A stretch of 64,000 nucleotides of DNA, taken from sequence record MG655267.1; one strand, written 5' to 3'. This document shows positions 1 to 64,000 of this stretch, piece after piece (position 1 is the stretch's first letter; each line of letters starts with the position of its first letter). The notes below the pieces were generated by a model. The model did not search any database, was not told the DNA's origin, and saw only the letters and a program-made list of their open reading frames with translations. A program made the position numbers and the translations under genes.

Positions 1-2
1 CG

Positions 3-557
3 TGGACTGGTCGTTGCGTGATTACCTCGCACACCGGCGACCATGACATGGATGAAGTGATCCTGCCACGTTGTTTGGCGATCCCGATGTTGAAATACCA
101 CATCATCAACAAACTGCGTCGTCGGAACTACACCCCAACACAATGCCTCAAACTGATCCAGGCGGGTATTAAGCAAACCATCCCAGTGATCGATGAGGTG
201 TTGGATGAACTCCTCGCAGAAAGCCCTACAGCGTCGATACGGGTATATGTGCAACGAAACCCAACCCTGCGTTGGTTATCGAACCGCCGGTTCCATTGCC
301 GAACCATCAACCGTGATCCAAATGACATCAGTATCCGTATCAGTACCTTATCTATCAAATCCTCGAATGCGGACTTTGATGGCGATGAACTGAACGTGAT
401 GTTACAGCTGGATAACGTCTCAGCGAACTATGCGGAAGCGTTTGGTTCACACAACTGTGTGCTGGACATGAACACCCCGCTGAAGATCTCTGGTGACGTG
501 GGTCTGCCGGGTACGTTGATCTCGACCATGAACCGTTGGATGTACAGTAACGACTAA
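3..557 (+). CDS. Non-virion RNA polymerase beta' N-terminal/catalytic subunit (phiKZ gp55-like), 5'-truncated by the window edge
   Basis: Frame is open from base 3 (WTGRCVITS..., resembling the beta' GRSVI motif). It contains QRNPTL and the catalytic NADFDGD motif. Confidence 0.92.
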   Translation, partial: WTGRCVITSHTGDHDMDEVILPRCLAIPMLKYHIINKLRRRNYTPTQCLKLIQAGIKQTIPVIDEVLDELLAESPTASIRVYVQRNPTLRWLSNRRFHCRTINRDPNDISIRISTLSIKSSNADFDGDELNVMLQLDNVSANYAEAFGSHNCVLDMNTPLKISGDVGLPGTLISTMNRWMYSND

Positions 558-563
558 ACTTAT

Positions 564-594
564 GGCCAGGGGTAATTCCCTGGCCTTATTACCG
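564..594 (+). terminator. Hairpin after the nvRNAP beta' gene
   Basis: ggccaggg-gtaatt-ccctggcc followed by ttattaccg, a variant of the TTATGCCG tail. Confidence 0.6.
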
Positions 595-608
595 ACGGGA
601 TATTTTTT

Positions 609-1256
609 ATGGATAATTTGCTTGAAAGGGGACGGTTTCTTCTTGAGAACACTGCAGCCGCCATGAACCCTTATCCTTACACGATCATTTTCGTCACCAC
701 CCCAATGGATTGGGATGCCGTGGTCACTGCCATGCATGCTAATGATCCTGCAGCAAACATCATTCAACATAAAGGACAGTTCACGACCGGGCGCGATTAC
801 CAATATGTCATTTATCGAGATGAACATTGGTACATCGCTGGTGTGAATATGAGAAGCCTGCCTTACAACCATTACCTTGCCGGTGCGATGCTCGGCATTG
901 CCATGGACCTGGGGCATGAGATCATTATCGATATCAGCAACCGCATCGGGAATGATGCGACTGCGGCTCCGGCAATAACAGCGATCATGCACGATTGGTT
1001 TATGGTTAACTGGCGTGAGGCCGTGTGTGTGACTCATGAGAACTACCTGGCGTTTATTCCGGATGATGATTACTTGTACTTGAGTAACAACAAAAAGATA
1101 CTCGGGCAGGTGATTCGCGCACAAGAACAACTGGGATCGCCCTTGGCATTGACGTCGGCGTTACAACGCGAGTGTCAACGCCTGATGAACACCCAGGTGG
1201 TGATCGCACCGACAGGCTGGAACGCTACTACGTACTACAGCGGAGGTGAGGTATGA
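609..1256 (+). CDS. Hypothetical protein, HExxH-family paralog 1 (degenerate motif HEIII)
   Basis: 215 aa. It shares the IFVT..DWDAV start and the REC.RLMN..VVIAP.GW..TTYY end with the next two ORFs. Confidence 0.8.
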   Translation: MDNLLERGRFLLENTAAAMNPYPYTIIFVTTPMDWDAVVTAMHANDPAANIIQHKGQFTTGRDYQYVIYRDEHWYIAGVNMRSLPYNHYLAGAMLGIAMDLGHEIIIDISNRIGNDATAAPAITAIMHDWFMVNWREAVCVTHENYLAFIPDDDYLYLSNNKKILGQVIRAQEQLGSPLALTSALQRECQRLMNTQVVIAPTGWNATTYYSGGEV

Positions 1257-1924
1257 CGTTTGCTGAAGCTGAACAGTATATTTACAGTCTCAGTCAACAC
1301 GGCGGGGTCTATAAACAAGAGTTCATCTTTGTGTTTGATCCCGAGTCGTGGGATAAGGTGAACCTGGCGTTGGATATCCTGGACAATAACCGTGGGATCT
1401 GGGGGAAGAACGTTGGAGAGTTCAAAACCGCTGGTATGACGTCCTACGGACCGGTATCGGGAAGGCTTAAAGGGTATGTTGTTATTGCTGTCCATTTCAT
1501 GGGCGAACGTAAACTGTTCAATCCAGGGTATCTGCAGCATGTTTTGAATACCGCCACCCATGAGTTGGTCCACGCTGCTCAGTTCGCTGTTAGGGCGCAG
1601 AGCTACCATGATCCGTTGATTGCTGTAGAACCACTGGCTTATTTGACGGGTTGGTTAATGGAGAAATGGATCTATGCGGTCTGGGAGAAGTTTAAAGTCA
1701 CGATCGCAACAACACCAACCGGCGAGATCTCATACAACGTGTTGTTTGACATGCTGTATCGGTTTAATGACCGCCGGCTGGCAGATCGTTTGTGTGAACT
1801 TACCATGACACAGATTCAGAGTGCTTTAGTCAGGGAGTCGATTAACAGCTTGAATAACGTGGCAGTGGTAAACGATATCGGTTGGTCATCGACGACGTAT
1901 CTTGATGGAGTTAACAAGAAATGA
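1253..1924 (+). CDS. Putative zincin-like metalloprotein, paralog 2 (HELVH...EPLAYL)
   Basis: 223 aa, ATGA overlap with the previous gene. HExxH motif plus a downstream Glu. Confidence 0.8.
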   Translation: MTFAEAEQYIYSLSQHGGVYKQEFIFVFDPESWDKVNLALDILDNNRGIWGKNVGEFKTAGMTSYGPVSGRLKGYVVIAVHFMGERKLFNPGYLQHVLNTATHELVHAAQFAVRAQSYHDPLIAVEPLAYLTGWLMEKWIYAVWEKFKVTIATTPTGEISYNVLFDMLYRFNDRRLADRLCELTMTQIQSALVRESINSLNNVAVVNDIGWSSTTYLDGVNKK

Positions 1925-2547
1925 AGATGCCGGTCAGTCAGTATGTAGATAAGTTTCTATTAAGGCTGTTCCCTTATCCGCGGCAGTTTATCTTTGTCAC
2001 CAGTGTTGCAGATTTTGATGCGGTGATTACCGAACTGGCACGTCGGCAGACTGCGGCTGGGATTAGCAATAAATGGCTGAGTCACAGAGGGCATTTCAAA
2101 GGGAATGGGATTTGTGCTTCGGGGAATCAGATCTGTGTATTAGGTGCGCTTTATGATACCGGGACGCAGCTCAGCCCAGCTAACATCGCCGGTACGATCG
2201 GTACCATGCAACATGAAATCCAACACATGTTACTGCATACCTGTGCGCAGATTGGTTATAACCCGATGCGCGAACACGAACCGTTTACGTATTTAACGAA
2301 GTGGGTGTTTGAGTTGTTCCTGGCGTTTATGCGTAATTACCACGGCGTGATGATCACCGATGTGCAGCGGCAAGATACTGGTATGCTGAGTCGGTTGCAG
2401 AAGGGAGGGGCTTTTGAGTTACTGCACGCCCTGCCCGTTGAAAATGTTCGAGATTCATTAGCAAGAGAATCTCGTGCATTATTAAACAACGCGGTGGTCG
2501 TCAGTCCTATTGGCGCATCCCGTTCCACAACCTATTTCGAATTATAA
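1921..2547 (+). CDS. Putative zincin-like metalloprotein, paralog 3 (HEIQH...EPFTYL)
   Basis: 208 aa, ATGA overlap. HExxH motif plus Glu, and the shared C-terminal motif. Confidence 0.8.
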   Translation: MKMPVSQYVDKFLLRLFPYPRQFIFVTSVADFDAVITELARRQTAAGISNKWLSHRGHFKGNGICASGNQICVLGALYDTGTQLSPANIAGTIGTMQHEIQHMLLHTCAQIGYNPMREHEPFTYLTKWVFELFLAFMRNYHGVMITDVQRQDTGMLSRLQKGGAFELLHALPVENVRDSLARESRALLNNAVVVSPIGASRSTTYFEL

Positions 2548-2595
2548 TTAACCCGGCCAGGGAAACCTGGCCTGTATGTCAAAAAGGAAAGTAAC

Positions 2596-3297
2596 ATGGG
2601 TATGTATACCGGCGTCTCATTTCGTTTGAAGGTCAGAAAAAATGCACCCTTGCCGGTGTTAGAGTTCATGGATAAGTTCTTCATGGAAGGTGAAACACTG
2701 CAAGCAGTGAAAGACCTACAGAAAGAAACGGGTATCCAGTTCCAATCCACAGCCATTGCATTACCGGGTGATCAGTTTCATTACAGTGAAATTGCCGATA
2801 TGACCATGATGGTTCGCGGGCACTCTTCCAGTTTTGAAAGCTGGTACTGGCGTGTTAAAGAAGATAAGGGCGATTACTGGTTGTATGAAACCCGCGCCAA
2901 TACCAAACGCCCTCACCATGACCTGGCCGCCAACCTTATCCAGGCATTATTACCATGTCTGGTTATCGAAGAAGGTGAGGTGGTGCTGCGCTCCATTTAT
3001 GAAGACAGCGCCCAAGAACGCGTTCTGGCATTGGTAAATGGCAAGATTATTGAGGAACGTGGTTATGAGTACGAGGATGAATACAATAGCCCGTGGAATG
3101 AAAAGGCGCCGATAGATTATGTCAAGGGTGATTTTGGTGCAATTGCACATATCCGCATCACGGAAGAAGAAGAGTTCACACCACCTTGGACCTTACAGGA
3201 ACTGCGGGCCGGTGAAGAAAAAGCACGGTTAGAGAAAGAAGCCGAGTACGAACGGATACGGGCAGAGGGCGGTGGTTTCGGTTTCGGTGGTTGGTAG
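2596..3297 (+). CDS. Hypothetical phage protein (MGMYT-start family)
   Basis: 233 aa, RBS aaggaa upstream. The N-terminus resembles a widespread uncharacterised phage family. Confidence 0.75.
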   Translation: MGMYTGVSFRLKVRKNAPLPVLEFMDKFFMEGETLQAVKDLQKETGIQFQSTAIALPGDQFHYSEIADMTMMVRGHSSSFESWYWRVKEDKGDYWLYETRANTKRPHHDLAANLIQALLPCLVIEEGEVVLRSIYEDSAQERVLALVNGKIIEERGYEYEDEYNSPWNEKAPIDYVKGDFGAIAHIRITEEEEFTPPWTLQELRAGEEKARLEKEAEYERIRAEGGGFGFGGW

Positions 3298-3362
3298 TTT
3301 TAATTAATTTAACCTGACGTACAGCACAGCAAACAATAATCCAATTTAAATAAGGGTAGTTT

Positions 3363-4064
3363 ATGAACGGTATGAAGATGATGATTGGTTCCCTGCCACT
3401 GAGCAGCATGATGGGTGGTAGTCGTTCAGACGCAGGGACTTTCAATCCTGCACCGCACGCTACCCCTTTCCGCGCAGTTGGTGAGTACATCGCAGATGCG
3501 GCATTTGAGGATCGTGGGGTATTGGTTTCTGCAGACGGGATCGTTGCTACTGTGCGCGCCAAAAAGATGACCTTCCAGGAAGCCGCAGATGCCCGCGGTG
3601 CAGCCACCGGACTGTATGCCATTATGTTCCCAGTCGCTAACGGGGCGAAAGACGATACTGTCGTGATCACCACTACCAGTCAGGCTGTGTTGTTTAACTT
3701 ACTGGCAGTTGAAGATCTCCCTGATGAACTGTTTGTGCAGTTTGGTCTGGCAACGACTGCCGCGACGGTAAAAGCCATGACCAATGACAACAACGACCAT
3801 ATCCGGGTACTGGCCAACGCCGGCGGTATCGCCCCAAGCAATACTTCCCCGTCCCATTTGATTGTGGATAAGCAGCGCAATCTGATCATTGGTCATATTG
3901 TAAAAGAAGGTGATGATCAAGCAGACTTCAGTATCTTCGCCGCCTCACGTAAATCCAAATCATCACAGGACTACATTATCAACGTGAGTACCGATGATAG
4001 TGATATCATCAAGCATATCGTCCAGGCTACAGTGGAAGAGATTGCACTGGGAGACGCTGTCTAG
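3363..4064 (+). CDS. Hypothetical protein
   Basis: 233-aa ORF with RBS (aaggg) in the main coding direction. Confidence 0.75.
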   Translation: MNGMKMMIGSLPLSSMMGGSRSDAGTFNPAPHATPFRAVGEYIADAAFEDRGVLVSADGIVATVRAKKMTFQEAADARGAATGLYAIMFPVANGAKDDTVVITTTSQAVLFNLLAVEDLPDELFVQFGLATTAATVKAMTNDNNDHIRVLANAGGIAPSNTSPSHLIVDKQRNLIIGHIVKEGDDQADFSIFAASRKSKSSQDYIINVSTDDSDIIKHIVQATVEEIALGDAV

Positions 4065-4132
4065 TCTGTAATTGCAGACAAAACCGGCGGATGATATAGC
4101 ACCAGAAATTAACCGGAAGTAGGAGTAAAAGA

Positions 4133-4780
4133 ATGTCAGTCATGACAGGTGGTTTTGGCGCAATCAATGCGCTAATGTCCAACGGCCGCCCGACTCAGGG
4201 TGCCATGGAGTATTTTAACAATCAGTATCAGGGCATGCTGCAAGCAGCGCAGCAAGTGGGTAGTGTGGCAATGCAGCAGATCTATCAGATCGCAACACAC
4301 ACCTATGAAAACCTGATGCAGACCCGTCCGTGGGAACTGGCAGAAGCAGCGTTGCGTCAAACAGTGCACATGTTTGACCCGAACACGGTTCGTCAGCTTC
4401 TCAACCTGGCTGATATGCAAACCGCCAAACCGATCATGCAGCGGTGGGTGATGGCGCAACCGGATATCCGTCAGATGTATCATCAGCAGCGTATCGATGG
4501 TTACAGCGAAACGTATGAAGATGCCCAGCCAGGGATGGTAGGTGTAGACCATTATGATTATCGTCGTGCAGCAAACGGCATGTTGCAGTTTGCACACACT
4601 GAAGAGGTGCCGATGGCGTCTTGGCAGGCGACGACCTATTATGAGCGTCTGGTAGAAGGTGATAACGAACTGTCGTTCCATGAGAAGCGTGACATCCATG
4701 TAACCTGGGATGCGTGTCTGAATCTGATGAACACACAGGCGTATGATCCGACCTCCATCTTCAACATGAAGCTGGCGTAA
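4133..4780 (+). CDS. Conserved chimallivirus protein (phiKZ gp59-like)
   Basis: Motifs MQRWVMAQP.IR..YH.QRIDGYSETY, HYDYRR and a terminal DPTS match my recollection of the gp59 family. Synteny agrees. RBS aggag. Confidence 0.7.
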   Translation: MSVMTGGFGAINALMSNGRPTQGAMEYFNNQYQGMLQAAQQVGSVAMQQIYQIATHTYENLMQTRPWELAEAALRQTVHMFDPNTVRQLLNLADMQTAKPIMQRWVMAQPDIRQMYHQQRIDGYSETYEDAQPGMVGVDHYDYRRAANGMLQFAHTEEVPMASWQATTYYERLVEGDNELSFHEKRDIHVTWDACLNLMNTQAYDPTSIFNMKLA

Positions 4781-4788
4781 GTTAATCG

Positions 4789-4816
4789 GAGGAGGGGCAG
4801 CCCTCCTCTTATGCCG
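4789..4816 (+). terminator. Hairpin + TTATGCCG gene-end element
   Basis: gaggaggg-gcag-ccctcctc immediately followed by ttatgccg. Confidence 0.7.
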
Positions 4817-4828
4817 TTTGGGGGTAGC

Positions 4829-5053
4829 ATGGCAAAAAAGGAACTCACGATGAAGCGACTTCAGATAGACATCTCTGAACAGGGCTTTAGCAAACTCAAT
4901 GCACTCAAGGTGAAAATGGAAACCACCGCCATGGGTAGCGTTGTCAGCCGCGCCTTATCGATTACCGATCGTTTGTTCACCGCCAAGGAAAAAGGCAGTA
5001 AGATCCTGATCGTGGATAAAGACGGCAACGTCACCGAAATCGAATTACTGTAG
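4829..5053 (+). CDS. Ribbon-helix-helix (CopG/Arc-like) DNA-binding protein
   Basis: An alternating beta strand (RLQIDIS) is followed by two helices (SEQGFSKLNALK; MGSVVSRALSI) and a KILIVDKDG tail, typical of small RHH proteins. Confidence 0.6.
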   Translation: MAKKELTMKRLQIDISEQGFSKLNALKVKMETTAMGSVVSRALSITDRLFTAKEKGSKILIVDKDGNVTEIELL

Positions 5054-5061
5054 AGGTTAAC

Positions 5062-5289
5062 ATGGCTTGGTCTAAACGCCGTGCAAAGAAACGCATTATT
5101 CATCTACGCGGTTTTCATTATCGGGTTGAATCACGCAGTATCGCAATCTGGGAGCAGTATCGCGAATATCATCAGCATCGCCCGCTTGGATCTGGCATTG
5201 GTCTGTTAATGTTACTTGATCCTGAAACTGGTAAACCAATCGGAGCATCCAATGGCCTTAAGCAAAACAAAAATAAAGCGTCGTACTAA
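5062..5289 (+). CDS. Hypothetical protein
   Basis: 75 aa, RBS gagg upstream. Confidence 0.6.
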   Translation: MAWSKRRAKKRIIHLRGFHYRVESRSIAIWEQYREYHQHRPLGSGIGLLMLLDPETGKPIGASNGLKQNKNKASY

Positions 5290-5536
5290 CGCGTACCATA
5301 ACTACAAAACGCTGGTTGAACGCATTAGCTATAAATGCATGATAGCGCACATCGATGCTCAGGGCATCAAGCTTGAAATGAACCGCACGGGTTCGTCAAT
5401 TAAAAGCGAAGACGTCCCTGCTGCAAACGAAGCCCGTCTTGCATTGAAACGTGAAATCGTCCGTCTGCGAAATATCCAGGGCCGGCGTCGTATCGTGAAC
5501 GCCGGTAAGATCAAAGCGGCAATCAGCCAGTATTAA
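5252..5536 (+). CDS. Hypothetical basic protein
   Basis: Likely start is MALSK at 5252 (RBS ggag). The gene is followed by a canonical terminator. Confidence 0.65.
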   Translation: MALSKTKIKRRTNAYHNYKTLVERISYKCMIAHIDAQGIKLEMNRTGSSIKSEDVPAANEARLALKREIVRLRNIQGRRRIVNAGKIKAAISQY

Positions 5537-5539
5537 TAG

Positions 5540-5569
5540 AAGGGGTTTCGGCCCCTTTATTTTTTTTTT
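5540..5569 (+). terminator. Rho-independent terminator
   Basis: aaggggt-ttcg-gcccctt plus a long T run. Confidence 0.8.
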
Positions 5570-5599
5570 GTCTTGAATAGTGAGATTTTTAAGCTGTAT

Positions 5600-5630
5600 A
5601 AAATCTCAGACCTATATGACTGGGGTGATA
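5600..5630 (+). promoter_or_regulatory. Putative phage early promoter, copy 1
   Basis: The 31-bp aaaatctcagacctatatgactggggtgata is identical to 6206-6236. It is intergenic, follows a terminator and precedes an RBS. Confidence 0.65.
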
Positions 5631-5660
5631 GAGTAATCTAAATTAACTTGTGGAGTCGTC

Positions 5661-6191
5661 ATGAAAAACACTACTTTTCTAATTGAAACCCTGAAACGTA
5701 CCTTGGAAGAGCTGGATCAGACAACGTTATCAACTGAAGAAAAAATTGAATTAACCACCATGGTTGAGAAAGAACATTTCGCTAAGCTGTTCGGTATCCG
5801 TGCAGAAGAAACCACTCAGTTAAGTGAGCGCGATTTCTCTAAACTGACCGGTTATCAGTACAACAGTGTTTACGCGGGGTTAGATTTGGTTGGTAATTTT
5901 GACTGGGTGATCACGGCGGATGGCGCAGTCGTAACAAGAGAAATGCCTCATCACGGCAGTAACCATTGGTTGCCACCACGCAGACAATTTATATTCAGAC
6001 TGATTGATGAAGGTCGTGAAATATTTAATGAAGGCACTAGACTGCTTGTTATCAGAATTGAGAACACCATCACCAAAGAGGTCTTTTCAATTAACTTTGA
6101 AGTTGCTGATATTCAAATCGGCAGTGCGGTTGTTAAAATGGTTGAGCGTTATCTGTTCGATTATTACAGGGTCAGCGTCAAGAAACTGTAA
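5661..6191 (+). CDS. Hypothetical protein
   Basis: 176 aa, RBS ggag, AT-richer than the core genes. Confidence 0.75.
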   Translation: MKNTTFLIETLKRTLEELDQTTLSTEEKIELTTMVEKEHFAKLFGIRAEETTQLSERDFSKLTGYQYNSVYAGLDLVGNFDWVITADGAVVTREMPHHGSNHWLPPRRQFIFRLIDEGREIFNEGTRLLVIRIENTITKEVFSINFEVADIQIGSAVVKMVERYLFDYYRVSVKKL

Positions 6192-6205
6192 AATATGAGT
6201 TGCAG

Positions 6206-6236
6206 AAAATCTCAGACCTATATGACTGGGGTGATA
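6206..6236 (+). promoter_or_regulatory. Putative phage early promoter, copy 2
   Basis: Exact 31-bp repeat of 5600-5630. Confidence 0.65.
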
Positions 6237-6294
6237 AAGAGTAGTGAATACTCTTAACCCCTAACCCAATTAACCTTAAGTATGGAGTAGTATC

Positions 6295-6585
6295 ATGACT
6301 GTAACTTTCTCTCAGCAAATGCAGGTTGTCGAATCTATCGCTGTGATGCAGGAAAAAGCAATGGAACTGCAAGTTGCTACCAAAGCGTGTTACGACGAAG
6401 TCACCCGTCTGGCCAACCGACTGGCTGACATCAACGATCCACTCGGCTTTCAGAAAGCCTATGAAGAATATCGTACCAAGCTGGCAGAAGCGGATGTATT
6501 AGCCGATGCTACTCGCCTGGCTTACAATATGTCAGACGCTGCACTGAAAACCATCCTGGGTGAAGCTAACCCAACCTTTCATTAA
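6295..6585 (+). CDS. Hypothetical helical protein
   Basis: 96 aa, RBS ggag. Confidence 0.75.
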   Translation: MTVTFSQQMQVVESIAVMQEKAMELQVATKACYDEVTRLANRLADINDPLGFQKAYEEYRTKLAEADVLADATRLAYNMSDAALKTILGEANPTFH

Positions 6586-6624
6586 TAGTTAATTACTCAT
6601 CGTCATTACGCCTCGGAGAAACTC

Positions 6625-6834
6625 ATGAGCGATTTTATTAGCAACCTGTTCGAAATCGCTATTGCAGTTTTTTCTGTAGTGGCGATGGTTAAATTGATTA
6701 AATCTGATAATGCCTATATTGCAGAAACAGTTCGTATCATCGATGCCTGCGCTTCTTTACAGGAAGGGCAAGTGATTCAGGGCGAAGTGGTTAACACCAA
6801 AGCCCACACAACCAACTTATACATCACCCATTAA
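6625..6834 (+). CDS. Hypothetical membrane-anchored protein
   Basis: 69 aa, hydrophobic N-terminal stretch (LFEIAIAVFSVVAMV), RBS ggag. Confidence 0.65.
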   Translation: MSDFISNLFEIAIAVFSVVAMVKLIKSDNAYIAETVRIIDACASLQEGQVIQGEVVNTKAHTTNLYITH

Positions 6835-6856
6835 TCTACTTGTAAGGAATACACCT

Positions 6857-7318
6857 ATGTCAAACTCTATGTTCATCTGCCTGTCACTGTTAGCGGTTAT
6901 CTCTGTCTCTGGTGGTATCGCCTTTGCCAAGAGCCTGTCACCGACCCATGCCATGATGACCGCCTTTGCTTACTTACGTGAGCAACTCGGTGATGACGCA
7001 GCACAGTACGAATACGATAAACGCTCACACCTTCTTTGCATGACAAACCTGGTGGAAACTAACTATGCCCTGGTCTGCGGTAAGCACTTTGAACGCGCAG
7101 AACAAAAACGTGCATGGTTAGTTAAGGAAGCAGAAGAGATCCAGCTCACCCCGCGTCAACAATTGATGCTGCTGGACTCCTTACTGAACCTGAACACCCG
7201 TCCTGAACAAGCAAAGAAAATCGTTAAAGTACGTTCAACCAAAGAGATCGTTGACTTGGCTGCGAAGTATGCGAGCGACAACCGTCGTATCGAAGCTCCG
7301 CTGGCCTTGTTCCGCTAA
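6857..7318 (+). CDS. Hypothetical protein with N-terminal TM/signal segment
   Basis: 153 aa, MFICLSLLAVISVSGGIAFA, RBS aagga. Confidence 0.7.
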   Translation: MSNSMFICLSLLAVISVSGGIAFAKSLSPTHAMMTAFAYLREQLGDDAAQYEYDKRSHLLCMTNLVETNYALVCGKHFERAEQKRAWLVKEAEEIQLTPRQQLMLLDSLLNLNTRPEQAKKIVKVRSTKEIVDLAAKYASDNRRIEAPLALFR

Positions 7319-7352
7319 TGTAAGCTGTAGTGTATTGGTCACCTCATGACCG

Positions 7353-7385
7353 GAGCTCACCCTAACCGGTGGGCTCTTTTTTTTG
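7353..7385 (+). terminator. Rho-independent terminator
   Basis: gagctcacc-ctaacc-ggtgggctc plus a T run. Confidence 0.75.
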
Positions 7386-7443
7386 TCTTCTTTTTTTTTT
7401 TGTTCGGGGATTATATGTAGTCCATATTAGCTAAGAGGACATT

Positions 7444-7848
7444 ATGGCAGAGCGTGTAGTTCCAACCATGTCCGTAACCGGGTACGTAACCGGCGTGACT
7501 GAAACCATTGACCGGATGTTTGCCTACTGGCTGACCGCACAATACTCTCAAACGTATCTTGCTCGCGGTAACATTCACTCCCTTCAATATTTGATCCAGC
7601 AGTATGACGGTAACCCAGAACGTCTGTGTGATGCGGTGGTGAAAGACCTCAAGAACTATTTTACGGGTCCGTTTGATGCCGCCACGGTTACCTGTAATCC
7701 ACGCTATGCGACCAGTGAGCGTGATGAGAAGTTCTATATGCTGGAGATCGATATCAAAGTCTCTAATGGCGATATCGGTTATGATGTTGGTCGCCGTCTG
7801 TTAGAGATTGAAGACGGTATCTTTAAACGCATTGTAGGTACTCTGTAA
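7444..7848 (+). CDS. Conserved chimallivirus protein (phiKZ gp62-like; possible gp25-like virion/baseplate protein)
   Basis: 134 aa with VPTMSVTGYV and SQTYLARGNIHSLQYL. It is the first gene of the conserved block leading to SbcD. Confidence 0.6.
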   Translation: MAERVVPTMSVTGYVTGVTETIDRMFAYWLTAQYSQTYLARGNIHSLQYLIQQYDGNPERLCDAVVKDLKNYFTGPFDAATVTCNPRYATSERDEKFYMLEIDIKVSNGDIGYDVGRRLLEIEDGIFKRIVGTL

Positions 7849-8450
7849 TGGCACAAACCGAACACGATAAAATGATGCACCAACGGGCAGGGTCGATTGA
7901 GCGCCGACTGGCACAGGCCGCCCAGCATGAACGTAATCCCCAGATCCAGGAAGCGGAGTTCACACGGGTATTCCTGCCGATGTTTGTTGGCGGGGGCGAA
8001 TACATTAATCAGGATGCCTGGGTAGCGGTTGCCGGTTCTGTTAATAATGAAGTCGATGTCTTCCGCGGGCAAGAGTATCTTTATACCCTGCCGGCCTTAG
8101 CCATCCCGATTCGCTCTGAGATCTCCAGTCGTAGCCAGAATGGTCGCATGGGCGATAACTGGATGGGCACAGGCTTAAACGCCGCAGACGATCCAGGCTC
8201 AATTGAGAGCGTGATGTCGATCGATGCCAAGGGTAAGCAGGTTGCGTTAGCCAGTACTGCTGAGGAGCACATGGCACGCTGGGATGAGGTGTTCAAACGC
8301 TACGGGTTGGACTACCGCGTAATCCGTGCTGACCTCCATGAACGTAAAACAGGTCAGAAAGTTAATCCCAACATTATCGATCAATCAGATAAGGCATTAG
8401 CGACTAAACAGGTTGAGCTCGATGACAACGGTGATTACGAAGACTACTAA
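7848..8450 (+). CDS. Conserved hypothetical protein (phiKZ gp63/64 position)
   Basis: 200 aa, TAATG overlap with the previous gene, FLPMF...WVAVAGS motif, syntenic position. Confidence 0.65.
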   Translation: MAQTEHDKMMHQRAGSIERRLAQAAQHERNPQIQEAEFTRVFLPMFVGGGEYINQDAWVAVAGSVNNEVDVFRGQEYLYTLPALAIPIRSEISSRSQNGRMGDNWMGTGLNAADDPGSIESVMSIDAKGKQVALASTAEEHMARWDEVFKRYGLDYRVIRADLHERKTGQKVNPNIIDQSDKALATKQVELDDNGDYEDY

Positions 8451-9567
8451 AAAACCTGGCATCGTACGGATCATTCAGACAGGCGATATTCACCTCTGTC
8501 ATAAGCGCACTCCGACTGCGAACATTATCCGTACACTGAACTACATCTTCTATGAAAACGAATCCTTGGCTGAAACTGACCTCATCATCCTTGCCGGGGA
8601 TGTTTGGGATACTCTAGTGACCATGCCTAATGACGATGCGTTATTAGCTCGTCAATGGATTCGTAAGTTTGTCGAAGATTGCGCATATTACAATGTGATC
8701 TTAGATGTGTTAGAAGGCACCCCCGATCATGATTGGGAGCAGTCTTCTGAGTTCACCCTCTTTGAAACCAGTTGTGAAGTGCGCTACATCAAAACCCTGC
8801 AGATTGTGCGTCATGAACGCTTGGATTTAAATATCCTTTATGTGCCCGATGAATGGCGTCCGACCATTGAAGCGATCTGGGAAGATGTGTGTGTGGCGAT
8901 GACTGAAGCGGGACTGGATAAAGTGGATGCCGCGGTGGTGCACGGGGGATTTGATTTTAACTTCCCACCGGAGTACAACATCAAAGGCCACAGCGCTGAG
9001 CGCTTTAGCAGCATTGTCAAACATGCGGTGTTTGCTAACCACATCCACAAAGCCCAGAGCTTTATGAAAGTGCACGGTCCAGGTTCACCGGATCGATTAG
9101 CACAGGGTGAGGAAGGGGACAAAGGTTACCATCGGGTGGTGATTGATCAGAAGACCGATCAGATGCGCATCCAATGGATTAAGAACCCACATGCCTGGAC
9201 CCATATCGCAATCAACGTTGCAGATATGTCGGTTGAGGAGATCGTCGCCAAAGCCAAAGCGATCGCAGCACCACTAAGAGCCGGCAGTTATCTGCGTTTT
9301 GATAACGGTGATCCCTTAGTGGTGAAAGCGGTACTGTGGGCATTGAAAGCAGAAATCCCGCATGTGATCTTGGAATACAAAAACAAGAAGCAAGCAGGGA
9401 TCACACAAACGCACCAAACTTATGCCAAGAAGTTTTCTGGCACCCACATTAACCGCAACAATGCCAAAGAGTCGATCGTCGGCTGGTTGCAGGGTAAAGG
9501 GTTAACGGACGACTCACAGGGTCAGTATTTAAGCGATATCTTACAGCGCGCCATGGCGCTGAAGTAG
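8422..9567 (+). CDS. sbcD: SbcD/Mre11-like metallophosphoesterase nuclease
   Basis: All five metallophosphoesterase motifs are present: GDIH, LAGDVWD, GTPDHD, VHGG, NHIH, then GSPDR. Confidence 0.9.
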   Translation: MTTVITKTTKKPGIVRIIQTGDIHLCHKRTPTANIIRTLNYIFYENESLAETDLIILAGDVWDTLVTMPNDDALLARQWIRKFVEDCAYYNVILDVLEGTPDHDWEQSSEFTLFETSCEVRYIKTLQIVRHERLDLNILYVPDEWRPTIEAIWEDVCVAMTEAGLDKVDAAVVHGGFDFNFPPEYNIKGHSAERFSSIVKHAVFANHIHKAQSFMKVHGPGSPDRLAQGEEGDKGYHRVVIDQKTDQMRIQWIKNPHAWTHIAINVADMSVEEIVAKAKAIAAPLRAGSYLRFDNGDPLVVKAVLWALKAEIPHVILEYKNKKQAGITQTHQTYAKKFSGTHINRNNAKESIVGWLQGKGLTDDSQGQYLSDILQRAMALK

Positions 9568-9577
9568 TGAGGGTGTT

Positions 9578-10378
9578 ATGACTGACAGGACCATGGGGAT
9601 CTTGCCGATGTCAGTCGGCACCTCCCTTTCATTTGAAGCATTAATGGCAAAACCCGTTGAACCGATTGAAACCTTAGTACTGAACATCGGGACCATCTTT
9701 CGTAATGCCTATCAGGCGTATGATACTGATGACCGTGATCGCTTAGGGATTGATAAGTTGCATGACGATGTGATTGCAGACATGTCAGCGATTTATGACA
9801 TCTTAAAAGACATCGGGAAAGCGGGGGTGCCAGATTACAAACTGTATCACGGGCGCTATGAACGGTTAGCTTCCACCTTTCCACTGGCGAAGATCTGGGA
9901 GCCTTCTTCGGATATTCAGAAGACGTACGCACGGCTTGAACGTAACGTCCTGGAGAAGGTAATCAAAACAATGCGGGGGTTAGTGCAAGAGGTGGATCAC
10001 ACCTTACCGATTTCCGTAAAGAATACCTATGTGATGACCCATCACATCGTAGACCTGGTTGTGCCGGCTGGTTACGGTGAGATTACGTTGGTGGAATCCC
10101 ATACAGGCGCCTTGAAGAAGAAGCCGTTATGGCACACTAAACTCACCAACGGGCGTTCGCTTGAACGTATTCCGTTTAACCGACTGACCTTGCAGGTGTT
10201 CGGTGATAACTCTGTGAACTTCAAAGCCAACAGCTTTAAATACAAAGCGGCACTGATGAAGCTTGCAGAGGAGAACAAGTGGACACCCATGGCAACCCGT
10301 GATCGTATCAAGCTTGGCATTGAAACGTTAAAGGACGCGCAGCTGAAAGCGGACTTGTCAAAAATGCTCAGTGTATAA
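9578..10378 (+). CDS. Conserved chimallivirus protein (phiKZ gp66 position), possible FEN/5'-3' exonuclease-like fold
   Basis: LVLNIGTIFRNAY, VMTHHIVDL and LQVFGDNS loosely resemble the N-, I- and H3TH motifs of 5' nucleases. Confidence 0.5.
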   Translation: MTDRTMGILPMSVGTSLSFEALMAKPVEPIETLVLNIGTIFRNAYQAYDTDDRDRLGIDKLHDDVIADMSAIYDILKDIGKAGVPDYKLYHGRYERLASTFPLAKIWEPSSDIQKTYARLERNVLEKVIKTMRGLVQEVDHTLPISVKNTYVMTHHIVDLVVPAGYGEITLVESHTGALKKKPLWHTKLTNGRSLERIPFNRLTLQVFGDNSVNFKANSFKYKAALMKLAEENKWTPMATRDRIKLGIETLKDAQLKADLSKMLSV

Positions 10379-10441
10379 ATCAACATAACTGCTCTAACTT
10401 TATAGAGCAGTATAACTAATTAGTCCTAAAAGGAGCAACAC

Positions 10442-11212
10442 ATGGCTGGTCCACAGCGTCAATTTAAAGCTCGTGAAAAATCTTACTTGAGCGAGTACTC
10501 GATGAACCTTCAGGGCCCAGTGCAAGCTGGCGCTCAGTTCCCTGCTGAATTCCGCATGGCCTTTGCAGCCAACAAAGTGGCCATTCAGGTTGAAACCAAA
10601 AACCGCGATAACAAAAATAACGGTCGCTTTGAAATCGTTGTTCCTTATCTGGGCGCTATCGGTGTGCTGAATACGATCGACAAGCTTATTCAGGACAAAG
10701 CACGCAGTAAGCTGCAATACAAAGTGAAAGACTTCGTTTACTTCGGTAAAGGTAACAAGTCTGACTCACCAATGATCAAAGGCACCCTGACCGTAGGGCG
10801 CGATAACGAAGGTTGTCTCTATATCGGCATGTCCGGTAAAGACATCACCCCAATCAAATTCATCTTCGCCCTGCCGGCGCATGATGAACTGTGCGATGAC
10901 TCAGGTCAGCGTCTGGGTGATGCTGAGCACTCTGAGTTTGCTGCGAAGAACTTCGTGGTCGGTTACCTGGGTCTGCTGCCAGTGGTAATGGGCATTCACT
11001 ATACTCCGCCTGAGCCGAAGAACCCAGATGGTGGTAATGGCGGTGGCGGTGGTCAAGGTGGCGGCGGCTGGGGCGGTAACGGTGGCGGAAATCGTGGCGG
11101 TGGTAATGGCGGGGGAAACCAGTACAACCAAGGCGGCAATCAGGGCGGCGGGAACGCCTCTGGTTCTGGTAGCAGCGGTGGCGGTGACTTCGCAGATGAC
11201 CTGCCTTTCTAA
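10442..11212 (+). CDS. chmC: Phage-nucleus-associated nucleic-acid-binding protein ChmC (phiKZ gp67-like)
   Basis: A globular N-domain is followed by a Gly/Asn-rich disordered tail ending DFADDLPF. The gene sits just upstream of the gp68-like and PicA genes. Confidence 0.75.
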   Translation: MAGPQRQFKAREKSYLSEYSMNLQGPVQAGAQFPAEFRMAFAANKVAIQVETKNRDNKNNGRFEIVVPYLGAIGVLNTIDKLIQDKARSKLQYKVKDFVYFGKGNKSDSPMIKGTLTVGRDNEGCLYIGMSGKDITPIKFIFALPAHDELCDDSGQRLGDAEHSEFAAKNFVVGYLGLLPVVMGIHYTPPEPKNPDGGNGGGGGQGGGGWGGNGGGNRGGGNGGGNQYNQGGNQGGGNASGSGSSGGGDFADDLPF

Positions 11213-11265
11213 ATAGACAGGACGATGAATTCAGCATAAGTCATTGTCTGGGTTCATCCACAACA

Positions 11266-11295
11266 GAGGAGGGTTTTCACCCTCCTCTTGTGCCG
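11266..11295 (+). terminator. Hairpin + TTGTGCCG gene-end element
   Basis: gaggaggg-ttttca-ccctcctc then ttgtgccg. The stem arms are identical to those at 4789. Confidence 0.65.
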
Positions 11296-11613
11296 TCCAC
11301 GGACTGGGCTATAGCTCACGCTTACTCCCCAGGGTATGGGCGATTCAAACGCCGACATTTCAGGAAGAATACGCGCAAGCGACCCCCACGGCCATGTAAG
11401 AATAAAAGTAAGTTGATGAAGGTGGCTCAGAGTAAGTTGGGTTATGCGATCATGACAGGCAGGGTAATCAGGCAGGCGGTATGTGATGAGTGTGAGGCGG
11501 ATGAACGTATCGAGCCTTTGCAAGTCAATTATGCTAAGCCGTATATCGTGCTGTGGCTTTGTCCACGTTGTCATGCTGACTGGTACCTGACAAATGAGCC
11601 GGCGTACAGCTGA
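11290..11613 (+). CDS. Degenerate HNH-like zinc-finger protein (start uncertain)
   Basis: CDEC...NYAKPYIVLWLCPRCH matches the phage CxxC..HHxDYSKPLxVxWLCxxCH family, but LQ replaces the HH. Confidence 0.55.
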   Translation: MPSTDWAIAHAYSPGYGRFKRRHFRKNTRKRPPRPCKNKSKLMKVAQSKLGYAIMTGRVIRQAVCDECEADERIEPLQVNYAKPYIVLWLCPRCHADWYLTNEPAYS

Positions 11614-11650
11614 GGGTTTCGGCCCTCCTTTATGATACCAAGAGGTGACA

Positions 11651-12043
11651 ATGTTTGAAGAACCGACACATGTTCGTTATGCATTGGTAACCCGCCCTCA
11701 ACACGACGAGAAAGTTATTTTGACACCCTGTGATAATCTGATCGAAGCGGTACACAAACAAGACCGCTACGATTCGATTGCTTCTGTGGTGATCTGTGAT
11801 GACTTCAAAGCGCAGGCGGTGGATGTCCGGTTACACTTTATCACGGGTCCGGATGACTCGGCGTACCGTACAAAGGAAATGTTACTGGCTTCTTTTATAC
11901 GCCAGAACAATGGCTGGATTCCCCGTCATGTTACGGGCTGTATGATAGACGCTTTTGATGACGAGACCCTTACCTTCATCCAAAGCCTACTATCTTTCTT
12001 TGATTCACACAGAACCAATTTCGCTCGTTCGCTTGCTTCGTAA
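11651..12043 (+). CDS. Hypothetical protein
   Basis: About 130 aa, RBS gaggtg. Confidence 0.65.
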   Translation: MFEEPTHVRYALVTRPQHDEKVILTPCDNLIEAVHKQDRYDSIASVVICDDFKAQAVDVRLHFITGPDDSAYRTKEMLLASFIRQNNGWIPRHVTGCMIDAFDDETLTFIQSLLSFFDSHRTNFARSLAS

Positions 12044-12148
12044 TTTTTATTGCTGGATGCGGTAAACCCGCTCCAGCCCTTATGCCGCCTGTAATATCGT
12101 ACATTATTCTACTATCTATTAGAGGAACAAATAATCTTAAATATTTAC

Positions 12149-12162
12149 AAGCCTACATTATC
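12149..12162 (+). promoter_or_regulatory. Putative phage promoter, AA(G/A)CCTAYATTAT motif
   Basis: aagcctacattatc. Near-identical motifs at 17290 and 36056, all in intergenic DNA upstream of a start codon. Confidence 0.5.
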
Positions 12163-12220
12163 AACATGTCATAGCAGTATGTGATTTAACCTACCGTGTG
12201 ATCACCGGGAGCAGCCACCA

Positions 12221-13765
12221 ATGATGTTTAAGTACACCACCAAATCGACCTCTGAGAAGGTATGGTTAAACACAATCATAGTTGTCAGTCGTCATGGCGA
12301 AGAGATTGTGTTTAACGAAAACAACTTCTTCAAGTCGGAAGAGAAGGACCACAAAGGAACCTTCGACGAACTGAATCTCTATCTCTTGCGTTGCCTGAGT
12401 AACGAGCAACGTGATCGGATGTTTGAGTTCTATAAGCAAATCAGTTATATCCTGAAAACGGAACTGTCGGTCACTAAGGTCCTTCTGCCAAAGTTGCAGC
12501 CTTTGGTTAAAGGGATCTACGACCTGGTTAGCTTAAGTGACCTGAACGTCTTCATGTATGAAAACAAACTGACGCACATCCCGAACAGCGTACTGGATAC
12601 CATCCCGTCCTCGAAAGAGTACCCGACGATGACCACGTATGTGAAAGCGGATTACGTCAAGCTGGTTAACTTGTCGGTGTTGTTGCATCTGATGGCACCG
12701 ATCATTGCGGACTATGTCAGCAAGGTCAGTGAGTCAACCGGCAAGCAGTTTAAAGAACACGCCGCCTTACCGTTACTGGAATACACCAACATCATGTATT
12801 CTGATGAGATGGTCAAGCTGCGTAACTTCGTGACCGCCAACTGCAGTAAAAAGCCAGTGCCGTTATCAGCCACCTTAGAAGGGATGTCAGAAGAGTCGTT
12901 CCCGGATTGGATGCTGGCGTCGGTCATTGCACGTAAGTTGTGTATCAACCATGTACGGCGTGGGGATGAGAACGGGCACCTGGTTGCTGCGGTGTTTGCG
13001 TACATCAACTACAACATCAAACTGGATGGTAAGTTTGGTGGCGGAGTCATGCCAAAGAAAGAGCGTCGGGGTCTGGGAGAAGATGAGCGCGAGAAAGCGG
13101 TCATTGATAACTGGAAGATGAAAGAGGATGTGGACAAGATCGATATCTTAGCCTGTGCTGTTGGCTTTGATGATCCGGTTGCTGCTGCCAAATTCATTGA
13201 GCCTGACATCGATCCAAACATGGTGATCCGTTGCCTGAATGCGATTCCACAAGCCTGGAACTTCAGCATGACTCGTCATCAGAGCATTCTGTTGCAGTGG
13301 GTAGTGGGTGAGCTTCTGCCGCATATCGGTGATACGTATGTGCCGCCGTTGACAGTTGAGTATTACGATTACGATGTCTGTGTGAAGTTGGTCGGGATTG
13401 CACAAGCGGTACTGTGGCATCGGGGTTATCCGAAGCTTGCAGTGTTTGCTGCGACTTATCCGTCTGAAGTGGATGCCGGCGGGATGCCGAATGCCGTGAT
13501 GCCATTAGAACTGAAAGTGATGGCAGAGCTGGAAGCGTATTACGGTAATGTGCGTCTGGGTAAACGTCAGGACAGCAGCGATGGCTTGGTGCATAAAACC
13601 ATCAACACCATGGTTACCTCATTGTTAGAAGATGATTATCAGGTCGTAGGCCCTGATGAATTGTTAGCGTTATCTGGGGTGGTAGATTTCGAACGTCGAA
13701 TCGTCATTCCTGAAAGCCTATATTACGATATTGCTGGCTACATTCGTTTCTTAGCCACTCGTTAA
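12221..13765 (+). CDS. nvRNAP promoter-specificity (sigma-like) subunit, phiKZ gp68-like
   Basis: 514 aa between chmC and picA. Size and synteny match gp68. Confidence 0.7.
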   Translation: MMFKYTTKSTSEKVWLNTIIVVSRHGEEIVFNENNFFKSEEKDHKGTFDELNLYLLRCLSNEQRDRMFEFYKQISYILKTELSVTKVLLPKLQPLVKGIYDLVSLSDLNVFMYENKLTHIPNSVLDTIPSSKEYPTMTTYVKADYVKLVNLSVLLHLMAPIIADYVSKVSESTGKQFKEHAALPLLEYTNIMYSDEMVKLRNFVTANCSKKPVPLSATLEGMSEESFPDWMLASVIARKLCINHVRRGDENGHLVAAVFAYINYNIKLDGKFGGGVMPKKERRGLGEDEREKAVIDNWKMKEDVDKIDILACAVGFDDPVAAAKFIEPDIDPNMVIRCLNAIPQAWNFSMTRHQSILLQWVVGELLPHIGDTYVPPLTVEYYDYDVCVKLVGIAQAVLWHRGYPKLAVFAATYPSEVDAGGMPNAVMPLELKVMAELEAYYGNVRLGKRQDSSDGLVHKTINTMVTSLLEDDYQVVGPDELLALSGVVDFERRIVIPESLYYDIAGYIRFLATR

Positions 13766-13800
13766 CTTAATTTAATCTACACCGTTAGGAGTCACCCAAG

Positions 13801-15318
13801 ATGTTACCTACCCAAAACATTCAGTTCGAAGGCTATGTTGAGAAAGCTGCTATCTGCCGTACACCAGCTTATCAGGACATGTACCGTCGACCGTACAGCA
13901 TGAATATCAGTCAGGACACCGCATCCGTTATTGGTAACATGAGTGCCGGTGTGGATTATTCTCGTGAGCGTTTAGCGCCGATTGCCGCATCGGTCATTGC
14001 GCCACAGACTTACGTTGAATCGGTTTGTAACGTACCAGAAGGCTGGGGTTCTGAGCGTTGTCTCTTCATCCTGAAGATCGTTCACGGTCGTCCGGGTGAC
14101 CAGGGTCTGAACAAACGTGTGCAGTATCTGACCGGCTACACCAGTCACATGGGCATGATGCCAAGTCAGATGCGTGCGAATGATGTTGTTGTTGATGACA
14201 ACATGCGTCTGTTCTTTAACACCAGTATGCTGTTTAACGAAACCAGCCATATCGATGGCTATGGTCGTAAGCTCGTCACCGCCATGCCGTTGATGGCAAG
14301 TCAGTTGGTAATGGGTCAGCACGGTGGGGTGCACGGTCATAACGATCGTACGTTGCGTCCTGAAGATGTTTACTCGGCAATCAATGTCGGGCAGCTGATT
14401 CAGCAGAACAACCAGTATGATCAAAGCCGTGGCACCAATGGTCCGATTGGTCAGCTGTATGATGGTCGTACTGCTTTCCAACCTGGTCAGCCGTATAAGC
14501 TTTCTCAGCTGAATAACCTGGTGCCTTCAAACTACCTCAGTAAAGTGCTGACCGGTGCAGCCACCGAACAGCTGACCTTAGGTGGTCAACGTGCAAACCC
14601 AGCGGATACCAGCAATCAGATCGCAACTGGCCTGAACGAAGGTTATCTGTCTAACGACCTGACCCTGCAGCACATCCTGGATCGCACCGGTCTGCGTGAA
14701 AACTGCTCAATCACATTTGGTGAATTGCGTCGTATTCTGCCGAACATTGATGCACCGGGTATTTTGACCAAAGCGGGTATGGAAGGTGTCGGTACTGGTC
14801 AGGTTGCCGGTGCAGTAGGTGGTGCTGGTTCTGAACATCATCAGGGTTCGAACTATGAAACCGTGATTGCCAACATGCTAAACAATGTGACCACTGCACT
14901 GATGATGGATCTGATGATCGGTGAGATTCATTGTAATGGCGGTAACATGACCGTAGCCGATGTGGCGACTGGTACAATGAGCGGTCAGTTCCTGTTGAAC
15001 ACGCCGTACGCAACTTCCTTCGTGGATGGTCGTGATGCGGTGGCGTTGTGTGAATCGTTTAAGCTGCGTCTGGTGCGTGAGTTCCTGTCAAGCTTTACCG
15101 GCCACAACCACGTGCCAATCGGTTTTGCAATCCATGCAAGTCTGATGGCCGAAACGGTTATTGATGTCTCTTACAATAACCAACCGAAGATTCGTTTCGT
15201 GTTCCCGGTCTTTGCGAACGCGTCATATACCCCGATTATCACTGGTGATCAGAACACTCTGAACTCCATTGCCGTACACACACGTGAACTGGTCCAGCAG
15301 CTGACCAACGTCTTTTAA
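13801..15318 (+). CDS. picA: Phage nuclear import factor PicA/Imp1 (phiKZ gp69-like)
   Basis: 505 aa. The N-terminal YQDMYRRPY, GWGSERCLF and YLTGYT motifs match my recollection of gp69. Synteny agrees. Confidence 0.75.
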   Translation: MLPTQNIQFEGYVEKAAICRTPAYQDMYRRPYSMNISQDTASVIGNMSAGVDYSRERLAPIAASVIAPQTYVESVCNVPEGWGSERCLFILKIVHGRPGDQGLNKRVQYLTGYTSHMGMMPSQMRANDVVVDDNMRLFFNTSMLFNETSHIDGYGRKLVTAMPLMASQLVMGQHGGVHGHNDRTLRPEDVYSAINVGQLIQQNNQYDQSRGTNGPIGQLYDGRTAFQPGQPYKLSQLNNLVPSNYLSKVLTGAATEQLTLGGQRANPADTSNQIATGLNEGYLSNDLTLQHILDRTGLRENCSITFGELRRILPNIDAPGILTKAGMEGVGTGQVAGAVGGAGSEHHQGSNYETVIANMLNNVTTALMMDLMIGEIHCNGGNMTVADVATGTMSGQFLLNTPYATSFVDGRDAVALCESFKLRLVREFLSSFTGHNHVPIGFAIHASLMAETVIDVSYNNQPKIRFVFPVFANASYTPIITGDQNTLNSIAVHTRELVQQLTNVF

Positions 15319-15332
15319 GGAAAAGATAAACC

Positions 15333-16877
15333 ATGACAACTCCACTTATTAACTATTACACGGGCTTCCTGGAATCGACGGGCGCTGTGATTGATCAGTC
15401 CACCGGTGTGGTGAGCTATGAACGTTCCACCGGTTTAAAGCCGGTGTTAATCGATGGCAAAGAGCTGATCCTGCCCATCCGTGCGTTTCAGGATAAGCCG
15501 GACTGGACGCGTTATGTGCCATTCCATCCGCTGTCTGAATCGATTGCTCGTGGTGAATCGGAAGTGCTGCAGAAAGCCAAAGAGCTTATCAGTCTGAAGC
15601 TGTTCCTGAAATATGCGGAACTGTCTGAAGCGCTGCTGATGCTGGCAGTGAACTCTGAATCGCAGGCGAAGCTCACCCCTACCCAGATGAAGTTCCTGGA
15701 AGGGCTGGGTGATGCGGATGAGAAAACGGTTGAGAACTTCTCAAAGATCCTGGCGAAATCCAAAGCGACCTTTGAAGGTGGTGAGAACCGTTGTCTGGTG
15801 TCGTTGTTCCTGAAACGTGGCGGTACACTCAACGGGCAGAAGTTTGCCCGTCTGTGTGTTGTAGCGTTCCCGTACTACGAAGCGCTGTGTAAGATCGAAA
15901 ACGAACCTGCGGATAAGCGCGTGGTGTTTGGTGTGCCATTGCGTGCCAAAGACATCAAAGTGCTGAAGCGTCTGCATGAAGTGATCGTACCGAACAGCGA
16001 TGACGGGATCTACTCGATCGGGACTAACGTACAGACTGCGCCGTACTGGGGTGCATTGATGATGACTTACGTCAACATCCTGAACCAGTTCAACAGCGTA
16101 ATCAAACCGTTCTCGAAAGTGATCAAATCGCTGAAGGCGGTTGATACCTCGTGGGATGTGGGCGATGAGTTGCAGCAGTTCCGTGCTGAGATTCCACCGA
16201 TGCCGTATAATGAAGGTGCAGATTCCAGCAAGCCAGCTGAAACAACCCAGCCCCTGCAGACCCAACAGCAGCCTGTTGCGACGCAGCCACAAACCATCCC
16301 ACAGCCAACCGGTAATCTGGTACAGCAGCCAGCAACCATCCAGCAAGCGCCGAGCTTTAACGGTAATCAGAACCAATCCAACACGGTCACTCATCCGCCA
16401 GCTCACAACGTTAAACCATCTAACGGTGGCGGTGTGAACTTCGCTGATGCGATGAACAAGTCGGGCATGGGGATGATGCCACAAATGCAGATGCCAGGGA
16501 TGATGCCGCAGATGTATCCTCAGCAGGGCTACCCACAGCAGCAGATGCCAATGTATCCGCAACAGCAAATGTATCCTCAGATGCAGATGCAAATGCCGAT
16601 GCAGCAGCTTCCAATGCCACCGGTCTCTCAGCCACAGGGTCAGCAGCAATTCCCGCAGCAGATGTATTATCAAAATGGTCAGTTGCCAATGCCGCCGGTT
16701 AGCCAGCAGCAACAGCAAGGTTACCCACAACAGGGCATGTATCCTCAGCAGCAGATGATGCAGCCTCAAATGTACCCACAGATGCAAATGCCTGGCATGA
16801 TGCCACAAATGCAGATGCCAGGGATGATGCAACAGGGTTACCCGCAACAGCCACAGATGTTCCAGTTCGGGCGTTAA
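15333..16877 (+). CDS. Conserved chimallivirus protein (phiKZ gp70-like) with Q/M/P/Y prion-like C-terminal domain
   Basis: The folded N-domain has FHPLSESIARGESEV. The last ~210 aa are low complexity. Confidence 0.75.
   Translation: MTTPLINYYTGFLESTGAVIDQSTGVVSYERSTGLKPVLIDGKELILPIRAFQDKPDWTRYVPFHPLSESIARGESEVLQKAKELISLKLFLKYAELSEALLMLAVNSESQAKLTPTQMKFLEGLGDADEKTVENFSKILAKSKATFEGGENRCLVSLFLKRGGTLNGQKFARLCVVAFPYYEALCKIENEPADKRVVFGVPLRAKDIKVLKRLHEVIVPNSDDGIYSIGTNVQTAPYWGALMMTYVNILNQFNSVIKPFSKVIKSLKAVDTSWDVGDELQQFRAEIPPMPYNEGADSSKPAETTQPLQTQQQPVATQPQTIPQPTGNLVQQPATIQQAPSFNGNQNQSNTVTHPPAHNVKPSNGGGVNFADAMNKSGMGMMPQMQMPGMMPQMYPQQGYPQQQMPMYPQQQMYPQMQMQMPMQQLPMPPVSQPQGQQQFPQQMYYQNGQLPMPPVSQQQQQGYPQQGMYPQQQMMQPQMYPQMQMPGMMPQMQMPGMMQQGYPQQPQMFQFGR
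16473..16830 (+). repeat. 34-bp direct repeat within the low-complexity domain
   Basis: atgatgccacaaatgcagatgccagggatgatgc occurs at 16473-16506 and 16797-16830 (MMPQMQMPGMM). Confidence 0.85.
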
Positions 16878-16891
16878 TCTATAAATCTGAT

Positions 16892-16925
16892 CGGCATAAG
16901 GAGAGGCTACGGCCTCTCCTCTTTC
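16892..16925. terminator. Bidirectional hairpin between convergent genes
   Basis: cggcataa (TTATGCCG on the minus strand), then ggagaggc-tacg-gcctctcc, then tctttc. Confidence 0.7.
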
Positions 16926-16929
16926 AGAG

Positions 16930-17265
16930 TCATTTTTTATTTGAGTTGTAGAGATCTCTAATAGATGACAGAAGTGAACTGTTTTCATCTATTAGAAGAA
17001 TGTCCGTTGTAATGACATCCCATTTAAAGGGATTCATGATGTTGTTGATTCGCATAGTTAACCAATGCATGTGATAAGGAACGCCGTATTCCAGTAGTAG
17101 CATGCGAAAGTCACCACGTTCTTCGTACTGTTCAAGAGGGGTAGGGGGAGTAAACTTAGTTGCATTCGCCCGAAGCAAATCGAGATGATGCACCAGGACC
17201 TGACGAAAGCCGTGATCTTGAAACAGCTTATCGGTCGGGTGTTTGATTTCGTTGCTGACTCGCAT
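16930..17265 (-). CDS. Small conserved protein, possible T4 gp53/LysM-like baseplate wedge protein
   Basis: 111 aa on the minus strand. HWLTMRINNIMNPFKW resembles the gp53 YW.I...N.I.NP..W motif. Confidence 0.55.
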   Translation of the reverse strand: MRVSNEIKHPTDKLFQDHGFRQVLVHHLDLLRANATKFTPPTPLEQYEERGDFRMLLLEYGVPYHMHWLTMRINNIMNPFKWDVITTDILLIDENSSLLSSIRDLYNSNKK

Positions 17266-17289
17266 ATGCGTAAATACCTATACTTGTTT

Positions 17290-17303
17290 AAGCCTATATT
17301 ATC
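17290..17303 (+). promoter_or_regulatory. Putative phage promoter for the nvRNAP beta/beta' operon
   Basis: aagcctatattatc in the 70-bp divergent intergenic gap. Confidence 0.5.
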
Positions 17304-17335
17304 TCTTGGCAGTTAGGTTGATAAAAGGAATCATA

Positions 17336-19447
17336 ATGAGTCATATTACCGAGGCAAGTGAACTCTCTGCAGAGTTGTTAGGCAGTGTGTTATGTTTGAA
17401 CCCAACCGTACATGGCGATAGCAGCCCACGTTCTGCTATGTTCGGAGGTCATGCAGGACAGGCCGTGACAATCGAGGGTAGCACGCCACGTATGTTAAAA
17501 ACCGGGATCGAGTATGAGTACGGTCAACGGACCTTCAAGATTGAAGCGCCGTGTCAGATGCTCGTGATCGGTGTGATTAACCGTTTCGTCACCAACCACG
17601 TTGGTACTGGGGGTGTGAAAGAGAACCCTGAGAAATATGTGATCTATCAGAACTTAAGTGTAAATACGCCTACACCGACGTTCGGCATTCTGTGTATTCC
17701 GACCTATCACACACGCAACCACGCATTAGGGTTTAAGTATGTGATGGACAAGAAAGCAATTAACCGTTTGTACAGTGTTGATGGTAAGGCGTATATCGAA
17801 AAGGGTGTGATCTTTGCCCGTTCCCCTAACTTGACCGAAGGTGGCGATTATAAGTACGGTCGTGAAACCAACGTAGCATTTATGTCATTACCGGAAGTCG
17901 AACAGGACGGAATGGTGGTAACAGAAAGCTTCGCACAAGCCATGGCCTGTACCAAGATCGAAAGCCGTATCGCACAGTGGGGCGATGATCAGGTGTTGTT
18001 GAACCTGTATGGCGACGATGAGAACTACAAAGCGTTTCCGGATATCGGCGATAAGATTCGTGAAGATGGGATGTTGTTTGCGGTACGTAAGATCATGCCA
18101 GGTACTGGCATTGTCAATCTGACCCCAAAAGCCCTTCGTACTTACGATCCGAACTTCGACTATCCGCAGTATGCTGAAGCCGGTGCCACGGTGGTGAACG
18201 TCCAGGTGAACTCGGACCGCATGCGTACAGGACGTACCGATGTGCAGTTCTATGATAAACAAGCTGAACGGTATGAACGTGCAGCGCGTGAGTTCTCCAA
18301 GTCTCTGCGTAAGATCTACGACGACCTCTATCGTACGTATGGTCATGGCATGATTCTGGAACCTGAACTCAACCGGATGGTGACGGATGCCATCTCGGAT
18401 ACCGGCGGTATGGATCGCAAGATGAATAATCAAGGACAGATTATCAGCGTGGACAAAGGCACACAGGTCTATAACAAAGTCCCGATTGGTGACTGGCGTG
18501 TGAAGATCACCTTTGTTAAACGGATTGAAGCCGGCGTGCGCTTTAAGATCACCGATACCCATGGCGGTAAAGGTGTTATCGTAAACGTGATTCCTGACGC
18601 AGATGCCCCGACCGATGATTACGGTAACCGGGCGGATGTGATCATGGATGATGTGTCGATTACCAAACGTATGAACCTGGGCAAGCCAACCGAGCAGTAT
18701 ATCAACGGTGCATCAGTATATGCAGCGAAGATTGCGCGCCAGATGGCAGCCAGCGGGGATCTGGATGGTGCCTGGAATCACCTCATGAGTTATTACCATG
18801 CAGCCGCGTATGAGCAATGGGAAATGATGCAATCACCAACGTACCTGGATAACAAACCAAATCGCGATCATCATGTGCGTTGGGTGTGTGATCATGGTAT
18901 TGAGTTGTTTGCACCAACTGACCGTCGCTACTTCGGGGCCGAGCAGGTACGGCGTATCATGAAGGAGCATGACTTCCCGGTTACACCCGTGACGTATCGT
19001 GCACCCGATGGGCGTATGGTCCGTACGCGTGATCCGGTGGTGATTGCACCGATCTATATCATCCTGCTGGAAAAGATGGGCGAATACTGGGCGTCGTGTG
19101 CGATTCCAAAACTCACACACTTCGGTACACTCTCATCCTTAACACAGGCGGATAAGTTTGCGTTACCGTGGCGTAACACCCCAACCCGTTTCGGTGAGTC
19201 TGAGTTGCGTCTGTTCTTAGCAGCGTGTCGTGGCTATTATGCGAACCGCCTGCAAAGCATGGCGAACACTCCGGCGATGCAGAAGGAAGCTGCATTGATG
19301 TTCTTGCGTCACGATACACCAATGAACATCCCGAACGTGATTGATGAAACGAAGACACCACTGGGGCGTGCACGTCCATTGCAGATGTATAAGCATAACC
19401 AGGGCTGTCGTGGTATTGAGTTTGAAACAACCGTGTTAAATAAATAA
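17336..19447 (+). CDS. Non-virion RNA polymerase beta C-terminal subunit (phiKZ gp71-73-like), uninterrupted
   Basis: The likely start MSHIT has RBS aaagga. Motifs include SSPRSAM, FKITDTHGGKGVI, RADVIMD and TRFGESE. Confidence 0.92.
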   Translation: MSHITEASELSAELLGSVLCLNPTVHGDSSPRSAMFGGHAGQAVTIEGSTPRMLKTGIEYEYGQRTFKIEAPCQMLVIGVINRFVTNHVGTGGVKENPEKYVIYQNLSVNTPTPTFGILCIPTYHTRNHALGFKYVMDKKAINRLYSVDGKAYIEKGVIFARSPNLTEGGDYKYGRETNVAFMSLPEVEQDGMVVTESFAQAMACTKIESRIAQWGDDQVLLNLYGDDENYKAFPDIGDKIREDGMLFAVRKIMPGTGIVNLTPKALRTYDPNFDYPQYAEAGATVVNVQVNSDRMRTGRTDVQFYDKQAERYERAAREFSKSLRKIYDDLYRTYGHGMILEPELNRMVTDAISDTGGMDRKMNNQGQIISVDKGTQVYNKVPIGDWRVKITFVKRIEAGVRFKITDTHGGKGVIVNVIPDADAPTDDYGNRADVIMDDVSITKRMNLGKPTEQYINGASVYAAKIARQMAASGDLDGAWNHLMSYYHAAAYEQWEMMQSPTYLDNKPNRDHHVRWVCDHGIELFAPTDRRYFGAEQVRRIMKEHDFPVTPVTYRAPDGRMVRTRDPVVIAPIYIILLEKMGEYWASCAIPKLTHFGTLSSLTQADKFALPWRNTPTRFGESELRLFLAACRGYYANRLQSMANTPAMQKEAALMFLRHDTPMNIPNVIDETKTPLGRARPLQMYKHNQGCRGIEFETTVLNK

Positions 19448-19457
19448 GGGGTGTGTG

Positions 19458-21425
19458 ATGCAAAGCTATCATTGGCGTGATCTGTTGTCGATGTCTGAGG
19501 AGCAGATTTGGCAACTTGATCCTGCAATCAACAACCCAATCATTGAAGTGGTGGCAGAGGATGCCACCTTCAAGATTCCTGCCCGACAGGTTATCGGTAG
19601 CTGGTATTGCTGGCCGTTTCAAAAGCTCTATCGCAACATGGTGTTGTGTAAGCGTCATTTCATCACAGCGTTTCGTCTATCGAACAAAACCATCCTGGGG
19701 ATCATGACCAACGGTTATCGTGATTATGATGCGATGATGAACGGCACTATCTTAGATGTCGTGGCATTAAACAGCTTGATTGCGAAAACGGCGAACCGCA
19801 TTAACAATGCGTTTGTCACCAAGATCCCGGAGTATGTCACGACCTCGGGCATGAAGCAGTATATTGAAATCGTGGATGACCCTGAGTTTAAAGCGATTCG
19901 TGATGCAATGGAACCTAACCAGAACTCGATTCGTGATGGTTATGATGCGTCACTCAAACTGCTGATGGACCCGAAGAAGTATGTCGGTAATCAGGTGGCG
20001 GAGTATGTGAAGCAAGGATCAGCATCAGCAGGTCAGGCATTACAATGTCTGGTGGTGCGTGGTTATCTGACTGACCATAACTCGCGTATCTTTGTTAAGC
20101 CGGTCATGGGTAACTATGTCGAAGGGTTGGGTAAGTTCTACGACTCGTTCGTGGAGTCACGCTCAGCAACCAAAGCGGCGTTGTTTACCAAGAAACCCCT
20201 GGAAGACTCCGAATGGTTTAACCGTAAAATGCAGCTGGTTGCACAAGCGGTGCAGAAGATCCATCTGGGGGAAGATTGTGGGTCGACGATAACAGTGCCT
20301 ATTGTTATGCGTCGTGGCTGGGCAAGTGCGATGGCCGGTACGTATTATCTGGATGATGATGGATCGTACAAAATGATCACGGAAGAGGACAAGCATCTGG
20401 AGAACCGGTTACTCAATATCCGCTCTCCGATGTATTGTAATCATCCTGACCGTACCGGTATCTGTGAGCGGTGTTATGGGAAGTTAGCGGTATCCATTCC
20501 GTACTTCAATGTCGAAGGGAAAGTTGGGGATAACCAGGTGATCGTGGGGCACGTCAGTGCAACAGAAATCGGTGAGGATCTCTCACAGAAGATGCTGTCA
20601 ACCAAACACCTGGATACGTCCTCGACGGTAGATCCGTTTGCTATTCGTCGTGCCGATGCGTTGTATGTGAAGCCAGGCTTGCGTGAAAACGCCATTCGCC
20701 TGAATCCACGTCTGCGTAATGAAAAGGTCACGATGAAGGTATCTTTCGACAAAACTACCGCATTATCTGATATCGCAGTTGCCGAAAACTTAGATGAAGT
20801 AGCAACGCGTGTTTCCGGTTTCAATGAGATCGTGCTGGAGTTTGAGCGTGAAGATGGGGGTAAAGAGTCTATCCCAATCAACACCACCCAGGGTTCTCGT
20901 CAGGGTCAATTCACTGTCGACTTCCTGCGTTACTTGCAGCGCGTAAGCTGGACGAGTGCGGACAAAGATTATATCTCTATCCGTCTGGATCAATTTGAAT
21001 ATGATTGCGATGTGGTTGAATTGCCGTTGGTGCATGAAGACATGATGGCGTATCAGAAGCAGATTGAATCCTACATCCGTTTCAGCAAGGAATCAGCGAA
21101 CTGGAAAAACAAGTTTGTCACGCCGGATGAAGTGGGTGTGGTGCTGGATGAGTTCTTCTCGTTACTGCGTCAGCGTTTGGGTGTGAACATTGTTCATGCA
21201 CAGATCATGCTGTATTCAGTGATGACCATGGACCCAGCCAAAGGCGACTATCGTCTTCCGCGGGCGTATGAACCACGGCAGTTCTCTTCCTATCACGAAT
21301 GTATCGAGTACCGTTCTCTCTCGGTCCAGCTCGTGTATCAGGAACAGGCTGCGGTGATGCTGAAGCCGTCCACTTTCCTCAATGACAAACGACAACCGCA
21401 CCCGATGGATGAAATCTTCAAATAA
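19458..21425 (+). CDS. Non-virion RNA polymerase beta' C-terminal subunit (phiKZ gp74-like)
   Basis: Motifs QCLVVRG, EDCGS, RSPMYC...CERCYG and QKMLSTKH correspond to beta' regions F-H. Confidence 0.92.
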   Translation: MQSYHWRDLLSMSEEQIWQLDPAINNPIIEVVAEDATFKIPARQVIGSWYCWPFQKLYRNMVLCKRHFITAFRLSNKTILGIMTNGYRDYDAMMNGTILDVVALNSLIAKTANRINNAFVTKIPEYVTTSGMKQYIEIVDDPEFKAIRDAMEPNQNSIRDGYDASLKLLMDPKKYVGNQVAEYVKQGSASAGQALQCLVVRGYLTDHNSRIFVKPVMGNYVEGLGKFYDSFVESRSATKAALFTKKPLEDSEWFNRKMQLVAQAVQKIHLGEDCGSTITVPIVMRRGWASAMAGTYYLDDDGSYKMITEEDKHLENRLLNIRSPMYCNHPDRTGICERCYGKLAVSIPYFNVEGKVGDNQVIVGHVSATEIGEDLSQKMLSTKHLDTSSTVDPFAIRRADALYVKPGLRENAIRLNPRLRNEKVTMKVSFDKTTALSDIAVAENLDEVATRVSGFNEIVLEFEREDGGKESIPINTTQGSRQGQFTVDFLRYLQRVSWTSADKDYISIRLDQFEYDCDVVELPLVHEDMMAYQKQIESYIRFSKESANWKNKFVTPDEVGVVLDEFFSLLRQRLGVNIVHAQIMLYSVMTMDPAKGDYRLPRAYEPRQFSSYHECIEYRSLSVQLVYQEQAAVMLKPSTFLNDKRQPHPMDEIFK

Positions 21426-21433
21426 GTAAGAGG

Positions 21434-22987
21434 TTGGCGATGCGCAATACTGCGACAATCACTATCAATAGTCACGGCTTTACAGTCTCTGATTATAATA
21501 GTGAGTTCTACGAGAAGTTGAAGTTGTATTGCGCTCGTTTTGTCAAAACAAAAATGGTCTCTAAGGTCGTCCATGGACGGAGGATCTTGGCTAAAGAAAA
21601 TGACCGTGTTTTTGCGAGCGCTCTAAGCAACCGTCGAGAGATCCGCTTTCACATCAACTGCTATGAAGAGTTCAAACGTCATATGCAGCAGTGGGGATAT
21701 AATGTCTCCCGCTTTAAGGAAGTGCGAACACCAATTCCAGAAGGCAAAGATGCTAACTTCGAATTCAAGTTCGAAGGTGTGCAGCCCCGTGAGCATCAAG
21801 TGGAATGGTTGGAGTACCAGTTAAATAAAGACCAGGGTGAAGTCACCACAAAGATCAATACCTTGCAAACCGGTAAGGGAAAGAGCTTCTGCGGTATTTA
21901 CAACATGGTCAAGCTGGGAAAAGTAACGGTCATTGTCATCATGCCAAAATACATCAATACGTGGATTGTGGCGCTGAATGACTTTGTCAAGTTAGGTGAG
22001 AAAGATATCATGGTGGTGCAAGGCTCGGGTGAACTCAACGGCTGCATGAAGTTGGCTGAAGAAGGTAAGCTTGAATCCCGCATCATTATCATCAGTCTCC
22101 CCACCTTCCAATATTACATGTCGGAGTATGAAGATAACAACGGCGTGATGACGCATTACAACTACACACCTGATCAATTCTGGGCGATGATCCAACCCGG
22201 GTTTCTCATTGTCGATGAAGGCCATGAGTCAATCCACGCGCTGTTCAAGTTCGACCTTTACACCCATGTCAAAAATAAACTGGTACTCTCGGCCACCCTT
22301 GAGGCGGATGACCAGTTTATTAACGACATGTACTTTGTCATCTACCCGAATAAAATCAGGTTCCGTGGCGGCGAGTATGATAAGTACATCGAAGCGATTG
22401 CCTTGATGTATGGACTGGTGAGTAATAAGAAGGTCAAGACCAAAGGCTTCGGCGGGACGTATAACCACGTCAAGTTTGAGCAAAGCATCATGAAAGACAA
22501 GCAGCTGTTGAAGACGTACCTTACGCTCATCAACAAAGTGTTCTCCTTCTTCTTTATTAAAGTGAAGGAACCCGAACAACGCTGCCTCATTTATTGTGCC
22601 ACGGTCGAGATGTGTTTGTACGTGACGGATTATCTGAGCAGTATTCATGATACCCTGATCGTGCGTAAGTATACCCAGGAAGACCCGAAAGAATCGTTGT
22701 ATGAATCTGACGTGAGTGTTTCGACACTGAAGTCAGCCGGTACCGGTGTGGATATCCCAGGACTCCGCACTTGCATCATGACGATCGCGATTGGGTCACG
22801 GCAAGCCAGTGATCAGGCATTGGGACGACTGCGGCGGTTGAAAGACTACCCGGACACCATCCCGACGTTTGTTTACTTCGCCTGCACGGGTATCGAAGCA
22901 CACATGAAATACCACAGCAAGAAACTCGAACTCTTCCCAGTGAAGACGTTGAGTCTGCGTGAGGTGAACAGCGGCTTCTCGTTATAA
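21434..22987 (+). CDS. SF2 (DExH) helicase, phiKZ gp75-like
   Basis: Walker A QTGKGKS, DEGH, SAT, motif V STLKSAGTGVDIPGL and motif VI QALGRLR. Confidence 0.92.
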   Translation: MAMRNTATITINSHGFTVSDYNSEFYEKLKLYCARFVKTKMVSKVVHGRRILAKENDRVFASALSNRREIRFHINCYEEFKRHMQQWGYNVSRFKEVRTPIPEGKDANFEFKFEGVQPREHQVEWLEYQLNKDQGEVTTKINTLQTGKGKSFCGIYNMVKLGKVTVIVIMPKYINTWIVALNDFVKLGEKDIMVVQGSGELNGCMKLAEEGKLESRIIIISLPTFQYYMSEYEDNNGVMTHYNYTPDQFWAMIQPGFLIVDEGHESIHALFKFDLYTHVKNKLVLSATLEADDQFINDMYFVIYPNKIRFRGGEYDKYIEAIALMYGLVSNKKVKTKGFGGTYNHVKFEQSIMKDKQLLKTYLTLINKVFSFFFIKVKEPEQRCLIYCATVEMCLYVTDYLSSIHDTLIVRKYTQEDPKESLYESDVSVSTLKSAGTGVDIPGLRTCIMTIAIGSRQASDQALGRLRRLKDYPDTIPTFVYFACTGIEAHMKYHSKKLELFPVKTLSLREVNSGFSL

Positions 22988-23000
22988 ACTGACTGTGTAA

Positions 23001-23034
23001 AAGACCAGGGGGCTTACTCCTTGGTCTTTTATGC
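23001..23034 (+). terminator. Hairpin + TTATGC element
   Basis: aagaccaggggg-ctta-ctccttggtctt then ttatgc. Confidence 0.65.
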
Positions 23035-23071
23035 TTTCTTTCCTTTTCTTTTTGTTAAGGATACACAGCTT

Positions 23072-23398
23072 ATGAATGGTAACCGGTCAGTAATGGTGAT
23101 TGGCGGCATGGGGTTGAGTCCTGCATTGATTGAGCGCTTACGACAGTTAGACGACCTGGAGATCAAATTGGTGGCCGATGTGGCAATCAGCGATATCCTG
23201 GAGTTTGAACCGGGTTATGCTCGCGGATTGGTTCAGGCGATTCAGCATCAGCAACAACGTGAGTGGAATCCCTTCCGGGAAAGCTACTGGGATAACTTCA
23301 TTACCCTGCGACGTAAAGAAGTCAACGGACATACCCGCATTCCTCCCAAGAAAGCCACCTGCAGCTCCCGTCGTAAGGGACGGAGGTTCAAGGGATGA
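23072..23398 (+). CDS. Hypothetical protein with basic C-terminal tail
   Basis: Start at 23072 (RBS aagga). Ends SRRKGRRFKG. Confidence 0.7.
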   Translation: MNGNRSVMVIGGMGLSPALIERLRQLDDLEIKLVADVAISDILEFEPGYARGLVQAIQHQQQREWNPFRESYWDNFITLRRKEVNGHTRIPPKKATCSSRRKGRRFKG

Positions 23399-23718
23399 GT
23401 GAGATCGATTATCGTGCATTGAAGTATTGTGTTACCAAGGTTAGTCGGCGTATCCGCGACGGGGATTCCCGTAACGCGTCACGTTGCCTCTTCCAGTATG
23501 TTGAGACGCACGCCGCATTACAAGACATGGCCGCCATTGATCGTCTTTTAGCACAGTGCCGAGAAAATAAGGTACCCCTAAAAGAGATCAACAAAGTCTC
23601 GTTACTGCGTGCATGCTCATGTTTACGCCCCCACCTTACAGAGTATCAGTCGTGCATGGACCTGTGGCGCCAGGACATTAAAGCGGCGGGTATGGAAAAC
23701 TTATTAATAGGATTGTGA
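23395..23718 (+). CDS. Hypothetical protein
   Basis: 107 aa, ATGA overlap with the previous gene. Confidence 0.7.
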   Translation: MSEIDYRALKYCVTKVSRRIRDGDSRNASRCLFQYVETHAALQDMAAIDRLLAQCRENKVPLKEINKVSLLRACSCLRPHLTEYQSCMDLWRQDIKAAGMENLLIGL

Positions 23719-23719
23719 T

Positions 23720-24082
23720 ATGTCTGATTATTGTGCGGATATCTTTAAAGCGATCAGTTGCAAAACCCCCACCAAAGGCAGTGAACTCTACATCGATGAT
23801 TTCGGTGATCTGTGGATGTTGATTCCCAAGCTTAACCGCTTCGGTGAGCAGTCAGTGTTTCGTCAGTATGCTGGTAACCTTGCGTTGATGGCTGACCGCG
23901 GGCAGATGTATCAGGGTCAGTTATATGTGTGTGAGTTGATCCCGGGATATCACTTGGTGTTAACCAACCAAGCCGTGATGGTCAACCAATACAGCCTGGT
24001 GCAGTATGTGAAGACCCGTGCTGCGAAAGTGGAAGCGCGCTACCGTAAGAAACCCAAGCCGATGAGCCGAGCTTACGCGTAA
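23720..24082 (+). CDS. Hypothetical protein
   Basis: 120 aa, closely coupled to the previous gene. Confidence 0.7.
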   Translation: MSDYCADIFKAISCKTPTKGSELYIDDFGDLWMLIPKLNRFGEQSVFRQYAGNLALMADRGQMYQGQLYVCELIPGYHLVLTNQAVMVNQYSLVQYVKTRAAKVEARYRKKPKPMSRAYA

Positions 24083-24112
24083 GCAACCTGATTGACAAGA
24101 AAGGATAGACCT

Positions 24113-24622
24113 ATGTTCGAATGGTTCTCTGTGTTATTGATGAAGTGGTTGACCCGAAAGGAAAAGAAACACAACAGGACAGTGCGGGTAGAACCGGTGG
24201 TGTTTGAACCGCAACTCAAACCCACCCCGCAGCCGTTGAGCAACGCGTTAAAAGAAGAAGCGCAGCAGATTCGGGATACCCTGCTGTTTGAGTCGCCGTT
24301 GAATAAATCCCGACCGATCCCGACCAAACCCACCTTACGGGTAGTAAGACCCAGTACAAGCTCCTCACGCCCACACGGTAAGGCGAACGATGACAGCATG
24401 CTAACACATGCCTTATTGATGCAGCAGGTGTTAGCAGACGATACAGCGCCGTCTGATCGTCATCATCGTACCCATGCCCCTCAGGATAACCACCGCCATG
24501 AAGACCGACCCTCGTACCATTCCACGCCCACTCATCATAGCAGCCCTGGTAGTAGTCGCGATGATGATAACGGGAGTAATGATTACAGTAGCGGACCTAG
24601 TGACAGCGGTTCGTCTGATTAA
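24113..24622 (+). CDS. Hypothetical protein with His/Ser/Asp low-complexity tail
   Basis: RBS aaagga. Hydrophobic N-terminus and a disordered tail ending SSGPSDSGSSD. Confidence 0.7.
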   Translation: MFEWFSVLLMKWLTRKEKKHNRTVRVEPVVFEPQLKPTPQPLSNALKEEAQQIRDTLLFESPLNKSRPIPTKPTLRVVRPSTSSSRPHGKANDDSMLTHALLMQQVLADDTAPSDRHHRTHAPQDNHRHEDRPSYHSTPTHHSSPGSSRDDDNGSNDYSSGPSDSGSSD

Positions 24623-24661
24623 CACCTTCGATTAACCTTACGTAATAAGGAACGCCTCACC

Positions 24662-24901
24662 ATGACAGATCCCCACCCCATTCTCGCCGCAGCCATCGGA
24701 GAGCCCCAGGATGACGATTACTGGGACTTTCCGGGCGAGACTGTTGTTGGTCACGGTGATCTGATGTACACCAATATCCATAAACCCCAAGCATTATGGA
24801 ACGGTGTTATTCGGTCACTGCAAAAACGTTTCCTTACCGAACCACCGAACACCCAAAAGGAACAGCATCATGTCGCACAAGAACCGCGCCCCTCAAATTA
24901 A
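24662..24901 (+). CDS. Hypothetical protein
   Basis: 79 aa, RBS aagga. Confidence 0.6.
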   Translation: MTDPHPILAAAIGEPQDDDYWDFPGETVVGHGDLMYTNIHKPQALWNGVIRSLQKRFLTEPPNTQKEQHHVAQEPRPSN

Positions 24902-25664
24902 GTTAACCGGCATCAGAGATGGCGAAAATGACGTCTATATCCCCGTGGCTGGATTAGGTATTGCTAATGCCGCTGGAATTACGTACGACCCCACCGCAAT
25001 TAGTAGTGCGCTGGATAAGCTTCGAACTGACAGGCGTTATTTCGATAATTTGCAAAGCCATCCGTATTATCAGCAGAACCTGTTTACGAAATACATTGGT
25101 CTGATACCTGATGACGCTGATTATCGCGGCACACCTGTTCAACGCCATCCGTTCATGCGTGAGATGGCATTGCGGTTTGGCATCGCGCTGGAATCAGTCA
25201 GACTCAACTCCCATCGTCAGACCGGTAAATCGAATTTCATGTACTACCGCATGGTGCAGTTCCACAACCATTATCTGCAGGAAATGACCGATATAAAGGC
25301 AAGCAAGCCGATCCCTATTGACCTTACCCGTTACCTGAAATTAATAACCGGTAAGGATTTCTGGGAGAAGCCTGGCGTGGGTGCATGGGGTAGTGAGTTT
25401 ACCGAACTCTATTTTCATAGACACCAGGCAGGTAGTGGTGGTAAGTCAATGTTCTACAACATGCTGCCGAGAATCAAACTGCATCTGGCTGGTATTCACG
25501 CAACTCTCGGTGGTCGACCGTGGATCTACCACAATGTTGTCAGTCGTGGTCCTGCAGGTTTCTGGCCAGCCACAATAGAGTACGGTATGGCAAGCAACGG
25601 CCCGGCTATGACTGCTCAGCTTAACCGTGAGCGTATGATCAGACCTAAGAAAGGGAGAGCATAA
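24870..25664 (+). CDS. Hypothetical protein with P-loop-like fragments
   Basis: Start at 24870 (RBS aaaagga). Contains RQTGKS and GSGGKS. Confidence 0.7.
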   Translation: MSHKNRAPQIKLTGIRDGENDVYIPVAGLGIANAAGITYDPTAISSALDKLRTDRRYFDNLQSHPYYQQNLFTKYIGLIPDDADYRGTPVQRHPFMREMALRFGIALESVRLNSHRQTGKSNFMYYRMVQFHNHYLQEMTDIKASKPIPIDLTRYLKLITGKDFWEKPGVGAWGSEFTELYFHRHQAGSGGKSMFYNMLPRIKLHLAGIHATLGGRPWIYHNVVSRGPAGFWPATIEYGMASNGPAMTAQLNRERMIRPKKGRA

Positions 25665-26566
25665 TGGCTTTAGATCAAGAGTATTACGAAAAGGCATTAG
25701 CGGTGCTCGCTTCCAAAGGTTTCCCTGATAAGGAAGCAGACGAAATTGCCACAACCCTTTCTGTCTATCTGCCTATGCGATTCATCAAGGCTGGTGAATG
25801 GGCGCTGTTGTCACAGGACGTGACACCCGTTAACTCGTTGGCGCTCAAGCACCTGGAGTTACTCGAAAGAATTCCTGAGTTAAAGAAGCCCATGATTCTT
25901 AAGATGCCGACCGATTTCACCTACACAACCTACGGTCAGGAGTATTGTCCAGGTGCCGATGCACCCGTATACAAAACTGGCCCTGATGGTTACACACATC
26001 ACCCGGTAGGCTGGGAAAGTGGAATTACTGGTGTGACGGGTATTTCTGGCGAGGATGGTGTTGAAATTGGCGGTGTTAAACCTGTACGTCATGATTTCAA
26101 ATACGCGTTACCACCCGAGCTCGGTTTACCGAAGGGTGTAACACCGGAACAAGCTAATTATCTGAAGCTTCATGACCTCAGTGATATCGAGGGGATCAAG
26201 CGGGCTTATCCAGATATAGATGAAGAGACTGCTCAAAGTCTGTCGGCTATGCAGCGTAAGATCGACCAACGTTTAGGGCGTGCACATCGTGAAACACGCA
26301 ACTCTGAAATGCTTGGTCAGCGGGCTCAGCAGCAGTATCGTGGTAGCTTGTTTGAGAAGTTCTTGATTGACGAACCGATCGGTGAACCTAAAGGCATGAC
26401 CGTCAAGATCATGACGCACTCCATTCGCAACTTCGGCCACGGGTTACAAATCAGCACACCGTTGTTTGGCCAGAGTCATAAATCTCCAACGGGCCCACAA
26501 ACTATGCCGGGTCTTGAAAAGGGACGTAATGGCCACGGCAAGCGTAAAAAGAAAGGTAAACGATGA
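25664..26566 (+). CDS. Hypothetical protein with basic tail
   Basis: 300 aa, TAATG overlap. Ends GHGKRKKKGKR. Confidence 0.75.
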   Translation: MALDQEYYEKALAVLASKGFPDKEADEIATTLSVYLPMRFIKAGEWALLSQDVTPVNSLALKHLELLERIPELKKPMILKMPTDFTYTTYGQEYCPGADAPVYKTGPDGYTHHPVGWESGITGVTGISGEDGVEIGGVKPVRHDFKYALPPELGLPKGVTPEQANYLKLHDLSDIEGIKRAYPDIDEETAQSLSAMQRKIDQRLGRAHRETRNSEMLGQRAQQQYRGSLFEKFLIDEPIGEPKGMTVKIMTHSIRNFGHGLQISTPLFGQSHKSPTGPQTMPGLEKGRNGHGKRKKKGKR

Positions 26567-27345
26567 TTAACGGTAACACTGAGGGGTCATGGGAATCCCT
26601 CCTTAAATGGCATTGGTTTGAAGAGCGGTCAGCCCGACGGGAGCCAATGCATTTCGTGGTTGTCGATTACGATACGGGTAGTGAAGCCAAGGCGTTTCAG
26701 CAGCTGACTGAACTGGCAGAGAAATTGGACTATGTCTCTGTTGAACGTATTGCGGCGGCTGACTTCACCCCTGCTCGTACCAGAGCGCTGAACGAGCGTG
26801 AAGGCGGGTGGCATTATTGTCATCTGATGGGGGAGTGTCGGTATGGCCGAGGTGGGATCATCATTGGTGAGGGTGGTGGTTGGACAGGCGCGCACGGTGG
26901 TGCCGGTGATGTCGGGATGGCTGCAACCCCTAATGATGGATCGATACTATACCAAACCGATTGCAATGATCCTGTGGTTGGCAGGCGTAAGTTTAAGACG
27001 GTGCGGGATGTCATGGAAAAGGCCAGTCCTTACGATTGGCCGGTAGAAATCTGTGTAGTGGGTAACCGGCGTGACCCAGAAGTCGTGGCATTATCCCAAG
27101 CTGTGTTCAAATCGGTGGGTAGTCGCAATATCAAAGTCACTGCCAAAACCCATCAGGAAATGATGTTTAACCAGCGCACACACCAGGTGGTTAATATCAC
27201 GCCGGCGAAGTATCAAGCGGAGTTTGAAGCGGCTTACCAGGAAGCTTACATCAACGCTAACACGGTCTCGACCATGCCGGTACGCCTTGGCCCACGTGGA
27301 CCGTTGCATTCGGTCTTGGCAACCCAACGCAAGAAACACTTTTAA
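26563..27345 (+). CDS. Hypothetical protein
   Basis: 260 aa, ATGA overlap, Gly-rich central patch. Confidence 0.75.
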   Translation: MINGNTEGSWESLLKWHWFEERSARREPMHFVVVDYDTGSEAKAFQQLTELAEKLDYVSVERIAAADFTPARTRALNEREGGWHYCHLMGECRYGRGGIIIGEGGGWTGAHGGAGDVGMAATPNDGSILYQTDCNDPVVGRRKFKTVRDVMEKASPYDWPVEICVVGNRRDPEVVALSQAVFKSVGSRNIKVTAKTHQEMMFNQRTHQVVNITPAKYQAEFEAAYQEAYINANTVSTMPVRLGPRGPLHSVLATQRKKHF

Positions 27346-27372
27346 TCAGTTCCCCTCAACAGGAGAGTAACC

Positions 27373-27678
27373 ATGTGTAACATGCGATCGGATTGGTTTG
27401 TAGAAGACGAACCGTCCATGAAGGAAAGTGATCCGCATTTCGACAACAAAGCAATGGATGGCTTGATGGCAAAGATCCGTGACTTTGTTAAAGAGAGTGA
27501 TGCGGCGACCTATGTCCCGCAAGCCCTGTTTGGCGAAGCCGGTAAAGTTAACCTGTCCAAAGTGGCAGCAGTAACCCGTCCGGTCGATCACCTCATTACC
27601 CTGAACCCAGTGGCCAATGACGGTGATGTGTACCTGGACTTCGCGCGAGGGAAGCGACGTGGATATAAACCCCACTGA
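27373..27678 (+). CDS. Hypothetical protein
   Basis: 101 aa, RBS aggag. Confidence 0.65.
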   Translation: MCNMRSDWFVEDEPSMKESDPHFDNKAMDGLMAKIRDFVKESDAATYVPQALFGEAGKVNLSKVAAVTRPVDHLITLNPVANDGDVYLDFARGKRRGYKPH

Positions 27679-27889
27679 AGTTAACATCGAGCAGGCCAAT
27701 CGTTATGAGGGGTCTACCGATGATTTGGTCCAGCAAGCTAATGATCGTGGTTTTCTCCAGGGGATTCGTATCACTTCTGGCGAGGACATCGATCCAAGCA
27801 TTTGGACGCCTGAGAAGATCGAAAAGTTGAAAGCTGCACTTCGACATATTCGTGACTCAGAACAACGCATCAAAGGTAGCCAGGGGTAA
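27659..27889 (+). CDS. Hypothetical protein
   Basis: Likely GTG start at 27659 (RBS gaggg). Confidence 0.55.
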   Translation: MDINPTEVNIEQANRYEGSTDDLVQQANDRGFLQGIRITSGEDIDPSIWTPEKIEKLKAALRHIRDSEQRIKGSQG

Positions 27890-27907
27890 CACCCTGGCTT
27901 TATGCCG
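27878..27907 (+). terminator. Hairpin + TTATGCCG element
   Basis: agccaggg-gtaaca-ccctggct then ttatgccg. Confidence 0.7.
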
Positions 27908-27927
27908 GTTTAACGAGGACGTGTAAC

Positions 27928-28383
27928 ATGGAATCGAGCGGTTTGATTACGCTGGCAATGCTCTTTTTAACCTTCGTCATCGGGTTGTGTTGTTGGCTGA
28001 CGCGTTTCATACGCTATCACACCAACCGCTACACCGTTGACACCAAGAAGGCATTAAAGCAATTTGCCTGTAAGCTTGAAAGAGTACTGGATGTCCCGCA
28101 GCCGTATTCGCTGGCACAAAGCGAAATGACAAGGCTGGATAATGAACTGAACGCTTCTCTCTTCCTCTTTGAAGAGATCACAGGGAAGATCCACGATGAA
28201 ACCAGTCGACTGTACCTGGAGTCAAGTTTCATGGTGGTGCGCGGCACTCAACACGATACCCCGATTCGTATCTGTGTGGCGAACACAATCTTCAGCCTGT
28301 CAACGACTAACCACAATCACCACAGCGTCATGAAGGTCATCAACGACTTTAATAACCGCTTGGCTAAAATTGTAGAAAGTTAA
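27928..28383 (+). CDS. Hypothetical membrane-anchored protein
   Basis: 151 aa, N-terminal TM segment LITLAMLFLTFVIGLCCWL, RBS gagga. Confidence 0.7.
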   Translation: MESSGLITLAMLFLTFVIGLCCWLTRFIRYHTNRYTVDTKKALKQFACKLERVLDVPQPYSLAQSEMTRLDNELNASLFLFEEITGKIHDETSRLYLESSFMVVRGTQHDTPIRICVANTIFSLSTTNHNHHSVMKVINDFNNRLAKIVES

Positions 28384-28389
28384 GCACAG

Positions 28390-28420
28390 AAAAACTCAGA
28401 CCTATATCACGCCCGTGATA
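28390..28420 (+). promoter_or_regulatory. Putative phage early promoter, copy 3
   Basis: aaaaactcagacctatatcacgcccgtgata is a variant of the 5600/6206 repeat and contains a perfect TATCAC-N4-GTGATA dyad. Confidence 0.6.
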
Positions 28421-28458
28421 GACCCCTCAACCCCCATTAATCTTAAGTGAGTTCAATC

Positions 28459-28899
28459 ATGAAATACGTTTACACTATTATCGCTGTTCTTGGTTTCTCT
28501 TTTGTGTCTGTTGCATTTGCTGCAGATCAAACCAAAGTGGTGAAAGGCTGGTACGCCGAATACAACACGGCTTCGGTCCTGTATTCTGCTGGGCCAAAGA
28601 AAGGACAAGAATTGACCATGGAATGTGTATTAGGTGGTTGGACGTTTGCGTATGCAGACAAGATGGGCGAGGAGATAAACTCGGTCGATGATGACATGAC
28701 AATCCTGGTCGACGGTGCAGCCTTTGCTGTGCCGAAGACGCAGGGTCAACGTGAGAAGTTATACGCCGCCATTCAGCACGCTAAGAGTGGTATTCAATAC
28801 AAGACCCACGCCTATGGTGCGTCGGTAGTATTCCCAGTGGATGGCTTGGCCGAGATGTTTCGTGACCTGCCGTTTGAAGTCAGCCCGTGCATGAGCTAA
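28459..28899 (+). CDS. Exported (Sec signal peptide) protein
   Basis: MKYVYTIIAVLGFSFVSVAFA-ADQ has a basic n-region, a hydrophobic core and an AFA cleavage site. Confidence 0.7.
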   Translation: MKYVYTIIAVLGFSFVSVAFAADQTKVVKGWYAEYNTASVLYSAGPKKGQELTMECVLGGWTFAYADKMGEEINSVDDDMTILVDGAAFAVPKTQGQREKLYAAIQHAKSGIQYKTHAYGASVVFPVDGLAEMFRDLPFEVSPCMS

Positions 28900-28912
28900 A
28901 AGGAAAACAATT

Positions 28913-29614
28913 GTGATGATCCCTACCAAACAAATTAAACGTAGCTACCGTCTGATCAAAGTGACTGCCGATGTAACACGGGATAACTGGATCGGGAAAG
29001 ACATCGATTTCATTGTTCAGCCCAATAAAGACATGATCGACGACACCACACGTGGTGGACCTAATCGCCTGCTCGCGACATACATCGTGCTGGGTAACCG
29101 TATTCCTGTAACCGTTAACAGCCATGCGACCATTACCCGGGAAGAAGGCTTGCAGGATCTGCAGGTCAGTATTGTCGATGGTCAGTCAAAATACATTGAC
29201 ATCAGTAATGTGCGTTACGTTGTGTCGTGTGAGTTAGAAGAGCACTTCACCTACACTCCACCAAAAGAACCTTCGCTACTTGATCAGCTGGTTGGCGGAC
29301 CAATGGGTGACCCAGCCCATATGTTCATTATCGATGAAAACTATAACGTCTTTGTCGGCACAGCGAACGATTCACAGGAAGATTATACCTTGGCTGGTCG
29401 TCTGATCAGTAACCTCGGTTCTCATGATGCTGAAGCTAATGATTTGGAGATTATCGGCAGTTATCCTGATGACCAAGGTGACCACTATTACGTCTCCATT
29501 GACTGGAACAAGTCATTCATTTCCGGGATTTCCAACAACGAGAAATGCGCATGGTTTAACCAACTCGATGCACTGGTAGCAATGTTACTGGAAAAGATTA
29601 AAGTTACAGTGTAA
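28913..29614 (+). CDS. Hypothetical protein
   Basis: 233 aa, RBS aagga. Confidence 0.75.
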   Translation: MMIPTKQIKRSYRLIKVTADVTRDNWIGKDIDFIVQPNKDMIDDTTRGGPNRLLATYIVLGNRIPVTVNSHATITREEGLQDLQVSIVDGQSKYIDISNVRYVVSCELEEHFTYTPPKEPSLLDQLVGGPMGDPAHMFIIDENYNVFVGTANDSQEDYTLAGRLISNLGSHDAEANDLEIIGSYPDDQGDHYYVSIDWNKSFISGISNNEKCAWFNQLDALVAMLLEKIKVTV

Positions 29615-29622
29615 GTAATATC

Positions 29623-29656
29623 AGGCAGGGGGACTACTCTCTGCCTTTATTTTTTG
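29623..29656 (+). terminator. Rho-independent terminator
   Basis: aggcagggg-gacta-ctctctgcct plus a T run. Confidence 0.65.
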
Positions 29657-29729
29657 TGGTATTCTGCCACAGAAAACTACTGGCCATACTGCCAGTGGTA
29701 TTCACTCAATAGACTGTGAGGAATAAACG

Positions 29730-30287
29730 ATGTTTGATAAAATTGAAGGATTGGCTGATGTGATCGAGCTGAAGTACGGCTTGCTTGATATCACCTATCA
29801 CCGCGATAACGACAAAGACCTCTATGTCGATGTCTTTTATAAAGACACACGCTTGTCAAGCCGGCGTGACCTGACCGATGCCCTGGACTACGCTTATATC
29901 GGTGTGCGGTTGTGTAACCCTCAGTTCGGTGCCTGGTGTTATGGTGCTGAGCGTGAGTTGGTCATGTCGCATTTAATGGACGCATTGAGAATGGTGGGTA
30001 AGCCTGCACCCAGGGCGGTTGAAGACTCACGGTTAAAGACAGGGATTCATCGTACCATTCAGCTGCTTGCCGAGAACGGTAACCTGCATCCGAAAGAGGA
30101 TGATATCCGCATCACGATCCATCGTGCAGCACGAGTGGACTACGGTTCAACAGATACCATCGAAACAACCATCAGCATGACCAACCACGATATTACTATT
30201 AGTAAGCGACGGATTGAGTGTGTCAGTGGTGAGATGCGGGATTTACAAGCATGGGCGCGTAAGTTATATGCGAGACACTTTGAATAA
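29730..30287 (+). CDS. Hypothetical protein
   Basis: 185 aa, RBS gagga. Confidence 0.75.
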   Translation: MFDKIEGLADVIELKYGLLDITYHRDNDKDLYVDVFYKDTRLSSRRDLTDALDYAYIGVRLCNPQFGAWCYGAERELVMSHLMDALRMVGKPAPRAVEDSRLKTGIHRTIQLLAENGNLHPKEDDIRITIHRAARVDYGSTDTIETTISMTNHDITISKRRIECVSGEMRDLQAWARKLYARHFE

Positions 30288-30297
30288 CGAGGTAGCT

Positions 30298-30699
30298 ATG
30301 GGTAGTGCGTACTGTAAGGTTGTGGCAATCCACAGCATCTATGTACACAGTGCAGCGATGGAAGCGGTATCCGCTAAATACAGGAGCTGTTTTCGTTTGG
30401 CGTATAACTTCGTGAATGCTACGCAGTTAGCCCAACAGCTACGGCTTGCCGTGAAGAACAGCGAAATCCTGATTGTCGATACCAGTGACTTTACTCGCCG
30501 GGCACTTAACAATCTTAATGAGCAGTTCTACTGCATCTATCCGGGTGAGGAACAACATTCCGATATGTCAATCAAGCATCAGCGTAACTGTCGCATGACG
30601 CCTGACTGTATTCATATCGAAATTCAAAACCTCAGCGACTTTGAGCGCTTAAACTGGGAAGTTCGACCCGATGCAGGGTTAAGGATATCACGCCGTTAG
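30298..30699 (+). CDS. Hypothetical protein
   Basis: Likely start at 30298 (RBS gaggt). Confidence 0.65.
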   Translation: MGSAYCKVVAIHSIYVHSAAMEAVSAKYRSCFRLAYNFVNATQLAQQLRLAVKNSEILIVDTSDFTRRALNNLNEQFYCIYPGEEQHSDMSIKHQRNCRMTPDCIHIEIQNLSDFERLNWEVRPDAGLRISRR

Positions 30700-30701
30700 A
30701 A

Positions 30702-30740
30702 CGGCATATAGGCCCTCCGTAATGGAGGGCCTTTTATGAC
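30702..30740. terminator. Bidirectional hairpin between convergent genes
   Basis: cggcata, then ggccctcc-gtaat-ggagggcc, then ttttatgac. Confidence 0.7.
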
Positions 30741-30764
30741 ATCTTTTTTTTTTGGTTTACAGCG

Positions 30765-31160
30765 TTATACCAGGCGCTGAGTTAACTGCGAACTATATTG
30801 AATAGCGTGATAGGTCGCAGGTTTCTCAAGCTGCTCGGTGCAGCGGTAGACTGGGGTCTTCATAAAAGGACAACCGGCATTCATTAATGCCTCACGGTTG
30901 CTGGGTGACTCATCAACGCGAATCACCACATCCGTGGACTGGAAGCCAAAGACTTCCCGCTTCGTTGCAGTATATTCTGCATCCAGCACCACGATCTTAC
31001 GGTTGATCACCAGCTTCACGGCCACCGGGTATTTGATTACCAGGTCTGACCCTAAGCCCGCCAAGACAAACTTAATGACAAACTTCTTAAGTCCATTTAG
31101 CAACTGACTCTCACTGGCCCAACTTTTAACAATCTGCAGCATGTGTGTATTTCCACTCAT
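30765..31160 (-). CDS. Hypothetical protein (start at 31160 or 31142)
   Basis: Minus-strand ORF downstream of the chaperone-like pair. Confidence 0.55.
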   Translation of the reverse strand: MSGNTHMLQIVKSWASESQLLNGLKKFVIKFVLAGLGSDLVIKYPVAVKLVINRKIVVLDAEYTATKREVFGFQSTDVVIRVDESPSNREALMNAGCPFMKTPVYRCTEQLEKPATYHAIQYSSQLTQRLV

Positions 31161-31217
31161 ATAAGGGGAAGTTAAGAAAAGCAACCTGAGGGTCCGTCCG
31201 TGATCCCTCATAATGTA

Positions 31218-31680
31218 TTACTTCATACCGTCCAACTGCTTTTGAAGTTCCTTTAACTGACGGCTTGCATCCGGCGTCTCGGCGTCATGATCTCTGATCG
31301 CTTCAATAAACGACTTCCGTTTGCAATAAGGATACTTCATCCATTTATCAAATGACAAACCAAATTTGCCCAAGATATCCGCACGCAGATATTCGAGCTC
31401 ATACTTTCGATACCCAACTAACGCCAGCGAGTCTTCCTGCTCGACCTGTAAGATTAACGAGAGCGGCGAGGTTTCCACGTTATGGTCAATAATCCCAAAC
31501 GTGTCATCGTAAAGCTCTGTTAATCGAATTAGTGGATACTCCCAGTTCTCGGTAAGAAACGTGGGGTTTTCTAACGCGACATCCCAGGCATCGGACCGAT
31601 CACTTTCGGACAGACCGAAATCCCAATGGATTAGATGTCGGCTTGATCGAACGTCTGATTCAGTGTATTCGTCATTAGGG
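31218..31680 (-). CDS. T4 gp51-like / 'GT-extension'-like tail assembly chaperone part, probably reached by -1 frameshift
   Basis: The C-terminal KFGLSFDKWMKYPYCKRKSFIEAI resembles gp51/TAC-T motifs. There is no ATG between the upstream stop and residue W-M near the end. Confidence 0.55.
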
Positions 31681-33250
31681 TAAAAAAAACCCGTGCTACG
31701 TTCAGCGGGGTGTATGCCGGGAAGGTGTTGCTCACCAGCGGTTGACGCGCCTGGCAGTTCGGGCATTTCCAACGCGGCACCGCAACCACACCGACCGTTA
31801 CCCGGTTGATGAACTTGTTCAGCTCTTCAAAGAACGGTTTACGCATATCCGGGGTTGCACTGAATTGCTTCAGCAGTAATGCCACGTCATCGGCCGACTC
31901 AACATAGTTGCCATCGTTGAACTCGATCTTGGTCACCCAGTGGGCGTAACCGCGCATGGAGGACAGCGCTGCCTGTTTGTTGATGTGCTGCTCACGCTGC
32001 TCACGCGTCATGCTGTCGTTGAAGCTGTCGGTGATCGCTTGTTGAATACCGTTGATCCAGGCATAACCCGCTGCATTCTTATCTTCGAGTGATGGCACCC
32101 GCAGATAGAACTTCACATCTTTCACAGTGATGACATTGTCTTTCATCACTTCAAAGCCGGTCTGATAGGCAATGACCTGCTCGACGGTACGGCCGCTGAA
32201 GTGAGACATGTGCGCACGCTGGGTTGGTGACAGACGATTGTTGTCAATGATCGACAGACGAGAGACGTTAACTTTCGCTGCTTCAACATGCACACACTTC
32301 TTCGGATCGGCGGCACAGGCAGTGACCATGTGGTAGCCAGACTTAAAGCGTGCGCCCAGGTAGGCGTTAGCGATCAGATCGAGATCCTGCTCTTTGATTA
32401 ACGGCAGCAGGGTTTTCTTATCGGAGACGCCGATGCTGCTGTCAGTGACCATACCCAGCAGGAAGTCAGTCATGTGCTTACGCACCACGACATCCAGGTT
32501 GTTAAACACCAGACCGTTGGTACGACGACCGAGGATCGCTTTCTCAGCCATGATGGCGGTTTGCATATCCACAAACTCATCATCACCGGCAATCAGCAAC
32601 GTAACCCAGATACCAGAATGTGGCAGCGGCAGATGGACATAGTCGCCCATGTTCATCACGCCACGAGCACGCATCACTGCCTGTGGACCGGTCAGCAGTT
32701 TAGTGCCTTCGGTACTGCGCTTCACTGGCGGGCGAGAAACACCCTGCACTTTGTTATTGTCGAGCAGAATACCCTGCAGCCACTGCGCACCATCTTGACG
32801 AATGGTCAGGTTCAGACCAGAACGGTACGACAGGTTGGTGATGGCGTTACTGGCCAGGGATAGCCAGATCATCGCTTTATCAGCACCGTACAGACTGACG
32901 ATCTCTTTTAAGATCTTCTTGTCTTCGGTGTTGGTGTCGATCTCATTGATCAGCGCCGTCGCTGCATCGTAATCCTGATGCATAATAGACAGCACACCTT
33001 CCGTGCCGACATCCTCCATGGAATTCAGCTTTTCAATGATCGGGTTCTGATAGAGCGGATCGAACGCCTGCTCAACGGCTTCAGCTTCAGGTGCTTCAGC
33101 TTCGCCCTGTTGGCCGGTTTCTGCTGGCTCGGGATCGGTGCCAATAGTACCAGTAGTCGCCGGACGGCCTGGATCAACTTCAGGAATACCAGAGTGGTTT
33201 TCTTCAACAGGCTCTTGCTGTGACAGAATGGATGGGTTATCACCGGACAT
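31631..33250 (-). CDS. Conserved chimallivirus tail/baseplate assembly protein (T4 gp26-like/TAC-like) with Cys motifs
   Basis: 539 aa with an acidic N-terminus, CAADPKKC, WKCPNC and a terminal VFFTL. Strong RBS (aaggtaagga). Confidence 0.65.
   Translation of the reverse strand: MSGDNPSILSQQEPVEENHSGIPEVDPGRPATTGTIGTDPEPAETGQQGEAEAPEAEAVEQAFDPLYQNPIIEKLNSMEDVGTEGVLSIMHQDYDAATALINEIDTNTEDKKILKEIVSLYGADKAMIWLSLASNAITNLSYRSGLNLTIRQDGAQWLQGILLDNNKVQGVSRPPVKRSTEGTKLLTGPQAVMRARGVMNMGDYVHLPLPHSGIWVTLLIAGDDEFVDMQTAIMAEKAILGRRTNGLVFNNLDVVVRKHMTDFLLGMVTDSSIGVSDKKTLLPLIKEQDLDLIANAYLGARFKSGYHMVTACAADPKKCVHVEAAKVNVSRLSIIDNNRLSPTQRAHMSHFSGRTVEQVIAYQTGFEVMKDNVITVKDVKFYLRVPSLEDKNAAGYAWINGIQQAITDSFNDSMTREQREQHINKQAALSSMRGYAHWVTKIEFNDGNYVESADDVALLLKQFSATPDMRKPFFEELNKFINRVTVGVVAVPRWKCPNCQARQPLVSNTFPAYTPLNVARVFFTLMTNTLNQTFDQADI
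31682..31692 (-). other. Candidate -1 ribosomal frameshift slippery site (G GTT TTT TTT A)
   Basis: A run of 8 T on the minus strand gives the heptamer T TTT TTT in frame 0 of 31631-33250. The -1 frame is the open 31218 ORF. Confidence 0.55.
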
Positions 33251-33267
33251 TATGCTTATCCTTACCT

Positions 33268-33735
33268 TTACTTTTTAGTGGGGTCGACCTGAACCGGGTC
33301 ATTGAGTTTGCTTGCTGCGCCAGCGGCAACCGCGTTAGCATGGGCGCTGTCTGACATGGTCAGAATGGCAGCACCGTGACGTTGCATCGCATCCAGCAAT
33401 TTACTCTGCAGGACGATGTATTGTTCGTGCACACTGAGGAAGTCAGCGATGGTGCTGTCATGCAAGGCATAACCGGTTTTGCCTTGATGCTGCTGCTTGA
33501 TCATCGGCAGTGTTTCATCGATCTCTTTGACTACAGCCAGCGCCGCTTCGATGTGCGAGCTTAACGCAGAGGGGTTTGGCTGAAAGCGAATGATGTTGGT
33601 GTTGACGGCCATGAGGCAAGTGTTGCTCAGCTCATTGCGCAAATTAATCGTATAAGTTGCCGCAGAATCCAGGTACTCCCAGAACTGATCGGGCTGATGG
33701 ACCTCTGGTGCGAGAGGCGGTTCATTGGTTGACAT
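33268..33735 (-). CDS. Conserved hypothetical protein
   Basis: 155-aa helical protein, RBS aagga. First gene of the minus-strand unit. Confidence 0.7.
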   Translation of the reverse strand: MSTNEPPLAPEVHQPDQFWEYLDSAATYTINLRNELSNTCLMAVNTNIIRFQPNPSALSSHIEAALAVVKEIDETLPMIKQQHQGKTGYALHDSTIADFLSVHEQYIVLQSKLLDAMQRHGAAILTMSDSAHANAVAAGAASKLNDPVQVDPTKK

Positions 33736-33827
33736 AACGGGTCCTTGAGGTGATTTATCTTGTGGCTTACATATATTGACACTACTAATGTCAACAATTA
33801 CAACGTTTATACGGAAAAGGCACGGTC

Positions 33828-34739
33828 ATGAGTGATTTTACTGACTTAACGAAATTGAAGACCGAATTACCACAAAACATCCAAAAGATTGATGAGCAGG
33901 ATGATGTGGGTGACTTCAGCGATCTTAACGACTACCTCATGACCATCATTCCGGATGAACGGCGTGAGCGCTTGATCGCGATCTGTCAAAACCTGAGCAC
34001 CCTGCAATATCATCAAGTCCAGCCCGATGTGGATCGGTTACTGATGATGGCCAACGACGGTGAAGCGCCGTCGGTACTCGATGACTTGACCCGGTTGTTA
34101 TTTGAACACGCTTATGACTTAACGAAAAACATGGGCTTTAACTGGGCTGATGAGATTGAGTTTGATCAGCTGTTCCTGCTCGGTGATGTAATCGAAGGTG
34201 CCATGTTGATTGATGGCATGGAAGACTACGGCGACCTCTCAGCGATCCTGGATGGGGATGACTCAGTTGAAGAGAAGGTGGTGGATATCTGGGGCCTGGT
34301 GCTCGACAAAGACATGCACCATCTCTTTGAACAGATCCAGTCCATCGAACCGGCGGTGATCAGCGGGATCAAGCAAGTCACGACCCGACCGTATGCCGAA
34401 GACGATTATGCAGATGTGCAGCGCCCACTTGAGTTCGTGGTTGAGCGGTTGGTGAAAGTCCGTGAAATGATGAAGACCGATGGCATTGCTTACCAGCATG
34501 TGGCCAAGGGCGGGGCATTAGGCGTTGAGCTCGATTCACTGATCACGCTCTACACCCCTGAGTTGAATGCCGTGACCGATCCGATCGAACTGACCGACCT
34601 GCTGGTTGCCTTTACCCTGATCAGCAACACCCCGGATGGGTTGGTGAAATCCACCGCATCCCGGTTGGCAGAAAAATGGATTGATGATATCGAAGTCATC
34701 AATGTGGTAGGTAAACATATCGACAGGTATCCCGTGTGA
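33828..34739 (+). CDS. Conserved acidic protein (phiKZ gp79 position), probable virion protein
   Basis: 303 aa, directly upstream of and overlapping the vRNAP gene. Confidence 0.65.
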   Translation: MSDFTDLTKLKTELPQNIQKIDEQDDVGDFSDLNDYLMTIIPDERRERLIAICQNLSTLQYHQVQPDVDRLLMMANDGEAPSVLDDLTRLLFEHAYDLTKNMGFNWADEIEFDQLFLLGDVIEGAMLIDGMEDYGDLSAILDGDDSVEEKVVDIWGLVLDKDMHHLFEQIQSIEPAVISGIKQVTTRPYAEDDYADVQRPLEFVVERLVKVREMMKTDGIAYQHVAKGGALGVELDSLITLYTPELNAVTDPIELTDLLVAFTLISNTPDGLVKSTASRLAEKWIDDIEVINVVGKHIDRYPV

Positions 34740-36046
34740 ATATTCGCGACTATTTAATCATGGCCTTTCGGGCAGGGGCTTACAAGCAACGCCAGTGGGT
34801 GTTGAGTGTCATGAGTATCACCCAGACCCCGGATGGTAAATCCGTAGCAGACAGTATGATCCCGTATCAGGCACACCGCATCAACATCGGTGCGACACTC
34901 GATTGGGCTTACTGGGACGACTTCAACAAAACCTTTGTGCCGATCGAGGGAGTGGATGTTAACTTCCCGTTGTTTCGACCCGAGGATCAATACACACTAC
35001 AACCTGGGGATTTCGCCAATGTCACTGAAGAAGTTACTACTACTTTCGGCCGTATTCTGGCTAACCATTATTATTTTATCGATGTGGTCGGTGAACGTGT
35101 CCCCTTTCAGAACGTAGAATTCAACCGCGGGATGCTGGAGAAGATCTACAAGGCCCGGGTATTAGAAGACGCCCAGGACTTGCGGCGTTCTGATCCGTTC
35201 TACCTGACCGTCGATGAATTCAAACGCTCCGTGGATAATGGCTTTGCCTTGGGTGGGTTGTCAAAACTCTGTGTGCCGACTGCTTGTCCGGAAACCATGT
35301 ACCCGCCGAAGTTCATCATCGAAATGCGTGACCGTCTGTTTGAAGAGCACAAGGATGAGCTCAACAACCCGGTGGTCATGGGGCGTATTCAGGATGAGCT
35401 GTTAAAGCACTATCGTGAGTTCCTGATGTCCACCCCGTCAGCCAAGTTCTTTGTGATCAAGAAGACCATCGACCAGGCCTTCAACAACATGTTCCTGACC
35501 GGTGGTATTGCGGGGGCTTTTGGTGGTAACACTGTTATTACCAACTCGCTGTACGAAGGCTGGAACCTGAAGAACTTCCCGGCGTTAGTGAACGGCTCTA
35601 TCGAAGCTTCCTTTGACCGTGGTGCAGCTACAGCTGATGGCGGCGAGAAAGTGAAGATGTTGATCCGTGCCACGCAGAACATCCGTATCACCGATGATGA
35701 TTGTGGAACTCAGCTTGGGGTGCCGTGGGTGATTGAAGATGCCGGCAAGGCACGCTTCATTAACTCTTACATACTGGATAAGGGTGTGACGATTCTGTTA
35801 ACTCCGGAGAACATTGATAAGTTCGTCGGTAAACCAGTCATGACCCGTTCACCCAGCTTCTGTAAGAAATCCCATGGCGACTCCTGTAAGTTCTGCGTCG
35901 GTGCGCATAACGCCACCAACCCACGCGGGATGTCTTCTGGTACCTCGAAGATCGGTTCTACCCTGATGTTGTTATCGATGAAAGCGATGCATAAAGGCAG
36001 TAAGATCGATCTGATCGAGTATAACCTTGATGAGGTCTTTAACTGA
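34736..36046 (+). CDS. Virion RNA polymerase beta' C-terminal subunit (phiKZ gp80-like)
   Basis: SFDRGAATADGG (bridge-helix region), DDCGT, RSPSFC...CKFCVG and LSMKAMH (trigger-loop-like). Confidence 0.9.
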   Translation: MNIRDYLIMAFRAGAYKQRQWVLSVMSITQTPDGKSVADSMIPYQAHRINIGATLDWAYWDDFNKTFVPIEGVDVNFPLFRPEDQYTLQPGDFANVTEEVTTTFGRILANHYYFIDVVGERVPFQNVEFNRGMLEKIYKARVLEDAQDLRRSDPFYLTVDEFKRSVDNGFALGGLSKLCVPTACPETMYPPKFIIEMRDRLFEEHKDELNNPVVMGRIQDELLKHYREFLMSTPSAKFFVIKKTIDQAFNNMFLTGGIAGAFGGNTVITNSLYEGWNLKNFPALVNGSIEASFDRGAATADGGEKVKMLIRATQNIRITDDDCGTQLGVPWVIEDAGKARFINSYILDKGVTILLTPENIDKFVGKPVMTRSPSFCKKSHGDSCKFCVGAHNATNPRGMSSGTSKIGSTLMLLSMKAMHKGSKIDLIEYNLDEVFN

Positions 36047-36055
36047 GGATATCTG

Positions 36056-36069
36056 AAACCTACATTATA
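36056..36069 (+). promoter_or_regulatory. Putative phage promoter
   Basis: aaacctacattata, matching the 12149/17290 motif. Confidence 0.45.
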
Positions 36070-36101
36070 AAAAGGATATGATTTAATAAAAGGAGTTCCC
36101 G

Positions 36102-36818
36102 ATGTATGGTCTATTGATCTTAGCACTACCCCGGTCACCGTACGTCCACATGAGTGCGATGACTGCGGACAGGTTTACTGAACTGCTCCCACAACTCCAG
36201 AAAGAGCTCGATGCAGATATCTTTCCTAATGTGTGTTTCCAGGGTGCATTCAATGTCAGTAATACCCGTACGGTCACTCAGCTGTTTATTCCGTGTAGCG
36301 GATTGGTGGCGGCACGGGAGTTGGGGTATGAACAGATCCGCAATATTCTCGCCAACCCAGAGAAGGAAGTCCAGCATGTCACCAACATCGGTGATTGGCT
36401 GGGTATTCCTGGTAAGGTGATGTTTGATAATGCGGATGGATCTGTGGATGAGGTCGTTGTGACTGACATGTACAAATATCTGGTACATGAAAGAAGAGAG
36501 CGCTCTGTCTTTCGGTTCAGTCCTATTGATCTTAGTATAACCGATACCGAACCATTACCAACTCACCTCTACCCACGTGATCATTTCTACGACCAGGTCT
36601 ACCTCGACAAAGACGGCGAGCGTGCTTTCCTGTCTTACGGGTCGTGCGGTGAGGAAGGCTGTGTCATAGAACCCAGAGAAGAGAAACCCGTGCAAGTGTA
36701 CGGCGTTACCTACTCGTCACTGGATGAAGTGGCCCGATGCTATAACCTGCCTGAGCAGTACGTGAAAGAACGCGTTGAGTCTGACAGCCTTGAATGGCTG
36801 GAGTGGTCATATTTGTAA
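36102..36818 (+). CDS. Degenerate homing-endonuclease-derived protein with C-terminal NUMOD1-like HTH, paralog A
   Basis: C-terminal KPVQVYGVTYSSLDEVARCYNL...EWSYL. It shares TNIGDWL and VTD..KYL with 40364-41146. Confidence 0.6.
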   Translation: MYGLLILALPRSPYVHMSAMTADRFTELLPQLQKELDADIFPNVCFQGAFNVSNTRTVTQLFIPCSGLVAARELGYEQIRNILANPEKEVQHVTNIGDWLGIPGKVMFDNADGSVDEVVVTDMYKYLVHERRERSVFRFSPIDLSITDTEPLPTHLYPRDHFYDQVYLDKDGERAFLSYGSCGEEGCVIEPREEKPVQVYGVTYSSLDEVARCYNLPEQYVKERVESDSLEWLEWSYL

Positions 36819-36946
36819 AAGTATTTGGGGATGAGACGCAGAGCTGATTCCCATCTACGGTAAGTTGTTCAAGGAAGCAGCAAACCGGTTATAAAAAATG
36901 AAAGGGTTTTCGTAAGATAGTCAGTGCTCCGCACCCGAGACAATAC

Positions 36947-37144
36947 ATGACCACAAACCCGCAGTTTATTTTCGTGGCTCAGAATTCTGATGCTACACAC
37001 AGCGTAGAGAAACTGGAAGTAGGACGCGATACCGATACCCAGAAGAACCTCACGGAACTTCGTAAAGGTTTGCCGTTCGACTTCTCGTTTATCATGTCTG
37101 AAGAGGCGATCTATCAACTTCGACAGGCAGGGCACATCAACTAA
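36947..37144 (+). CDS. Hypothetical protein
   Basis: 65 aa in the operon direction. Confidence 0.5.
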   Translation: MTTNPQFIFVAQNSDATHSVEKLEVGRDTDTQKNLTELRKGLPFDFSFIMSEEAIYQLRQAGHIN

Positions 37145-37159
37145 ACTGCTGAGGTAGTC

Positions 37160-37612
37160 ATGACGAACAAATCGGAGATCTCACACGGTGGTGGTGATCA
37201 GCCTATGGAAAAAGAGCAAAGCAACTTATCCGTACTGGTGAACTACTCCACAGGTGTGATGGAAGGTGACCGTTTTAATTACTCGGTTGCATTGGCGCTG
37301 TTGAAAGACGGCATCAAAGTGAAACGCGAAGACTGGAAGAACGCTTTCCTGGTGTTCGTCCCGGGTAGTCAGAATGTTGAACTGCCAAAAGGGTCGCCGT
37401 ATGAAGTCGCACTCCACGGTAAGAAGTCCGTTGCCAATATTCGTCCGCACATCGATCTGTACACGGAGTACGGTGAATTCGAAGTCGGTTGGACCGCCAA
37501 CCAGGAAGACACCAACGCCGATGACTGGATGATTGTCTTAGACAAGAACACCAATCAAGACGACAGTGCCGACGAAGAGAAAGAGTCCTCAAACGACGAC
37601 TCGAAGTCATAA
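37160..37612 (+). CDS. DUF2829 (Tad2-like) protein, candidate immune-signal sponge
   Basis: FNYSVALALLKDGIKVKREDW...HIDLYT...WTANQEDTNADDWMIV matches the DUF2829 pattern F..AL..LK.G.KV.R..W....W..SQ.D..A.DW. Confidence 0.75.
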   Translation: MTNKSEISHGGGDQPMEKEQSNLSVLVNYSTGVMEGDRFNYSVALALLKDGIKVKREDWKNAFLVFVPGSQNVELPKGSPYEVALHGKKSVANIRPHIDLYTEYGEFEVGWTANQEDTNADDWMIVLDKNTNQDDSADEEKESSNDDSKS

Positions 37613-37617
37613 ACCCC

Positions 37618-37646
37618 AGGAGAGCTTCGGCTCTCCTTTTATGCCC
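37618..37646 (+). terminator. Hairpin + TTATGCCC element
   Basis: aggagagc-ttcg-gctctcct then tttatgccc. Confidence 0.7.
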
Positions 37647-37661
37647 ATTAAGGAACATGTC

Positions 37662-38021
37662 ATGAGTGAAAAGAAAGCGTTTGAAGTGGTATTGGATAGC
37701 CGTCATGAACCGTACGAGGCTTACCAGTTATTAGTGGCTCGCATCAATACCTTATTGCGCACCGGTCAAGGCTACCATGAAGTGAAACTCACGAAGTGGC
37801 AGCTTTACGATAACGGTCTTCTTATCAAAGGAGATGATGATGTGCATATCTCCTTGTTGCGTCATTTCTATTACGACGAACAACGCAATACGTTTGGTGG
37901 TGGCTTCATGGCCTTTGAGATCCTGGAAGATTTGGGTCGGTACTACAAAGTGCCCGATATCACAGAAGGGATGGGCGAGAACGTTGGCCTCGTCTTCACG
38001 GTCACGGTAACCACACCATAA
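37662..38021 (+). CDS. Hypothetical protein, TAW-family paralog 1
   Basis: VKLTKWQLYDNG...GDDDVHISL and a terminal LVFTVTV. Confidence 0.7.
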   Translation: MSEKKAFEVVLDSRHEPYEAYQLLVARINTLLRTGQGYHEVKLTKWQLYDNGLLIKGDDDVHISLLRHFYYDEQRNTFGGGFMAFEILEDLGRYYKVPDITEGMGENVGLVFTVTVTTP

Positions 38022-38030
38022 GAGGTTGTG

Positions 38031-38396
38031 ATGAAACCACTCTTCGCCATGAAGTTTGATACCCGGGATGCGGGATTAGGGGATCAACTCGATCTCTTGC
38101 AATCACGGGTGAAGGCTTACTCTAAACACGGCACCATGATCAAAGATGTGGCGGTGACTGCCTGGGTGGTCTGTTCGGATAACATGCCAGTTGCCGGTGA
38201 TGACCCTGCTCATGTCAGTATTATCCACCGTTACCGTTACGACATCGAACAGCAGTGTGTGGTCGGTGGGGTCAGTGCCATGGATGCTCTGCGTGAGATC
38301 TGGTCGGCGTATGGTCCTGACTCTACCCTCCCACCGTTCAGCCGGATACCCGGTGCTGTCGATATGCAATTTACCTTAACTGTGTTCACTATTTAA
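38031..38396 (+). CDS. Hypothetical protein, TAW-family paralog 2
   Basis: VAVTAWVV...GDDPAHVSI and a terminal MQFTLTV. Confidence 0.7.
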   Translation: MKPLFAMKFDTRDAGLGDQLDLLQSRVKAYSKHGTMIKDVAVTAWVVCSDNMPVAGDDPAHVSIIHRYRYDIEQQCVVGGVSAMDALREIWSAYGPDSTLPPFSRIPGAVDMQFTLTVFTI

Positions 38397-38409
38397 AGGA
38401 GATACCCTC

Positions 38410-38799
38410 ATGGGAGTTTCTGCTGCTGCTCGTCGTTCTAAAGAAGGGGTGTTTACCCGTAGCATTGAAGTGCGTCCAGACCACTGGAAACGGGATATCA
38501 CTGATTTAGGACTGGATGTCCATAACCTGGTGTTGTGTAAACAGGAGATCGTGTCAGTGACCGTCACGGCTTGGCGGGCGTATGACGAGTGCGGTGTACT
38601 GCGTGGTAGTGCCAAAGAGTTGAAGTTAGACATTACGGAATGGTTCCTCGGTGACAAAGGCCCGGTCATTAATGATGCGATCAAACCTCTCACGTTTGCC
38701 TTCATCATTAATCAACAACGCAGCCAACGCACGCCCTGGGTAAAAGATGTCCGCTTAGGGCTTAACCTGTCCATTGTCTACAAGAGGATTCAGCAATAA
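38410..38799 (+). CDS. Hypothetical protein, TAW-family paralog 3
   Basis: VTVTAWRAYDECGVLRG and a terminal LNLSIVY. Confidence 0.7.
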   Translation: MGVSAAARRSKEGVFTRSIEVRPDHWKRDITDLGLDVHNLVLCKQEIVSVTVTAWRAYDECGVLRGSAKELKLDITEWFLGDKGPVINDAIKPLTFAFIINQQRSQRTPWVKDVRLGLNLSIVYKRIQQ

Positions 38800-39143
38800 T
38801 GGAAATTGTCCACCAACTCGATCTTAGCCACGGCTGGGAACCCTTCAACCGCCTGAAAGCCGCCTTTGCCAAGAAACCCCCGGAGGCGATCCACATCACT
38901 GCCTGGGTTGCTCATGGTTATAAAGGAAACCTCATCGGTGATGAGCAAGTGGTGAAAGGGTCGTGCCAGGAGTGTCGGATTGATGTGACCCACATCTTCT
39001 TCCCCAGTCGGCCTGAGATCTTGATTGGTTTGTCGAGCTTCATTAACACCATTAATCGTGACGGGCCGGTGAAGATCCCGGCCTGGACCGGATCGATTAC
39101 TCTTTGTCTTGAATTAGCGATAAGTTATACGGATAGAATTTAA
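38799..39143 (+). CDS. Hypothetical protein, TAW-family paralog 4
   Basis: IHITAWVAHGYKGNLIG and a terminal LELAISY. TAATG overlap. Confidence 0.7.
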   Translation: MEIVHQLDLSHGWEPFNRLKAAFAKKPPEAIHITAWVAHGYKGNLIGDEQVVKGSCQECRIDVTHIFFPSRPEILIGLSSFINTINRDGPVKIPAWTGSITLCLELAISYTDRI

Positions 39144-39250
39144 TCGGCATATATTCTGTCTCGTTAGCGTAAGCTCGCTAAAAACCCTTTTAAAGTTTTG
39201 TATAACAAACTATCAACTTTGTAGAAAGAAACAAATAGGAAATTAATCTC

Positions 39251-39961
39251 ATGTTGCATGAAAACTTTGAAGCCTTAGTGGCGAACATCGCCAACCAAAT
39301 CAATCAGCTGGAACCCGAGGATCTGCCGTCACTGATCCTGACCAAGAGCGGGGTCTACATCAACGACAAGCGCCACGATCGCACTCGTCTACTGCTGAAC
39401 CTGTTTACCCCCCAGCCCGGGCACACGCACGACGTGACCTTCGATCAAGAGCTGCAGGATGCCTTCGCTCACAACAACCTGGAGTTTATCAAAGTCGGTG
39501 AAGGGATCGCCTACGGACTACTGCGTACCAGTATCGTTAACAACGAACCCGCGGTGTTCTGGATTCACGCCGATGTCTCCGATGATGCATCATTACTGAA
39601 GCAAGCCTGGGATATCATCACCGACCTGAAGAAGAATGCGGGTTACCCCCAGGCGTTTAACATTGACGTGCTCGACGTAAGCTGGCATGCGTTAAGCTGG
39701 GCACAACTGCTGGGGACTTTGCTTGACCGCACTGACCCGACACGCCGGTTTCGTTTGGCAACTAACGCTGACTACGATTTTGTGTTATCCCAGAAAGCCA
39801 TCACGTACTACCAGGAGACGTTGAGTAAACGTCCGATGGCACCGGTTGCTTACCTCGATGACACTAACTTGTTTAACGGTGGCGACTTTAACGACAGTGA
39901 TCGCAACTGGGCAATCGCCCCGAACGACAGCACCCGCCCTATCGTGAAGGTGTATGTTTAA
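39251..39961 (+). CDS. Hypothetical protein
   Basis: 236 aa, RBS agga. Confidence 0.75.
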   Translation: MLHENFEALVANIANQINQLEPEDLPSLILTKSGVYINDKRHDRTRLLLNLFTPQPGHTHDVTFDQELQDAFAHNNLEFIKVGEGIAYGLLRTSIVNNEPAVFWIHADVSDDASLLKQAWDIITDLKKNAGYPQAFNIDVLDVSWHALSWAQLLGTLLDRTDPTRRFRLATNADYDFVLSQKAITYYQETLSKRPMAPVAYLDDTNLFNGGDFNDSDRNWAIAPNDSTRPIVKVYV

Positions 39962-40019
39962 ATAAACACAAGCTCCAGATGGTATACTTGGAAACATTTA
40001 TTGATCTGGAGCCCCAGCC

Positions 40020-40319
40020 ATGCAAAACAATGACGATGTGGTGCCGATGCACTATAACCACAACGTGGACATGAATAACCCGCTCGACGTGGATGAAGAG
40101 GCGTTAAAGGTTCGCTTCGCCGCGCGCCTGTGCAGCTTCCTTGATCTTGCCGAGCAACTGAATAAGGATGACTTAACCCAAAACGATATCAGTCAGTTCA
40201 CCGTCGGTATCGTAAACTTAGTGTGTGACTCAATGGGCAGTAGTCCCAAACGAGACCTTTACAGGAGACAGATGGTTGACAAACTTGAACCTGTTCTGTC
40301 GAGGCATCTGATTAAATAG
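40020..40319 (+). CDS. Hypothetical protein
   Basis: 99 aa, RBS ggag. Confidence 0.65.
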   Translation: MQNNDDVVPMHYNHNVDMNNPLDVDEEALKVRFAARLCSFLDLAEQLNKDDLTQNDISQFTVGIVNLVCDSMGSSPKRDLYRRQMVDKLEPVLSRHLIK

Positions 40320-40363
40320 TCGGAGGCGTGACGGAACGCGACTACATTGCAGTATAAAAGGAT

Positions 40364-41146
40364 ATGGCTATGACGTTCGAAAAAGAAGGGGACACGTTGC
40401 ACATTGTGCGACTGAGAACCAAAGGCTGGTACCACATGACGGTAACCAGCGATCCTGATGCGAGTATGGATATCGTTAACACGAACTTACGTCAGGGCAC
40501 TTTTACTGATCCACTTTTACAACACCAGTACGACATCTGTAAAAAAGAGATGGGGCAAGATCCCAATCCAAATGACATCGTTTTCCACCAGTTCGTGACC
40601 ACGCCAGACCAGACCGGATATCAGTCTGGCCACTGGATGATTCGTGATCACATTCGCCACGGCTATTCACTGAAGTGCCTGACTAACATCGGTGACTGGC
40701 TTTCGACCGCAGCCTATCTTTATATCCCAGACCCTGATGATAAAGAGAGTGGTGAGAGAAAATACAAAGTAACTGACTTAGGCAAGTATCTCGACAAGGA
40801 AGAGTTGTTGGGTCACTCCGACCACCTGCCGATGTATTTCTTGCCTGATGAGGAACCGGGTGACAGCTATGATGAGTTGATTGAAACCCATCGTCTTCCG
40901 CAACCTGACAAAGGTTACTCTTGTGTGGCCATCAAGAACGGTATGTCGTTTAGTTTGCTGACGTACAACAACTCCAAGCGGGTGCTTTCAGAAGAGGAAG
41001 AACTGCAAACCACAACCGTCCCAGTCAGGGCAGATGGTTTGCTGTACAGCTCCGTCTTAGAGTTGGCTATGGCTAAGAACGCCCCAGTCTGGTTTGTCTT
41101 GGAGATGTTAACTTCCGAAACCGACCCGAACTGGCATTTCGTCTAA
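40364..41146 (+). CDS. Degenerate homing-endonuclease-derived protein with C-terminal NUMOD1-like HTH, paralog B
   Basis: LHIVRLRTKGWYHMTVTSD (eroded GIY-YIG-like), LTNIGDWL, and a C-terminal VPVRADGLLYSSVLELA...PNWHFV. Confidence 0.6.
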   Translation: MAMTFEKEGDTLHIVRLRTKGWYHMTVTSDPDASMDIVNTNLRQGTFTDPLLQHQYDICKKEMGQDPNPNDIVFHQFVTTPDQTGYQSGHWMIRDHIRHGYSLKCLTNIGDWLSTAAYLYIPDPDDKESGERKYKVTDLGKYLDKEELLGHSDHLPMYFLPDEEPGDSYDELIETHRLPQPDKGYSCVAIKNGMSFSLLTYNNSKRVLSEEEELQTTTVPVRADGLLYSSVLELAMAKNAPVWFVLEMLTSETDPNWHFV

Positions 41147-41234
41147 CCGAGATTGGCTGTGGGGAATCCTATGCAATTGCAAAGTGTAGAGAGAACCACG
41201 GCCAATCGTAAGCTGTATCATAAGGAGAGAGATT

Positions 41235-42815
41235 GTGAGTGAAGCTAACCAGAACATCGTAGAAAGCTACGACGACCTGCCGAAGAACGCGCAGAAAGGT
41301 GATCGCTATACCGTGCGTGAAGACGCGATCGTTTACGAACTCCAGGAAGATGGTTCTTGGAAAGACGTAGACATCAACGAACAGGTTGATCAGGAAAACG
41401 AAGAGCAGGCGCAGACCGAAGATGGTCAGCAGTCTGACACCGGCGCAACTGATCAACCTGCCTCTGATGAAGAGGGCGATGCCGATTCGTCTAAAACTGC
41501 AGCTACCGATGAAGAAGACCAGGTAGATGACAACGGCGATGACAAGCAGACTCCGGCTGAAGAGAAGCAGGAAGAAGCAGCGCAGGCGGTTGATGAAACC
41601 CAACCACGTGATGACCCTTACGTACGAGGAGCGAACAGCGATGCCAATCCGGCACAACCTGAAGATGCGAATCAAACGCAAGATCAGACTGACGAAGCAG
41701 GACAAACTCCTGATTCTTCTGACGATACCAACGCGCAGCAGGAAAGCACTGATGGCGTTGCGACGCAGGATGCGAAAGAGCAGGCTAACATCCCGGAAGG
41801 GGTAGATCCTGAAGAAGCGCAACCTGACAACCAACCGCTGGCAGTAGCGCCAGTTGAGCAACCCCCTGTCCAGCACGAAGCGGTCGCGGTTGATCCTAAC
41901 GCTGACCAGCCATCACCTGAAGCGCGTCCAGACAGCAAGATCGAAGAAGCAGCTGAACTGAACGCACAGAAAGAAGATGCGGCTCGTGATGAGATCGCTG
42001 AAGCCGGTGCCGATGCGCAAGCTGCGACCTCTGCTGAGCAGACTGACGCTGGCAAAGCCAAAGAAGACGCACAGGCTGAAGGCCAGTTGCCGAACGATGG
42101 TGCTGCTGATGATGTCGCCGCTGGTAAACCACGTAATGACCAGACCTACACCGAAGATCAGAAAGCAGCGAACACGCCAGCTCCTGAAATCGTGCAGGCT
42201 CAGGAAAACCATACGTCAGAGCCTGATCCGGTAGTTAGCCAGGAAGAGACCCATGTGCAGAACGCCACGGACCCTGACCAGCCGACTATCATCCCGCAGG
42301 AAGCGAAGTCTGAATCACTGGCGCATCAAGCTGCCGATCCAACGCAGGAAACTGTGTTTGTTAAGCAGGATGAAAACCTGGACCCGGAAGTGCGTGTGCT
42401 GCAACAGCGCATCGAAGAGTACATCAGCAACATGGGTGTGAACGGTAAGCACGATCGCCGTGACGGTCCGAAGTATCAGGCTCGCCTGTACAAAGACCTG
42501 CACTCCATCATGGCGCTGGAGCCAGTGAAGTTCAAGCAAGTGATGGACTACCTGCTGAACCGTGTGTATGAAGAACGTGCCGGTGCTTTCTCTGACACCT
42601 ATACGCGCCGTTACTTCGATCAGCTGTCACCGATGCACATGCAGACCGATCGCGTGCGTGAGTTTGACAACATCCTGTCGCTGGTAACCACTGTGGGTCA
42701 TTCCAAAAACCGCAGTCGTGCCCTGCAGCAGGTTGATCTGCAGCGCGCCCTGAAGAACATTCAGGATGCCGGGAAGCAGCAGCGTATGGCAGCGTACTTT
42801 GATGCTCTGCGTTAA
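41235..42815 (+). CDS. Protein with ~370-aa acidic disordered region and conserved helical C-domain (phiKZ gp81 position)
   Basis: The N-part is E/D/Q/A/P-rich. The folded end contains GAFSDTYTRRYF and VDLQRAL. Confidence 0.75.
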   Translation: MSEANQNIVESYDDLPKNAQKGDRYTVREDAIVYELQEDGSWKDVDINEQVDQENEEQAQTEDGQQSDTGATDQPASDEEGDADSSKTAATDEEDQVDDNGDDKQTPAEEKQEEAAQAVDETQPRDDPYVRGANSDANPAQPEDANQTQDQTDEAGQTPDSSDDTNAQQESTDGVATQDAKEQANIPEGVDPEEAQPDNQPLAVAPVEQPPVQHEAVAVDPNADQPSPEARPDSKIEEAAELNAQKEDAARDEIAEAGADAQAATSAEQTDAGKAKEDAQAEGQLPNDGAADDVAAGKPRNDQTYTEDQKAANTPAPEIVQAQENHTSEPDPVVSQEETHVQNATDPDQPTIIPQEAKSESLAHQAADPTQETVFVKQDENLDPEVRVLQQRIEEYISNMGVNGKHDRRDGPKYQARLYKDLHSIMALEPVKFKQVMDYLLNRVYEERAGAFSDTYTRRYFDQLSPMHMQTDRVREFDNILSLVTTVGHSKNRSRALQQVDLQRALKNIQDAGKQQRMAAYFDALR

Positions 42816-42828
42816 TTGATCATTTGAT

Positions 42829-42868
42829 CAGCATAAGGAGAGGCCTCGCGCCTCTCCTGTTTATGCCG
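42829..42868. terminator. Bidirectional hairpin with TTATG(C)CG-type tails on both strands
   Basis: cagcataa, aggagaggc-ctcgc-gcctctcct, then ttatgccg, between convergent genes. Confidence 0.75.
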
Positions 42869-42878
42869 TCTTTTTTTT

Positions 42879-43382
42879 TTACACTAAAATGCCGTTAAAG
42901 GCCACCGGGTCATTAGCCAGGAATGGATTGTACCGAACCACGGACCCTAATGTGTAATCGTAATAGATGAAATCCAAGCATTGCGCACCCTGGTAGGTAG
43001 TCCATGACTTTGATAGATAACCATTGCGATCTAACGCAACGTAAGCTGGGCGGCTTGACAACGGAGTAAACTTCATCAACACTTGTGGCTGGTTGTTGAG
43101 GTTGTTTGTAAATACAGGCAGGGAAGGATGCGCATGCCTTGCAATGGAGCACAACCAAGAGTCGTAGGTAAACCACTCTTTATACGGCGTGCCGTACATG
43201 TTGTTGGATGTGTTCAATGTAGTATTAACATATTTACCGGCATTGGCGGACATGCTGGTAGTCGCGTTCGCTACCTTCGTATATTTGGCGGCATTGGCCG
43301 CAAGCCACGCCTCGAATTGCGCATAGGTCATCTTAGTACCTATCTGTGGCTGTGACTTACTGCCCATTAACATCTCTAACAT
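42879..43382 (-). CDS. Probable virion accessory protein, MLE(M/L)LM paralog 1
   Basis: 167 aa, clearly homologous to 43395-43904 (NMYGTPY, ARHA.P, LDRNGY, LDFIYYD). Confidence 0.7.
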   Translation of the reverse strand: MLEMLMGSKSQPQIGTKMTYAQFEAWLAANAAKYTKVANATTSMSANAGKYVNTTLNTSNNMYGTPYKEWFTYDSWLCSIARHAHPSLPVFTNNLNNQPQVLMKFTPLSSRPAYVALDRNGYLSKSWTTYQGAQCLDFIYYDYTLGSVVRYNPFLANDPVAFNGILV

Positions 43383-43394
43383 GGTAACTCCTGA

Positions 43395-43904
43395 TTAGAT
43401 CAACACCCCGTTAAACGGTACCGGTGTGCCGCCATTTAACGGAGTCCACCGCATCACAACACCCTGGGTATTGTCGTAGTAAATAAAGTCAAGCACAGTA
43501 CGACCGTTAAATGATCCGTAAGACAAGCTGGTGTAACCGTTACGATTGAGGCCTGAATAGGCACTTTTGGTAACATAAGGTCCAAGCTTCATTAAACAAA
43601 ACTGTTTATTCGCCAACATGTAATCAAACATCGTTTGTGCCGGACACGCATGTCGTGCGATCCTTGCCCAAGTTGAATCGTGAGTACAGGAGTTTAAATA
43701 GGGAGTACCCCACATGTTACCGCCATCAGCCGTCATGGAGATCCTGGCATAGCCGTTCGTAAACGTGGTGGACGAAGGGGTGCCTGTATTCGACGCTGCA
43801 CTGACCGCACTGTACTTAGTGGTATTGGTATTTAACCAAGTAACAAAATCCGCATAGCTCATCTTTACAGTTTTCTTGCCAGCGTACATTAATAACTCGA
43901 GCAT
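43395..43904 (-). CDS. Probable virion accessory protein, MLE(M/L)LM paralog 2
   Basis: 169 aa, tandem paralog, RBS gaggtggag. Confidence 0.7.
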   Translation of the reverse strand: MLELLMYAGKKTVKMSYADFVTWLNTNTTKYSAVSAASNTGTPSSTTFTNGYARISMTADGGNMWGTPYLNSCTHDSTWARIARHACPAQTMFDYMLANKQFCLMKLGPYVTKSAYSGLNRNGYTSLSYGSFNGRTVLDFIYYDNTQGVVMRWTPLNGGTPVPFNGVLI

Positions 43905-44045
43905 AACTCCACCTCAAAATAAAATCCCGTTAGCAAGGGTTCTGGTTCTCTAATACATGACTTATAGGATTTAGCCGGCATAACGGAGCAGGCAACGCCT
44001 ACTCCTGAATCCTGGTGTGAATAACGGTTGGTCGATTGGGGTATT

Positions 44046-45023
44046 TTAACCCGCTGTAGTTTGATCTGGGTAACCTCGACCTGTCCCCCAGACAATACGA
44101 ACAATACCATCAGCACCACTACCTAACAAACTGGTGCCGTCACTCTTGTACTGACTTGCCCCGCCGCCTCCTGCACCCCCGCCTGGAATCGCGGTAGGTA
44201 TCCCCGCCCCTGATCCTGGCATATCCTTGATACGTCCTGTCGATTTAATTCCCCCACCACCTCGACCAGTATAGATCTTGGTAGTGCCTTGGGTCGTCAG
44301 GGTAACATTCCCACCATAACCCGCTCCCGTATCCGCAGGGTTAGTGGGGGTTGCGCCATAAGCACATCCTGCGCCGCCATCGCCCATGTAACCGCCTGCA
44401 CCGCCACCGCCGACCGCACGTGTCGTTAATGACCCGGTGCCACCCTTTCCACCTGTACCACCCCCAACAATAGGTTTGGTAGCAGGGTTCTGGATAGGGT
44501 TGTTCGCGATCCCGGCTAACACACCGCCGACGACATTTAACAGCCCGCCGACCAAACCGCCTACTAATCCCCCTACTATATCCACCAATACCAGATCCAG
44601 GAGATTACCGGAAAGTCCATTCGACTGCGGCATGACGGTAACTGCCGTGTTACCGGATGCGTCCTCCCCGCCACCCACTGCTTTTAACAGATAGGTGCCA
44701 TTACGCGCTATCCCGGAGAAAGACCCTTTATTCGCCGTGAAGGCGGTTTTAACGGGTGTTGGTGTACCAATCCCACCTTGCCCTACCACAACCGTCATCT
44801 TCTCACCAGGAGTCACAGGGATCGCATTACGATAACGTAACGTCCCGCCATTCCCGCCGGTGTGTACAAGGGTAGTGCTACTGGCTGATTGCCCACCCCC
44901 TACTGCGACGGCACTCATGCTCGTTGCCCCTTCTGGCACAATCAGTTCGTACACCCCCGCCTTTGTGAAGAGCGTCTCTAGGGGTAACTTAATGTGTGTC
45001 TTGTTTAACAATAACCCAATCAT
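44046..45023 (-). CDS. Glycine-rich domain protein (tail-fibre/receptor-binding-associated type)
   Basis: T..G.Y.L.VPEG...AVAVGGG, many GGGG runs and a terminal GADGIVRIVWG, all hallmarks of the phage glycine-rich domain. Confidence 0.7.
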   Translation of the reverse strand: MIGLLLNKTHIKLPLETLFTKAGVYELIVPEGATSMSAVAVGGGQSASSTTLVHTGGNGGTLRYRNAIPVTPGEKMTVVVGQGGIGTPTPVKTAFTANKGSFSGIARNGTYLLKAVGGGEDASGNTAVTVMPQSNGLSGNLLDLVLVDIVGGLVGGLVGGLLNVVGGVLAGIANNPIQNPATKPIVGGGTGGKGGTGSLTTRAVGGGGAGGYMGDGGAGCAYGATPTNPADTGAGYGGNVTLTTQGTTKIYTGRGGGGIKSTGRIKDMPGSGAGIPTAIPGGGAGGGGASQYKSDGTSLLGSGADGIVRIVWGTGRGYPDQTTAG

Positions 45024-45132
45024 GCATCATCCTTCTAGAATGAGTACCTTGACGACCTACTCGCGTCATAGCATTCCAGCCGGCATAAGGGAGTGGATAC
45101 CCTGACCGTAGCCAAGGTGTCCACGTGGTGCG

Positions 45133-46854
45133 TCAAGCCGCAGCCATGAAATCGATCTCGATGTGTTTTTCTACCATAAAGTCTTTCAGTAACGTAATGG
45201 TCTCAGGTGCTTTGTACAACTTACGTGCAAGTTCACCGGCATTGTTCATACCACCGGCTGCCAGGTTTACTGCTACCTGACGATACTCCGTATCATCCAA
45301 TCCTTCGATCTGGGTCATCTCAATCCAGGTGGTTTGTTTCCCCACATTCATGATGACCGTACCGGTCGGGTATGCTCCTTCTACGTCGATGTCGTTCGTA
45401 CCTGTTCGCACATAGGACTTGACATTCGGCAGTTCTTTAAACATCGCTTTGCCGTTTAAAGCAACCAGCTCTGTTGGCAGCATGACGATCCAGCCACCCA
45501 GCCCCTGAATGTGATCATCCAGTTCGGTACGCATCTGATCTGATGTAGTACCCCAGATATACCCTTCTTTCATTACATCGTAATGCATCGCCTCAGCGAT
45601 ACGTGTCGGCTGCGATATAAAGTTACGGTAGTCTGACACCCCGCAGAACGTTGGAACCGCTACAGAGAGATCTGAGGTCTTCTCGTCCATCATTTCAACC
45701 ACGATGCAGTCGAAGATGTTATACATCACATATTCGTACTTGTAGTTGCTCTGCATGAACTCATGCCAGTCTGCCCCGTGGTACCCTTCAGCTTCACTGA
45801 ACTTCATCTTGGTCACACCGAGTACTTTCTCAGCGATGTTATCCAGTTTGTAGTTCAGCTCTTTACCGTTCATGGTACGCAGGTAGTAATAGGCTGACAT
45901 CGATTCAGCCCAACGGAACGACGCAGGGGCATTGACGTAAGGCCACTTCTCATAGTTAGCTAATGATGTCTTGGTGACTTCTTTGCCATCATTTTTTACT
46001 TTGTGGGTTTTGCCCTCGTAGTAATAAACGTTACGGTACTCTTGGGGTACCGAGGGATCGCAAATAACGTCAGCAGGGTTGATGCCGGCATTAGTTAATG
46101 TTTGGGTGAGAACCTTGTAGTCGAACTCGAGCACGTTCCAGCCAGTGATGAAATCGGGCATCCACTCATGGGCGCGTTCAAACAGTTTGACAAAGCCATC
46201 TGCAGCACTGTCAACCAACACGAACTCTGGGTTGGTGATGCTGCGTTTGGTTGCCCACTCGCCCAGGTATTTATCCCAGGCCAGTTTCAGCTTCTGATGA
46301 ATACGTTCATCCGCTTCCCCGCCAAAGTAGCGACGGATCACAAAGGTAAAGGTGCGTTCTTTAAAGGTTAAGGATGCCATGATCGGCTCACCCTTATACC
46401 GCTCGTCTACCATTTCGGTTTCGATATCGAACACACTGATTTTGTACGGAGTAAAGGTATCAGGAAACTTCGCTTCGTACATCGCTTTGACAATCGAGGA
46501 GGGTTCGATGTCAGCGCCATACACGTACGGACTGCGACATACCCGACGCAGTTGCTGATCGGTGGCACCTTTTCCCAACATCTTTGAGATGTGGTTAGGA
46601 AGATCCCACTGCGGGCAACTGAACTTCTGCAGCTTGGACAGCTCTTCGTAATCTTTCTTATCCTGGTGATTGCGGTACGCCGGTTTGGTGAGGTAGTAAT
46701 CACGCTTCATGTCTTTGATGATGCGGGTGTGGGGTTTGCTGTTCCCGTTCTCGTCAATCACATTCTCTTTCACGAAGATGATGTCTGATTTGCCGCGCAG
46801 AGAAAGGGTATAGATCGCGTGCTTGCATTCGAAACGAAGGTTATTGCTGCTCAT
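45133..46854 (-). CDS. Split B-family DNA polymerase, 3'-5' exonuclease subunit (phiKZ gp82-like)
   Basis: ExoI VFDIETE, ExoII GWNVLEFD, ExoIII YNIFDC, and PolB motif A DIDVEGAYP near the C-terminus. Confidence 0.9.
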   Translation of the reverse strand: MSSNNLRFECKHAIYTLSLRGKSDIIFVKENVIDENGNSKPHTRIIKDMKRDYYLTKPAYRNHQDKKDYEELSKLQKFSCPQWDLPNHISKMLGKGATDQQLRRVCRSPYVYGADIEPSSIVKAMYEAKFPDTFTPYKISVFDIETEMVDERYKGEPIMASLTFKERTFTFVIRRYFGGEADERIHQKLKLAWDKYLGEWATKRSITNPEFVLVDSAADGFVKLFERAHEWMPDFITGWNVLEFDYKVLTQTLTNAGINPADVICDPSVPQEYRNVYYYEGKTHKVKNDGKEVTKTSLANYEKWPYVNAPASFRWAESMSAYYYLRTMNGKELNYKLDNIAEKVLGVTKMKFSEAEGYHGADWHEFMQSNYKYEYVMYNIFDCIVVEMMDEKTSDLSVAVPTFCGVSDYRNFISQPTRIAEAMHYDVMKEGYIWGTTSDQMRTELDDHIQGLGGWIVMLPTELVALNGKAMFKELPNVKSYVRTGTNDIDVEGAYPTGTVIMNVGKQTTWIEMTQIEGLDDTEYRQVAVNLAAGGMNNAGELARKLYKAPETITLLKDFMVEKHIEIDFMAAA

Positions 46855-46954
46855 GATGAATGATAATCCTATGTCAAAACACTACAAAGTGCACCAGTGT
46901 TTAATACGCGTTATAACATCAGGCGTGCAACTACATTTATACAAAGGAGATCAC

Positions 46955-48217
46955 ATGATCCTATCTAGCGGTCTGGAAGCGATTAGCTTTCAAAAGAATC
47001 CGCTCTTTTACAAACAGCTGGTTGTCGAATTCGGCCGTCTGATGGAACTTGCTAAAGCCAATGGTAAGAAGCGCTTGACCGAAGAGATGATGGCGCAGTC
47101 TAACCTGGCAAAAATCACCATGGCGAACACCGGCATCAAAGTCTCGCCTGGGGTGGATACCCGCATGCAGTGTAATGCGTACGTTATGATTCCGAGCATC
47201 AACTCCTATCACGTCTTCAATGACCGCATGCGTCAGATCTTCTCAGGGTATGCCGAATCGTTTGAGCAGTTTCGTAAAGCCAACGATGTGTTGATTGGGT
47301 TGGTTGATCTGCAGAACTCCAAAGTGGGCGGGGTCTTCTCGACTATTGATCACCGCATCTGTCTGTCGTACGATATGATGACCGACTATGACATGACCCC
47401 GGGTGAAGTCGCAGCCATTTACATGCATGAAGTCGGCCATGCCTTTACCTTCCTGGAGATGCTGCATTATACCGCTACCACCAACCTGGTGCTGACCGCT
47501 GGCATTGAAGCGATCATCAAATCAGAAACTTCTCGTAAGCATGTCATCTTAAGTGATATCGAAAACTCCTTAGGGATTAAGATTGATAATAAAGATGAAC
47601 TGGTCGCTTACGACAAGTATGAAGATTATGCTGTCACGATCCTGTCGAAGTACAATCGCACCTTAGCTGCGGCCCTGGGTTCACCGGCACACGATGAATC
47701 GATGTCTGAGCAGATGGCAGATATGTTTGCCACCCGACATGGCGCGGGATTGGATCTGGCGCGGGGATTGTCCCGTATTCACAAATATTACAATTCACCG
47801 AAGTTTAAGTTTGCCCGCTATCTGGAGATCTTTGTCGGCATCCTGCAGACCATGGGCTTGTCCCTGGTGTTCGATGTGTTGGGAGTAATCGTTGTCCTGA
47901 CTGTCGGTAACTTCTTTGGTGGGACGTATGACCGGGCGAAAGACCGTTTCATCCGCATGCGTAACGAAATCGTGGTCGGCCTGAAAGATGAAGAGATCAG
48001 TGCAGCTGACCGCAAACTCTTGATCAGTCATATCGCCGAGCTGGACAAGATCATTGCCCAGGCCAAAAACGAAAGCTCCTTTGTCGAGCAGTTGTCTCTG
48101 GTGGTGCGCGCCAGCCAGCGTGAGCGTTATGCCAGCAAGTACCTGCAAAAGGATCTTGAAGCCCTTCTTAATAATCCGCTCTATGTCAGTGCGGCCAAAC
48201 TGAAAACATTGCAATAA
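46955..48217 (+). CDS. Virion head protein with zincin HExxH motif and hydrophobic segment (phiKZ gp83 position)
   Basis: Start MILSSGLEA (RBS aaggag) carries a G-x-E protease site. Also HEVGH...EQMADMFA and a hydrophobic stretch IFVGILQTMGLSLVFDVLGVIVVLTV. Confidence 0.75.
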   Translation: MILSSGLEAISFQKNPLFYKQLVVEFGRLMELAKANGKKRLTEEMMAQSNLAKITMANTGIKVSPGVDTRMQCNAYVMIPSINSYHVFNDRMRQIFSGYAESFEQFRKANDVLIGLVDLQNSKVGGVFSTIDHRICLSYDMMTDYDMTPGEVAAIYMHEVGHAFTFLEMLHYTATTNLVLTAGIEAIIKSETSRKHVILSDIENSLGIKIDNKDELVAYDKYEDYAVTILSKYNRTLAAALGSPAHDESMSEQMADMFATRHGAGLDLARGLSRIHKYYNSPKFKFARYLEIFVGILQTMGLSLVFDVLGVIVVLTVGNFFGGTYDRAKDRFIRMRNEIVVGLKDEEISAADRKLLISHIAELDKIIAQAKNESSFVEQLSLVVRASQRERYASKYLQKDLEALLNNPLYVSAAKLKTLQ

Positions 48218-48230
48218 GGATTCATCAGAA

Positions 48231-48737
48231 ATGATTATTGACGTAGCAGAATTAAAGAAACAGATCGTGTCGGTGCGTTCTATTGCAGAGATCCCAACTA
48301 CCCTGCGTACTAAACTGATTGAAACCGGTCTGGCCCGTGCGGTAGCTTATGGTGTTGATCTGCCAAAAGAGCTGGTCGGCAACCCGGTCTCCTATTTCGC
48401 CAGCAACGCCACTGATGCTAAGCAGGCACTGGCGGTGATCAACGAAACCAACGTGATCAACATCTCCCGTATCCTGTCACTCGCCACCATCATCTGGCAG
48501 GCACGCTACAACATGGTTTATCTGCCAGCCACTCGCGAGTCCATGGAGTTGACTCATCAGGTGTTGTCCGATCAACGCGAATGGTTGTTCGATGCAGAGC
48601 AGCAGGATTTCCTGTCAGCGACCATTGGCGACGGTACTGTGCAAGACAGCCTGAAGCTGGCCCTGTTAAACTTCACCTGCCCGGCTGTGATCAACCCTAA
48701 CCAGGTAGCACCAGTCACCACCGCTGACGAGGAGTAA
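48231..48737 (+). CDS. Probable virion structural protein
   Basis: 168 aa in the structural operon, RBS aagga. Confidence 0.7.
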   Translation: MIIDVAELKKQIVSVRSIAEIPTTLRTKLIETGLARAVAYGVDLPKELVGNPVSYFASNATDAKQALAVINETNVINISRILSLATIIWQARYNMVYLPATRESMELTHQVLSDQREWLFDAEQQDFLSATIGDGTVQDSLKLALLNFTCPAVINPNQVAPVTTADEE

Positions 48738-48739
48738 TC

Positions 48740-50206
48740 ATGTCTATTGATCTGATCGCTTCCTTTATCGACGATTCGGGCAATGTCCCGATGACGGCGC
48801 TGACCGTGGTAAAGAAAGAGAACGACGAAGCCAACGCACAACTGCCGAAACAGGTAGCGATGCTGAAAGCCTCTAACGAACGTATCGTTGAACTTCAGTC
48901 TGTGATTGAACGTGTGCGCCGTGAAGGCATGAGCCGTGAAGTCGCCGCGATCGTTGCCTCGATTGCACCCGAAGCGTTGCCGGTTGGCTACGGTGCTGAA
49001 GGTTTCACTGAGCAACCCTCAAAGCTTGGGATGGCTGCTGGTCTGGAATCGATCACCGCCTACGTGATTGATGGTATCAAACGTCTGATTGCGTTCCTGA
49101 TCGATAAGGCCAAGAAAGCCGCTGCCTTTATTGTGGATCAGTATCGTCGTCTGACGGGCATTGCTCCCACTGCGTACAAGATCGATCGTCGTGCTGCGTA
49201 CCTTACGGCGATGTCTGCCCGGTTTGCTCAGCACTTCGGTACGGATCTGGCGACCCTGTTAGAGCAGGATATCAATGCCGGCTTTACCAGTATCGAAAGC
49301 ACCCGCATGGTATTGAGCGGTATGTTTGCTGATGCGGAAGTGCTGCAGGCGGATCTGTCTAAATATGGCAAGCACATCAATGTCATGTCCAAACAGATCG
49401 AAGCGTTACTGGCAGATGCGCCAGCACGTGTGGTGCGGGTCAATGCGATTGTTAATGATGTCACGGTATCGCGCAATGGCAGCAACGATCGCAGTGCAGA
49501 GATCCTGCGTCTGATCGACACCCGTAACCTCGATGCCCTGGTCAGTACGTTGCGCAGCGTCAGTAAGTTACTGGTCAGCAGCCCGATGTACAAATCCACT
49601 GGCACCGGTAAAGACGGCAAAATCAAACAGACTATCCTTGAGCAGTTAAACAGCGATGGTTTCCGTGAGATGATGTCCGGCCTTTCCATGGCTGCTAATG
49701 CTGGCATGACCCACACCATGGACATGACCGATGCCTCGGCGATCATTCGTTCACGTAATCTGGCTGAGGCTGTTAAAGAGCTCACCAATTACGAAGAAGT
49801 GAAGAAGCGTTCATTGGATGACCTCAAGTCTGCTACTGGTTCGATCAACAGCAACAAATATGTGCAGGCCGCTGAACAGTCACCGGGTGATGACCCGACC
49901 ATGGCAGCTGTGGTGCAGTTTAACCAATACTGGGATGATGTCACGACCGCCGTAAAAGTGGCACAGGACATCACCACCGCCTACGCGGAGACGGTATTCA
50001 AACTGCAGCTGTTCTCGGTGCGTTGTCAAGACCTGGCGCTGGTACAGTGGTCCGCTAACCCAGCCAATGCCGGTCTGGCAGAAGCCAATGCGGCGACTGA
50101 ACGTCTGCAGGCGGTGGTCAAGCAGTATCTGGATAAGGTCGTGAAGAACACCACGGGCTTGAAAGGTGCGCTGGATGACCTCGGCAAACTGGTCAATCAA
50201 CTGTAA
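48740..50206 (+). CDS. Virion inner-head protein (protease-processed)
   Basis: 488 aa. AGLESI propeptide cleavage-type motif followed by a VIDGIKRLI helix. Confidence 0.75.
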   Translation: MSIDLIASFIDDSGNVPMTALTVVKKENDEANAQLPKQVAMLKASNERIVELQSVIERVRREGMSREVAAIVASIAPEALPVGYGAEGFTEQPSKLGMAAGLESITAYVIDGIKRLIAFLIDKAKKAAAFIVDQYRRLTGIAPTAYKIDRRAAYLTAMSARFAQHFGTDLATLLEQDINAGFTSIESTRMVLSGMFADAEVLQADLSKYGKHINVMSKQIEALLADAPARVVRVNAIVNDVTVSRNGSNDRSAEILRLIDTRNLDALVSTLRSVSKLLVSSPMYKSTGTGKDGKIKQTILEQLNSDGFREMMSGLSMAANAGMTHTMDMTDASAIIRSRNLAEAVKELTNYEEVKKRSLDDLKSATGSINSNKYVQAAEQSPGDDPTMAAVVQFNQYWDDVTTAVKVAQDITTAYAETVFKLQLFSVRCQDLALVQWSANPANAGLAEANAATERLQAVVKQYLDKVVKNTTGLKGALDDLGKLVNQL

Positions 50207-50215
50207 GGAAATCGC

Positions 50216-51472
50216 ATGGAATCCACATTACTTCAAACGATCAATGAAACCACGGAGTTGTGTGACTCTTTGATTTCGTTGTCACAACGTCTTGAGATGT
50301 TGGGTCCCATTGCTGCTGAGTCTGTTAACTTCGCAAAGATCCATGAATCGATTAACCTGAAGGTGGCGAAGATTGCTGCTTCGATGGAGTCGATTGAAGC
50401 TAACGGCATCAACCAGGAGGCAGTGTTAGAAATCAATACTGCCATGCCTGGTATCATTCCCAACACCATCCCTCTTAATGGATACACCAAAGCCCGCAGT
50501 CAGATGAATGTGGGGTTTGCCTTAGAGTCGTTGGAGTCAGGTAAAGCAGCAATGATCTCCGGTTCAGTAACAGGGATCGTGGCCGTGATCGTCAAACTGT
50601 TTCGTTGGGTGGTCATGACCATCAAGCAGTATGTCAAATCACGCCGTGATGCGAACCGTCTCGGTGTCTCTGTGACACAAGCGCTGCAACGTGCGGGAAC
50701 GATCAACGAATACCTGTTAGAGCAGTTGGCGAAAACCCCTGAAGCCAAAGCCGCCCGTCCGGGCTTTGAATGGTTGGTATCGATCTGGCGTCCGCAGGCT
50801 GGGATCTTTAAGTTCAATGAAGATGCACTGGTGCAGTGGTGGCCAGAACTCGTCAATGAACTGGAGTACGAATACAACCAGATCAGCAAGGCGTTTGAAA
50901 CACTGCGTAGCGGTGGGTCGTTTGTCCCGAACATTGCGAAAGCACATCAGTCGCCCTCCATGAAGCGTTTCTTTGAAGCCTTACCGCAAGGGACGGATCG
51001 TCAAGGGAACATCGTTGAGGTAGAGCTGGCTAAGAAGCAGTTCCAGGAGAACCCACAGCGTGCGTTGTTCCAACTGGCTGAGCGTCTGCGCTACATGATC
51101 ATGCGCGAGCCTAAATCAAAAGGTACTGACTTTGGGCAAGAGCTGATTTCAGTAGGTCGCAGTATTGAAGCCTACACCAATGTGGATCGTCTGGTGTTTG
51201 ATCAGCTGAATACCTACGATACCAACAATCGATTAGGGAAACTGGAAGAGGCGTTTGGTGCGTTGTATAAGCAAGTACAAGCCACACGCTACACTGCAGA
51301 CAAAGCCCTGGTTGATGAGTTCGTGGGTTACCTGAACCGTTATTCAGAAAAGCTTAACTGTTTCGTGCAACTGATCACCATTGTGAGTTACCTGGATAGC
51401 TGTAGTTTCCAGATCCTTGACAATGTCTCCAAAGCCACCATGAAGTACGTTGATATTGCTGCCAGTAATTAA
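50216..51472 (+). CDS. Virion inner-head protein (protease-processed)
   Basis: 418 aa, ASMESI/FALESLE sites. The N-terminal architecture parallels the previous gene. Confidence 0.75.
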   Translation: MESTLLQTINETTELCDSLISLSQRLEMLGPIAAESVNFAKIHESINLKVAKIAASMESIEANGINQEAVLEINTAMPGIIPNTIPLNGYTKARSQMNVGFALESLESGKAAMISGSVTGIVAVIVKLFRWVVMTIKQYVKSRRDANRLGVSVTQALQRAGTINEYLLEQLAKTPEAKAARPGFEWLVSIWRPQAGIFKFNEDALVQWWPELVNELEYEYNQISKAFETLRSGGSFVPNIAKAHQSPSMKRFFEALPQGTDRQGNIVEVELAKKQFQENPQRALFQLAERLRYMIMREPKSKGTDFGQELISVGRSIEAYTNVDRLVFDQLNTYDTNNRLGKLEEAFGALYKQVQATRYTADKALVDEFVGYLNRYSEKLNCFVQLITIVSYLDSCSFQILDNVSKATMKYVDIAASN

Positions 51473-51474
51473 AT

Positions 51475-51526
51475 CGGCATAAAGGCCTGGCCTTCCTTGC
51501 GGAGGGCCAGAGCCTTGCTTATGCCG
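51475..51526. terminator. Bidirectional hairpin flanked by CGGCATAA...TTATGCCG
   Basis: cggcataa (51475-82), ctggcc-ttccttgcggag-ggccag, ttatgccg (51519-26), between convergent genes. Confidence 0.75.
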
Positions 51527-54476
51527 TTAAGCTTGACTTCGCTGAGGTATGTTTCAGGAAGGTAATGGAGATGTCTTCTTTCACCGTTAAGGTTTCATCC
51601 GACGCCACATCTACCCGTTTCTTGATGGCACACCGCATGGTGTCATCTAATGCGGTCATGACTTTGATGTCACCGTTCACCCCGAGTGCTTTAAACTCGA
51701 TGTCAACCACATCAGACGTTCGATACGGTTTCAGCGCATCAACCAGATCTGTTAGACCAAAGGTCGCCCGGGCAATCACTGCAGCAATCGCTGGACTCAC
51801 TTTCGCTGACAGGTTGTCACGCAACGAGGTGTTCTTGTAACCGTTGTCGGTCATGTAGAAGGTTACGTCAAAACCAATCGCGGCGGAGATCTGACGAGAC
51901 TCTCGTGCATTGGCAATCACATCGATCAAGCCCAGGGTTTGTTTCGGTCGTAACGACACCGTGGTCTTCTCAAGCAACTGCCGCTTCACCGTGACCATGT
52001 CTTCTGTCACCCAGTCAACCAGATCAGAGATCACATCAGTGATGTATGTCTTATCCAGCGGGTTACCGGTAAAGTAGTAGACACCATCCAGACCCACCAC
52101 ATCGATCTCACGCACCACCACACGTTCATTAAGCGGGATAGGGTTACCTTGCTCATCCGACTTAATGTCACCCACCCGATAACGATAGATGATGTTGTTA
52201 TCAGCGTCATACATGATGTCGCCTTTGGCATGCAGGATGATCGGTTGGTTGTTGCTGTCAAACACCAATTGGTTAGTGACCGCATCACGCTGATACACCG
52301 TCTCTGCATAGCGCCATGGCACATCGACATCGTACTTCTGATACTCGATGTCAGACACCACTGAACGCGAACGCTGATACAGATAGGTCAGGGCTTTGCC
52401 CATCACCACATCGTAGGACTGCTCCGTCACCACCACGAACTGCTGATCCAGGTAGAAACTCCCCAGCTTCTTATCACTGTCGCTGTACACCACGTCGTTC
52501 GGTGATTTGGCCACAGCAATACAGTTTAGCAGGATGAAGTTCTTTTCCAGTACCGAGCGCAACTTAGACGGCGCATTACCAAACTGACCAAAGGAGGTCA
52601 GGATGATCTCGTCCTCATTGGTGATGTCGAGATTACTGTCAATATCAAACTGCCAGACACGTTCGCGGGTTGCTGTCCGACCGATCATCAAGCCATTGAG
52701 GTAGCCGTAGTTGCTTTCCCCTTCCGGCATGAACAGTAACTGACACGCCACATCGCTGTCTGCCAGGTCTTTGTAGTAATCACCTGAACTCGTCACCACG
52801 GTTGCTCTAAAGCCATTGGTGGTTTTGGTAAAGGTAAAACTGTCCGCCACAAGTTCAACACCGATGGAGTTGTTCTCATAGCTGAATACCCGACCTGCTA
52901 CAGAAGGACGATCCAGATCATAGACCCGAGTGGTAAACGCATCGTTATTCGCATCCAACACCATGTAGAAAGGTGAGAACATGAACACGTTGTTGTTGAC
53001 CGTCAAGGCACGACTGTCTAATCCCGCGCCGTTGATCGTAGCCAGCTCCGCATCGGATACCATGTTGTAGATACCGTTGACCAAGCGGTATAAGGCTGTC
53101 GGAGTGATGGTGATGCGATTGCCGTTATCACGCACTGCGGTATTACTGACTAACTGCAACATCGATGACTGCAGGGTAATAATCCCGGTACCGGCCGGTG
53201 TATTGATGCCAGACTTGTTGGTCTGCGGATTCAGTGACCGGGTCGCATGGTAAATACGTTGCGTCACTGTGTCTTCTGATTTCAATGCCCCGTAGCCTAA
53301 ATCGACCAGGGTTTGTGAGACCTGCGCTTCAGTAATCGGTAAGACCGTTTTGTTGGCCGAATAGATCACCGCTTCACGCAACGCTTCAACACTGAGGCCG
53401 TTCACCCCACCGCTGACACCGCTGCTGATCGACATGGTCTTTTCATTAAAGACGGTCAATGGGGTAGAGTACTTATCCAACACCCGATCTTCGTAATTGA
53501 AGTCACGGTAGACCGCACTGATCGAAGAAGACTGCAGCGCCAGCGTTTCGATAACCAGGTTACCTTTACTGGTGTAGACATCTGCCCGCACCTGACGACC
53601 CACTGCCAGATTGTTGGAGATGTAGATTTCCGGTAGCACAACCTTCACTGAGTCTTCTAACACCTGGGCGACGAAGGTCAGCTTGGTGTTGTCATAGACC
53701 AGGTCATCATGGGTGACGTACGCCTCTTCCCACTCATCAGTCACATTCGCCCGTGTAAAGACACGCAGGTAATAGAACTGGTCACCTTTTAATGGATAGG
53801 TATTGCGATACCCACTCATGCTGGTAATCTGACCGTAATAAGGCTGGGCTTTGAACTGACGTAAAGGTACCGTGATGTAGAGCAGTTCAACCCCGTTGAA
53901 GATCGCAGTCCGCCAGGTTAACTGGTTGGTCTCAACCGTCAGGAGTGGGCTGGGTTGCGACACATCGTACACCACCACAAAGCCGCCATGTTTCATCACC
54001 CGGATTTCAATCGGATACTCCAGACTGAAGGTGACGTCCATCACCGTGATTTCCGTGTTGCGTGGAATCACCATCTTCGAGTAGATGCTGTCGATGTCAT
54101 CGTTGCCACTGCTGTCGAGCTGTACCGCACGCGCCCGAATCTCATCGGCATTGAAAATAAAGTTGGTGGTGATACGTGACGGGGTACAGAAACGGTTCTT
54201 GTAATCCTCATCACTCATGTTGCGATACAGATCTTCATACGTCCGCGCCATCTTCGGGTAGTACGCCGTATAAAGGTCTTCATGGTTTTGCATCACAGCT
54301 GAACCGGTCAGGGCAACCAGCTCAAAAGCAAACATCGCAGGGTTGGTGGCGTTCATGATATCAATCGTGCCATCCATGTTTTGGTCTAACAGATCGAGTG
54401 TGTAGTCCATCATCAAAGATGGATCATTACGCAGGTCGATCATTTTCTGTTTACGTACGTCGATGCTGTCGCTCAT
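51519..54476 (-). CDS. Baseplate protein (phiKZ gp87-like; T4 gp6-type wedge)
   Basis: 985 aa. N-terminal ATNPAMFAFE motif, GGVNG..VEALRE, minus-strand position opposite the head genes. Confidence 0.7.
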   Translation of the reverse strand: MSDSIDVRKQKMIDLRNDPSLMMDYTLDLLDQNMDGTIDIMNATNPAMFAFELVALTGSAVMQNHEDLYTAYYPKMARTYEDLYRNMSDEDYKNRFCTPSRITTNFIFNADEIRARAVQLDSSGNDDIDSIYSKMVIPRNTEITVMDVTFSLEYPIEIRVMKHGGFVVVYDVSQPSPLLTVETNQLTWRTAIFNGVELLYITVPLRQFKAQPYYGQITSMSGYRNTYPLKGDQFYYLRVFTRANVTDEWEEAYVTHDDLVYDNTKLTFVAQVLEDSVKVVLPEIYISNNLAVGRQVRADVYTSKGNLVIETLALQSSSISAVYRDFNYEDRVLDKYSTPLTVFNEKTMSISSGVSGGVNGLSVEALREAVIYSANKTVLPITEAQVSQTLVDLGYGALKSEDTVTQRIYHATRSLNPQTNKSGINTPAGTGIITLQSSMLQLVSNTAVRDNGNRITITPTALYRLVNGIYNMVSDAELATINGAGLDSRALTVNNNVFMFSPFYMVLDANNDAFTTRVYDLDRPSVAGRVFSYENNSIGVELVADSFTFTKTTNGFRATVVTSSGDYYKDLADSDVACQLLFMPEGESNYGYLNGLMIGRTATRERVWQFDIDSNLDITNEDEIILTSFGQFGNAPSKLRSVLEKNFILLNCIAVAKSPNDVVYSDSDKKLGSFYLDQQFVVVTEQSYDVVMGKALTYLYQRSRSVVSDIEYQKYDVDVPWRYAETVYQRDAVTNQLVFDSNNQPIILHAKGDIMYDADNNIIYRYRVGDIKSDEQGNPIPLNERVVVREIDVVGLDGVYYFTGNPLDKTYITDVISDLVDWVTEDMVTVKRQLLEKTTVSLRPKQTLGLIDVIANARESRQISAAIGFDVTFYMTDNGYKNTSLRDNLSAKVSPAIAAVIARATFGLTDLVDALKPYRTSDVVDIEFKALGVNGDIKVMTALDDTMRCAIKKRVDVASDETLTVKEDISITFLKHTSAKSSLTA

Positions 54477-54485
54477 CGTAGCCTC

Positions 54486-55511
54486 TTATTTTTGATCCTT
54501 CGGAACCCACCACTGGAATTCGTTCGTCATCACGTCGATATAAGGATAACCAATAAAGTTGTAGCGCTGCATTTCACCCGGGGAGATTTTGCGGAAGAAC
54601 GTGTTACGGTTCGCGGCTTTCATCTGCGGGTTAAATAACTCGACACAACTGTTGAAATCCAGGATCAGGGATTGCGTGTTATAGCGCCAGCCCACACACT
54701 GCCAGTTACAACTGATTTGGTTATTGTTCTTGATCAGTGGGGTGTCTTTGGTGGTGCCAAAGTCAAACGCATTACCAATCGGGTTGGTGGTACAGATTGC
54801 TGCGTAGGGTGCACCGATCTTTGTCACATAGCGTGAAGTCTGATCCAGGATGATGCGATAGAAGCGCATGGTGTAATCAATATAGTTGTTAACAATGGCG
54901 TCCCAATAGGGAACCATGTCGCCAAGGTATACCGATGAGCTGTACGTTTGCAGCAGATCCAGAATCATGGTGATCGGGTCACCTGAGATGTTGGTGTGCG
55001 TTGATGTCACCTGATAGGCTTCATTAAACTCCGACTGACCATCAACCATCGACCAGGTTTCTTTACGTGAGCCTGGTGGTGCAGTAAAGGTATCAATCAC
55101 GATATCGGGAAAACCGGTCATCGATTCCAGGGTGTTTGATAAAATGGACACGAAGGCCTGTTGGTTATCAAACAGTCTGGAGTAGCTTTTTCGATCAATT
55201 GTGCCGGTCGCATCAAACATCGAACGGATCGCACCTGGGATCGTATCGGCGTTGTTTGAAGCAAGCGAAAGCAGCTTTTCTTGTCGATTCAGATTATCGT
55301 ATGACAGGTTAAGGATTGGGCGTGTGAAAAAGGTATACCCCATGACGTCTTTGTTGATGGGTAGAAAGGCGCTACGGTTACTGAATTTGTTCAAACCCCA
55401 ATAGTTATGCGCAAGCGATGAGGTTACACTACCATACCCGGACTCCCTTGCAGCCGAGTCAATACTCTCGGTCCACAACCCAGGATTGTAGTCGTCATTG
55501 TCATTGGCCAT
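54486..55511 (-). CDS. Virion structural protein (phiKZ gp88-like, tail-tube/baseplate type)
   Basis: 341 aa. GYTFFTRPILNLS and NYIDYTMRFYR match my recollection of the family. Confidence 0.7.
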   Translation of the reverse strand: MANDNDDYNPGLWTESIDSAARESGYGSVTSSLAHNYWGLNKFSNRSAFLPINKDVMGYTFFTRPILNLSYDNLNRQEKLLSLASNNADTIPGAIRSMFDATGTIDRKSYSRLFDNQQAFVSILSNTLESMTGFPDIVIDTFTAPPGSRKETWSMVDGQSEFNEAYQVTSTHTNISGDPITMILDLLQTYSSSVYLGDMVPYWDAIVNNYIDYTMRFYRIILDQTSRYVTKIGAPYAAICTTNPIGNAFDFGTTKDTPLIKNNNQISCNWQCVGWRYNTQSLILDFNSCVELFNPQMKAANRNTFFRKISPGEMQRYNFIGYPYIDVMTNEFQWWVPKDQK

Positions 55512-55564
55512 TACTCATCACCTCTTTGAAATAGAATATCCGTTGAATCCATAGGAGTACTTTT

Positions 55565-56731
55565 ATGTTACCATTAGTTACGGGGGCGATTACACTGGCC
55601 AGTTCGCTTGCGCTTGTCGCCGAACGTATTCTGGCAGCCAAGAAAGCTGCTGGTGAAGTCGCTGGTACTGTTGACAATACGTTGGCCACGTTAGGCCAGA
55701 TGGGCACACGTGATTTGGTAACCTTTACCAAGGTGACCCGCATGGAACCTCTGGTGTTGTTAGATGATCGTTTGAAGTTTGATCCTTCGACCCCGGAGAT
55801 CCTGCAAGTACTGACCAGTTTGATTGCCGGCTACTATACCCAGGCGTTTGCCCTGCTGGGCCAGGTCGACGGTATTGACGTCATCGGCACCCTGGATAAG
55901 CTGAACCCGTCACGTACTGGTATTGGCCTGAACAACTTTGAAGGTGATCTTGAGAAAGACGGCCTCCATAAATTTAGTAACCAGTCAAATACCCCTCTCT
56001 ATAGTATCGGGCTGGAAGCACTGACTGAAGTGCAGAGCGCCGAGAACAAGCCGGTTAAAATCCAGACCGATAAAAATGTCGTGGCTGATATTTCGGCACC
56101 GACTAACCTGGCGCTGGGTAAGATGATCAAGGTGACCTTGTCAGCTAATGGCAACACCATTGAGATCCCAATCACCATCCGTGTGAAACCTGTCACTACC
56201 GGTAGCGATGCCGTTACGGCGATTCTGGCCATCGGTACCACGAAGAACACCGTGGCTGAGCGCTGGAACCGTTTCAAAGCTGGCGAGCTGACCTTCACTA
56301 ACCTGGCCACTGGTGATGACGTGATTCGTCAACACAAGAAGATCCTGGTGCAGGATACCTCGGGCTTCTATGCCGAGATCACCCGTCGTGCCCGTGGTAA
56401 TGCGAAGAAAGGTGCCCTGTCCGGTAACCTGTCGCTGGCTACGGATTCTAACGTGGTAATGATCTCTTCAGCCACGGCGCTGGATGTGGGTCGCGAGCTC
56501 GGTGGTGAACTGTCCAACTTCCGTATCCGTGAAGCGATGTTCGCCAAGGTGTACTCTAACATGCTGATCATCGTGGATGACCTGCGTGGCATGGTCTCCT
56601 TCTACTACCGCGGTGAGTCATTACCAAACGTGCTGTCGCTGCAGGATATCAAACTGTATAACAAAGGCAGCGGTCCAGACATCATGTCGATCTTCAGTGC
56701 GTTTGCTGAAAACAAAATCCCTTCCCTTTAA
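55565..56731 (+). CDS. Abundant inner-head/inner-body protein (phiKZ gp89-like)
   Basis: 388 aa. TRMEPLVLLD, IAGYYTQA, LDKLNP, NLALGK motifs and an IGLEA cleavage site. Confidence 0.75.
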   Translation: MLPLVTGAITLASSLALVAERILAAKKAAGEVAGTVDNTLATLGQMGTRDLVTFTKVTRMEPLVLLDDRLKFDPSTPEILQVLTSLIAGYYTQAFALLGQVDGIDVIGTLDKLNPSRTGIGLNNFEGDLEKDGLHKFSNQSNTPLYSIGLEALTEVQSAENKPVKIQTDKNVVADISAPTNLALGKMIKVTLSANGNTIEIPITIRVKPVTTGSDAVTAILAIGTTKNTVAERWNRFKAGELTFTNLATGDDVIRQHKKILVQDTSGFYAEITRRARGNAKKGALSGNLSLATDSNVVMISSATALDVGRELGGELSNFRIREAMFAKVYSNMLIIVDDLRGMVSFYYRGESLPNVLSLQDIKLYNKGSGPDIMSIFSAFAENKIPSL

Positions 56732-56743
56732 GGATCTCGTTCG

Positions 56744-57637
56744 ATGAACATTTTTAACTACGTCAAAGGCCTGATTGGTACGGTTGACAAACGCGATGTC
56801 CTAAGCGAGATCGATGCCCTGCGTGATGAGCTCACCCGGTTCACCATTAACAACTATGCGAAAGCCATGGATGTTAATGTCAACACCGACGGCAGTAATT
56901 ACTACGTAAAACAGATCAGCCGTGAATTCGCGAAAGTGAAACAGGTTGAAGGTTTACGTGGTCAGAACCTGATCGCTCAAACGTACATCTCCTTAAAGCA
57001 GCTGACCCTGACCCTGGAGTGGATGCGCAAACAGGTTGAGCGTGAGTACGGTGGTCGTATTGCCCGCGAAGCCGTTGACTTTAAACAAGCCAACTTCCTG
57101 CGCTATATCGACTCGATCGACTTCTACCTGCGTTACGCTCGCTCCATGCTGCTCGTGGTGACGTCCCTGAATGCTAACCCATCAGCGGATATCACCAAAG
57201 GCTTCACGGTGCATGAGATCCGTTTCCTGACCGATACTGCTGTGCACTTCATCTACCTGACCTCGCTGTTCTCACAGCCGGTGAGCGTGACTGAGAAAGT
57301 GTTCGATGCGGTACCGTCGGTTGTGGTCTCCGATGCGGATCAGCAAGCGATCGAAGCAGTACTGGGTAACAAGACCGATGTGGCGAGGTCTAACTTCATC
57401 CCACTGGGTTACAACCCGTTCTTCCTGATTGGTCGTCTGCGTGCTGAACGTCGTGTGAAACGCCTGCGGGCAGCTGAAGCGGCAGCCATTGCCACTGAGC
57501 TGACCTTGAGCAAGCTCATGGACAAACAAGCAGGCGGGTCAGAAGACCCCACCATTCAGAAACAAATTGATCATTATCAGAATCAGTTGAACCGACTGAA
57601 CTTTGAGATCGATCAGATCAAATCCGAAGTCGAGTAA
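56744..57637 (+). CDS. Inner-head/inner-body protein (phiKZ gp90-like)
   Basis: 297 aa, with NPFFLIG and a C-terminal coiled coil (QIDHYQNQLNRLNFEI). Confidence 0.75.
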   Translation: MNIFNYVKGLIGTVDKRDVLSEIDALRDELTRFTINNYAKAMDVNVNTDGSNYYVKQISREFAKVKQVEGLRGQNLIAQTYISLKQLTLTLEWMRKQVEREYGGRIAREAVDFKQANFLRYIDSIDFYLRYARSMLLVVTSLNANPSADITKGFTVHEIRFLTDTAVHFIYLTSLFSQPVSVTEKVFDAVPSVVVSDADQQAIEAVLGNKTDVARSNFIPLGYNPFFLIGRLRAERRVKRLRAAEAAAIATELTLSKLMDKQAGGSEDPTIQKQIDHYQNQLNRLNFEIDQIKSEVE

Positions 57638-57647
57638 GGAGTCCGTC

Positions 57648-58187
57648 ATGGCAGATCGTGTTAGTACTGGTGCAGAGATTATCTACGGCACCGGCTTTAC
57701 CTCCCATGGCGGTCCAGGACAGCAAGGTGTAAAGATCAACGTCGACAACAACGTCATTGATCTTTACCAGCGTTTGGCAGGCAACATCACGCTCGCCGGT
57801 AACTTTAACTTCCGAAAAGAAGTGTGTGTTACTGCTGCACGACTGTTACTGCCATTGCCAAACTGGCTCCTGGCCACCCGTAGCAATTACCTGCACTCCA
57901 AACACGCGCTGTTGTTCGCCCGTGACCTGGGGTTGATTGCAATGGGTAAGAGTCCGGACATGAGTGTGATGACGCGCATGCGTCTGTTTTCACCCAGTTC
58001 TGTGAAGTCCAACCCGGGTGAGCTGAATGCGTCGAATTACGATGCACTCTCGTTGATCCCTAATAAGTTCATTGATGAGCTGCGTACCTATTCCAATGGT
58101 GCACAGCTGGCTAACCTGACCCGCGACGCACAGCATGTGAAAGACCTGGTCACGTCATTATATGTCATGTTTGGTTCTGTTGAATAA
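57648..58187 (+). CDS. Probable virion structural protein
   Basis: Start at 57648 (RBS aaggag), within the structural operon. Confidence 0.7.
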   Translation: MADRVSTGAEIIYGTGFTSHGGPGQQGVKINVDNNVIDLYQRLAGNITLAGNFNFRKEVCVTAARLLLPLPNWLLATRSNYLHSKHALLFARDLGLIAMGKSPDMSVMTRMRLFSPSSVKSNPGELNASNYDALSLIPNKFIDELRTYSNGAQLANLTRDAQHVKDLVTSLYVMFGSVE

Positions 58188-58224
58188 CAGGCCTCAAAAT
58201 CGGAATGTAGAGGATACGTAAAAA

Positions 58225-59814
58225 ATGAGTAAAGCATACCTCCATACCCTGCTGACTGCAGGTAATGAAGCGTTTGATGCAGCCGGCGAACCAGTGGGTG
58301 TGACTGTGGTTGATGCCCCGATCGAAGTGCCTGTTGTTGCAGACCCAGCAGTTGAGCCAGAAGCCCCAGCGGTAACTGATGCGCCAGTGGTTACGCAGGA
58401 CCCGGTTGAGCCTGATCCAGAACCAGCAGCGGTCGTCGTTGCCATCAACGAAGATGAGAAAGAGCTGGTCATTGCGTCTACTGAAGCGGCTGCGGCCGAA
58501 GTGGTTGTGATCGAATCTGATTGCGCGCTGGAAGAAGTCGAAGACCTGCTGGACGACCAGATCCAGGTTGTGGCGGAAACTGAAAACATCGTCGCCTCTA
58601 TGGAATCGTTCGTCGGTTCTGCGATGACCATGCAGGATGCGCAAGCCCTGCAGCAGTGGGTGCATAACGCCACCCGTGGTCAGTATGACCAAGCTAAAGT
58701 TGTCGGCTCTCTGGAAGCGTTCGGTAACGACGTCTCTACCGATGATGCGCTGAACGCTGGCCTGGAAGGGATCGGTGAGTTCCTGAAAGCTGCCCGTAAC
58801 AAAGCAGCTGATCTGCGTAAAGTCATGGTTGCGCGCTGGAACGCTTTCTTCAAAGATGTGTTCGTGGGCTTTGATAAAGTCGCACGTCGTGCTGATGCAC
58901 TGGGTAAACTGGCGAAAGGTACTTCAGGCGAATCCAACTCCTCTACTATTCAGCTGCCGCTGGATACTGCCTGGCGTCTGGTGAAAGATGGTAAGGTTTC
59001 TCAGAACCTGCCGAAAGATCTGGGTGACCTGGGTAAATTTGCCAAGGCCGTCTTTAAAGACAACCCGGAAGCGCTGCTGGTTCATCGTAAGAAACTGGTT
59101 GACATCGCTGTTCGTCTGTCTACTGCTGACTATGACGACGCGCTGAAGATCGGCAAAGAGCTGGTGAACTTCGAACTGCCAAGCGTTGGCGTGTGCAAAA
59201 CCAAAGTGGTCAACAACTCCAACACGGTTGATGTGTATCGCTCTGATGAGTTCCTGGGTGCGCTGTCTATTTTCTATTGCAAACCTGTTGACAAAATCAA
59301 TGCGCAGTTACCACTGCCGCGTCAGCTGTCGGACAAGTTCAACTCCATCATTGCGATCGATGTGAGCGTGTCTGAAACCGGTAAGAAAACACCGAAGCTG
59401 GATGTCTCTATTGATACCCTGCAGCCGGCTGAAATCGCCAAAGTGGCTGATGATGTTAACGCTATCCTGGGTGACATCCGTCAGTACCGCACCAACTACG
59501 GCGAGTGGTATGCGGCCAACAGCGATCTGGATCGTGTGATCGGTATCCTGGCGAACGTACCATGGTCTGGCGATGCTGGCACCACTACTGTCGACAGCAC
59601 CACTGATGCCGAGGGTAATACCTCAACCACCGTAAACATCATCGGTCTGAACCGCGACCTGGCGGATGTGATTGAAGGCATGCATGACATGTATAGCTAC
59701 CTGTCTGTAAGCCCGATCCGTGTCCTGTCTGCTGAACTGCTGCCAATCCTGAACCGTGCACTGGAAGTGGGTGAACGTTCTCTGGCAACCTACAGCGACA
59801 ACAACCTGGCGTAA
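58225..59814 (+). CDS. Inner-head paralog-family protein 1 (phiKZ gp93-family/SPN3US gp53-54 type)
   Basis: Acidic propeptide with AGNE, ASME, GSLE and AGLE sites. Confidence 0.75.
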   Translation: MSKAYLHTLLTAGNEAFDAAGEPVGVTVVDAPIEVPVVADPAVEPEAPAVTDAPVVTQDPVEPDPEPAAVVVAINEDEKELVIASTEAAAAEVVVIESDCALEEVEDLLDDQIQVVAETENIVASMESFVGSAMTMQDAQALQQWVHNATRGQYDQAKVVGSLEAFGNDVSTDDALNAGLEGIGEFLKAARNKAADLRKVMVARWNAFFKDVFVGFDKVARRADALGKLAKGTSGESNSSTIQLPLDTAWRLVKDGKVSQNLPKDLGDLGKFAKAVFKDNPEALLVHRKKLVDIAVRLSTADYDDALKIGKELVNFELPSVGVCKTKVVNNSNTVDVYRSDEFLGALSIFYCKPVDKINAQLPLPRQLSDKFNSIIAIDVSVSETGKKTPKLDVSIDTLQPAEIAKVADDVNAILGDIRQYRTNYGEWYAANSDLDRVIGILANVPWSGDAGTTTVDSTTDAEGNTSTTVNIIGLNRDLADVIEGMHDMYSYLSVSPIRVLSAELLPILNRALEVGERSLATYSDNNLA

Positions 59815-59832
59815 CCGTCATAAGGCAAAGAG

Positions 59833-61218
59833 ATGTCTTTACATCAAAAGCTCCTCTCTGCCGGGCTGGAGGCGTTTGACGCGCCTCCGGCTGCTCCGGT
59901 AGTAGCGGCAGTAGTACCTGCTCCATTTGATAACAACGCCCCGGTTAGCGAAGACCCGGAACTGCTTCGTGAAGAGACCGCTGCCCGTTTAGCGCTCGTG
60001 TCGATCATCGAAGCGGAGCGTGACGAAGAAGACTCGCGGTCTGCGGTTTATGAACTGCGTCGTCTGTCTGATGGTTTGGAAGGGTTGATGGTTGAGATTC
60101 AAAACGTCAACAACCCAGAAGAACCGACTGAAGACGAAATGGCGATGTTGAAAGCCACCGCCCAGCAAGTACGTAAAGAGCTGCTGGAAGATGGTGAGCA
60201 AGAACTCGTCATCAATGTCGAAAACGGCATTCTGGTTGGTTCACAGGAAGGTCTGGCTGATGCCCTCAGTAATGTGGCGAAGAAGATCGGTTTTGCATTA
60301 GGTAATGCAGCGAAAGGTTTACTGAGCAAAGGCGAGCAGGCGAAAGCGCCGTTGTCTTATAACCGTAAACTGGCAGCTGAACTGAAAGCGAAAATCGATA
60401 AGCTCGGCACGACTGAATTTGACTTTACCATGCCAGCTGATCTGGTCCGTCAGATTCGTGTGAGCGATACCGGTCCGGTTGATGCACTCAAAGCAGTAGC
60501 AGACTTCCCGGCAGCACTTGATGCCTGGTATCTGACCCCTGCTGATGCAGCAATGAACCTGTTTGAAAAACACGCCAACATCGTGCAGGCGATTGCCGGT
60601 AGCAAGACTCTCGAAGAGTTCAATACGAATTATGCGAAACTGAGCTCACTGGCGCCACCGCTGCCTGCAGGCGCTAAACGCCTTGATCCGATTAACACGC
60701 GGGATTATATCTTCGACGTTAATGAACATCACCCAAGTATGGGTCGTGTGGCTCGCTACTATTATGTTGCGCGTCCGGATGTGGGTAAAACGCCTGAAGA
60801 TAAAGCGCTGGATAATGTCATTGCTTTGGCGCAGTATTCGACCGGGATCTATCCGTTCGATAAGATCTCTAAACGTAAAGCAACTGATGAGCAGGTGAAG
60901 TTCAGTGCGGCTGAAGTCAAAGGCTTGCTGGATGACATGCTGAAAGCGTGTGACGTGGTTGATAAGTACCTTTCACGTCTTGCAGTCGCCAGCACAATGG
61001 ATAAGCGCTACAACGCTCTGGTTGATTTACTCAATAGCGACTTGCGTAAACAAGAGTGGTGTTCCACAGAAGTCAACCGCATGGCACGCGTTGCGTTGAT
61101 CTCAATGGATGCGTATTATTCATACGGGTTTGCTTATACCAGTCGTGCTTACGAACTGATGGACGTGATCGTCAAGTTGGTGAAGAAAGCCGTGTATAAA
61201 TCTGACCTCAGTAAGTAA
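59833..61218 (+). CDS. Inner-head paralog-family protein 2
   Basis: LLSAGLEAFD start, acidic propeptide, GSQEGL site. Confidence 0.75.
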   Translation: MSLHQKLLSAGLEAFDAPPAAPVVAAVVPAPFDNNAPVSEDPELLREETAARLALVSIIEAERDEEDSRSAVYELRRLSDGLEGLMVEIQNVNNPEEPTEDEMAMLKATAQQVRKELLEDGEQELVINVENGILVGSQEGLADALSNVAKKIGFALGNAAKGLLSKGEQAKAPLSYNRKLAAELKAKIDKLGTTEFDFTMPADLVRQIRVSDTGPVDALKAVADFPAALDAWYLTPADAAMNLFEKHANIVQAIAGSKTLEEFNTNYAKLSSLAPPLPAGAKRLDPINTRDYIFDVNEHHPSMGRVARYYYVARPDVGKTPEDKALDNVIALAQYSTGIYPFDKISKRKATDEQVKFSAAEVKGLLDDMLKACDVVDKYLSRLAVASTMDKRYNALVDLLNSDLRKQEWCSTEVNRMARVALISMDAYYSYGFAYTSRAYELMDVIVKLVKKAVYKSDLSK

Positions 61219-61229
61219 ACGGAGAAAAC

Positions 61230-62600
61230 ATGTCCGCGATTAATGACTTTCTATTTACTGCGGGCATGGAGGGGTTTAACGACCCCTCCTCTATACCGCC
61301 CGTTGGTATAGTTGTGCCCTTTTTTGGTGTTGAAGAGTTCGCTGAAGCGGATGCTGAACAATCTGTACGTATGACAGAGATGAACCAGCAAGCTGAAGCA
61401 ATTCAACGTCTGCAACAAACGCTGGTCTACATCAACGCTCACCGCCCAACCTTTGACCGTGAGAACGCCGCTGTCGTGCAGCAAGCGCTGGGTGAAGTAC
61501 AGGTACTGATGCCTGACATGGAAGACCCGGTCACCATCATGGGGTCGCTGGAGCATTATACCCCGGCTTACACCAACCACTTGCTTGCGCACGGTATTGA
61601 AGGCATTGGTGATAAGATCCTGAGCGTGGTCAAGAAGATCATCGAACTCTTGAAGAAAGGTTATGCCTTCTTGAGTAAAGCCATCCAGGCAAAGGGTGTG
61701 GTCTTCGGTAAACAGAAGCGCGAACTCGATGAGCTCAATGCATGGTTTAAAGATCAACGCAAAAGCAACGATAAACCCGCTACCACCACCGGTAATGAAC
61801 CTAAGGTTGTTACGGTCACTGCCCCGACCTATCTGTACACCGTCGACAGTAACAAACCGTTAGCGGCGGATCGCTTAGCAAGCGAAGTGGCGAAGTACAA
61901 CAAATTCCTGCAGGCCTTCTCGGTTGATTTCATCCGGGCGCATATTACCCTGGGTGATCTCTATATTCGCGCGCTGGGCACGCTGGATATTGCCAGTACC
62001 AGTAACGAAGAGTTGTTCACCAAGATGTTTAAGGGTCAGTTTAAATACCAGGCCTCGGGTGCAACGCTGTACACCAAACGCAATGGCGAAATGTGCGATA
62101 TCGAAACAGTCGGGTTGATTGGTGGGATTGGCTTTAAAGCCTCCATCGCGAATATCCTGGTCGCACCGCTTGAGATGACCGCAGACGGCTCTAACCAGCG
62201 TAAGTTCTTTAAGCAGATGAACGGGCTGTATAACTACAGTTTTGTCTCCAAAATAAAAATGGATGGCAGTACGGTGGGTAATACCCCAATCTATGCTTGC
62301 AGTCTCGCTGACGCTGAGCGGTTGGTGAATCAACTTGATATGCTGACCAACTGGATGATTAACAGTCAGCACGACGAAGAGATCCGTGACTTTAATAAAC
62401 GGGTGACTGAGTGTGTGGATAAGCTGGCTGATCGTGCTGGTCGTCTGGGTAATGACCGCAGTGATTTTATCACTACTGTGATCAATGCCTTGTCTGGTAT
62501 CTCCAGTGGTCTGGAAAATGTGTCTCGTGGCATGAATCAGCAAACGAACACATTGATCAACAACTTGCGTGAGTACGTTACCAAATCCACGAAAGCGTAA
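61230..62600 (+). CDS. Inner-head paralog-family protein 3
   Basis: FTAGMEGFN start, GSLE and HGIEGIG sites. Confidence 0.75.
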   Translation: MSAINDFLFTAGMEGFNDPSSIPPVGIVVPFFGVEEFAEADAEQSVRMTEMNQQAEAIQRLQQTLVYINAHRPTFDRENAAVVQQALGEVQVLMPDMEDPVTIMGSLEHYTPAYTNHLLAHGIEGIGDKILSVVKKIIELLKKGYAFLSKAIQAKGVVFGKQKRELDELNAWFKDQRKSNDKPATTTGNEPKVVTVTAPTYLYTVDSNKPLAADRLASEVAKYNKFLQAFSVDFIRAHITLGDLYIRALGTLDIASTSNEELFTKMFKGQFKYQASGATLYTKRNGEMCDIETVGLIGGIGFKASIANILVAPLEMTADGSNQRKFFKQMNGLYNYSFVSKIKMDGSTVGNTPIYACSLADAERLVNQLDMLTNWMINSQHDEEIRDFNKRVTECVDKLADRAGRLGNDRSDFITTVINALSGISSGLENVSRGMNQQTNTLINNLREYVTKSTKA

Positions 62601-62618
62601 ATTATTATATGTGTTAAT

Positions 62619-62648
62619 GGCCCTGCAGGAAACGCGGGGCCTTATCAC
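62619..62648 (+). terminator. Hairpin after head paralog 3
   Basis: ggccctgc-aggaaac-gcggggcc then ttatcac. Confidence 0.5.
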
Positions 62649-62693
62649 AATACGATCGTATTTAATTTCATGAAATTAAGGTAGAGACTCACT

Positions 62694-64000
62694 ATGTCTA
62701 TTCAAGCATTTTTAAACCTCGGCGCCGAGGCTTTCGAAGACGCACCGGTAGTTGAAGAAGCACCGGTTGTGGTTGTTGCACCAGTGCCAGAAGAAGTGAT
62801 CGAGCTGATTGCCGAGCGTGATGATTCGAACATCGCCCTGGCCATTGCTCAGGATGCGGCGGCAATGTCTGCTGCCGAGCGTCAGGTGGAAGAGTTTGCT
62901 TCCGCAATCGAGCGCGTTGAAAATGTCCAGGCATCAATGGAACACTTTATCGAAGCGGGCCTGTCACAGAAATCAGCAATGATGCTGCATCGCCAGATCA
63001 CAACTGTCATGGCATCTGTCGGCAAGGATGGCGCTGCCATCGGTGGCGGTCTGGAAAACTTCGACAACGAAGAAGCCAGCATTGCACTGCTGACCGCTGG
63101 TCTGGAAGCACTGGATGCCGAGAAAGCCGATCTGTCCTCCCGTGCCGGTGCATCCATTGCCGGTATCGCTGGTAACATTAAAAGCTTTCTGGGCAACATC
63201 AGTACTCAGGCCGGTCGTTATAAACTGCGTGCTGAAGCGATCGTTAAATCTGCTGACGGCGCTGAAGCCAAGTCCGGTACTGTTGAAGTAAAAGATAAAC
63301 ACCTGGTTGTAAAAGGTGGCAATCCATCAACTAACCTGAAAGGCGATCTGGGTAACTTCAGCAAGCTGGTTGGTGCGGCAATCGCTACCTTCATCGAAGG
63401 CGATATCGTTAAAGAAGGCAGCGCTCTGGCAAAAGCTGGCGAGACCATCATTAAAGCGACTACCGCTGATGTGGCAGTGAAAGCTGCAATGGGTGTGAAA
63501 CACAATCCATTCCCGGGCGCAACCATCGCAGTGCAGGACAAAGACACCTTCAGTATCAAACGTACTGAAGTGGTTCTCGGCGGCTATGCGGTATTCGATC
63601 TGCAATATAAAGCCACCGGCGGCGAAGGTGCTGAAGCAGCTGTTGCGCATCTGAATGCACTGAGCAAAAACCGCGTTACTCTTCGTCAGGCTCCAGTTGA
63701 AGCTGGTAGCGAGAAAGTATTCTCTGCCACTATGTCTCCGGCCGATGGCGCAGCACTGGCGAAAGATGTTATCGCAATGCTGGACAACATCACAGCGGTC
63801 AATAACCGTAGCCTGGGTGCGGTAAGTGGCGCACTGGCCCGTCTGGGTACCAGCGCTGTGTTGAAAGGCGCTGTGGCGAAAGACGCAGACAAAGACGTGA
63901 AGAAAATTGCTGGCGCCATGGGTAAAACCCTGGTTGGTTCTATCCAGGCTGTTAACAGTCTGCCACGCGATGCCCTGAGCGCTGCGCTGAAAGTGTCTGA
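62694..64000 (+). CDS. Inner-head paralog-family protein 4, 3'-truncated by the window edge
   Basis: Not in the ORF track because it has no stop. ATG 62694 gives MSIQAFLNLGAEAFEDAP..., ASME, GGLE and AGLEA sites. I checked the frame at both ends (...PRDALSAALKVS). Confidence 0.8.
   Translation, partial: MSIQAFLNLGAEAFEDAPVVEEAPVVVVAPVPEEVIELIAERDDSNIALAIAQDAAAMSAAERQVEEFASAIERVENVQASMEHFIEAGLSQKSAMMLHRQITTVMASVGKDGAAIGGGLENFDNEEASIALLTAGLEALDAEKADLSSRAGASIAGIAGNIKSFLGNISTQAGRYKLRAEAIVKSADGAEAKSGTVEVKDKHLVVKGGNPSTNLKGDLGNFSKLVGAAIATFIEGDIVKEGSALAKAGETIIKATTADVAVKAAMGVKHNPFPGATIAVQDKDTFSIKRTEVVLGGYAVFDLQYKATGGEGAEAAVAHLNALSKNRVTLRQAPVEAGSEKVFSATMSPADGAALAKDVIAMLDNITAVNNRSLGAVSGALARLGTSAVLKGAVAKDADKDVKKIAGAMGKTLVGSIQAVNSLPRDALSAALKVS

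What the first reader, a model, noticed from the sequence alone, without database searches (positions are those of the whole stretch)
4789..51526. Recurrent strand-matched 'hairpin + TTATGCCG' gene-end element, a non-canonical terminator/processing signal
Seen in sequence: GC-rich hairpins at gene ends are followed by TTATGCCG or a close variant instead of a U-tract. Plus-strand tails are at 4809-16, 11288-95 (ttgtgccg), 12080-87, 23029-34, 27900-07, 37639-46, 42861-68 and 51519-26. Minus-strand tails (read CGGCATA(A) on +) are at 16892-99, 30702-08, 43976-83, 45081-88 (weak stem) and 51475-82. The motif nearly always lies 3' of the stem on the strand of the gene that just ended, and on both sides at convergent junctions 42829-42868 and 51475-51526. 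Canonical T-tract terminators (5540, 7353, 29623) occur mainly after accessory genes. Established: phiKZ nvRNAP late promoters centre on TATG. Inference: this is a sequence-specific signal for a phage RNAP (termination or re-initiation), an RNA cleavage site, or a tag for ChmC or nuclear mRNA export.
Basis: partly seen in the sequence, partly recalled or inferred. Interest (0 to 1): 0.7.

Follow-up and report, generated by a model that had tools for sequence, protein, structure and literature searches.

The report
Phage terminator hairpins with TTATGCCG tail
The window comes from a giant Erwinia phage whose genes end in an RNA hairpin followed by the fixed word TTATGCCG instead of a run of U. 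This stop signal has already been mapped in the related Pseudomonas phages phiKZ and 201phi2-1, so it is real and widespread but not new in kind.

Summary
The window is Erwinia jumbo phage vB_EamM_Bosolaphorus (Agricanvirus), record positions 186001-250000. All 9 TTATGCCG copies (1.7 expected) sit directly 3' of a strong GC hairpin. Genome-wide, motif discovery on hairpin tails recovers the same 8-nt word at 72 sites. It lies on the strand of the gene that has just ended. It occurs at all 17 convergent junctions that have a spacer, and never with a hairpin at the 18 divergent junctions. It is therefore a gene-end signal, not a promoter. G·U pairs and UUCG/GNRA loops show that the hairpin works as RNA. 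Stems change between relatives while the tail stays fixed. The element matches the published phiKZ terminator motif (stem-loop + TTATKYYGT, 61 mapped 3' ends) and motif A of 201phi2-1. It is a new member of a known kind. I also find the tail in phages of Salmonella, Klebsiella, Xanthomonas, Ralstonia and Pseudomonas. It is absent from other nucleus-forming phages that infect the same hosts (Wellington, SPN3US), which use T-tracts. How it is read is unknown. The re-initiation, cleavage and export-tag ideas are unsupported.

The parts
4788..4816 (+). Terminator after gp231 (stop 4780): 9-bp hairpin, then TTATGCCG at 4809-4816.
   Evidence: AH06 ortholog keeps the hairpin with a changed apex and has tail TTATGCTG.
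11265..11295 (+). Terminator after gp243 (stop 11212): hairpin, then the variant tail TTGTGCCG.
   Evidence: The variant tail is identical in AH06.
12052..12087 (+). Terminator after gp245 (stop 12043): hairpin with GNRA-type loop, then TTATGCCG at 12080-87. An early-promoter-like word follows at 12153.
   Evidence: In AH06 the stem changes and the tail is unchanged.
16892..16921 (-). Terminator after gp249 (- strand, stop 16930) at a convergent junction with gp248. The tail is on the - strand only. On the + strand the same hairpin is followed by a T-rich stretch.
   Evidence: Identical in AH06.
22995..23060 (+). Long hairpin after the gp252 helicase, with a T-rich tail. Best read as a T-rich-tail terminator, not a motif site.
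   Evidence: TATGC is not kept in AH06.
27878..27907 (+). Terminator overlapping the stop of gp262 (27889): hairpin, then TTATGCCG at 27900-07, 20 nt before the gp263 start.
   Evidence: AH06 keeps TTATGCC with a 1-nt shift.
30702..30753 (.). Bidirectional terminator between gp267 (+) and gp268 (-). Core hairpin 30710-30732. The - strand tail is TATGCCG at 30702-08. On the + strand TTTATGAC is followed by a T10 run at 30744-53.
   Evidence: AH06 shows a compensatory C-G to T-A change in the stem with the tail unchanged.
37618..37646 (+). Terminator after gp276 (stop 37612): C(UUCG)G hairpin, then TTATGCCC, 15 nt before the gp277 start.
   Evidence: In AH06 an A-U pair becomes G.U and the tail is unchanged.
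42829..42880 (.). Bidirectional terminator between gp284 (+) and gp285 (-). Core hairpin 42836-42858. The + tail is TTATGCCG at 42861-68, followed by T10 at 42871-80. The - tail is TTATGCTG at 42829-36. The two tails pair.
   Evidence: In AH06 the stem apex is replaced and the + strand tail is kept; the - strand tail differs at one base.
43976..44005 (-). Terminator after gp287 (- strand, stop 44046): hairpin, then TTATGCCG at 43976-83.
   Evidence: BLAST finds no AH06 match for this spacer, yet AH06 has a different hairpin with the same tail at the corresponding position.
45081..45124 (-). Terminator after the gp288 DNA polymerase (- strand, stop 45133): 32-nt imperfect hairpin 45093-45124, a 4-nt spacer, then TTATGCCG at 45081-88.
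   Evidence: AH06 ortholog has the same architecture.
51475..51526 (.). Bidirectional terminator between gp292 (+) and gp293 (-). TTATGCCG is on both strands (51519-26 on +, 51475-82 on -). The two copies pair into one long hairpin. The + tail overlaps the stop codon of gp293.
   Evidence: pEa_SNUABM_48 and SA002 have unrelated stems with TTATGC-type tails at the same junction.
564..594 (+). Hairpin after gp225 (RNAP subunit, stop 557) with the variant tail TTATTACCG. Possible member.
5539..5570 (+). Canonical T-tract terminator after gp234, listed for contrast.
7352..7401 (+). Canonical T-tract terminator after gp238, listed for contrast.
29623..29656 (+). Hairpin after gp265 with tail TTAT followed by a T run, listed for contrast.

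Best explanation
These are the transcription terminators of the phage's own multisubunit RNA polymerases. They are the Agricanvirus version of the phiKZ-type terminator.

Shown. The nascent RNA can fold into a stable GC-rich hairpin, often closed by a UUCG or GNRA loop. The next eight bases are TTATGCCG instead of a U-tract. The element sits just after stop codons on the strand of the finished gene. At convergent gene pairs one palindrome carries a tail on each side and can serve both directions.

Inferred mechanism. Release happens while the tail is still in the RNA:DNA hybrid. UUAU gives the weak hybrid next to the hairpin. The conserved GCCG, a pyrimidine followed by G about 7-8 nt after the stem, holds the polymerase there long enough for the hairpin to act, doing the job of the U-tract. 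The tail is read by a phage component, most simply the polymerase itself. Genes that look early and genes that are clearly late both end this way, so both phage polymerases probably respond to it.
For: Enrichment and hairpin association.
- Searches give the counts and the hairpin association.
- Expectation-maximisation motif discovery on the tails of 151 intergenic hairpin strands returns the word with column shares T82 T97 A96 T97 G89 C85 C70 G69 %. It places 72 sites, most starting within 2 nt of the stem end.

Position.
- 61 of 76 hairpin+tail elements lie directly 3' of a same-strand gene: 41 co-directional and 20 convergent. None sits where only a downstream gene could use it.
- 17 of 17 convergent spacers carry it, 13 on both strands. 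No divergent spacer has a hairpin+tail.

RNA-level action.
- Stems contain 15 internal G.U pairs against 0 A.C.
- Loops include 6 UUCG and 9 GNRA, and none of their complements.
- The sense strand is on average 2.6 kcal/mol more stable than the antisense strand.

Selection.
- In AH06 (about 80% identical) and in pEa_SNUABM_48 and SA002 (about 65% identical), stems change, partly by compensatory substitutions or wholesale replacement, while the tail persists.

Same kind as a mapped terminator.
- phiKZ: 61 terminator regions defined by ONT-cappable-seq 3' ends share a stem-loop followed by TTATKYYGT, and bidirectional ones lie between convergent genes (PMC10914365).
- 201phi2-1 motif A (n=59) resembles it, and eight 201phi2-1 terminators reduced read-through in a reporter assay (PMC11512511).
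- My matrix finds the tail after hairpins in a phiKZ-species genome: 5 sites against 0.13 expected.

Phage-encoded reader.
- The tail is enriched after hairpins in phages of Erwinia, Salmonella, Klebsiella, Xanthomonas, Pseudomonas and Ralstonia, each with P < 1e-6.
- It is absent in Wellington (also E. amylovora), SPN3US (also Salmonella), PCH45, Moabite and AR9, which use T-tracts.

Co-transcriptional action.
- At bidirectional sites the finished RNA is predicted to bury the tail in a duplex.
Against: - No RNA-end data exist for this phage or its genus, so termination here is inferred by homology of the signal.
- 3' ends mapped in phiKZ cannot by themselves separate termination from processing.
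- The pause/weak-hybrid mechanism is my inference from general knowledge of bacterial RNAP, not a tested property of these enzymes.
- Variant tails such as TTATACCG, TTATTCCG and TTGTGCCG show that some positions are tolerant.
- Stem polarity is opposite to the published phiKZ motif: the 5' arm is 78% purine.
- Temporal classes of the genes are guessed from function and from a promoter-like word, not measured.
- My G.U and stability comparisons are partly biased, because the hairpin finder allowed G.U but not A.C pairs.
Confidence: 0.75

Rival explanations
1. Factor-dependent termination. A phage-encoded protein, not the polymerase itself, recognises the tail on the nascent RNA or on the non-template DNA strand and triggers release at the hairpin.
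For: An 8-nt specific word is more than intrinsic termination normally needs. Presence of the tail follows phage lineage rather than host, which fits any phage-encoded reader. About half of the phiKZ and 201phi2-1 mapped terminators were not predicted to be intrinsic.
Against: No candidate factor was identified. Eight 201phi2-1 terminators worked in uninfected P. chlororaphis, so no phage protein was present; the text read here does not say which motifs those eight carried. At bidirectional sites the tail is predicted to pair once transcribed, which leaves little time for an RNA-binding factor.
Confidence: 0.12
2. RNA 3'-end processing and stabilisation. Transcription reads through. A nuclease then cuts at or after the tail, and the hairpin protects the new 3' end.
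For: 3'-end mapping in relatives cannot tell processing from termination. Hairpins with UUCG/GNRA loops are good blocks to exonucleases.
Against: A host nuclease does not explain why phages of the same host differ in tail. At bidirectional sites the tail is predicted to be double-stranded, a poor substrate for single-strand endonucleases. Promoter-like words lie 20-35 nt downstream of several tails, which fits separate transcription units.
Confidence: 0.07
3. Terminator coupled to a start site. The TATG inside the tail is also used by the non-virion RNAP as a late-promoter core, so transcription restarts at the G right after each terminator.
For: In phiKZ the late-promoter core is TATG at -3 to +1, read on the non-template strand by a pocket of the beta-like subunit GP123 (PMC12809450). 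Bosolaphorus gp2 is a GP123 homolog, E = 2.8e-44. Many tails lie 15-140 nt before the next start codon.
Against: The tail is present at 17 of 17 convergent junctions, where a start would only make antisense RNA. It is absent from all 18 divergent junctions. Hairpin-free TATG words upstream of genes at divergent junctions are followed by T rather than CCG. Variant tails lack the G. phiKZ TSS and TTS motifs were reported as separate sets. Only 3 of the 7 listed pocket residues are identical in gp2.
Confidence: 0.05
4. A DNA-level repeat, such as a REP- or MITE-like mobile palindrome or a replication, recombination or packaging signal, that merely tends to sit between genes.
For: Several bidirectional copies have near-identical stems. 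The phage encodes SbcCD-like proteins.
Against: Most stems differ in sequence and only the tail is constant. G.U pairs and RNA tetraloops are strand-specific. Orientation follows the gene strand. The sites are orthologous between diverged genomes.
Confidence: 0.01

Closest known systems
phiKZ terminator motif (Putzeys et al. 2024, PMC10914365): stem-loop followed by TTATKYYGT at 61 ONT-cappable-seq-defined termination regions
   Same: A GC-rich stem-loop is followed at once by TTAT. The next four positions fit K-Y-Y-G: G, C, C, G at 61-89%. Sites are intergenic and in sense orientation at gene ends. Bidirectional copies lie between convergent genes. The host phage has two phiKZ-like multisubunit RNAPs. 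My Bosolaphorus-derived matrix recovers the tail in a phiKZ-species genome.
   Different: Stem polarity is reversed: here the 5' arm is purine-rich (78%), whereas the published motif has a C-rich 5' arm. Genome GC is about 50% against 37%. No transcript ends have been mapped for this genus.
Motif A terminators of Pseudomonas phage 201phi2-1 (PMC11512511)
   Same: The authors describe it as strongly resembling the phiKZ motif. It co-occurs with a second motif that lengthens the hairpin, much as paired tails lengthen the hairpin at convergent junctions here.
   Different: The sequence of motif A was not available to me (the supplements are not held), so the likeness rests on the authors' statement.
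Canonical intrinsic (Rho-independent) terminators of bacteria and of other chimalliviruses (SPN3US, Wellington, PCH45, Moabite)
   Same: A GC-rich hairpin at the gene end. The first tail bases are U-rich (UUAU). The phage also has a few true T-tract terminators (5539, 7352).
   Different: There is no U-tract. A specific 8-nt word takes its place, and the T-tract scanner misses every motif element. The tail type follows phage lineage, not host.
Sequence-specific (class II) termination/pause signals of single-subunit T7-like RNAPs (recalled from my own knowledge, not tested here)
   Same: A short conserved word, rather than a U-tract, is needed for the polymerase to stop.
   Different: Those signals act without a hairpin and on an unrelated single-subunit enzyme. 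Here a hairpin is always present and the enzymes are multisubunit. No sequence comparison was made.

Membership tests
phiKZ-type chimallivirus terminator motif | GC-rich stem-loop directly upstream of the tail | tested here: met
   Stems are 7-12 bp, dG about -10 to -27 kcal/mol.
phiKZ-type chimallivirus terminator motif | TTAT immediately after the stem | tested here: met
   column shares T82 T97 A96 T97 %, with the start within 2 nt of the stem end at most sites.
phiKZ-type chimallivirus terminator motif | The next positions fit K-Y-Y-G(-T) of the published motif | tested here: met
   G 84-89%, C 84-85%, C 64-70%, G 61-69%. The following T is only weakly enriched (39-61% T over the next three positions).
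phiKZ-type chimallivirus terminator motif | Lies at gene 3' ends in sense orientation; bidirectional copies lie between convergent genes | tested here: met
phiKZ-type chimallivirus terminator motif | Published stem composition (C-rich 5' arm, G-rich 3' arm) | tested here: not met
   the 5' arm is 78% purine. Only two aligned copies have the phiKZ polarity. Stems vary freely between relatives, so I treat this as a lineage difference, not as exclusion.
phiKZ-type chimallivirus terminator motif | The same tail is detectable after hairpins in a phiKZ-species genome with a matrix built here | tested here: met
   KTN4 has 5 sites against 0.13 expected (P = 2e-7). One search shows the sites.
phiKZ-type chimallivirus terminator motif | Transcript 3' ends map at the element | not testable with these tools
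   No RNA-end data for Agricanvirus were found.
Canonical intrinsic terminator | U-tract (at least 5 T in 8) starting 0-2 nt after the stem | tested here: not met
   none of the motif elements is listed. Only 5539, 7352, 22995 and 29623 are.
Canonical intrinsic terminator | GC-rich hairpin at a gene end | tested here: met
nvRNAP late promoter (TATG at -3..+1, PMC12809450) | Placed where a downstream gene needs a start, including divergent spacers | tested here: not met
   hairpin+tail at 0 of 18 divergent and 17 of 17 convergent spacers.
nvRNAP late promoter (TATG at -3..+1, PMC12809450) | The TATG-binding pocket of the GP123 homolog is conserved in this phage | tested here: inconclusive
   gp2 aligns to PHIKZ123. 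By my reading of that alignment, 3 of the 7 listed residues are identical, 1 is conservative and 3 differ.
REP/MITE-like repeated palindrome | Copies share the whole sequence and are gained or lost between close relatives | tested here: not met
   only the tail is constant; the positions are orthologous in diverged genomes.

The most novel reading that the evidence does not exclude
The tail is read during elongation by the same non-template-strand TATG pocket of the beta-like RNAP subunit that recognises late promoters in phiKZ. One pocket would then mark both starts (TATG followed by T-type context, no hairpin) and stops (hairpin + T-TATG-CCG). It might also hand the polymerase on for local recycling. 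This would be a sequence-specific stop signal built into the core of a multisubunit RNAP, shared by chimalliviruses of at least seven host genera.
Probability: 0.1. Interest if true: 0.8.

Novelty: new member of a known kind. Interest (0 to 1): 0.4.

Why it matters
Nucleus-forming jumbo phages transcribe with their own sigma-less multisubunit polymerases. Their promoters have been studied structurally, but their stop signals have only been catalogued. This finding adds three things.

- The phiKZ terminator tail is a precise 8-nt word, not just a 'TTAT region'.
- It is kept in phages of Erwinia, Salmonella, Klebsiella, Xanthomonas, Ralstonia and Pseudomonas across a wide range of GC content.
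- It is replaced by ordinary T-tracts in sister lineages that infect the same bacteria.

That pattern points to a phage-encoded reader and gives a clean comparative handle on how these polymerases terminate.

In practice it allows transcription units to be predicted from sequence alone in Agricanvirus genomes, for which a MEME search by the describing authors gave nothing usable. It also flags a few start codons that were probably mis-called on the ATG inside the tail.

Tried and rejected
- **Covariance model.** MAFFT anchored the 38 copies on the tail but not in structural register. RNAalifold returned no pairs, so no model was built. I used a hairpin finder plus a position matrix with binomial controls instead.
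- **Rfam.** No family matched anywhere in the window.
- **Supplementary tables.** The phiKZ and 201phi2-1 tables, which would place the mapped 3' ends relative to the tail, are not held.
- **Full-text search for TTATGCCG.** It gave only a PCR primer from phage Miami.
- **Gene calling.** A greedy longest-ORF gene call mis-called several genes. I replaced it with a codon-usage-scored call. That call still misses a few small genes, so borderline cases were checked by eye against the GenBank tables.
- **Promoter reading.** Considered and rejected on the convergent/divergent test.
- **Mobile-repeat reading.** Rejected on stem diversity and orthology.
- **GP123 pocket conservation.** The check was inconclusive.

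Full report
**Origin of the window**

The window is 100% identical to Erwinia phage vB_EamM_Bosolaphorus (MG655267.1, Agricanvirus, 272,228 bp), record positions 186001-250000 on the + strand. It is a phiKZ-like jumbo phage with several split RNA polymerase beta/beta' genes. I read the rest of the public record in five further chunks. I analysed the chunks separately and did not join or save them as one sequence.

- TTATGCCG occurs 9 times in the window against 1.73 expected, and no shuffle reaches 9.
- TATGCCG occurs 16 times against 6.45. Ten of those follow hairpins, so the excess is the hairpin-associated set.
- Printing each listed site in the orientation of the motif shows a GC-rich hairpin ending 0-4 nt before the word in every case.
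- Over the whole genome there are 42 TTATGCCG and 65 TTATGCC. About 45 of the 65 are intergenic and directly follow a hairpin of -10 to -27 kcal/mol.
- I ran the test in reverse. I collected the 151 strong hairpin strands lying outside my predicted genes and ran an expectation-maximisation motif search on the 18 nt around each stem end. It returned the same word with column shares T82 T97 A96 T97 G89 C85 C70 G69 %. It placed 72 sites, most starting within 2 nt of the stem end.
- Among hairpins of dG <= -12, 51 of 143 intergenic strands carry a TTAT-type tail, against 3 of 90 inside genes.

- 23029-34 is doubtful. It lies inside a long stem, is followed by a T-rich tail, and the TATGC is not kept in AH06.
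- The stem at 45081 is not weak; the predicted fold of the 55-nt region is -21 kcal/mol.
- Two more hairpins have variant tails: 564-594 and 62619-62654.

**Stop signal or start signal?**

The annotation gives 18 convergent and 18 divergent strand switches. One convergent pair has no spacer.

- All 17 convergent junctions that have a spacer carry the tail word next to the hairpin, 13 of them on both strands.
- No divergent spacer has a hairpin+tail. The loose pattern matches there are start codons or hairpin-free TATG words.
- Of 76 hairpin+tail elements, 61 lie directly 3' of a gene on the same strand: 41 with a co-directional gene following and 20 at convergent junctions.
- None lies where only a downstream gene could use it. 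Most of the remaining 15 are artefacts of my gene calls or the opposite faces of bidirectional elements.

The word therefore belongs to gene ends, not gene starts.

**RNA or DNA?**

- In 36 unidirectional elements the stems contain 15 internal G.U pairs and no A.C pair.
- Loops include 6 UUCG and 9 GNRA, and none of their complements.
- The gene-strand RNA is on average 2.6 kcal/mol more stable than the antisense RNA.
- My hairpin finder accepted G.U but not A.C pairs, so part of this asymmetry is built in. The loop counts do not come from that pairing rule, although the energy cut-off gives special tetraloops a small bonus.

**Conservation**

- Phage AH06 (same genus, about 80% identity) keeps the elements of the window. 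Stems change by compensatory or wobble substitutions, or have their apex replaced, while the tail is almost untouched.
- At 43976 the spacer has diverged so far that BLAST finds nothing. AH06 still has a different hairpin followed by TTATGCCG there.
- In pEa_SNUABM_48 and Salmonella phage SA002 (about 65% identity), the junction orthologous to 51475-51526 has unrelated stems with TTATGC-type tails on both sides.

**What is already known**

- Putzeys et al. (PMC10914365) mapped 133 termination regions in phiKZ by ONT-cappable-seq. [quoted passage not shown] They also report six bidirectional terminators between convergent genes.
- The 201phi2-1 study (PMC11512511) found a motif A (n=59) that 'strongly resembles' it. 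A second motif lengthens the hairpin. Eight terminators were active in a reporter assay in the uninfected host.
- The tail here fits the published degenerate word at every position.
- The paper describing this phage family ran MEME and FIMO but did not follow the motifs up. The element has therefore not been described for Agricanvirus.
- One difference stands out. The published stems have a C-rich 5' arm, whereas here the 5' arm is 78% purine.

**Distribution**

I scored hairpin tails with the Bosolaphorus matrix, using each locus's own background.

| Phage sample | Host | Hairpin tails scoring >= 8 bits | Expected |
|---|---|---|---|
| Window (Bosolaphorus) | Erwinia | 11 | 0.34 |
| AH06 (two loci) | Erwinia | 10 and 6 | 0.19 and 0.12 |
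| pEa_SNUABM_48 | Erwinia | 5 | 0.17 |
| SA002 | Salmonella | 6 | 0.21 |
| Eowyn | Klebsiella | 6 | 0.23 |
| RTH11 | Xanthomonas | 8 | 0.23 |
| RP12 | Ralstonia | 10 | 0.36 |
| Psa21 | Pseudomonas | 5 | 0.10 |
| KTN4 (phiKZ species) | Pseudomonas | 5 | 0.13 |

- Each of these samples has P < 1e-6.
- EL, pTD1 and PhiEaH1 are marginal.
- SPN3US, Wellington, PCH45 and AR9 have none, and Moabite has one. Where I listed or counted the tails (SPN3US, Wellington, PCH45, Moabite), the hairpins are followed by ordinary T-tracts.
- Wellington and Bosolaphorus both infect E. amylovora, and SPN3US and SA002 both infect Salmonella. The tail type follows the phage lineage, not the host. This argues that a phage-encoded component reads it.
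- Each phage was sampled over only 28-42 kb, so 'absent' means absent from that sample.

**Mechanism**

- Shown: a hairpin plus an 8-nt word, at gene ends, strand-matched, with RNA-level stem selection and a lineage-specific tail.
- Taken from relatives: transcript 3' ends map at such sites.
- Inferred: release is co-transcriptional. At bidirectional junctions the two tails are complementary and pair in the finished RNA. A reader that needs single-stranded RNA after the fact would find the tail buried there.
- My working model, from general knowledge of bacterial RNAP, is as follows. UUAU provides the weak hybrid next to the hairpin. The conserved C-C-G, 6-8 nt after the stem, provides a pyrimidine-then-G pause that substitutes for the U-tract. 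This is untested for these enzymes.
- Genes that are clearly late (capsid, sheath, other virion proteins) end with the tail. So do many small + strand genes in regions that carry an early-promoter-like word. Both phage polymerases therefore probably respond, but the temporal classes were not measured.

**The TATG link**

- The phiKZ nvRNAP structure paper (PMC12809450) shows that the late-promoter core TATG (-3 to +1) is held on the non-template strand in a pocket of the beta-like subunit GP123. GP123 is part of the core enzyme.
- Bosolaphorus gp2 is a GP123 homolog. Of the seven residues the paper lists, three are identical, one is conservative and three differ, so pocket conservation is inconclusive.
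- The tail contains TATG. A shared reader for starts and stops is therefore conceivable.
- Against it: the junction test excludes a simple promoter role, variant tails without the G exist, and the hairpin-free TATG words upstream of genes at divergent junctions are followed by T rather than CCG.
- I keep this as the low-probability novel reading.

**Verdict**

The terminator reading is supported. The signal is a new member of a known kind. Its sharper definition and wider, lineage-bound distribution are the new elements. The molecular reader of the tail remains open.

Noticed in passing
window 3971-3979, 12153-12161, 13718-13726, 17294-17302, 36060-36068; genome-wide: A 9-nt word (search pattern CTA[CT]ATTA[CT]) occurs 23 times in the genome, all on the + strand. 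Nearly all copies are intergenic or at the very end of a gene, upstream of the next gene. One lies before the nvRNAP genes gp250-251. Several lie 20-35 nt after a terminator tail. It is a candidate early (virion RNAP) promoter.
   Followed up: partly
window 30744-30753, 42871-42880, 5560-5569, 7377-7401; genome-wide: Runs of 7 or more T are rare and strand-biased: 19 on + and 5 on -. Fifteen of the 19 lie within 45 nt 3' of an intergenic hairpin, 14 of them at a fixed offset of 10-15 nt and only one directly at the stem. At bidirectional junctions the run follows the lengthened hairpin. Elsewhere no extended pairing explains the spacing.
   Followed up: partly
window 1-60000: Sigma-70-type promoter matches are fewer than in shuffles: 20 against 27.0, 15 against 24.2, and 7 against 20.1 +/- 3.8. 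This fits a phage that does not use the host polymerase.
   Followed up: no
window 4811-5053; L003:46564, L004:245 and L004:3188 (record 46564, 50045, 52988): The ATG inside the tail opens the longest ORF of the next gene at several sites. Three GenBank start codons (gp51, gp57, gp62) are placed on it, although a better ribosome-binding site and ATG lie 15-25 nt downstream for at least two of them. These starts are probably mis-called.
   Followed up: partly
L004:29326-29371 (record 79126-79171): One promoter-like word is followed 2 nt later by a hairpin + TTATGCC, just before gp104. This is a terminator inside a probable 5' leader. It resembles the premature-termination sites described for phiKZ.
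   Followed up: no
divergent spacers genome-wide, e.g. window 17265-17336, 33735-33828, 46854-46955: Hairpin-free TATG words, usually followed by T, lie about 30-60 nt upstream of start codons of several genes at divergent junctions, including the tail sheath and other virion genes. They are possible late-promoter cores like the phiKZ TATG. No statistics were done.
   Followed up: no
genome-wide; L006:24934-24969 and window 30699-30732: Stem polarity is purine-rich in the 5' arm (GGAGG-like, resembling a ribosome-binding site). This is the reverse of phiKZ, RTH11, SA002 and pEa_SNUABM_48. Two of the 38 aligned copies show the phiKZ polarity.
   Followed up: partly
window 51519-51526: The reverse complement of the tail ends in TAA. 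At this junction the + strand tail supplies the stop codon of the convergent gene gp293, so coding and terminator sequence overlap.
   Followed up: no
L003:1001-2689: gp2, annotated 'putative RNA polymerase beta subunit', matches the solved phiKZ nvRNAP subunit PHIKZ123 (7ogp chain E, E = 2.8e-44).
   Followed up: partly

Follow-up and report, generated by a model that had tools for sequence, protein, structure and literature searches.

Why does a core gene of jumbo phages run over a tract of T's shortly before its stop, just where a second long frame lies open one base out of step, and are these one gene or two? The locus lies in what I call the window, the whole stretch of 64,000 nucleotides analysed here from record MG655267.1, which comes from Erwinia phage Bosolaphorus, species Agricanvirus ray. 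The upstream gene, gp270, is core gene cg18, and the first-pass annotation was therefore right to assign the DNA to a nucleus-forming jumbo phage. According to the supplement of PMC10299810, the cg18 row of the Chimalliviridae core genes is the family of gp270 and phiKZ gp77, and gp270 belongs there by its homology to phiKZ gp77, Goslar gp081 and RAY gp267 together with conserved synteny. A tblastn search with gp270 matched 221 phage records, among them two further homologues, PhiPA3 gp074 and 201phi2-1 gp136, whose records are annotated as similar to phiKZ gp77. A full HMMER scan, from which the depth of the comparison came, puts the gp77 family at 1,482 clusters at 50% identity; a word-indexed protein search returned only the same 13 close relatives. 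My answer to the question, held with considerable confidence on the evidence of the sequence and with the long product itself not observed, is that the gp270 family uses a programmed -1 frameshift to make a short and a long product from one start.

Table 1. Features of the gp270 locus (positions are those of the window).
Feature	Position	Strand	Basis or remark
gp271, upstream neighbour, 155 aa, in phiKZ gp78 position	33268..33735	-	synteny
gp270, zero-frame gene, short product 539 aa	31631..33250	-	ORF and GenBank CDS BOSOLAPHORUS_270
gp269, GenBank CDS, 182 aa, as deposited from ATG 31766 deep inside gp270	31218..31766	-	
Putative slippery heptamer U_UUU_UUU, in phase	31682..31688	-	sequence and conservation in 76 loci
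-1 continuation, 154 codons and TAA (31220-31218)	31218..31682	-	conserved, mostly helical C-terminal domain
Dual-coding overlap: zero frame, last 16 codons and stop; -1 frame, first 17 codons of extension	31631..31681	-	
Hairpin GAGGG...CCCTC directly 3' of -1 ORF stop	31188..31209	-	sequence

The zero-frame gene has AAGGA 9 nt upstream of its ATG. It follows gp271 on the same strand after a gap of 17 nt, and the two are probably co-transcribed. Besides the phiKZ gp78-like gene, the surroundings consist of small hypothetical genes and of genes for RNA polymerase subunits (virion RNA polymerase). At the 3' end the minus strand reads ...CGG GTT TTT TTT ACC CTA..., and the slip site stands, as the first-pass annotation had it, 16 sense codons before the stop (TAA, 31633-31631). 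The perfect heptamer claimed there is present in phase as T_TTT_TTT, although its span is 31682-31688; the 31682-31689 originally given for it is the 8-base T run that contains it. The P-site codon would be TTT 31687-31685 (F522) and the A-site codon TTT 31684-31682 (F523). This run is the sole A/T run of at least 7 within a long open frame of the 64-kb window, and the five other A/T runs of at least 8 are all intergenic. Sixteen RAY-like genomes, each sequenced independently, show the identical T8 run and frame relation, which are therefore not a homopolymer sequencing error.

In the proposed decoding, most ribosomes would pass the U run and stop 16 codons on, releasing the short product of 539 aa, in which the final 20 residues make up a C-terminal helix according to the AF2 model of gp270 (pLDDT 87.3); the zero frame of the overlap belongs to this helix (residues 518-537 in that model). 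Some ribosomes, with tRNA-Phe on both UUU codons (F522 in the P site, F523 in the A site), would slip back by one base and go on in the -1 frame for another 154 codons. The predicted long product of about 677 aa would have its 523 N-terminal residues in common with the short one and carry a helical domain in place of the short tail.

If this is correct, the site should be preserved among relatives more strictly than the protein requires. I compared 88 related loci, 87 of them complete and one running off its contig; 76 are non-identical, and these span 22-100% amino acid identity and 25-59% GC. All 76 match PHROG 4585. All 87 complete loci, and phiKZ gp77 too, have T_TTT in one and the same phase, 8-37 codons ahead of the stop. 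An in-phase N_TTT_TTN heptamer was found by script in 82 of the 88, with T_TTT in the same phase in 5 more. The same layout is observed in phiKZ gp77, Salmonella SPFM2, Vibrio BONAISHI, Halocynthia phage JM-2012 and Bacillus phage AgentSmith. At the four central positions of the heptamer (the second and third bases of the P-site codon, the first and second of the A-site codon) every one of the 76 loci has T, and the next most conserved bases (95% and 84% T, flanking these) are the ones that P-site re-pairing needs. Part of this could be due to the protein, since the fixed phase of the run could in part reflect a conserved Phe-Phe. The base preceding the P-site Phe codon, a synonymous third position, is T in 84%. 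All 72 P-site codons that encode Phe are TTT, whereas elsewhere in these genes the share of TTT is 37%. TTT-TTY occurs at none of 25 other FF dipeptides, and no other in-phase T_TTT_TT exists in 33,578 codons. Thus what would be expected of a programmed -1 site, a heptamer in the correct phase that is conserved at synonymous positions and avoided elsewhere, is observed. The prediction of TTT rather than TTC across homologues holds for the P-site Phe codon, as does the prediction that the downstream frame is always -1, which it is in all 76 non-identical loci.

The heptamer itself varies within limits. It is T_TTT_TTT or T_TTT_TTC/A/G in 63 of the 76 loci, the T_TTT_TTG and T_TTT_TTA forms, each found at a single locus, being less canonical. 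Also less canonical are the remaining 13 loci, in which re-pairing would be perfect in the A site only (G_TTT_TTT, G_GTT_TTT, G_TTT_TTC and A_CTT_TTT). The length of the T run ranges from 5 (5 loci) through 6 (15), 7 (33) and 8 (21) to 9 (2), and the phase is fixed throughout.

Could RNA polymerase rather than the ribosome be slipping? That the ribosome does so is inferred, and a polymerase, probably the phage non-virion enzyme, that added one U on the T run would yield the same two isoforms. This is the rival that survives best, although I consider it unlikely. The site consists of a homopolymer alone, 7-9 T's long in 56 of the 76 loci; how prone the phage-encoded polymerase is to slip is not known; and at the T_TTT_TTG locus, where the A-site tRNA would re-pair poorly, an inserted U would work. 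The absence of a recognisable ribosomal stimulator points the same way. The 60 nt downstream of the site have a mean structure z-score of -0.33, against -0.43 for control windows, and no structure there is conserved; the only consensus hairpin of the RAY-like group (alifold) begins some 37 nt past the site, and at -6 kcal/mol it is weak. I rejected an upstream Shine-Dalgarno-like element as well: the partial GGAG of SA002 is not conserved, and conservation upstream of the site is accounted for by the protein sequence. A stimulatory element, a common and not an obligatory companion of such sites, was thus not found.

Efficient polymerase stuttering, however, is reported on runs of about 9 or more, and 20 of the 76 loci have just 5 or 6 T's. 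The arrangement of the conserved bases also speaks against it, with four invariant T's at fixed P-site and A-site positions followed in conservation by those that P-site re-pairing uses. A requirement for length alone would not set the phase, and for this reason the fixed phase of the run counts against polymerase slippage. What that explanation would call for, about 9 or more A/T with length and not phase conserved, is not what is seen. If the ribosome is indeed what slips, the heptamer alone appears to set the isoform ratio. A low, fixed percentage of slipping is then likely, because neither a conserved downstream structure nor an upstream Shine-Dalgarno-like element was found; this ratio, too, is inferred.

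The -1 frame behaves as coding sequence. At the site it reads GGT TTT TTT TAC CCT... and is open to the TAA at 31220-31218, so that both the open frame to 31218 and the 677 aa (523 + 154) first predicted for the fusion are confirmed as a reading of the DNA. It is open for 149-181 codons in all complete loci (150-181, median 162.5, in the 76 non-identical ones), whereas the +1 frame has a median open length of 9 codons. At any one locus, 150 open codons would arise by chance with a probability of about 7.5e-4, and the -1 frame is open in 76 of 76. The nearest upstream stop in the -1 frame lies 2-155 codons before the site (median 15), and since frame stops flank the site, the shift is confined to a short interval around the T run. 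The -1 pieces form a single alignable family in which F22, Y58 and E83 are nearly invariant, and a conserved motif, H-x-x-x-x-x-F-G, crosses the zero-frame stop codon. The frame is under purifying selection: against phage AH06, dN/dS is 0.12 over codons 18-85, a part in which AH06 has no start codon, and the dual-coding overlap has no synonymous differences from AH06. As far as its sequence can tell, the domain has no recognisable relative; it matches PHROGs 13274, 12109 and 7580, all without known function, and an AF2 model of the piece alone was unusable (pLDDT 40.6).

The public records tell a different story. All 13 of those inspected annotate a separate downstream coding sequence, none has the recoding, and gp269 would accordingly be a gene translated from its own start, to which the overlap and the T run are incidental. 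In 201phi2-1 a TTG even overlaps the upstream stop. I regard this as very improbable. The annotated starts lie at non-homologous places and give products of 68-182 aa. Ahead of the conserved F there is no ATG, GTG or TTG in 47 of the 76 loci, and ahead of the conserved Y none in 11 of 76; most candidate GTGs just upstream of the F coincide with a conserved H-V. In AH06 a stop closes the -1 frame 15 codons ahead of the slip site and the 85 codons that follow the site contain no start, phiKZ likewise has no possible -1-frame start for 85 codons, and purifying selection acts on the start-free part. In the window the -1 frame offers just two starts ahead of the site, TTG 31772 and ATG 31766, both without a Shine-Dalgarno at a usable distance, and the first ATG past the site comes at about codon 113 of 154, all of which agrees with the original description of these starts. 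An independent start at ATG 31766 or TTG 31772 can be rejected on these grounds, the ATG also being missing from AH06. The -1 frame is thus an overlapping frame that is long, coding, and without an initiation signal of its own, and I read the gp269 start as a mis-annotation and gp269 as not a separate gene.

Termination-reinitiation is a further rival, in which ribosomes that finish gp270 would start again close by in the -1 frame with no canonical signal to do so. The frames overlap by just 8-37 codons, and stop-start coupling is frequent in phage operons. Even so, I give this still less credence than two separate genes: usually no start codon is near enough to the stop, the RAY-like conserved -1 motif crosses or begins before the zero-frame stop, and the conservation of the T run at synonymous sites is left unexplained. 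Lastly, it is scarcely conceivable that a homopolymer sequencing error, frequent as these are in such runs, or a real frameshift mutation in a former single ORF has produced the layout, for the frame relation stays the same in RAY-like genomes, 16 of them independent, and across all 87 complete loci, divergent as they are, with runs of 5-9, selection acts on both frames, and an in-frame extension is found in none of 122 diverse homologues, all 122 aligned representatives ending 1-34 residues past the FF motif.

What might the two products of a programmed frameshift do? The first-pass annotation called the fusion a tail/baseplate chaperone, and remote similarity gives this some support, although nothing else does. 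The C-terminal two thirds of the gp77 family bear a remote likeness to T4 gp26 and gp51, weak in sequence and clearer in predicted fold, and with these the family has a C-terminal CPxC motif in common. Two of the 76 members match PF12322, both below threshold. The best of them (L047) covers profile positions 107-212 of 219 with 23.5 bits, short of the gathering cutoff of 24.5; for comparison, T4 gp26 reaches 215 bits and T4 gp51 177. The window protein has no match to PF12322 at E <= 0.1, and none in Pfam, NCBIfam or PDB. PHROG 150, 'baseplate hub', is matched, again below threshold, by 3 of 76 members. Among predicted structures in BFVD, the fold of the gp270 model matches 'Baseplate hub assembly protein, bacteriophage T4-like' (E 5e-6, TM-target 0.55), 'Baseplate protein' (1.3e-5) and 'Putative baseplate hub subunit' (1e-4). 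A PDB fold search with the AF2 model returned nothing under E = 1, hence no solved structure was matched. Alignment by hhalign to the single T4 sequences reaches probabilities of 9-11%, around the CPxC motif. Matches of sequence or profile to PDB entries (the WD-repeat design 'Tako8', RIB43A, chitinases) were dismissed as chance.

T4 gp26 and gp51 are listed as hub assembly chaperones (PMC3004832). From the distant likeness of the shared body to gp26/gp51, and from the short and long chaperones of lambda G/GT as an analogy, I infer that the two isoforms may act together in baseplate-hub assembly, a weak functional assignment. The family has four invariant cysteines (C312, C319, C496 and C499 in gp270), and the cg18 protein is probably a zinc-binding one with two isoforms. 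Direct evidence is lacking: in the records of 201phi2-1 and phiKZ the gp77-family gene, unlike its neighbours, is without any remark on virion location or mass spectrometry, Goslar gp81 is unnamed in the virion structure paper, and the functional literature on phiKZ gp77 homologues (SPN3US amber mutants, the PCH45 transposon screen, an antisense screen and the Goslar virion structure) yielded nothing on the gene.

The T4 comparison does not extend to the layout, as had been suggested at first. T4 gp26 and gp51 are paralogues on opposite strands, divergently transcribed, and the -1 domain is like neither (hhalign probabilities 0.3% and 2%), so that I rejected it as a relative of either. T4 has no -1 extension, and its two proteins have 208 and 249 aa against about 540 for the gp77 family. 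T4 gene 26 also gives two products, gp26 and gp26', but through an internal start.

A frameshift is a conserved feature of the tail assembly chaperones of long-tailed phages, such as lambda (G/GT) and, among myoviruses, P2 (E/E+E') and Mu. Like lambda G/GT, gp270 would slip by -1 near the 3' end of a morphogenetic gene and yield two proteins that share their N-terminal part, a short one and one extended at the C-terminus. As in that class, the heptamer would work without a strong stimulator, and the arrangement is kept where the sequences diverge. In contrast, gp270 does not lie between tail tube and tape-measure genes, having phiKZ gp78-like and virion RNA polymerase neighbours instead, its shared part of about 520 aa is much larger than lambda G, and the heptamer is U_UUU_UUU/C in place of G_GGA_AAG. 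Neither gp270 nor the -1 domain matches a tail chaperone in Pfam or PHROG, and the 'tail assembly chaperone' entries matched by the gp270 model in BFVD have E >= 0.6, too weak for membership of that family. The other obvious comparison is E. coli dnaX (tau/gamma), which has A_AAA_AAG as its heptamer, preceded by a Shine-Dalgarno-like element and followed by a hairpin. It resembles the gp270 proposal in its bacterial tandem slippage on a homopolymeric heptamer and in giving two proteins at a fixed ratio from one gene. However, the shifted frame of dnaX stops almost immediately, making the shifted product the shorter one; that of gp270 would be the longer, and no stimulator was found for it.

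I found no published account of a frameshift in phiKZ-like or jumbo phages. Taking the family as a whole, I lean, with some reserve, towards an ancient and universal -1 frameshift that defines cg18 in the Chimalliviridae and their relatives, including a Bacillus phage, with the products as isoforms of an enlarged gp26/gp51-like hub assembly protein, the annotated downstream ORFs as fragments of the long isoform, and the whole as a second, independent class of conserved recoding in the assembly of tailed phages, beside G/GT. If true, a core gene would need correction in several hundred jumbo-phage genomes, including phiKZ, PhiPA3, 201phi2-1, Goslar, RAY and the SPN3US-like phages, an unrecognised protein of about 680 aa would join their proteomes, and fixed-ratio recoding in tail and baseplate assembly would extend beyond the G/GT tail-chaperone position. 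The distant likeness to T4 hub assembly chaperones, proteins that have themselves long been poorly understood in their mechanism, is also a first functional lead on cg18, hitherto a 'hypothetical' core gene. For gene finders the slip site is a compact and very well conserved test case, annotated wrongly in every record inspected.

Finally, the hairpin beyond the -1 stop was not called a terminator by a consensus scan. It marks where the conserved coding block ends and may serve as a transcript end or a processing signal, and its stem is retained in AH06 through compensatory changes.

The slip site in this window is one example of a recoding site that is deeply conserved in a core gene of jumbo phages. 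Erwinia phage vB_EamM_Bosolaphorus (MG655267; Agricanvirus ray) matches the region at 100% identity, and RAY, Ea35-70 and 13 other records match it at 98-99%; of these, RAY has been characterised as a nucleus-forming phage (PMC10299810). The 539-aa ORF, gp270, ends on the minus strand in ...CGG GTT TTT TTT ACC CTA..., with 16 sense codons between the second TTT and a TAA. From this sequence the first-pass annotation had proposed a -1 frameshift, and its observations were confirmed: the heptamer, the open -1 frame of 154 codons and the early starts without Shine-Dalgarno sequences are all present. The sole correction is that the 8-base span it quoted contains a 7-base heptamer. Upstream of the T run the -1 frame offers only TTG 31772 and ATG 31766 as starts, both within gp270, and neither is preceded by a Shine-Dalgarno sequence at usable spacing. 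Within the 64-kb window this is the sole A/T run of at least 7 in a long open frame. Five longer or equal T runs (8-11 bases) all lie outside open frames of at least 100 codons; about 0.6 runs of at least 8 T's are expected from base composition, and the five are probably terminator tails or intergenic signals.

Features at the slip site, and other T runs, in the window (MG655267.1)
Feature	Position	Strand	Remark
gp270	31631-33250	minus	annotated hypothetical protein in MG655267
gp269	31218-31766	minus	annotated hypothetical protein in MG655267, overlapping gp270
T run, 8 bases	31682-31689	minus	
In-phase X_XXY_YYZ heptamer	31682-31688	minus	
-1 frame	to TAA 31220-31218	minus	open 154 codons from T run
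Five T runs, 8-11 bases	5560-5569, 7377-7384, 7391-7401, 30744-30753, 42871-42880	plus	preceded by C/A, then G/A

AH06 (81% nucleotide identity) carries the same CGG GTT TTT TTT ACC; its -1 frame is closed by a stop 15 codons ahead of the T run, and the first 85 codons of that frame past the run are free of ATG, GTG and TTG. The peptide encoded by this start-free stretch is conserved between AH06 and Bosolaphorus; codons 18-85 of the -1 piece have a dN/dS of 0.12, and the stretch overlapping the zero frame shows zero synonymous changes. Salmonella phage SA002, Erwinia phage pEa_SNUABM_37 and Proteus phage 10, at about 40% amino acid identity, keep both the 49-nt overlap geometry and TTTTTTTACC. 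Records of close relatives annotate the start of the downstream gene at differing, non-homologous internal codons.

gp270 is homologous to phiKZ gp77, 201phi2-1 gp136, PhiPA3 gp074 and EL gp47 (from notes in the records), and within the chimallivirus core genome the family is cg18, a core gene entered as 'hypothetical protein' (supplement, PMC10299810). The site, together with an open -1 frame, was found in PhiPA3 (G_TTT_TTT), 201phi2-1 (T_TTT_TTT), pEa_SNUABM_54 (T_TTT_TTG), Bacillus phage AgentSmith (T_TTT_TTA) and phiKZ (ACT TTT TTT ACT), as well as in a SPN3US-like Seoulvirus, Vibrio phage BONAISHI and Halocynthia phage JM-2012. The phiKZ -1 frame has 165 codons, its first start codon lies 85 codons past the slip site, and RefSeq PHIKZ076.4 (81 aa; 16443-16685 of the phiKZ record, L090) is its 3' end. 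A pattern search from a nine-homologue alignment added 80 IMG/VR loci, giving 88 in total, one of which runs off its contig end. An in-phase N_TTT_TTN heptamer was found in 82 loci, and the remaining five keep T_TTT at that phase, as G_GTT_TTT or A_CTT_TTT. Across the 76 non-identical loci on which statistics were computed (GC 25-59%), the -1 extension spans 150-181 codons (median 162.5), and the +1 frame, read from that point, closes after a median of 9 codons and never stays open for 150 or more. The zero-frame stop follows 8-37 codons past the site (median 14), and the closest -1-frame stop upstream lies 2-155 codons before it (median 15).

The nucleotide signature, numbered relative to the A-site codon, has T in 100% of loci at positions -2 to +1 and in 95% at -3. 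The last base of the preceding codon (position -4) is T (84%) or G (14%), and position +2 is T (67%) or C (30%). Re-pairing of two tRNA-Phe in tandem requires exactly these conserved T positions. By number of loci, the heptamers comprise T_TTT_TTT (41 loci), T_TTT_TTC (21), G_TTT_TTT (6), G_GTT_TTT (3), G_TTT_TTC (2) and, in single loci, T_TTT_TTG, T_TTT_TTA and A_CTT_TTT. At other sites in these genes 37% of 1,102 Phe codons are TTT, the 25 other Phe-Phe pairs include no TTT-TTY, and no further in-phase T_TTT_TT occurs in 33,578 codons; thus, the slippery sequence is selected for at the slip site alone and avoided everywhere else.

The ribosome would undergo -1 tandem slippage at the heptamer, and I hold this mechanism with good confidence. 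Transcriptional slippage at the T run would yield the same proteins. It is improbable, as the phase of the run is fixed and 20 loci carry merely 5-6 T's (runs of 5, 6, 7, 8 and 9 occur in 5, 15, 33, 21 and 2 loci), although without transcript data it cannot be excluded and both mechanisms could contribute. As to starts within the -1 frame, 47 of the 76 loci offer no possible start codon from the upstream stop up to the conserved F, and 11 offer none as far as the conserved Y; most candidate GTGs a few codons 5' of the conserved F coincide with the conserved H-V position. Independent initiation of the downstream ORF, termination-reinitiation, and sequencing error or a pseudogene are each contradicted by several observations.

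Ribosomal slippage appears to need no help from nearby RNA. The downstream 60 nt fold no better than gene-body control windows (mean z -0.33 vs -0.43), RNAalifold on the RAY-like group gave just one weak hairpin, about 37 nt downstream, whose bases are constrained by both reading frames, and conservation upstream of the heptamer tracks the protein motif P-L-D/N. My conclusion is that the heptamer works unaided, as is usual in phage tail-chaperone frameshifts. This suggests a low fixed ratio of products. Scanning 1.84 billion representative proteins in full with HMMER returned 1,482 clusters of the gp77 family (791 at E <=1e-30); among 122 of the best, aligned, none has an in-frame extension, and each ends 1-34 residues (median 15) past the Phe-Phe motif.

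Programmed -1 frameshifting is known in phage morphogenesis, but in this gene family and virus family it seems to have gone unnoticed. I found no published frameshift in phiKZ-like, chimallivirus or jumbo phages in the full-text literature (subscription journals were mostly outside its scope, and an earlier mention is possible), and none of 13 annotated records inspected has a joined CDS. Gene callers start the -1 ORF at arbitrary internal codons, giving products of 68-182 aa (PHIKZ076.4 and ORFs in the related phage records L002-L009 and L091-L093). With these arbitrary starts, several records, AH06, pEa_SNUABM_54, AgentSmith and phiKZ among them, lack annotation over 60-220 nt of conserved coding sequence.

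Handled separately from the zero-frame protein, the -1 pieces can be aligned as a single family in which F22, Y58 and E83 (window-piece numbering) are nearly invariant, with an H-V...F-G motif near the start; 73 of 76 match PHROG 12109. Pfam and PDB searches gave no match, hhalign gave a probability of 0.3% against T4 gp51 and 2% against gp26, and a single-sequence predicted model was unusable. Judged by these comparisons, the domain has no recognisable relative among Pfam, PDB and T4 gp26/gp51. Virion or mass-spectrometry flags in the phiKZ and 201phi2-1 records are on neighbours, not on this gene or the downstream ORF, and gp81 is not named in the Goslar virion structure paper. The absence of flags fits a non-structural or low-copy assembly factor, although it proves nothing.

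The zero-frame protein likewise has no match in Pfam, NCBIfam or PDB sequence and profile searches. Its AlphaFold2 model, built with the 122-sequence alignment, is confident (pLDDT 87.3, pTM 0.87), with residues 1-49 disordered and acidic, a mixed alpha/beta body and a C-terminal helix (518-537); F522/F523, where the slip would occur, thus lie one turn inside this helix. C312, C319, C496, C499, D289 and W398 are invariant in the family alignment, and a putative zinc site is a reasonable inference. The N-terminal 50-60 residues (residues 1-60; gp270 taken as 31634-33250, minus strand) are acidic, Pro/Glu/Thr-rich, predicted disordered (pLDDT about 42) and unconserved within the family; some relatives (SPN3US-like phages, phiEaH2, PHROG 8054) carry about 140 additional N-terminal residues instead.

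A PDB fold search found no solved structure similar to the model (best E = 1). Among predicted viral structures, family members aside, it matched a 'Baseplate hub assembly protein, bacteriophage T4-like' (E 5e-6, TM 0.55 on target), a 'Baseplate protein' (E 1.3e-5) and a 'Putative baseplate hub subunit' from a T4-like Aeromonas phage (E 1e-4). PF12322 is matched by two of 76 family members (best 23.5 bits vs a cutoff of 24.5, C-terminal halves aligned) and PHROG 150 'baseplate hub' by three, and hhalign of the family profile against single T4 gp26 or gp51 aligned only the C-terminal CPxC region (about 10% probability). On this evidence, kinship of the gp77 family with the T4 hub assembly proteins, as a distant and enlarged relative, is a moderately supported lead, and membership is not demonstrated. 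In T4 (NC_000866), gp26 and gp51, listed as hub assembly chaperones (PMC3004832), are full-length PF12322 members (8.8e-64 and 3.9e-52; 115802-117228, or 5803-7229 of the T4 locus L094) and therefore paralogues. They lie on opposite strands and are transcribed divergently, and the T4 record annotates 26' as an internal-start product of gene 26.

The segment 31160-31209 (minus strand; about 5743-5800 in the AH06 locus, L002) has, directly past the -1 ORF stop, a hairpin preserved through compensatory changes in AH06, followed, upstream of the next gene, gp268, by a stretch nearly identical in the two phages, AGGTTGCTTTTCTTAACTTCCC. Together these could be a transcript end and a phage promoter or leader; a consensus terminator scan did not call the hairpin. 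The divergent neighbours (33828-36046, plus strand) comprise gp273, which encodes a virion RNA polymerase beta/beta' subunit, and a gene resembling phiKZ gp79. This synteny, in which the pairs gp77-gp78 and gp79-gp80 stand back to back, extends from phiKZ to RAY, AH06 and PhiPA3.
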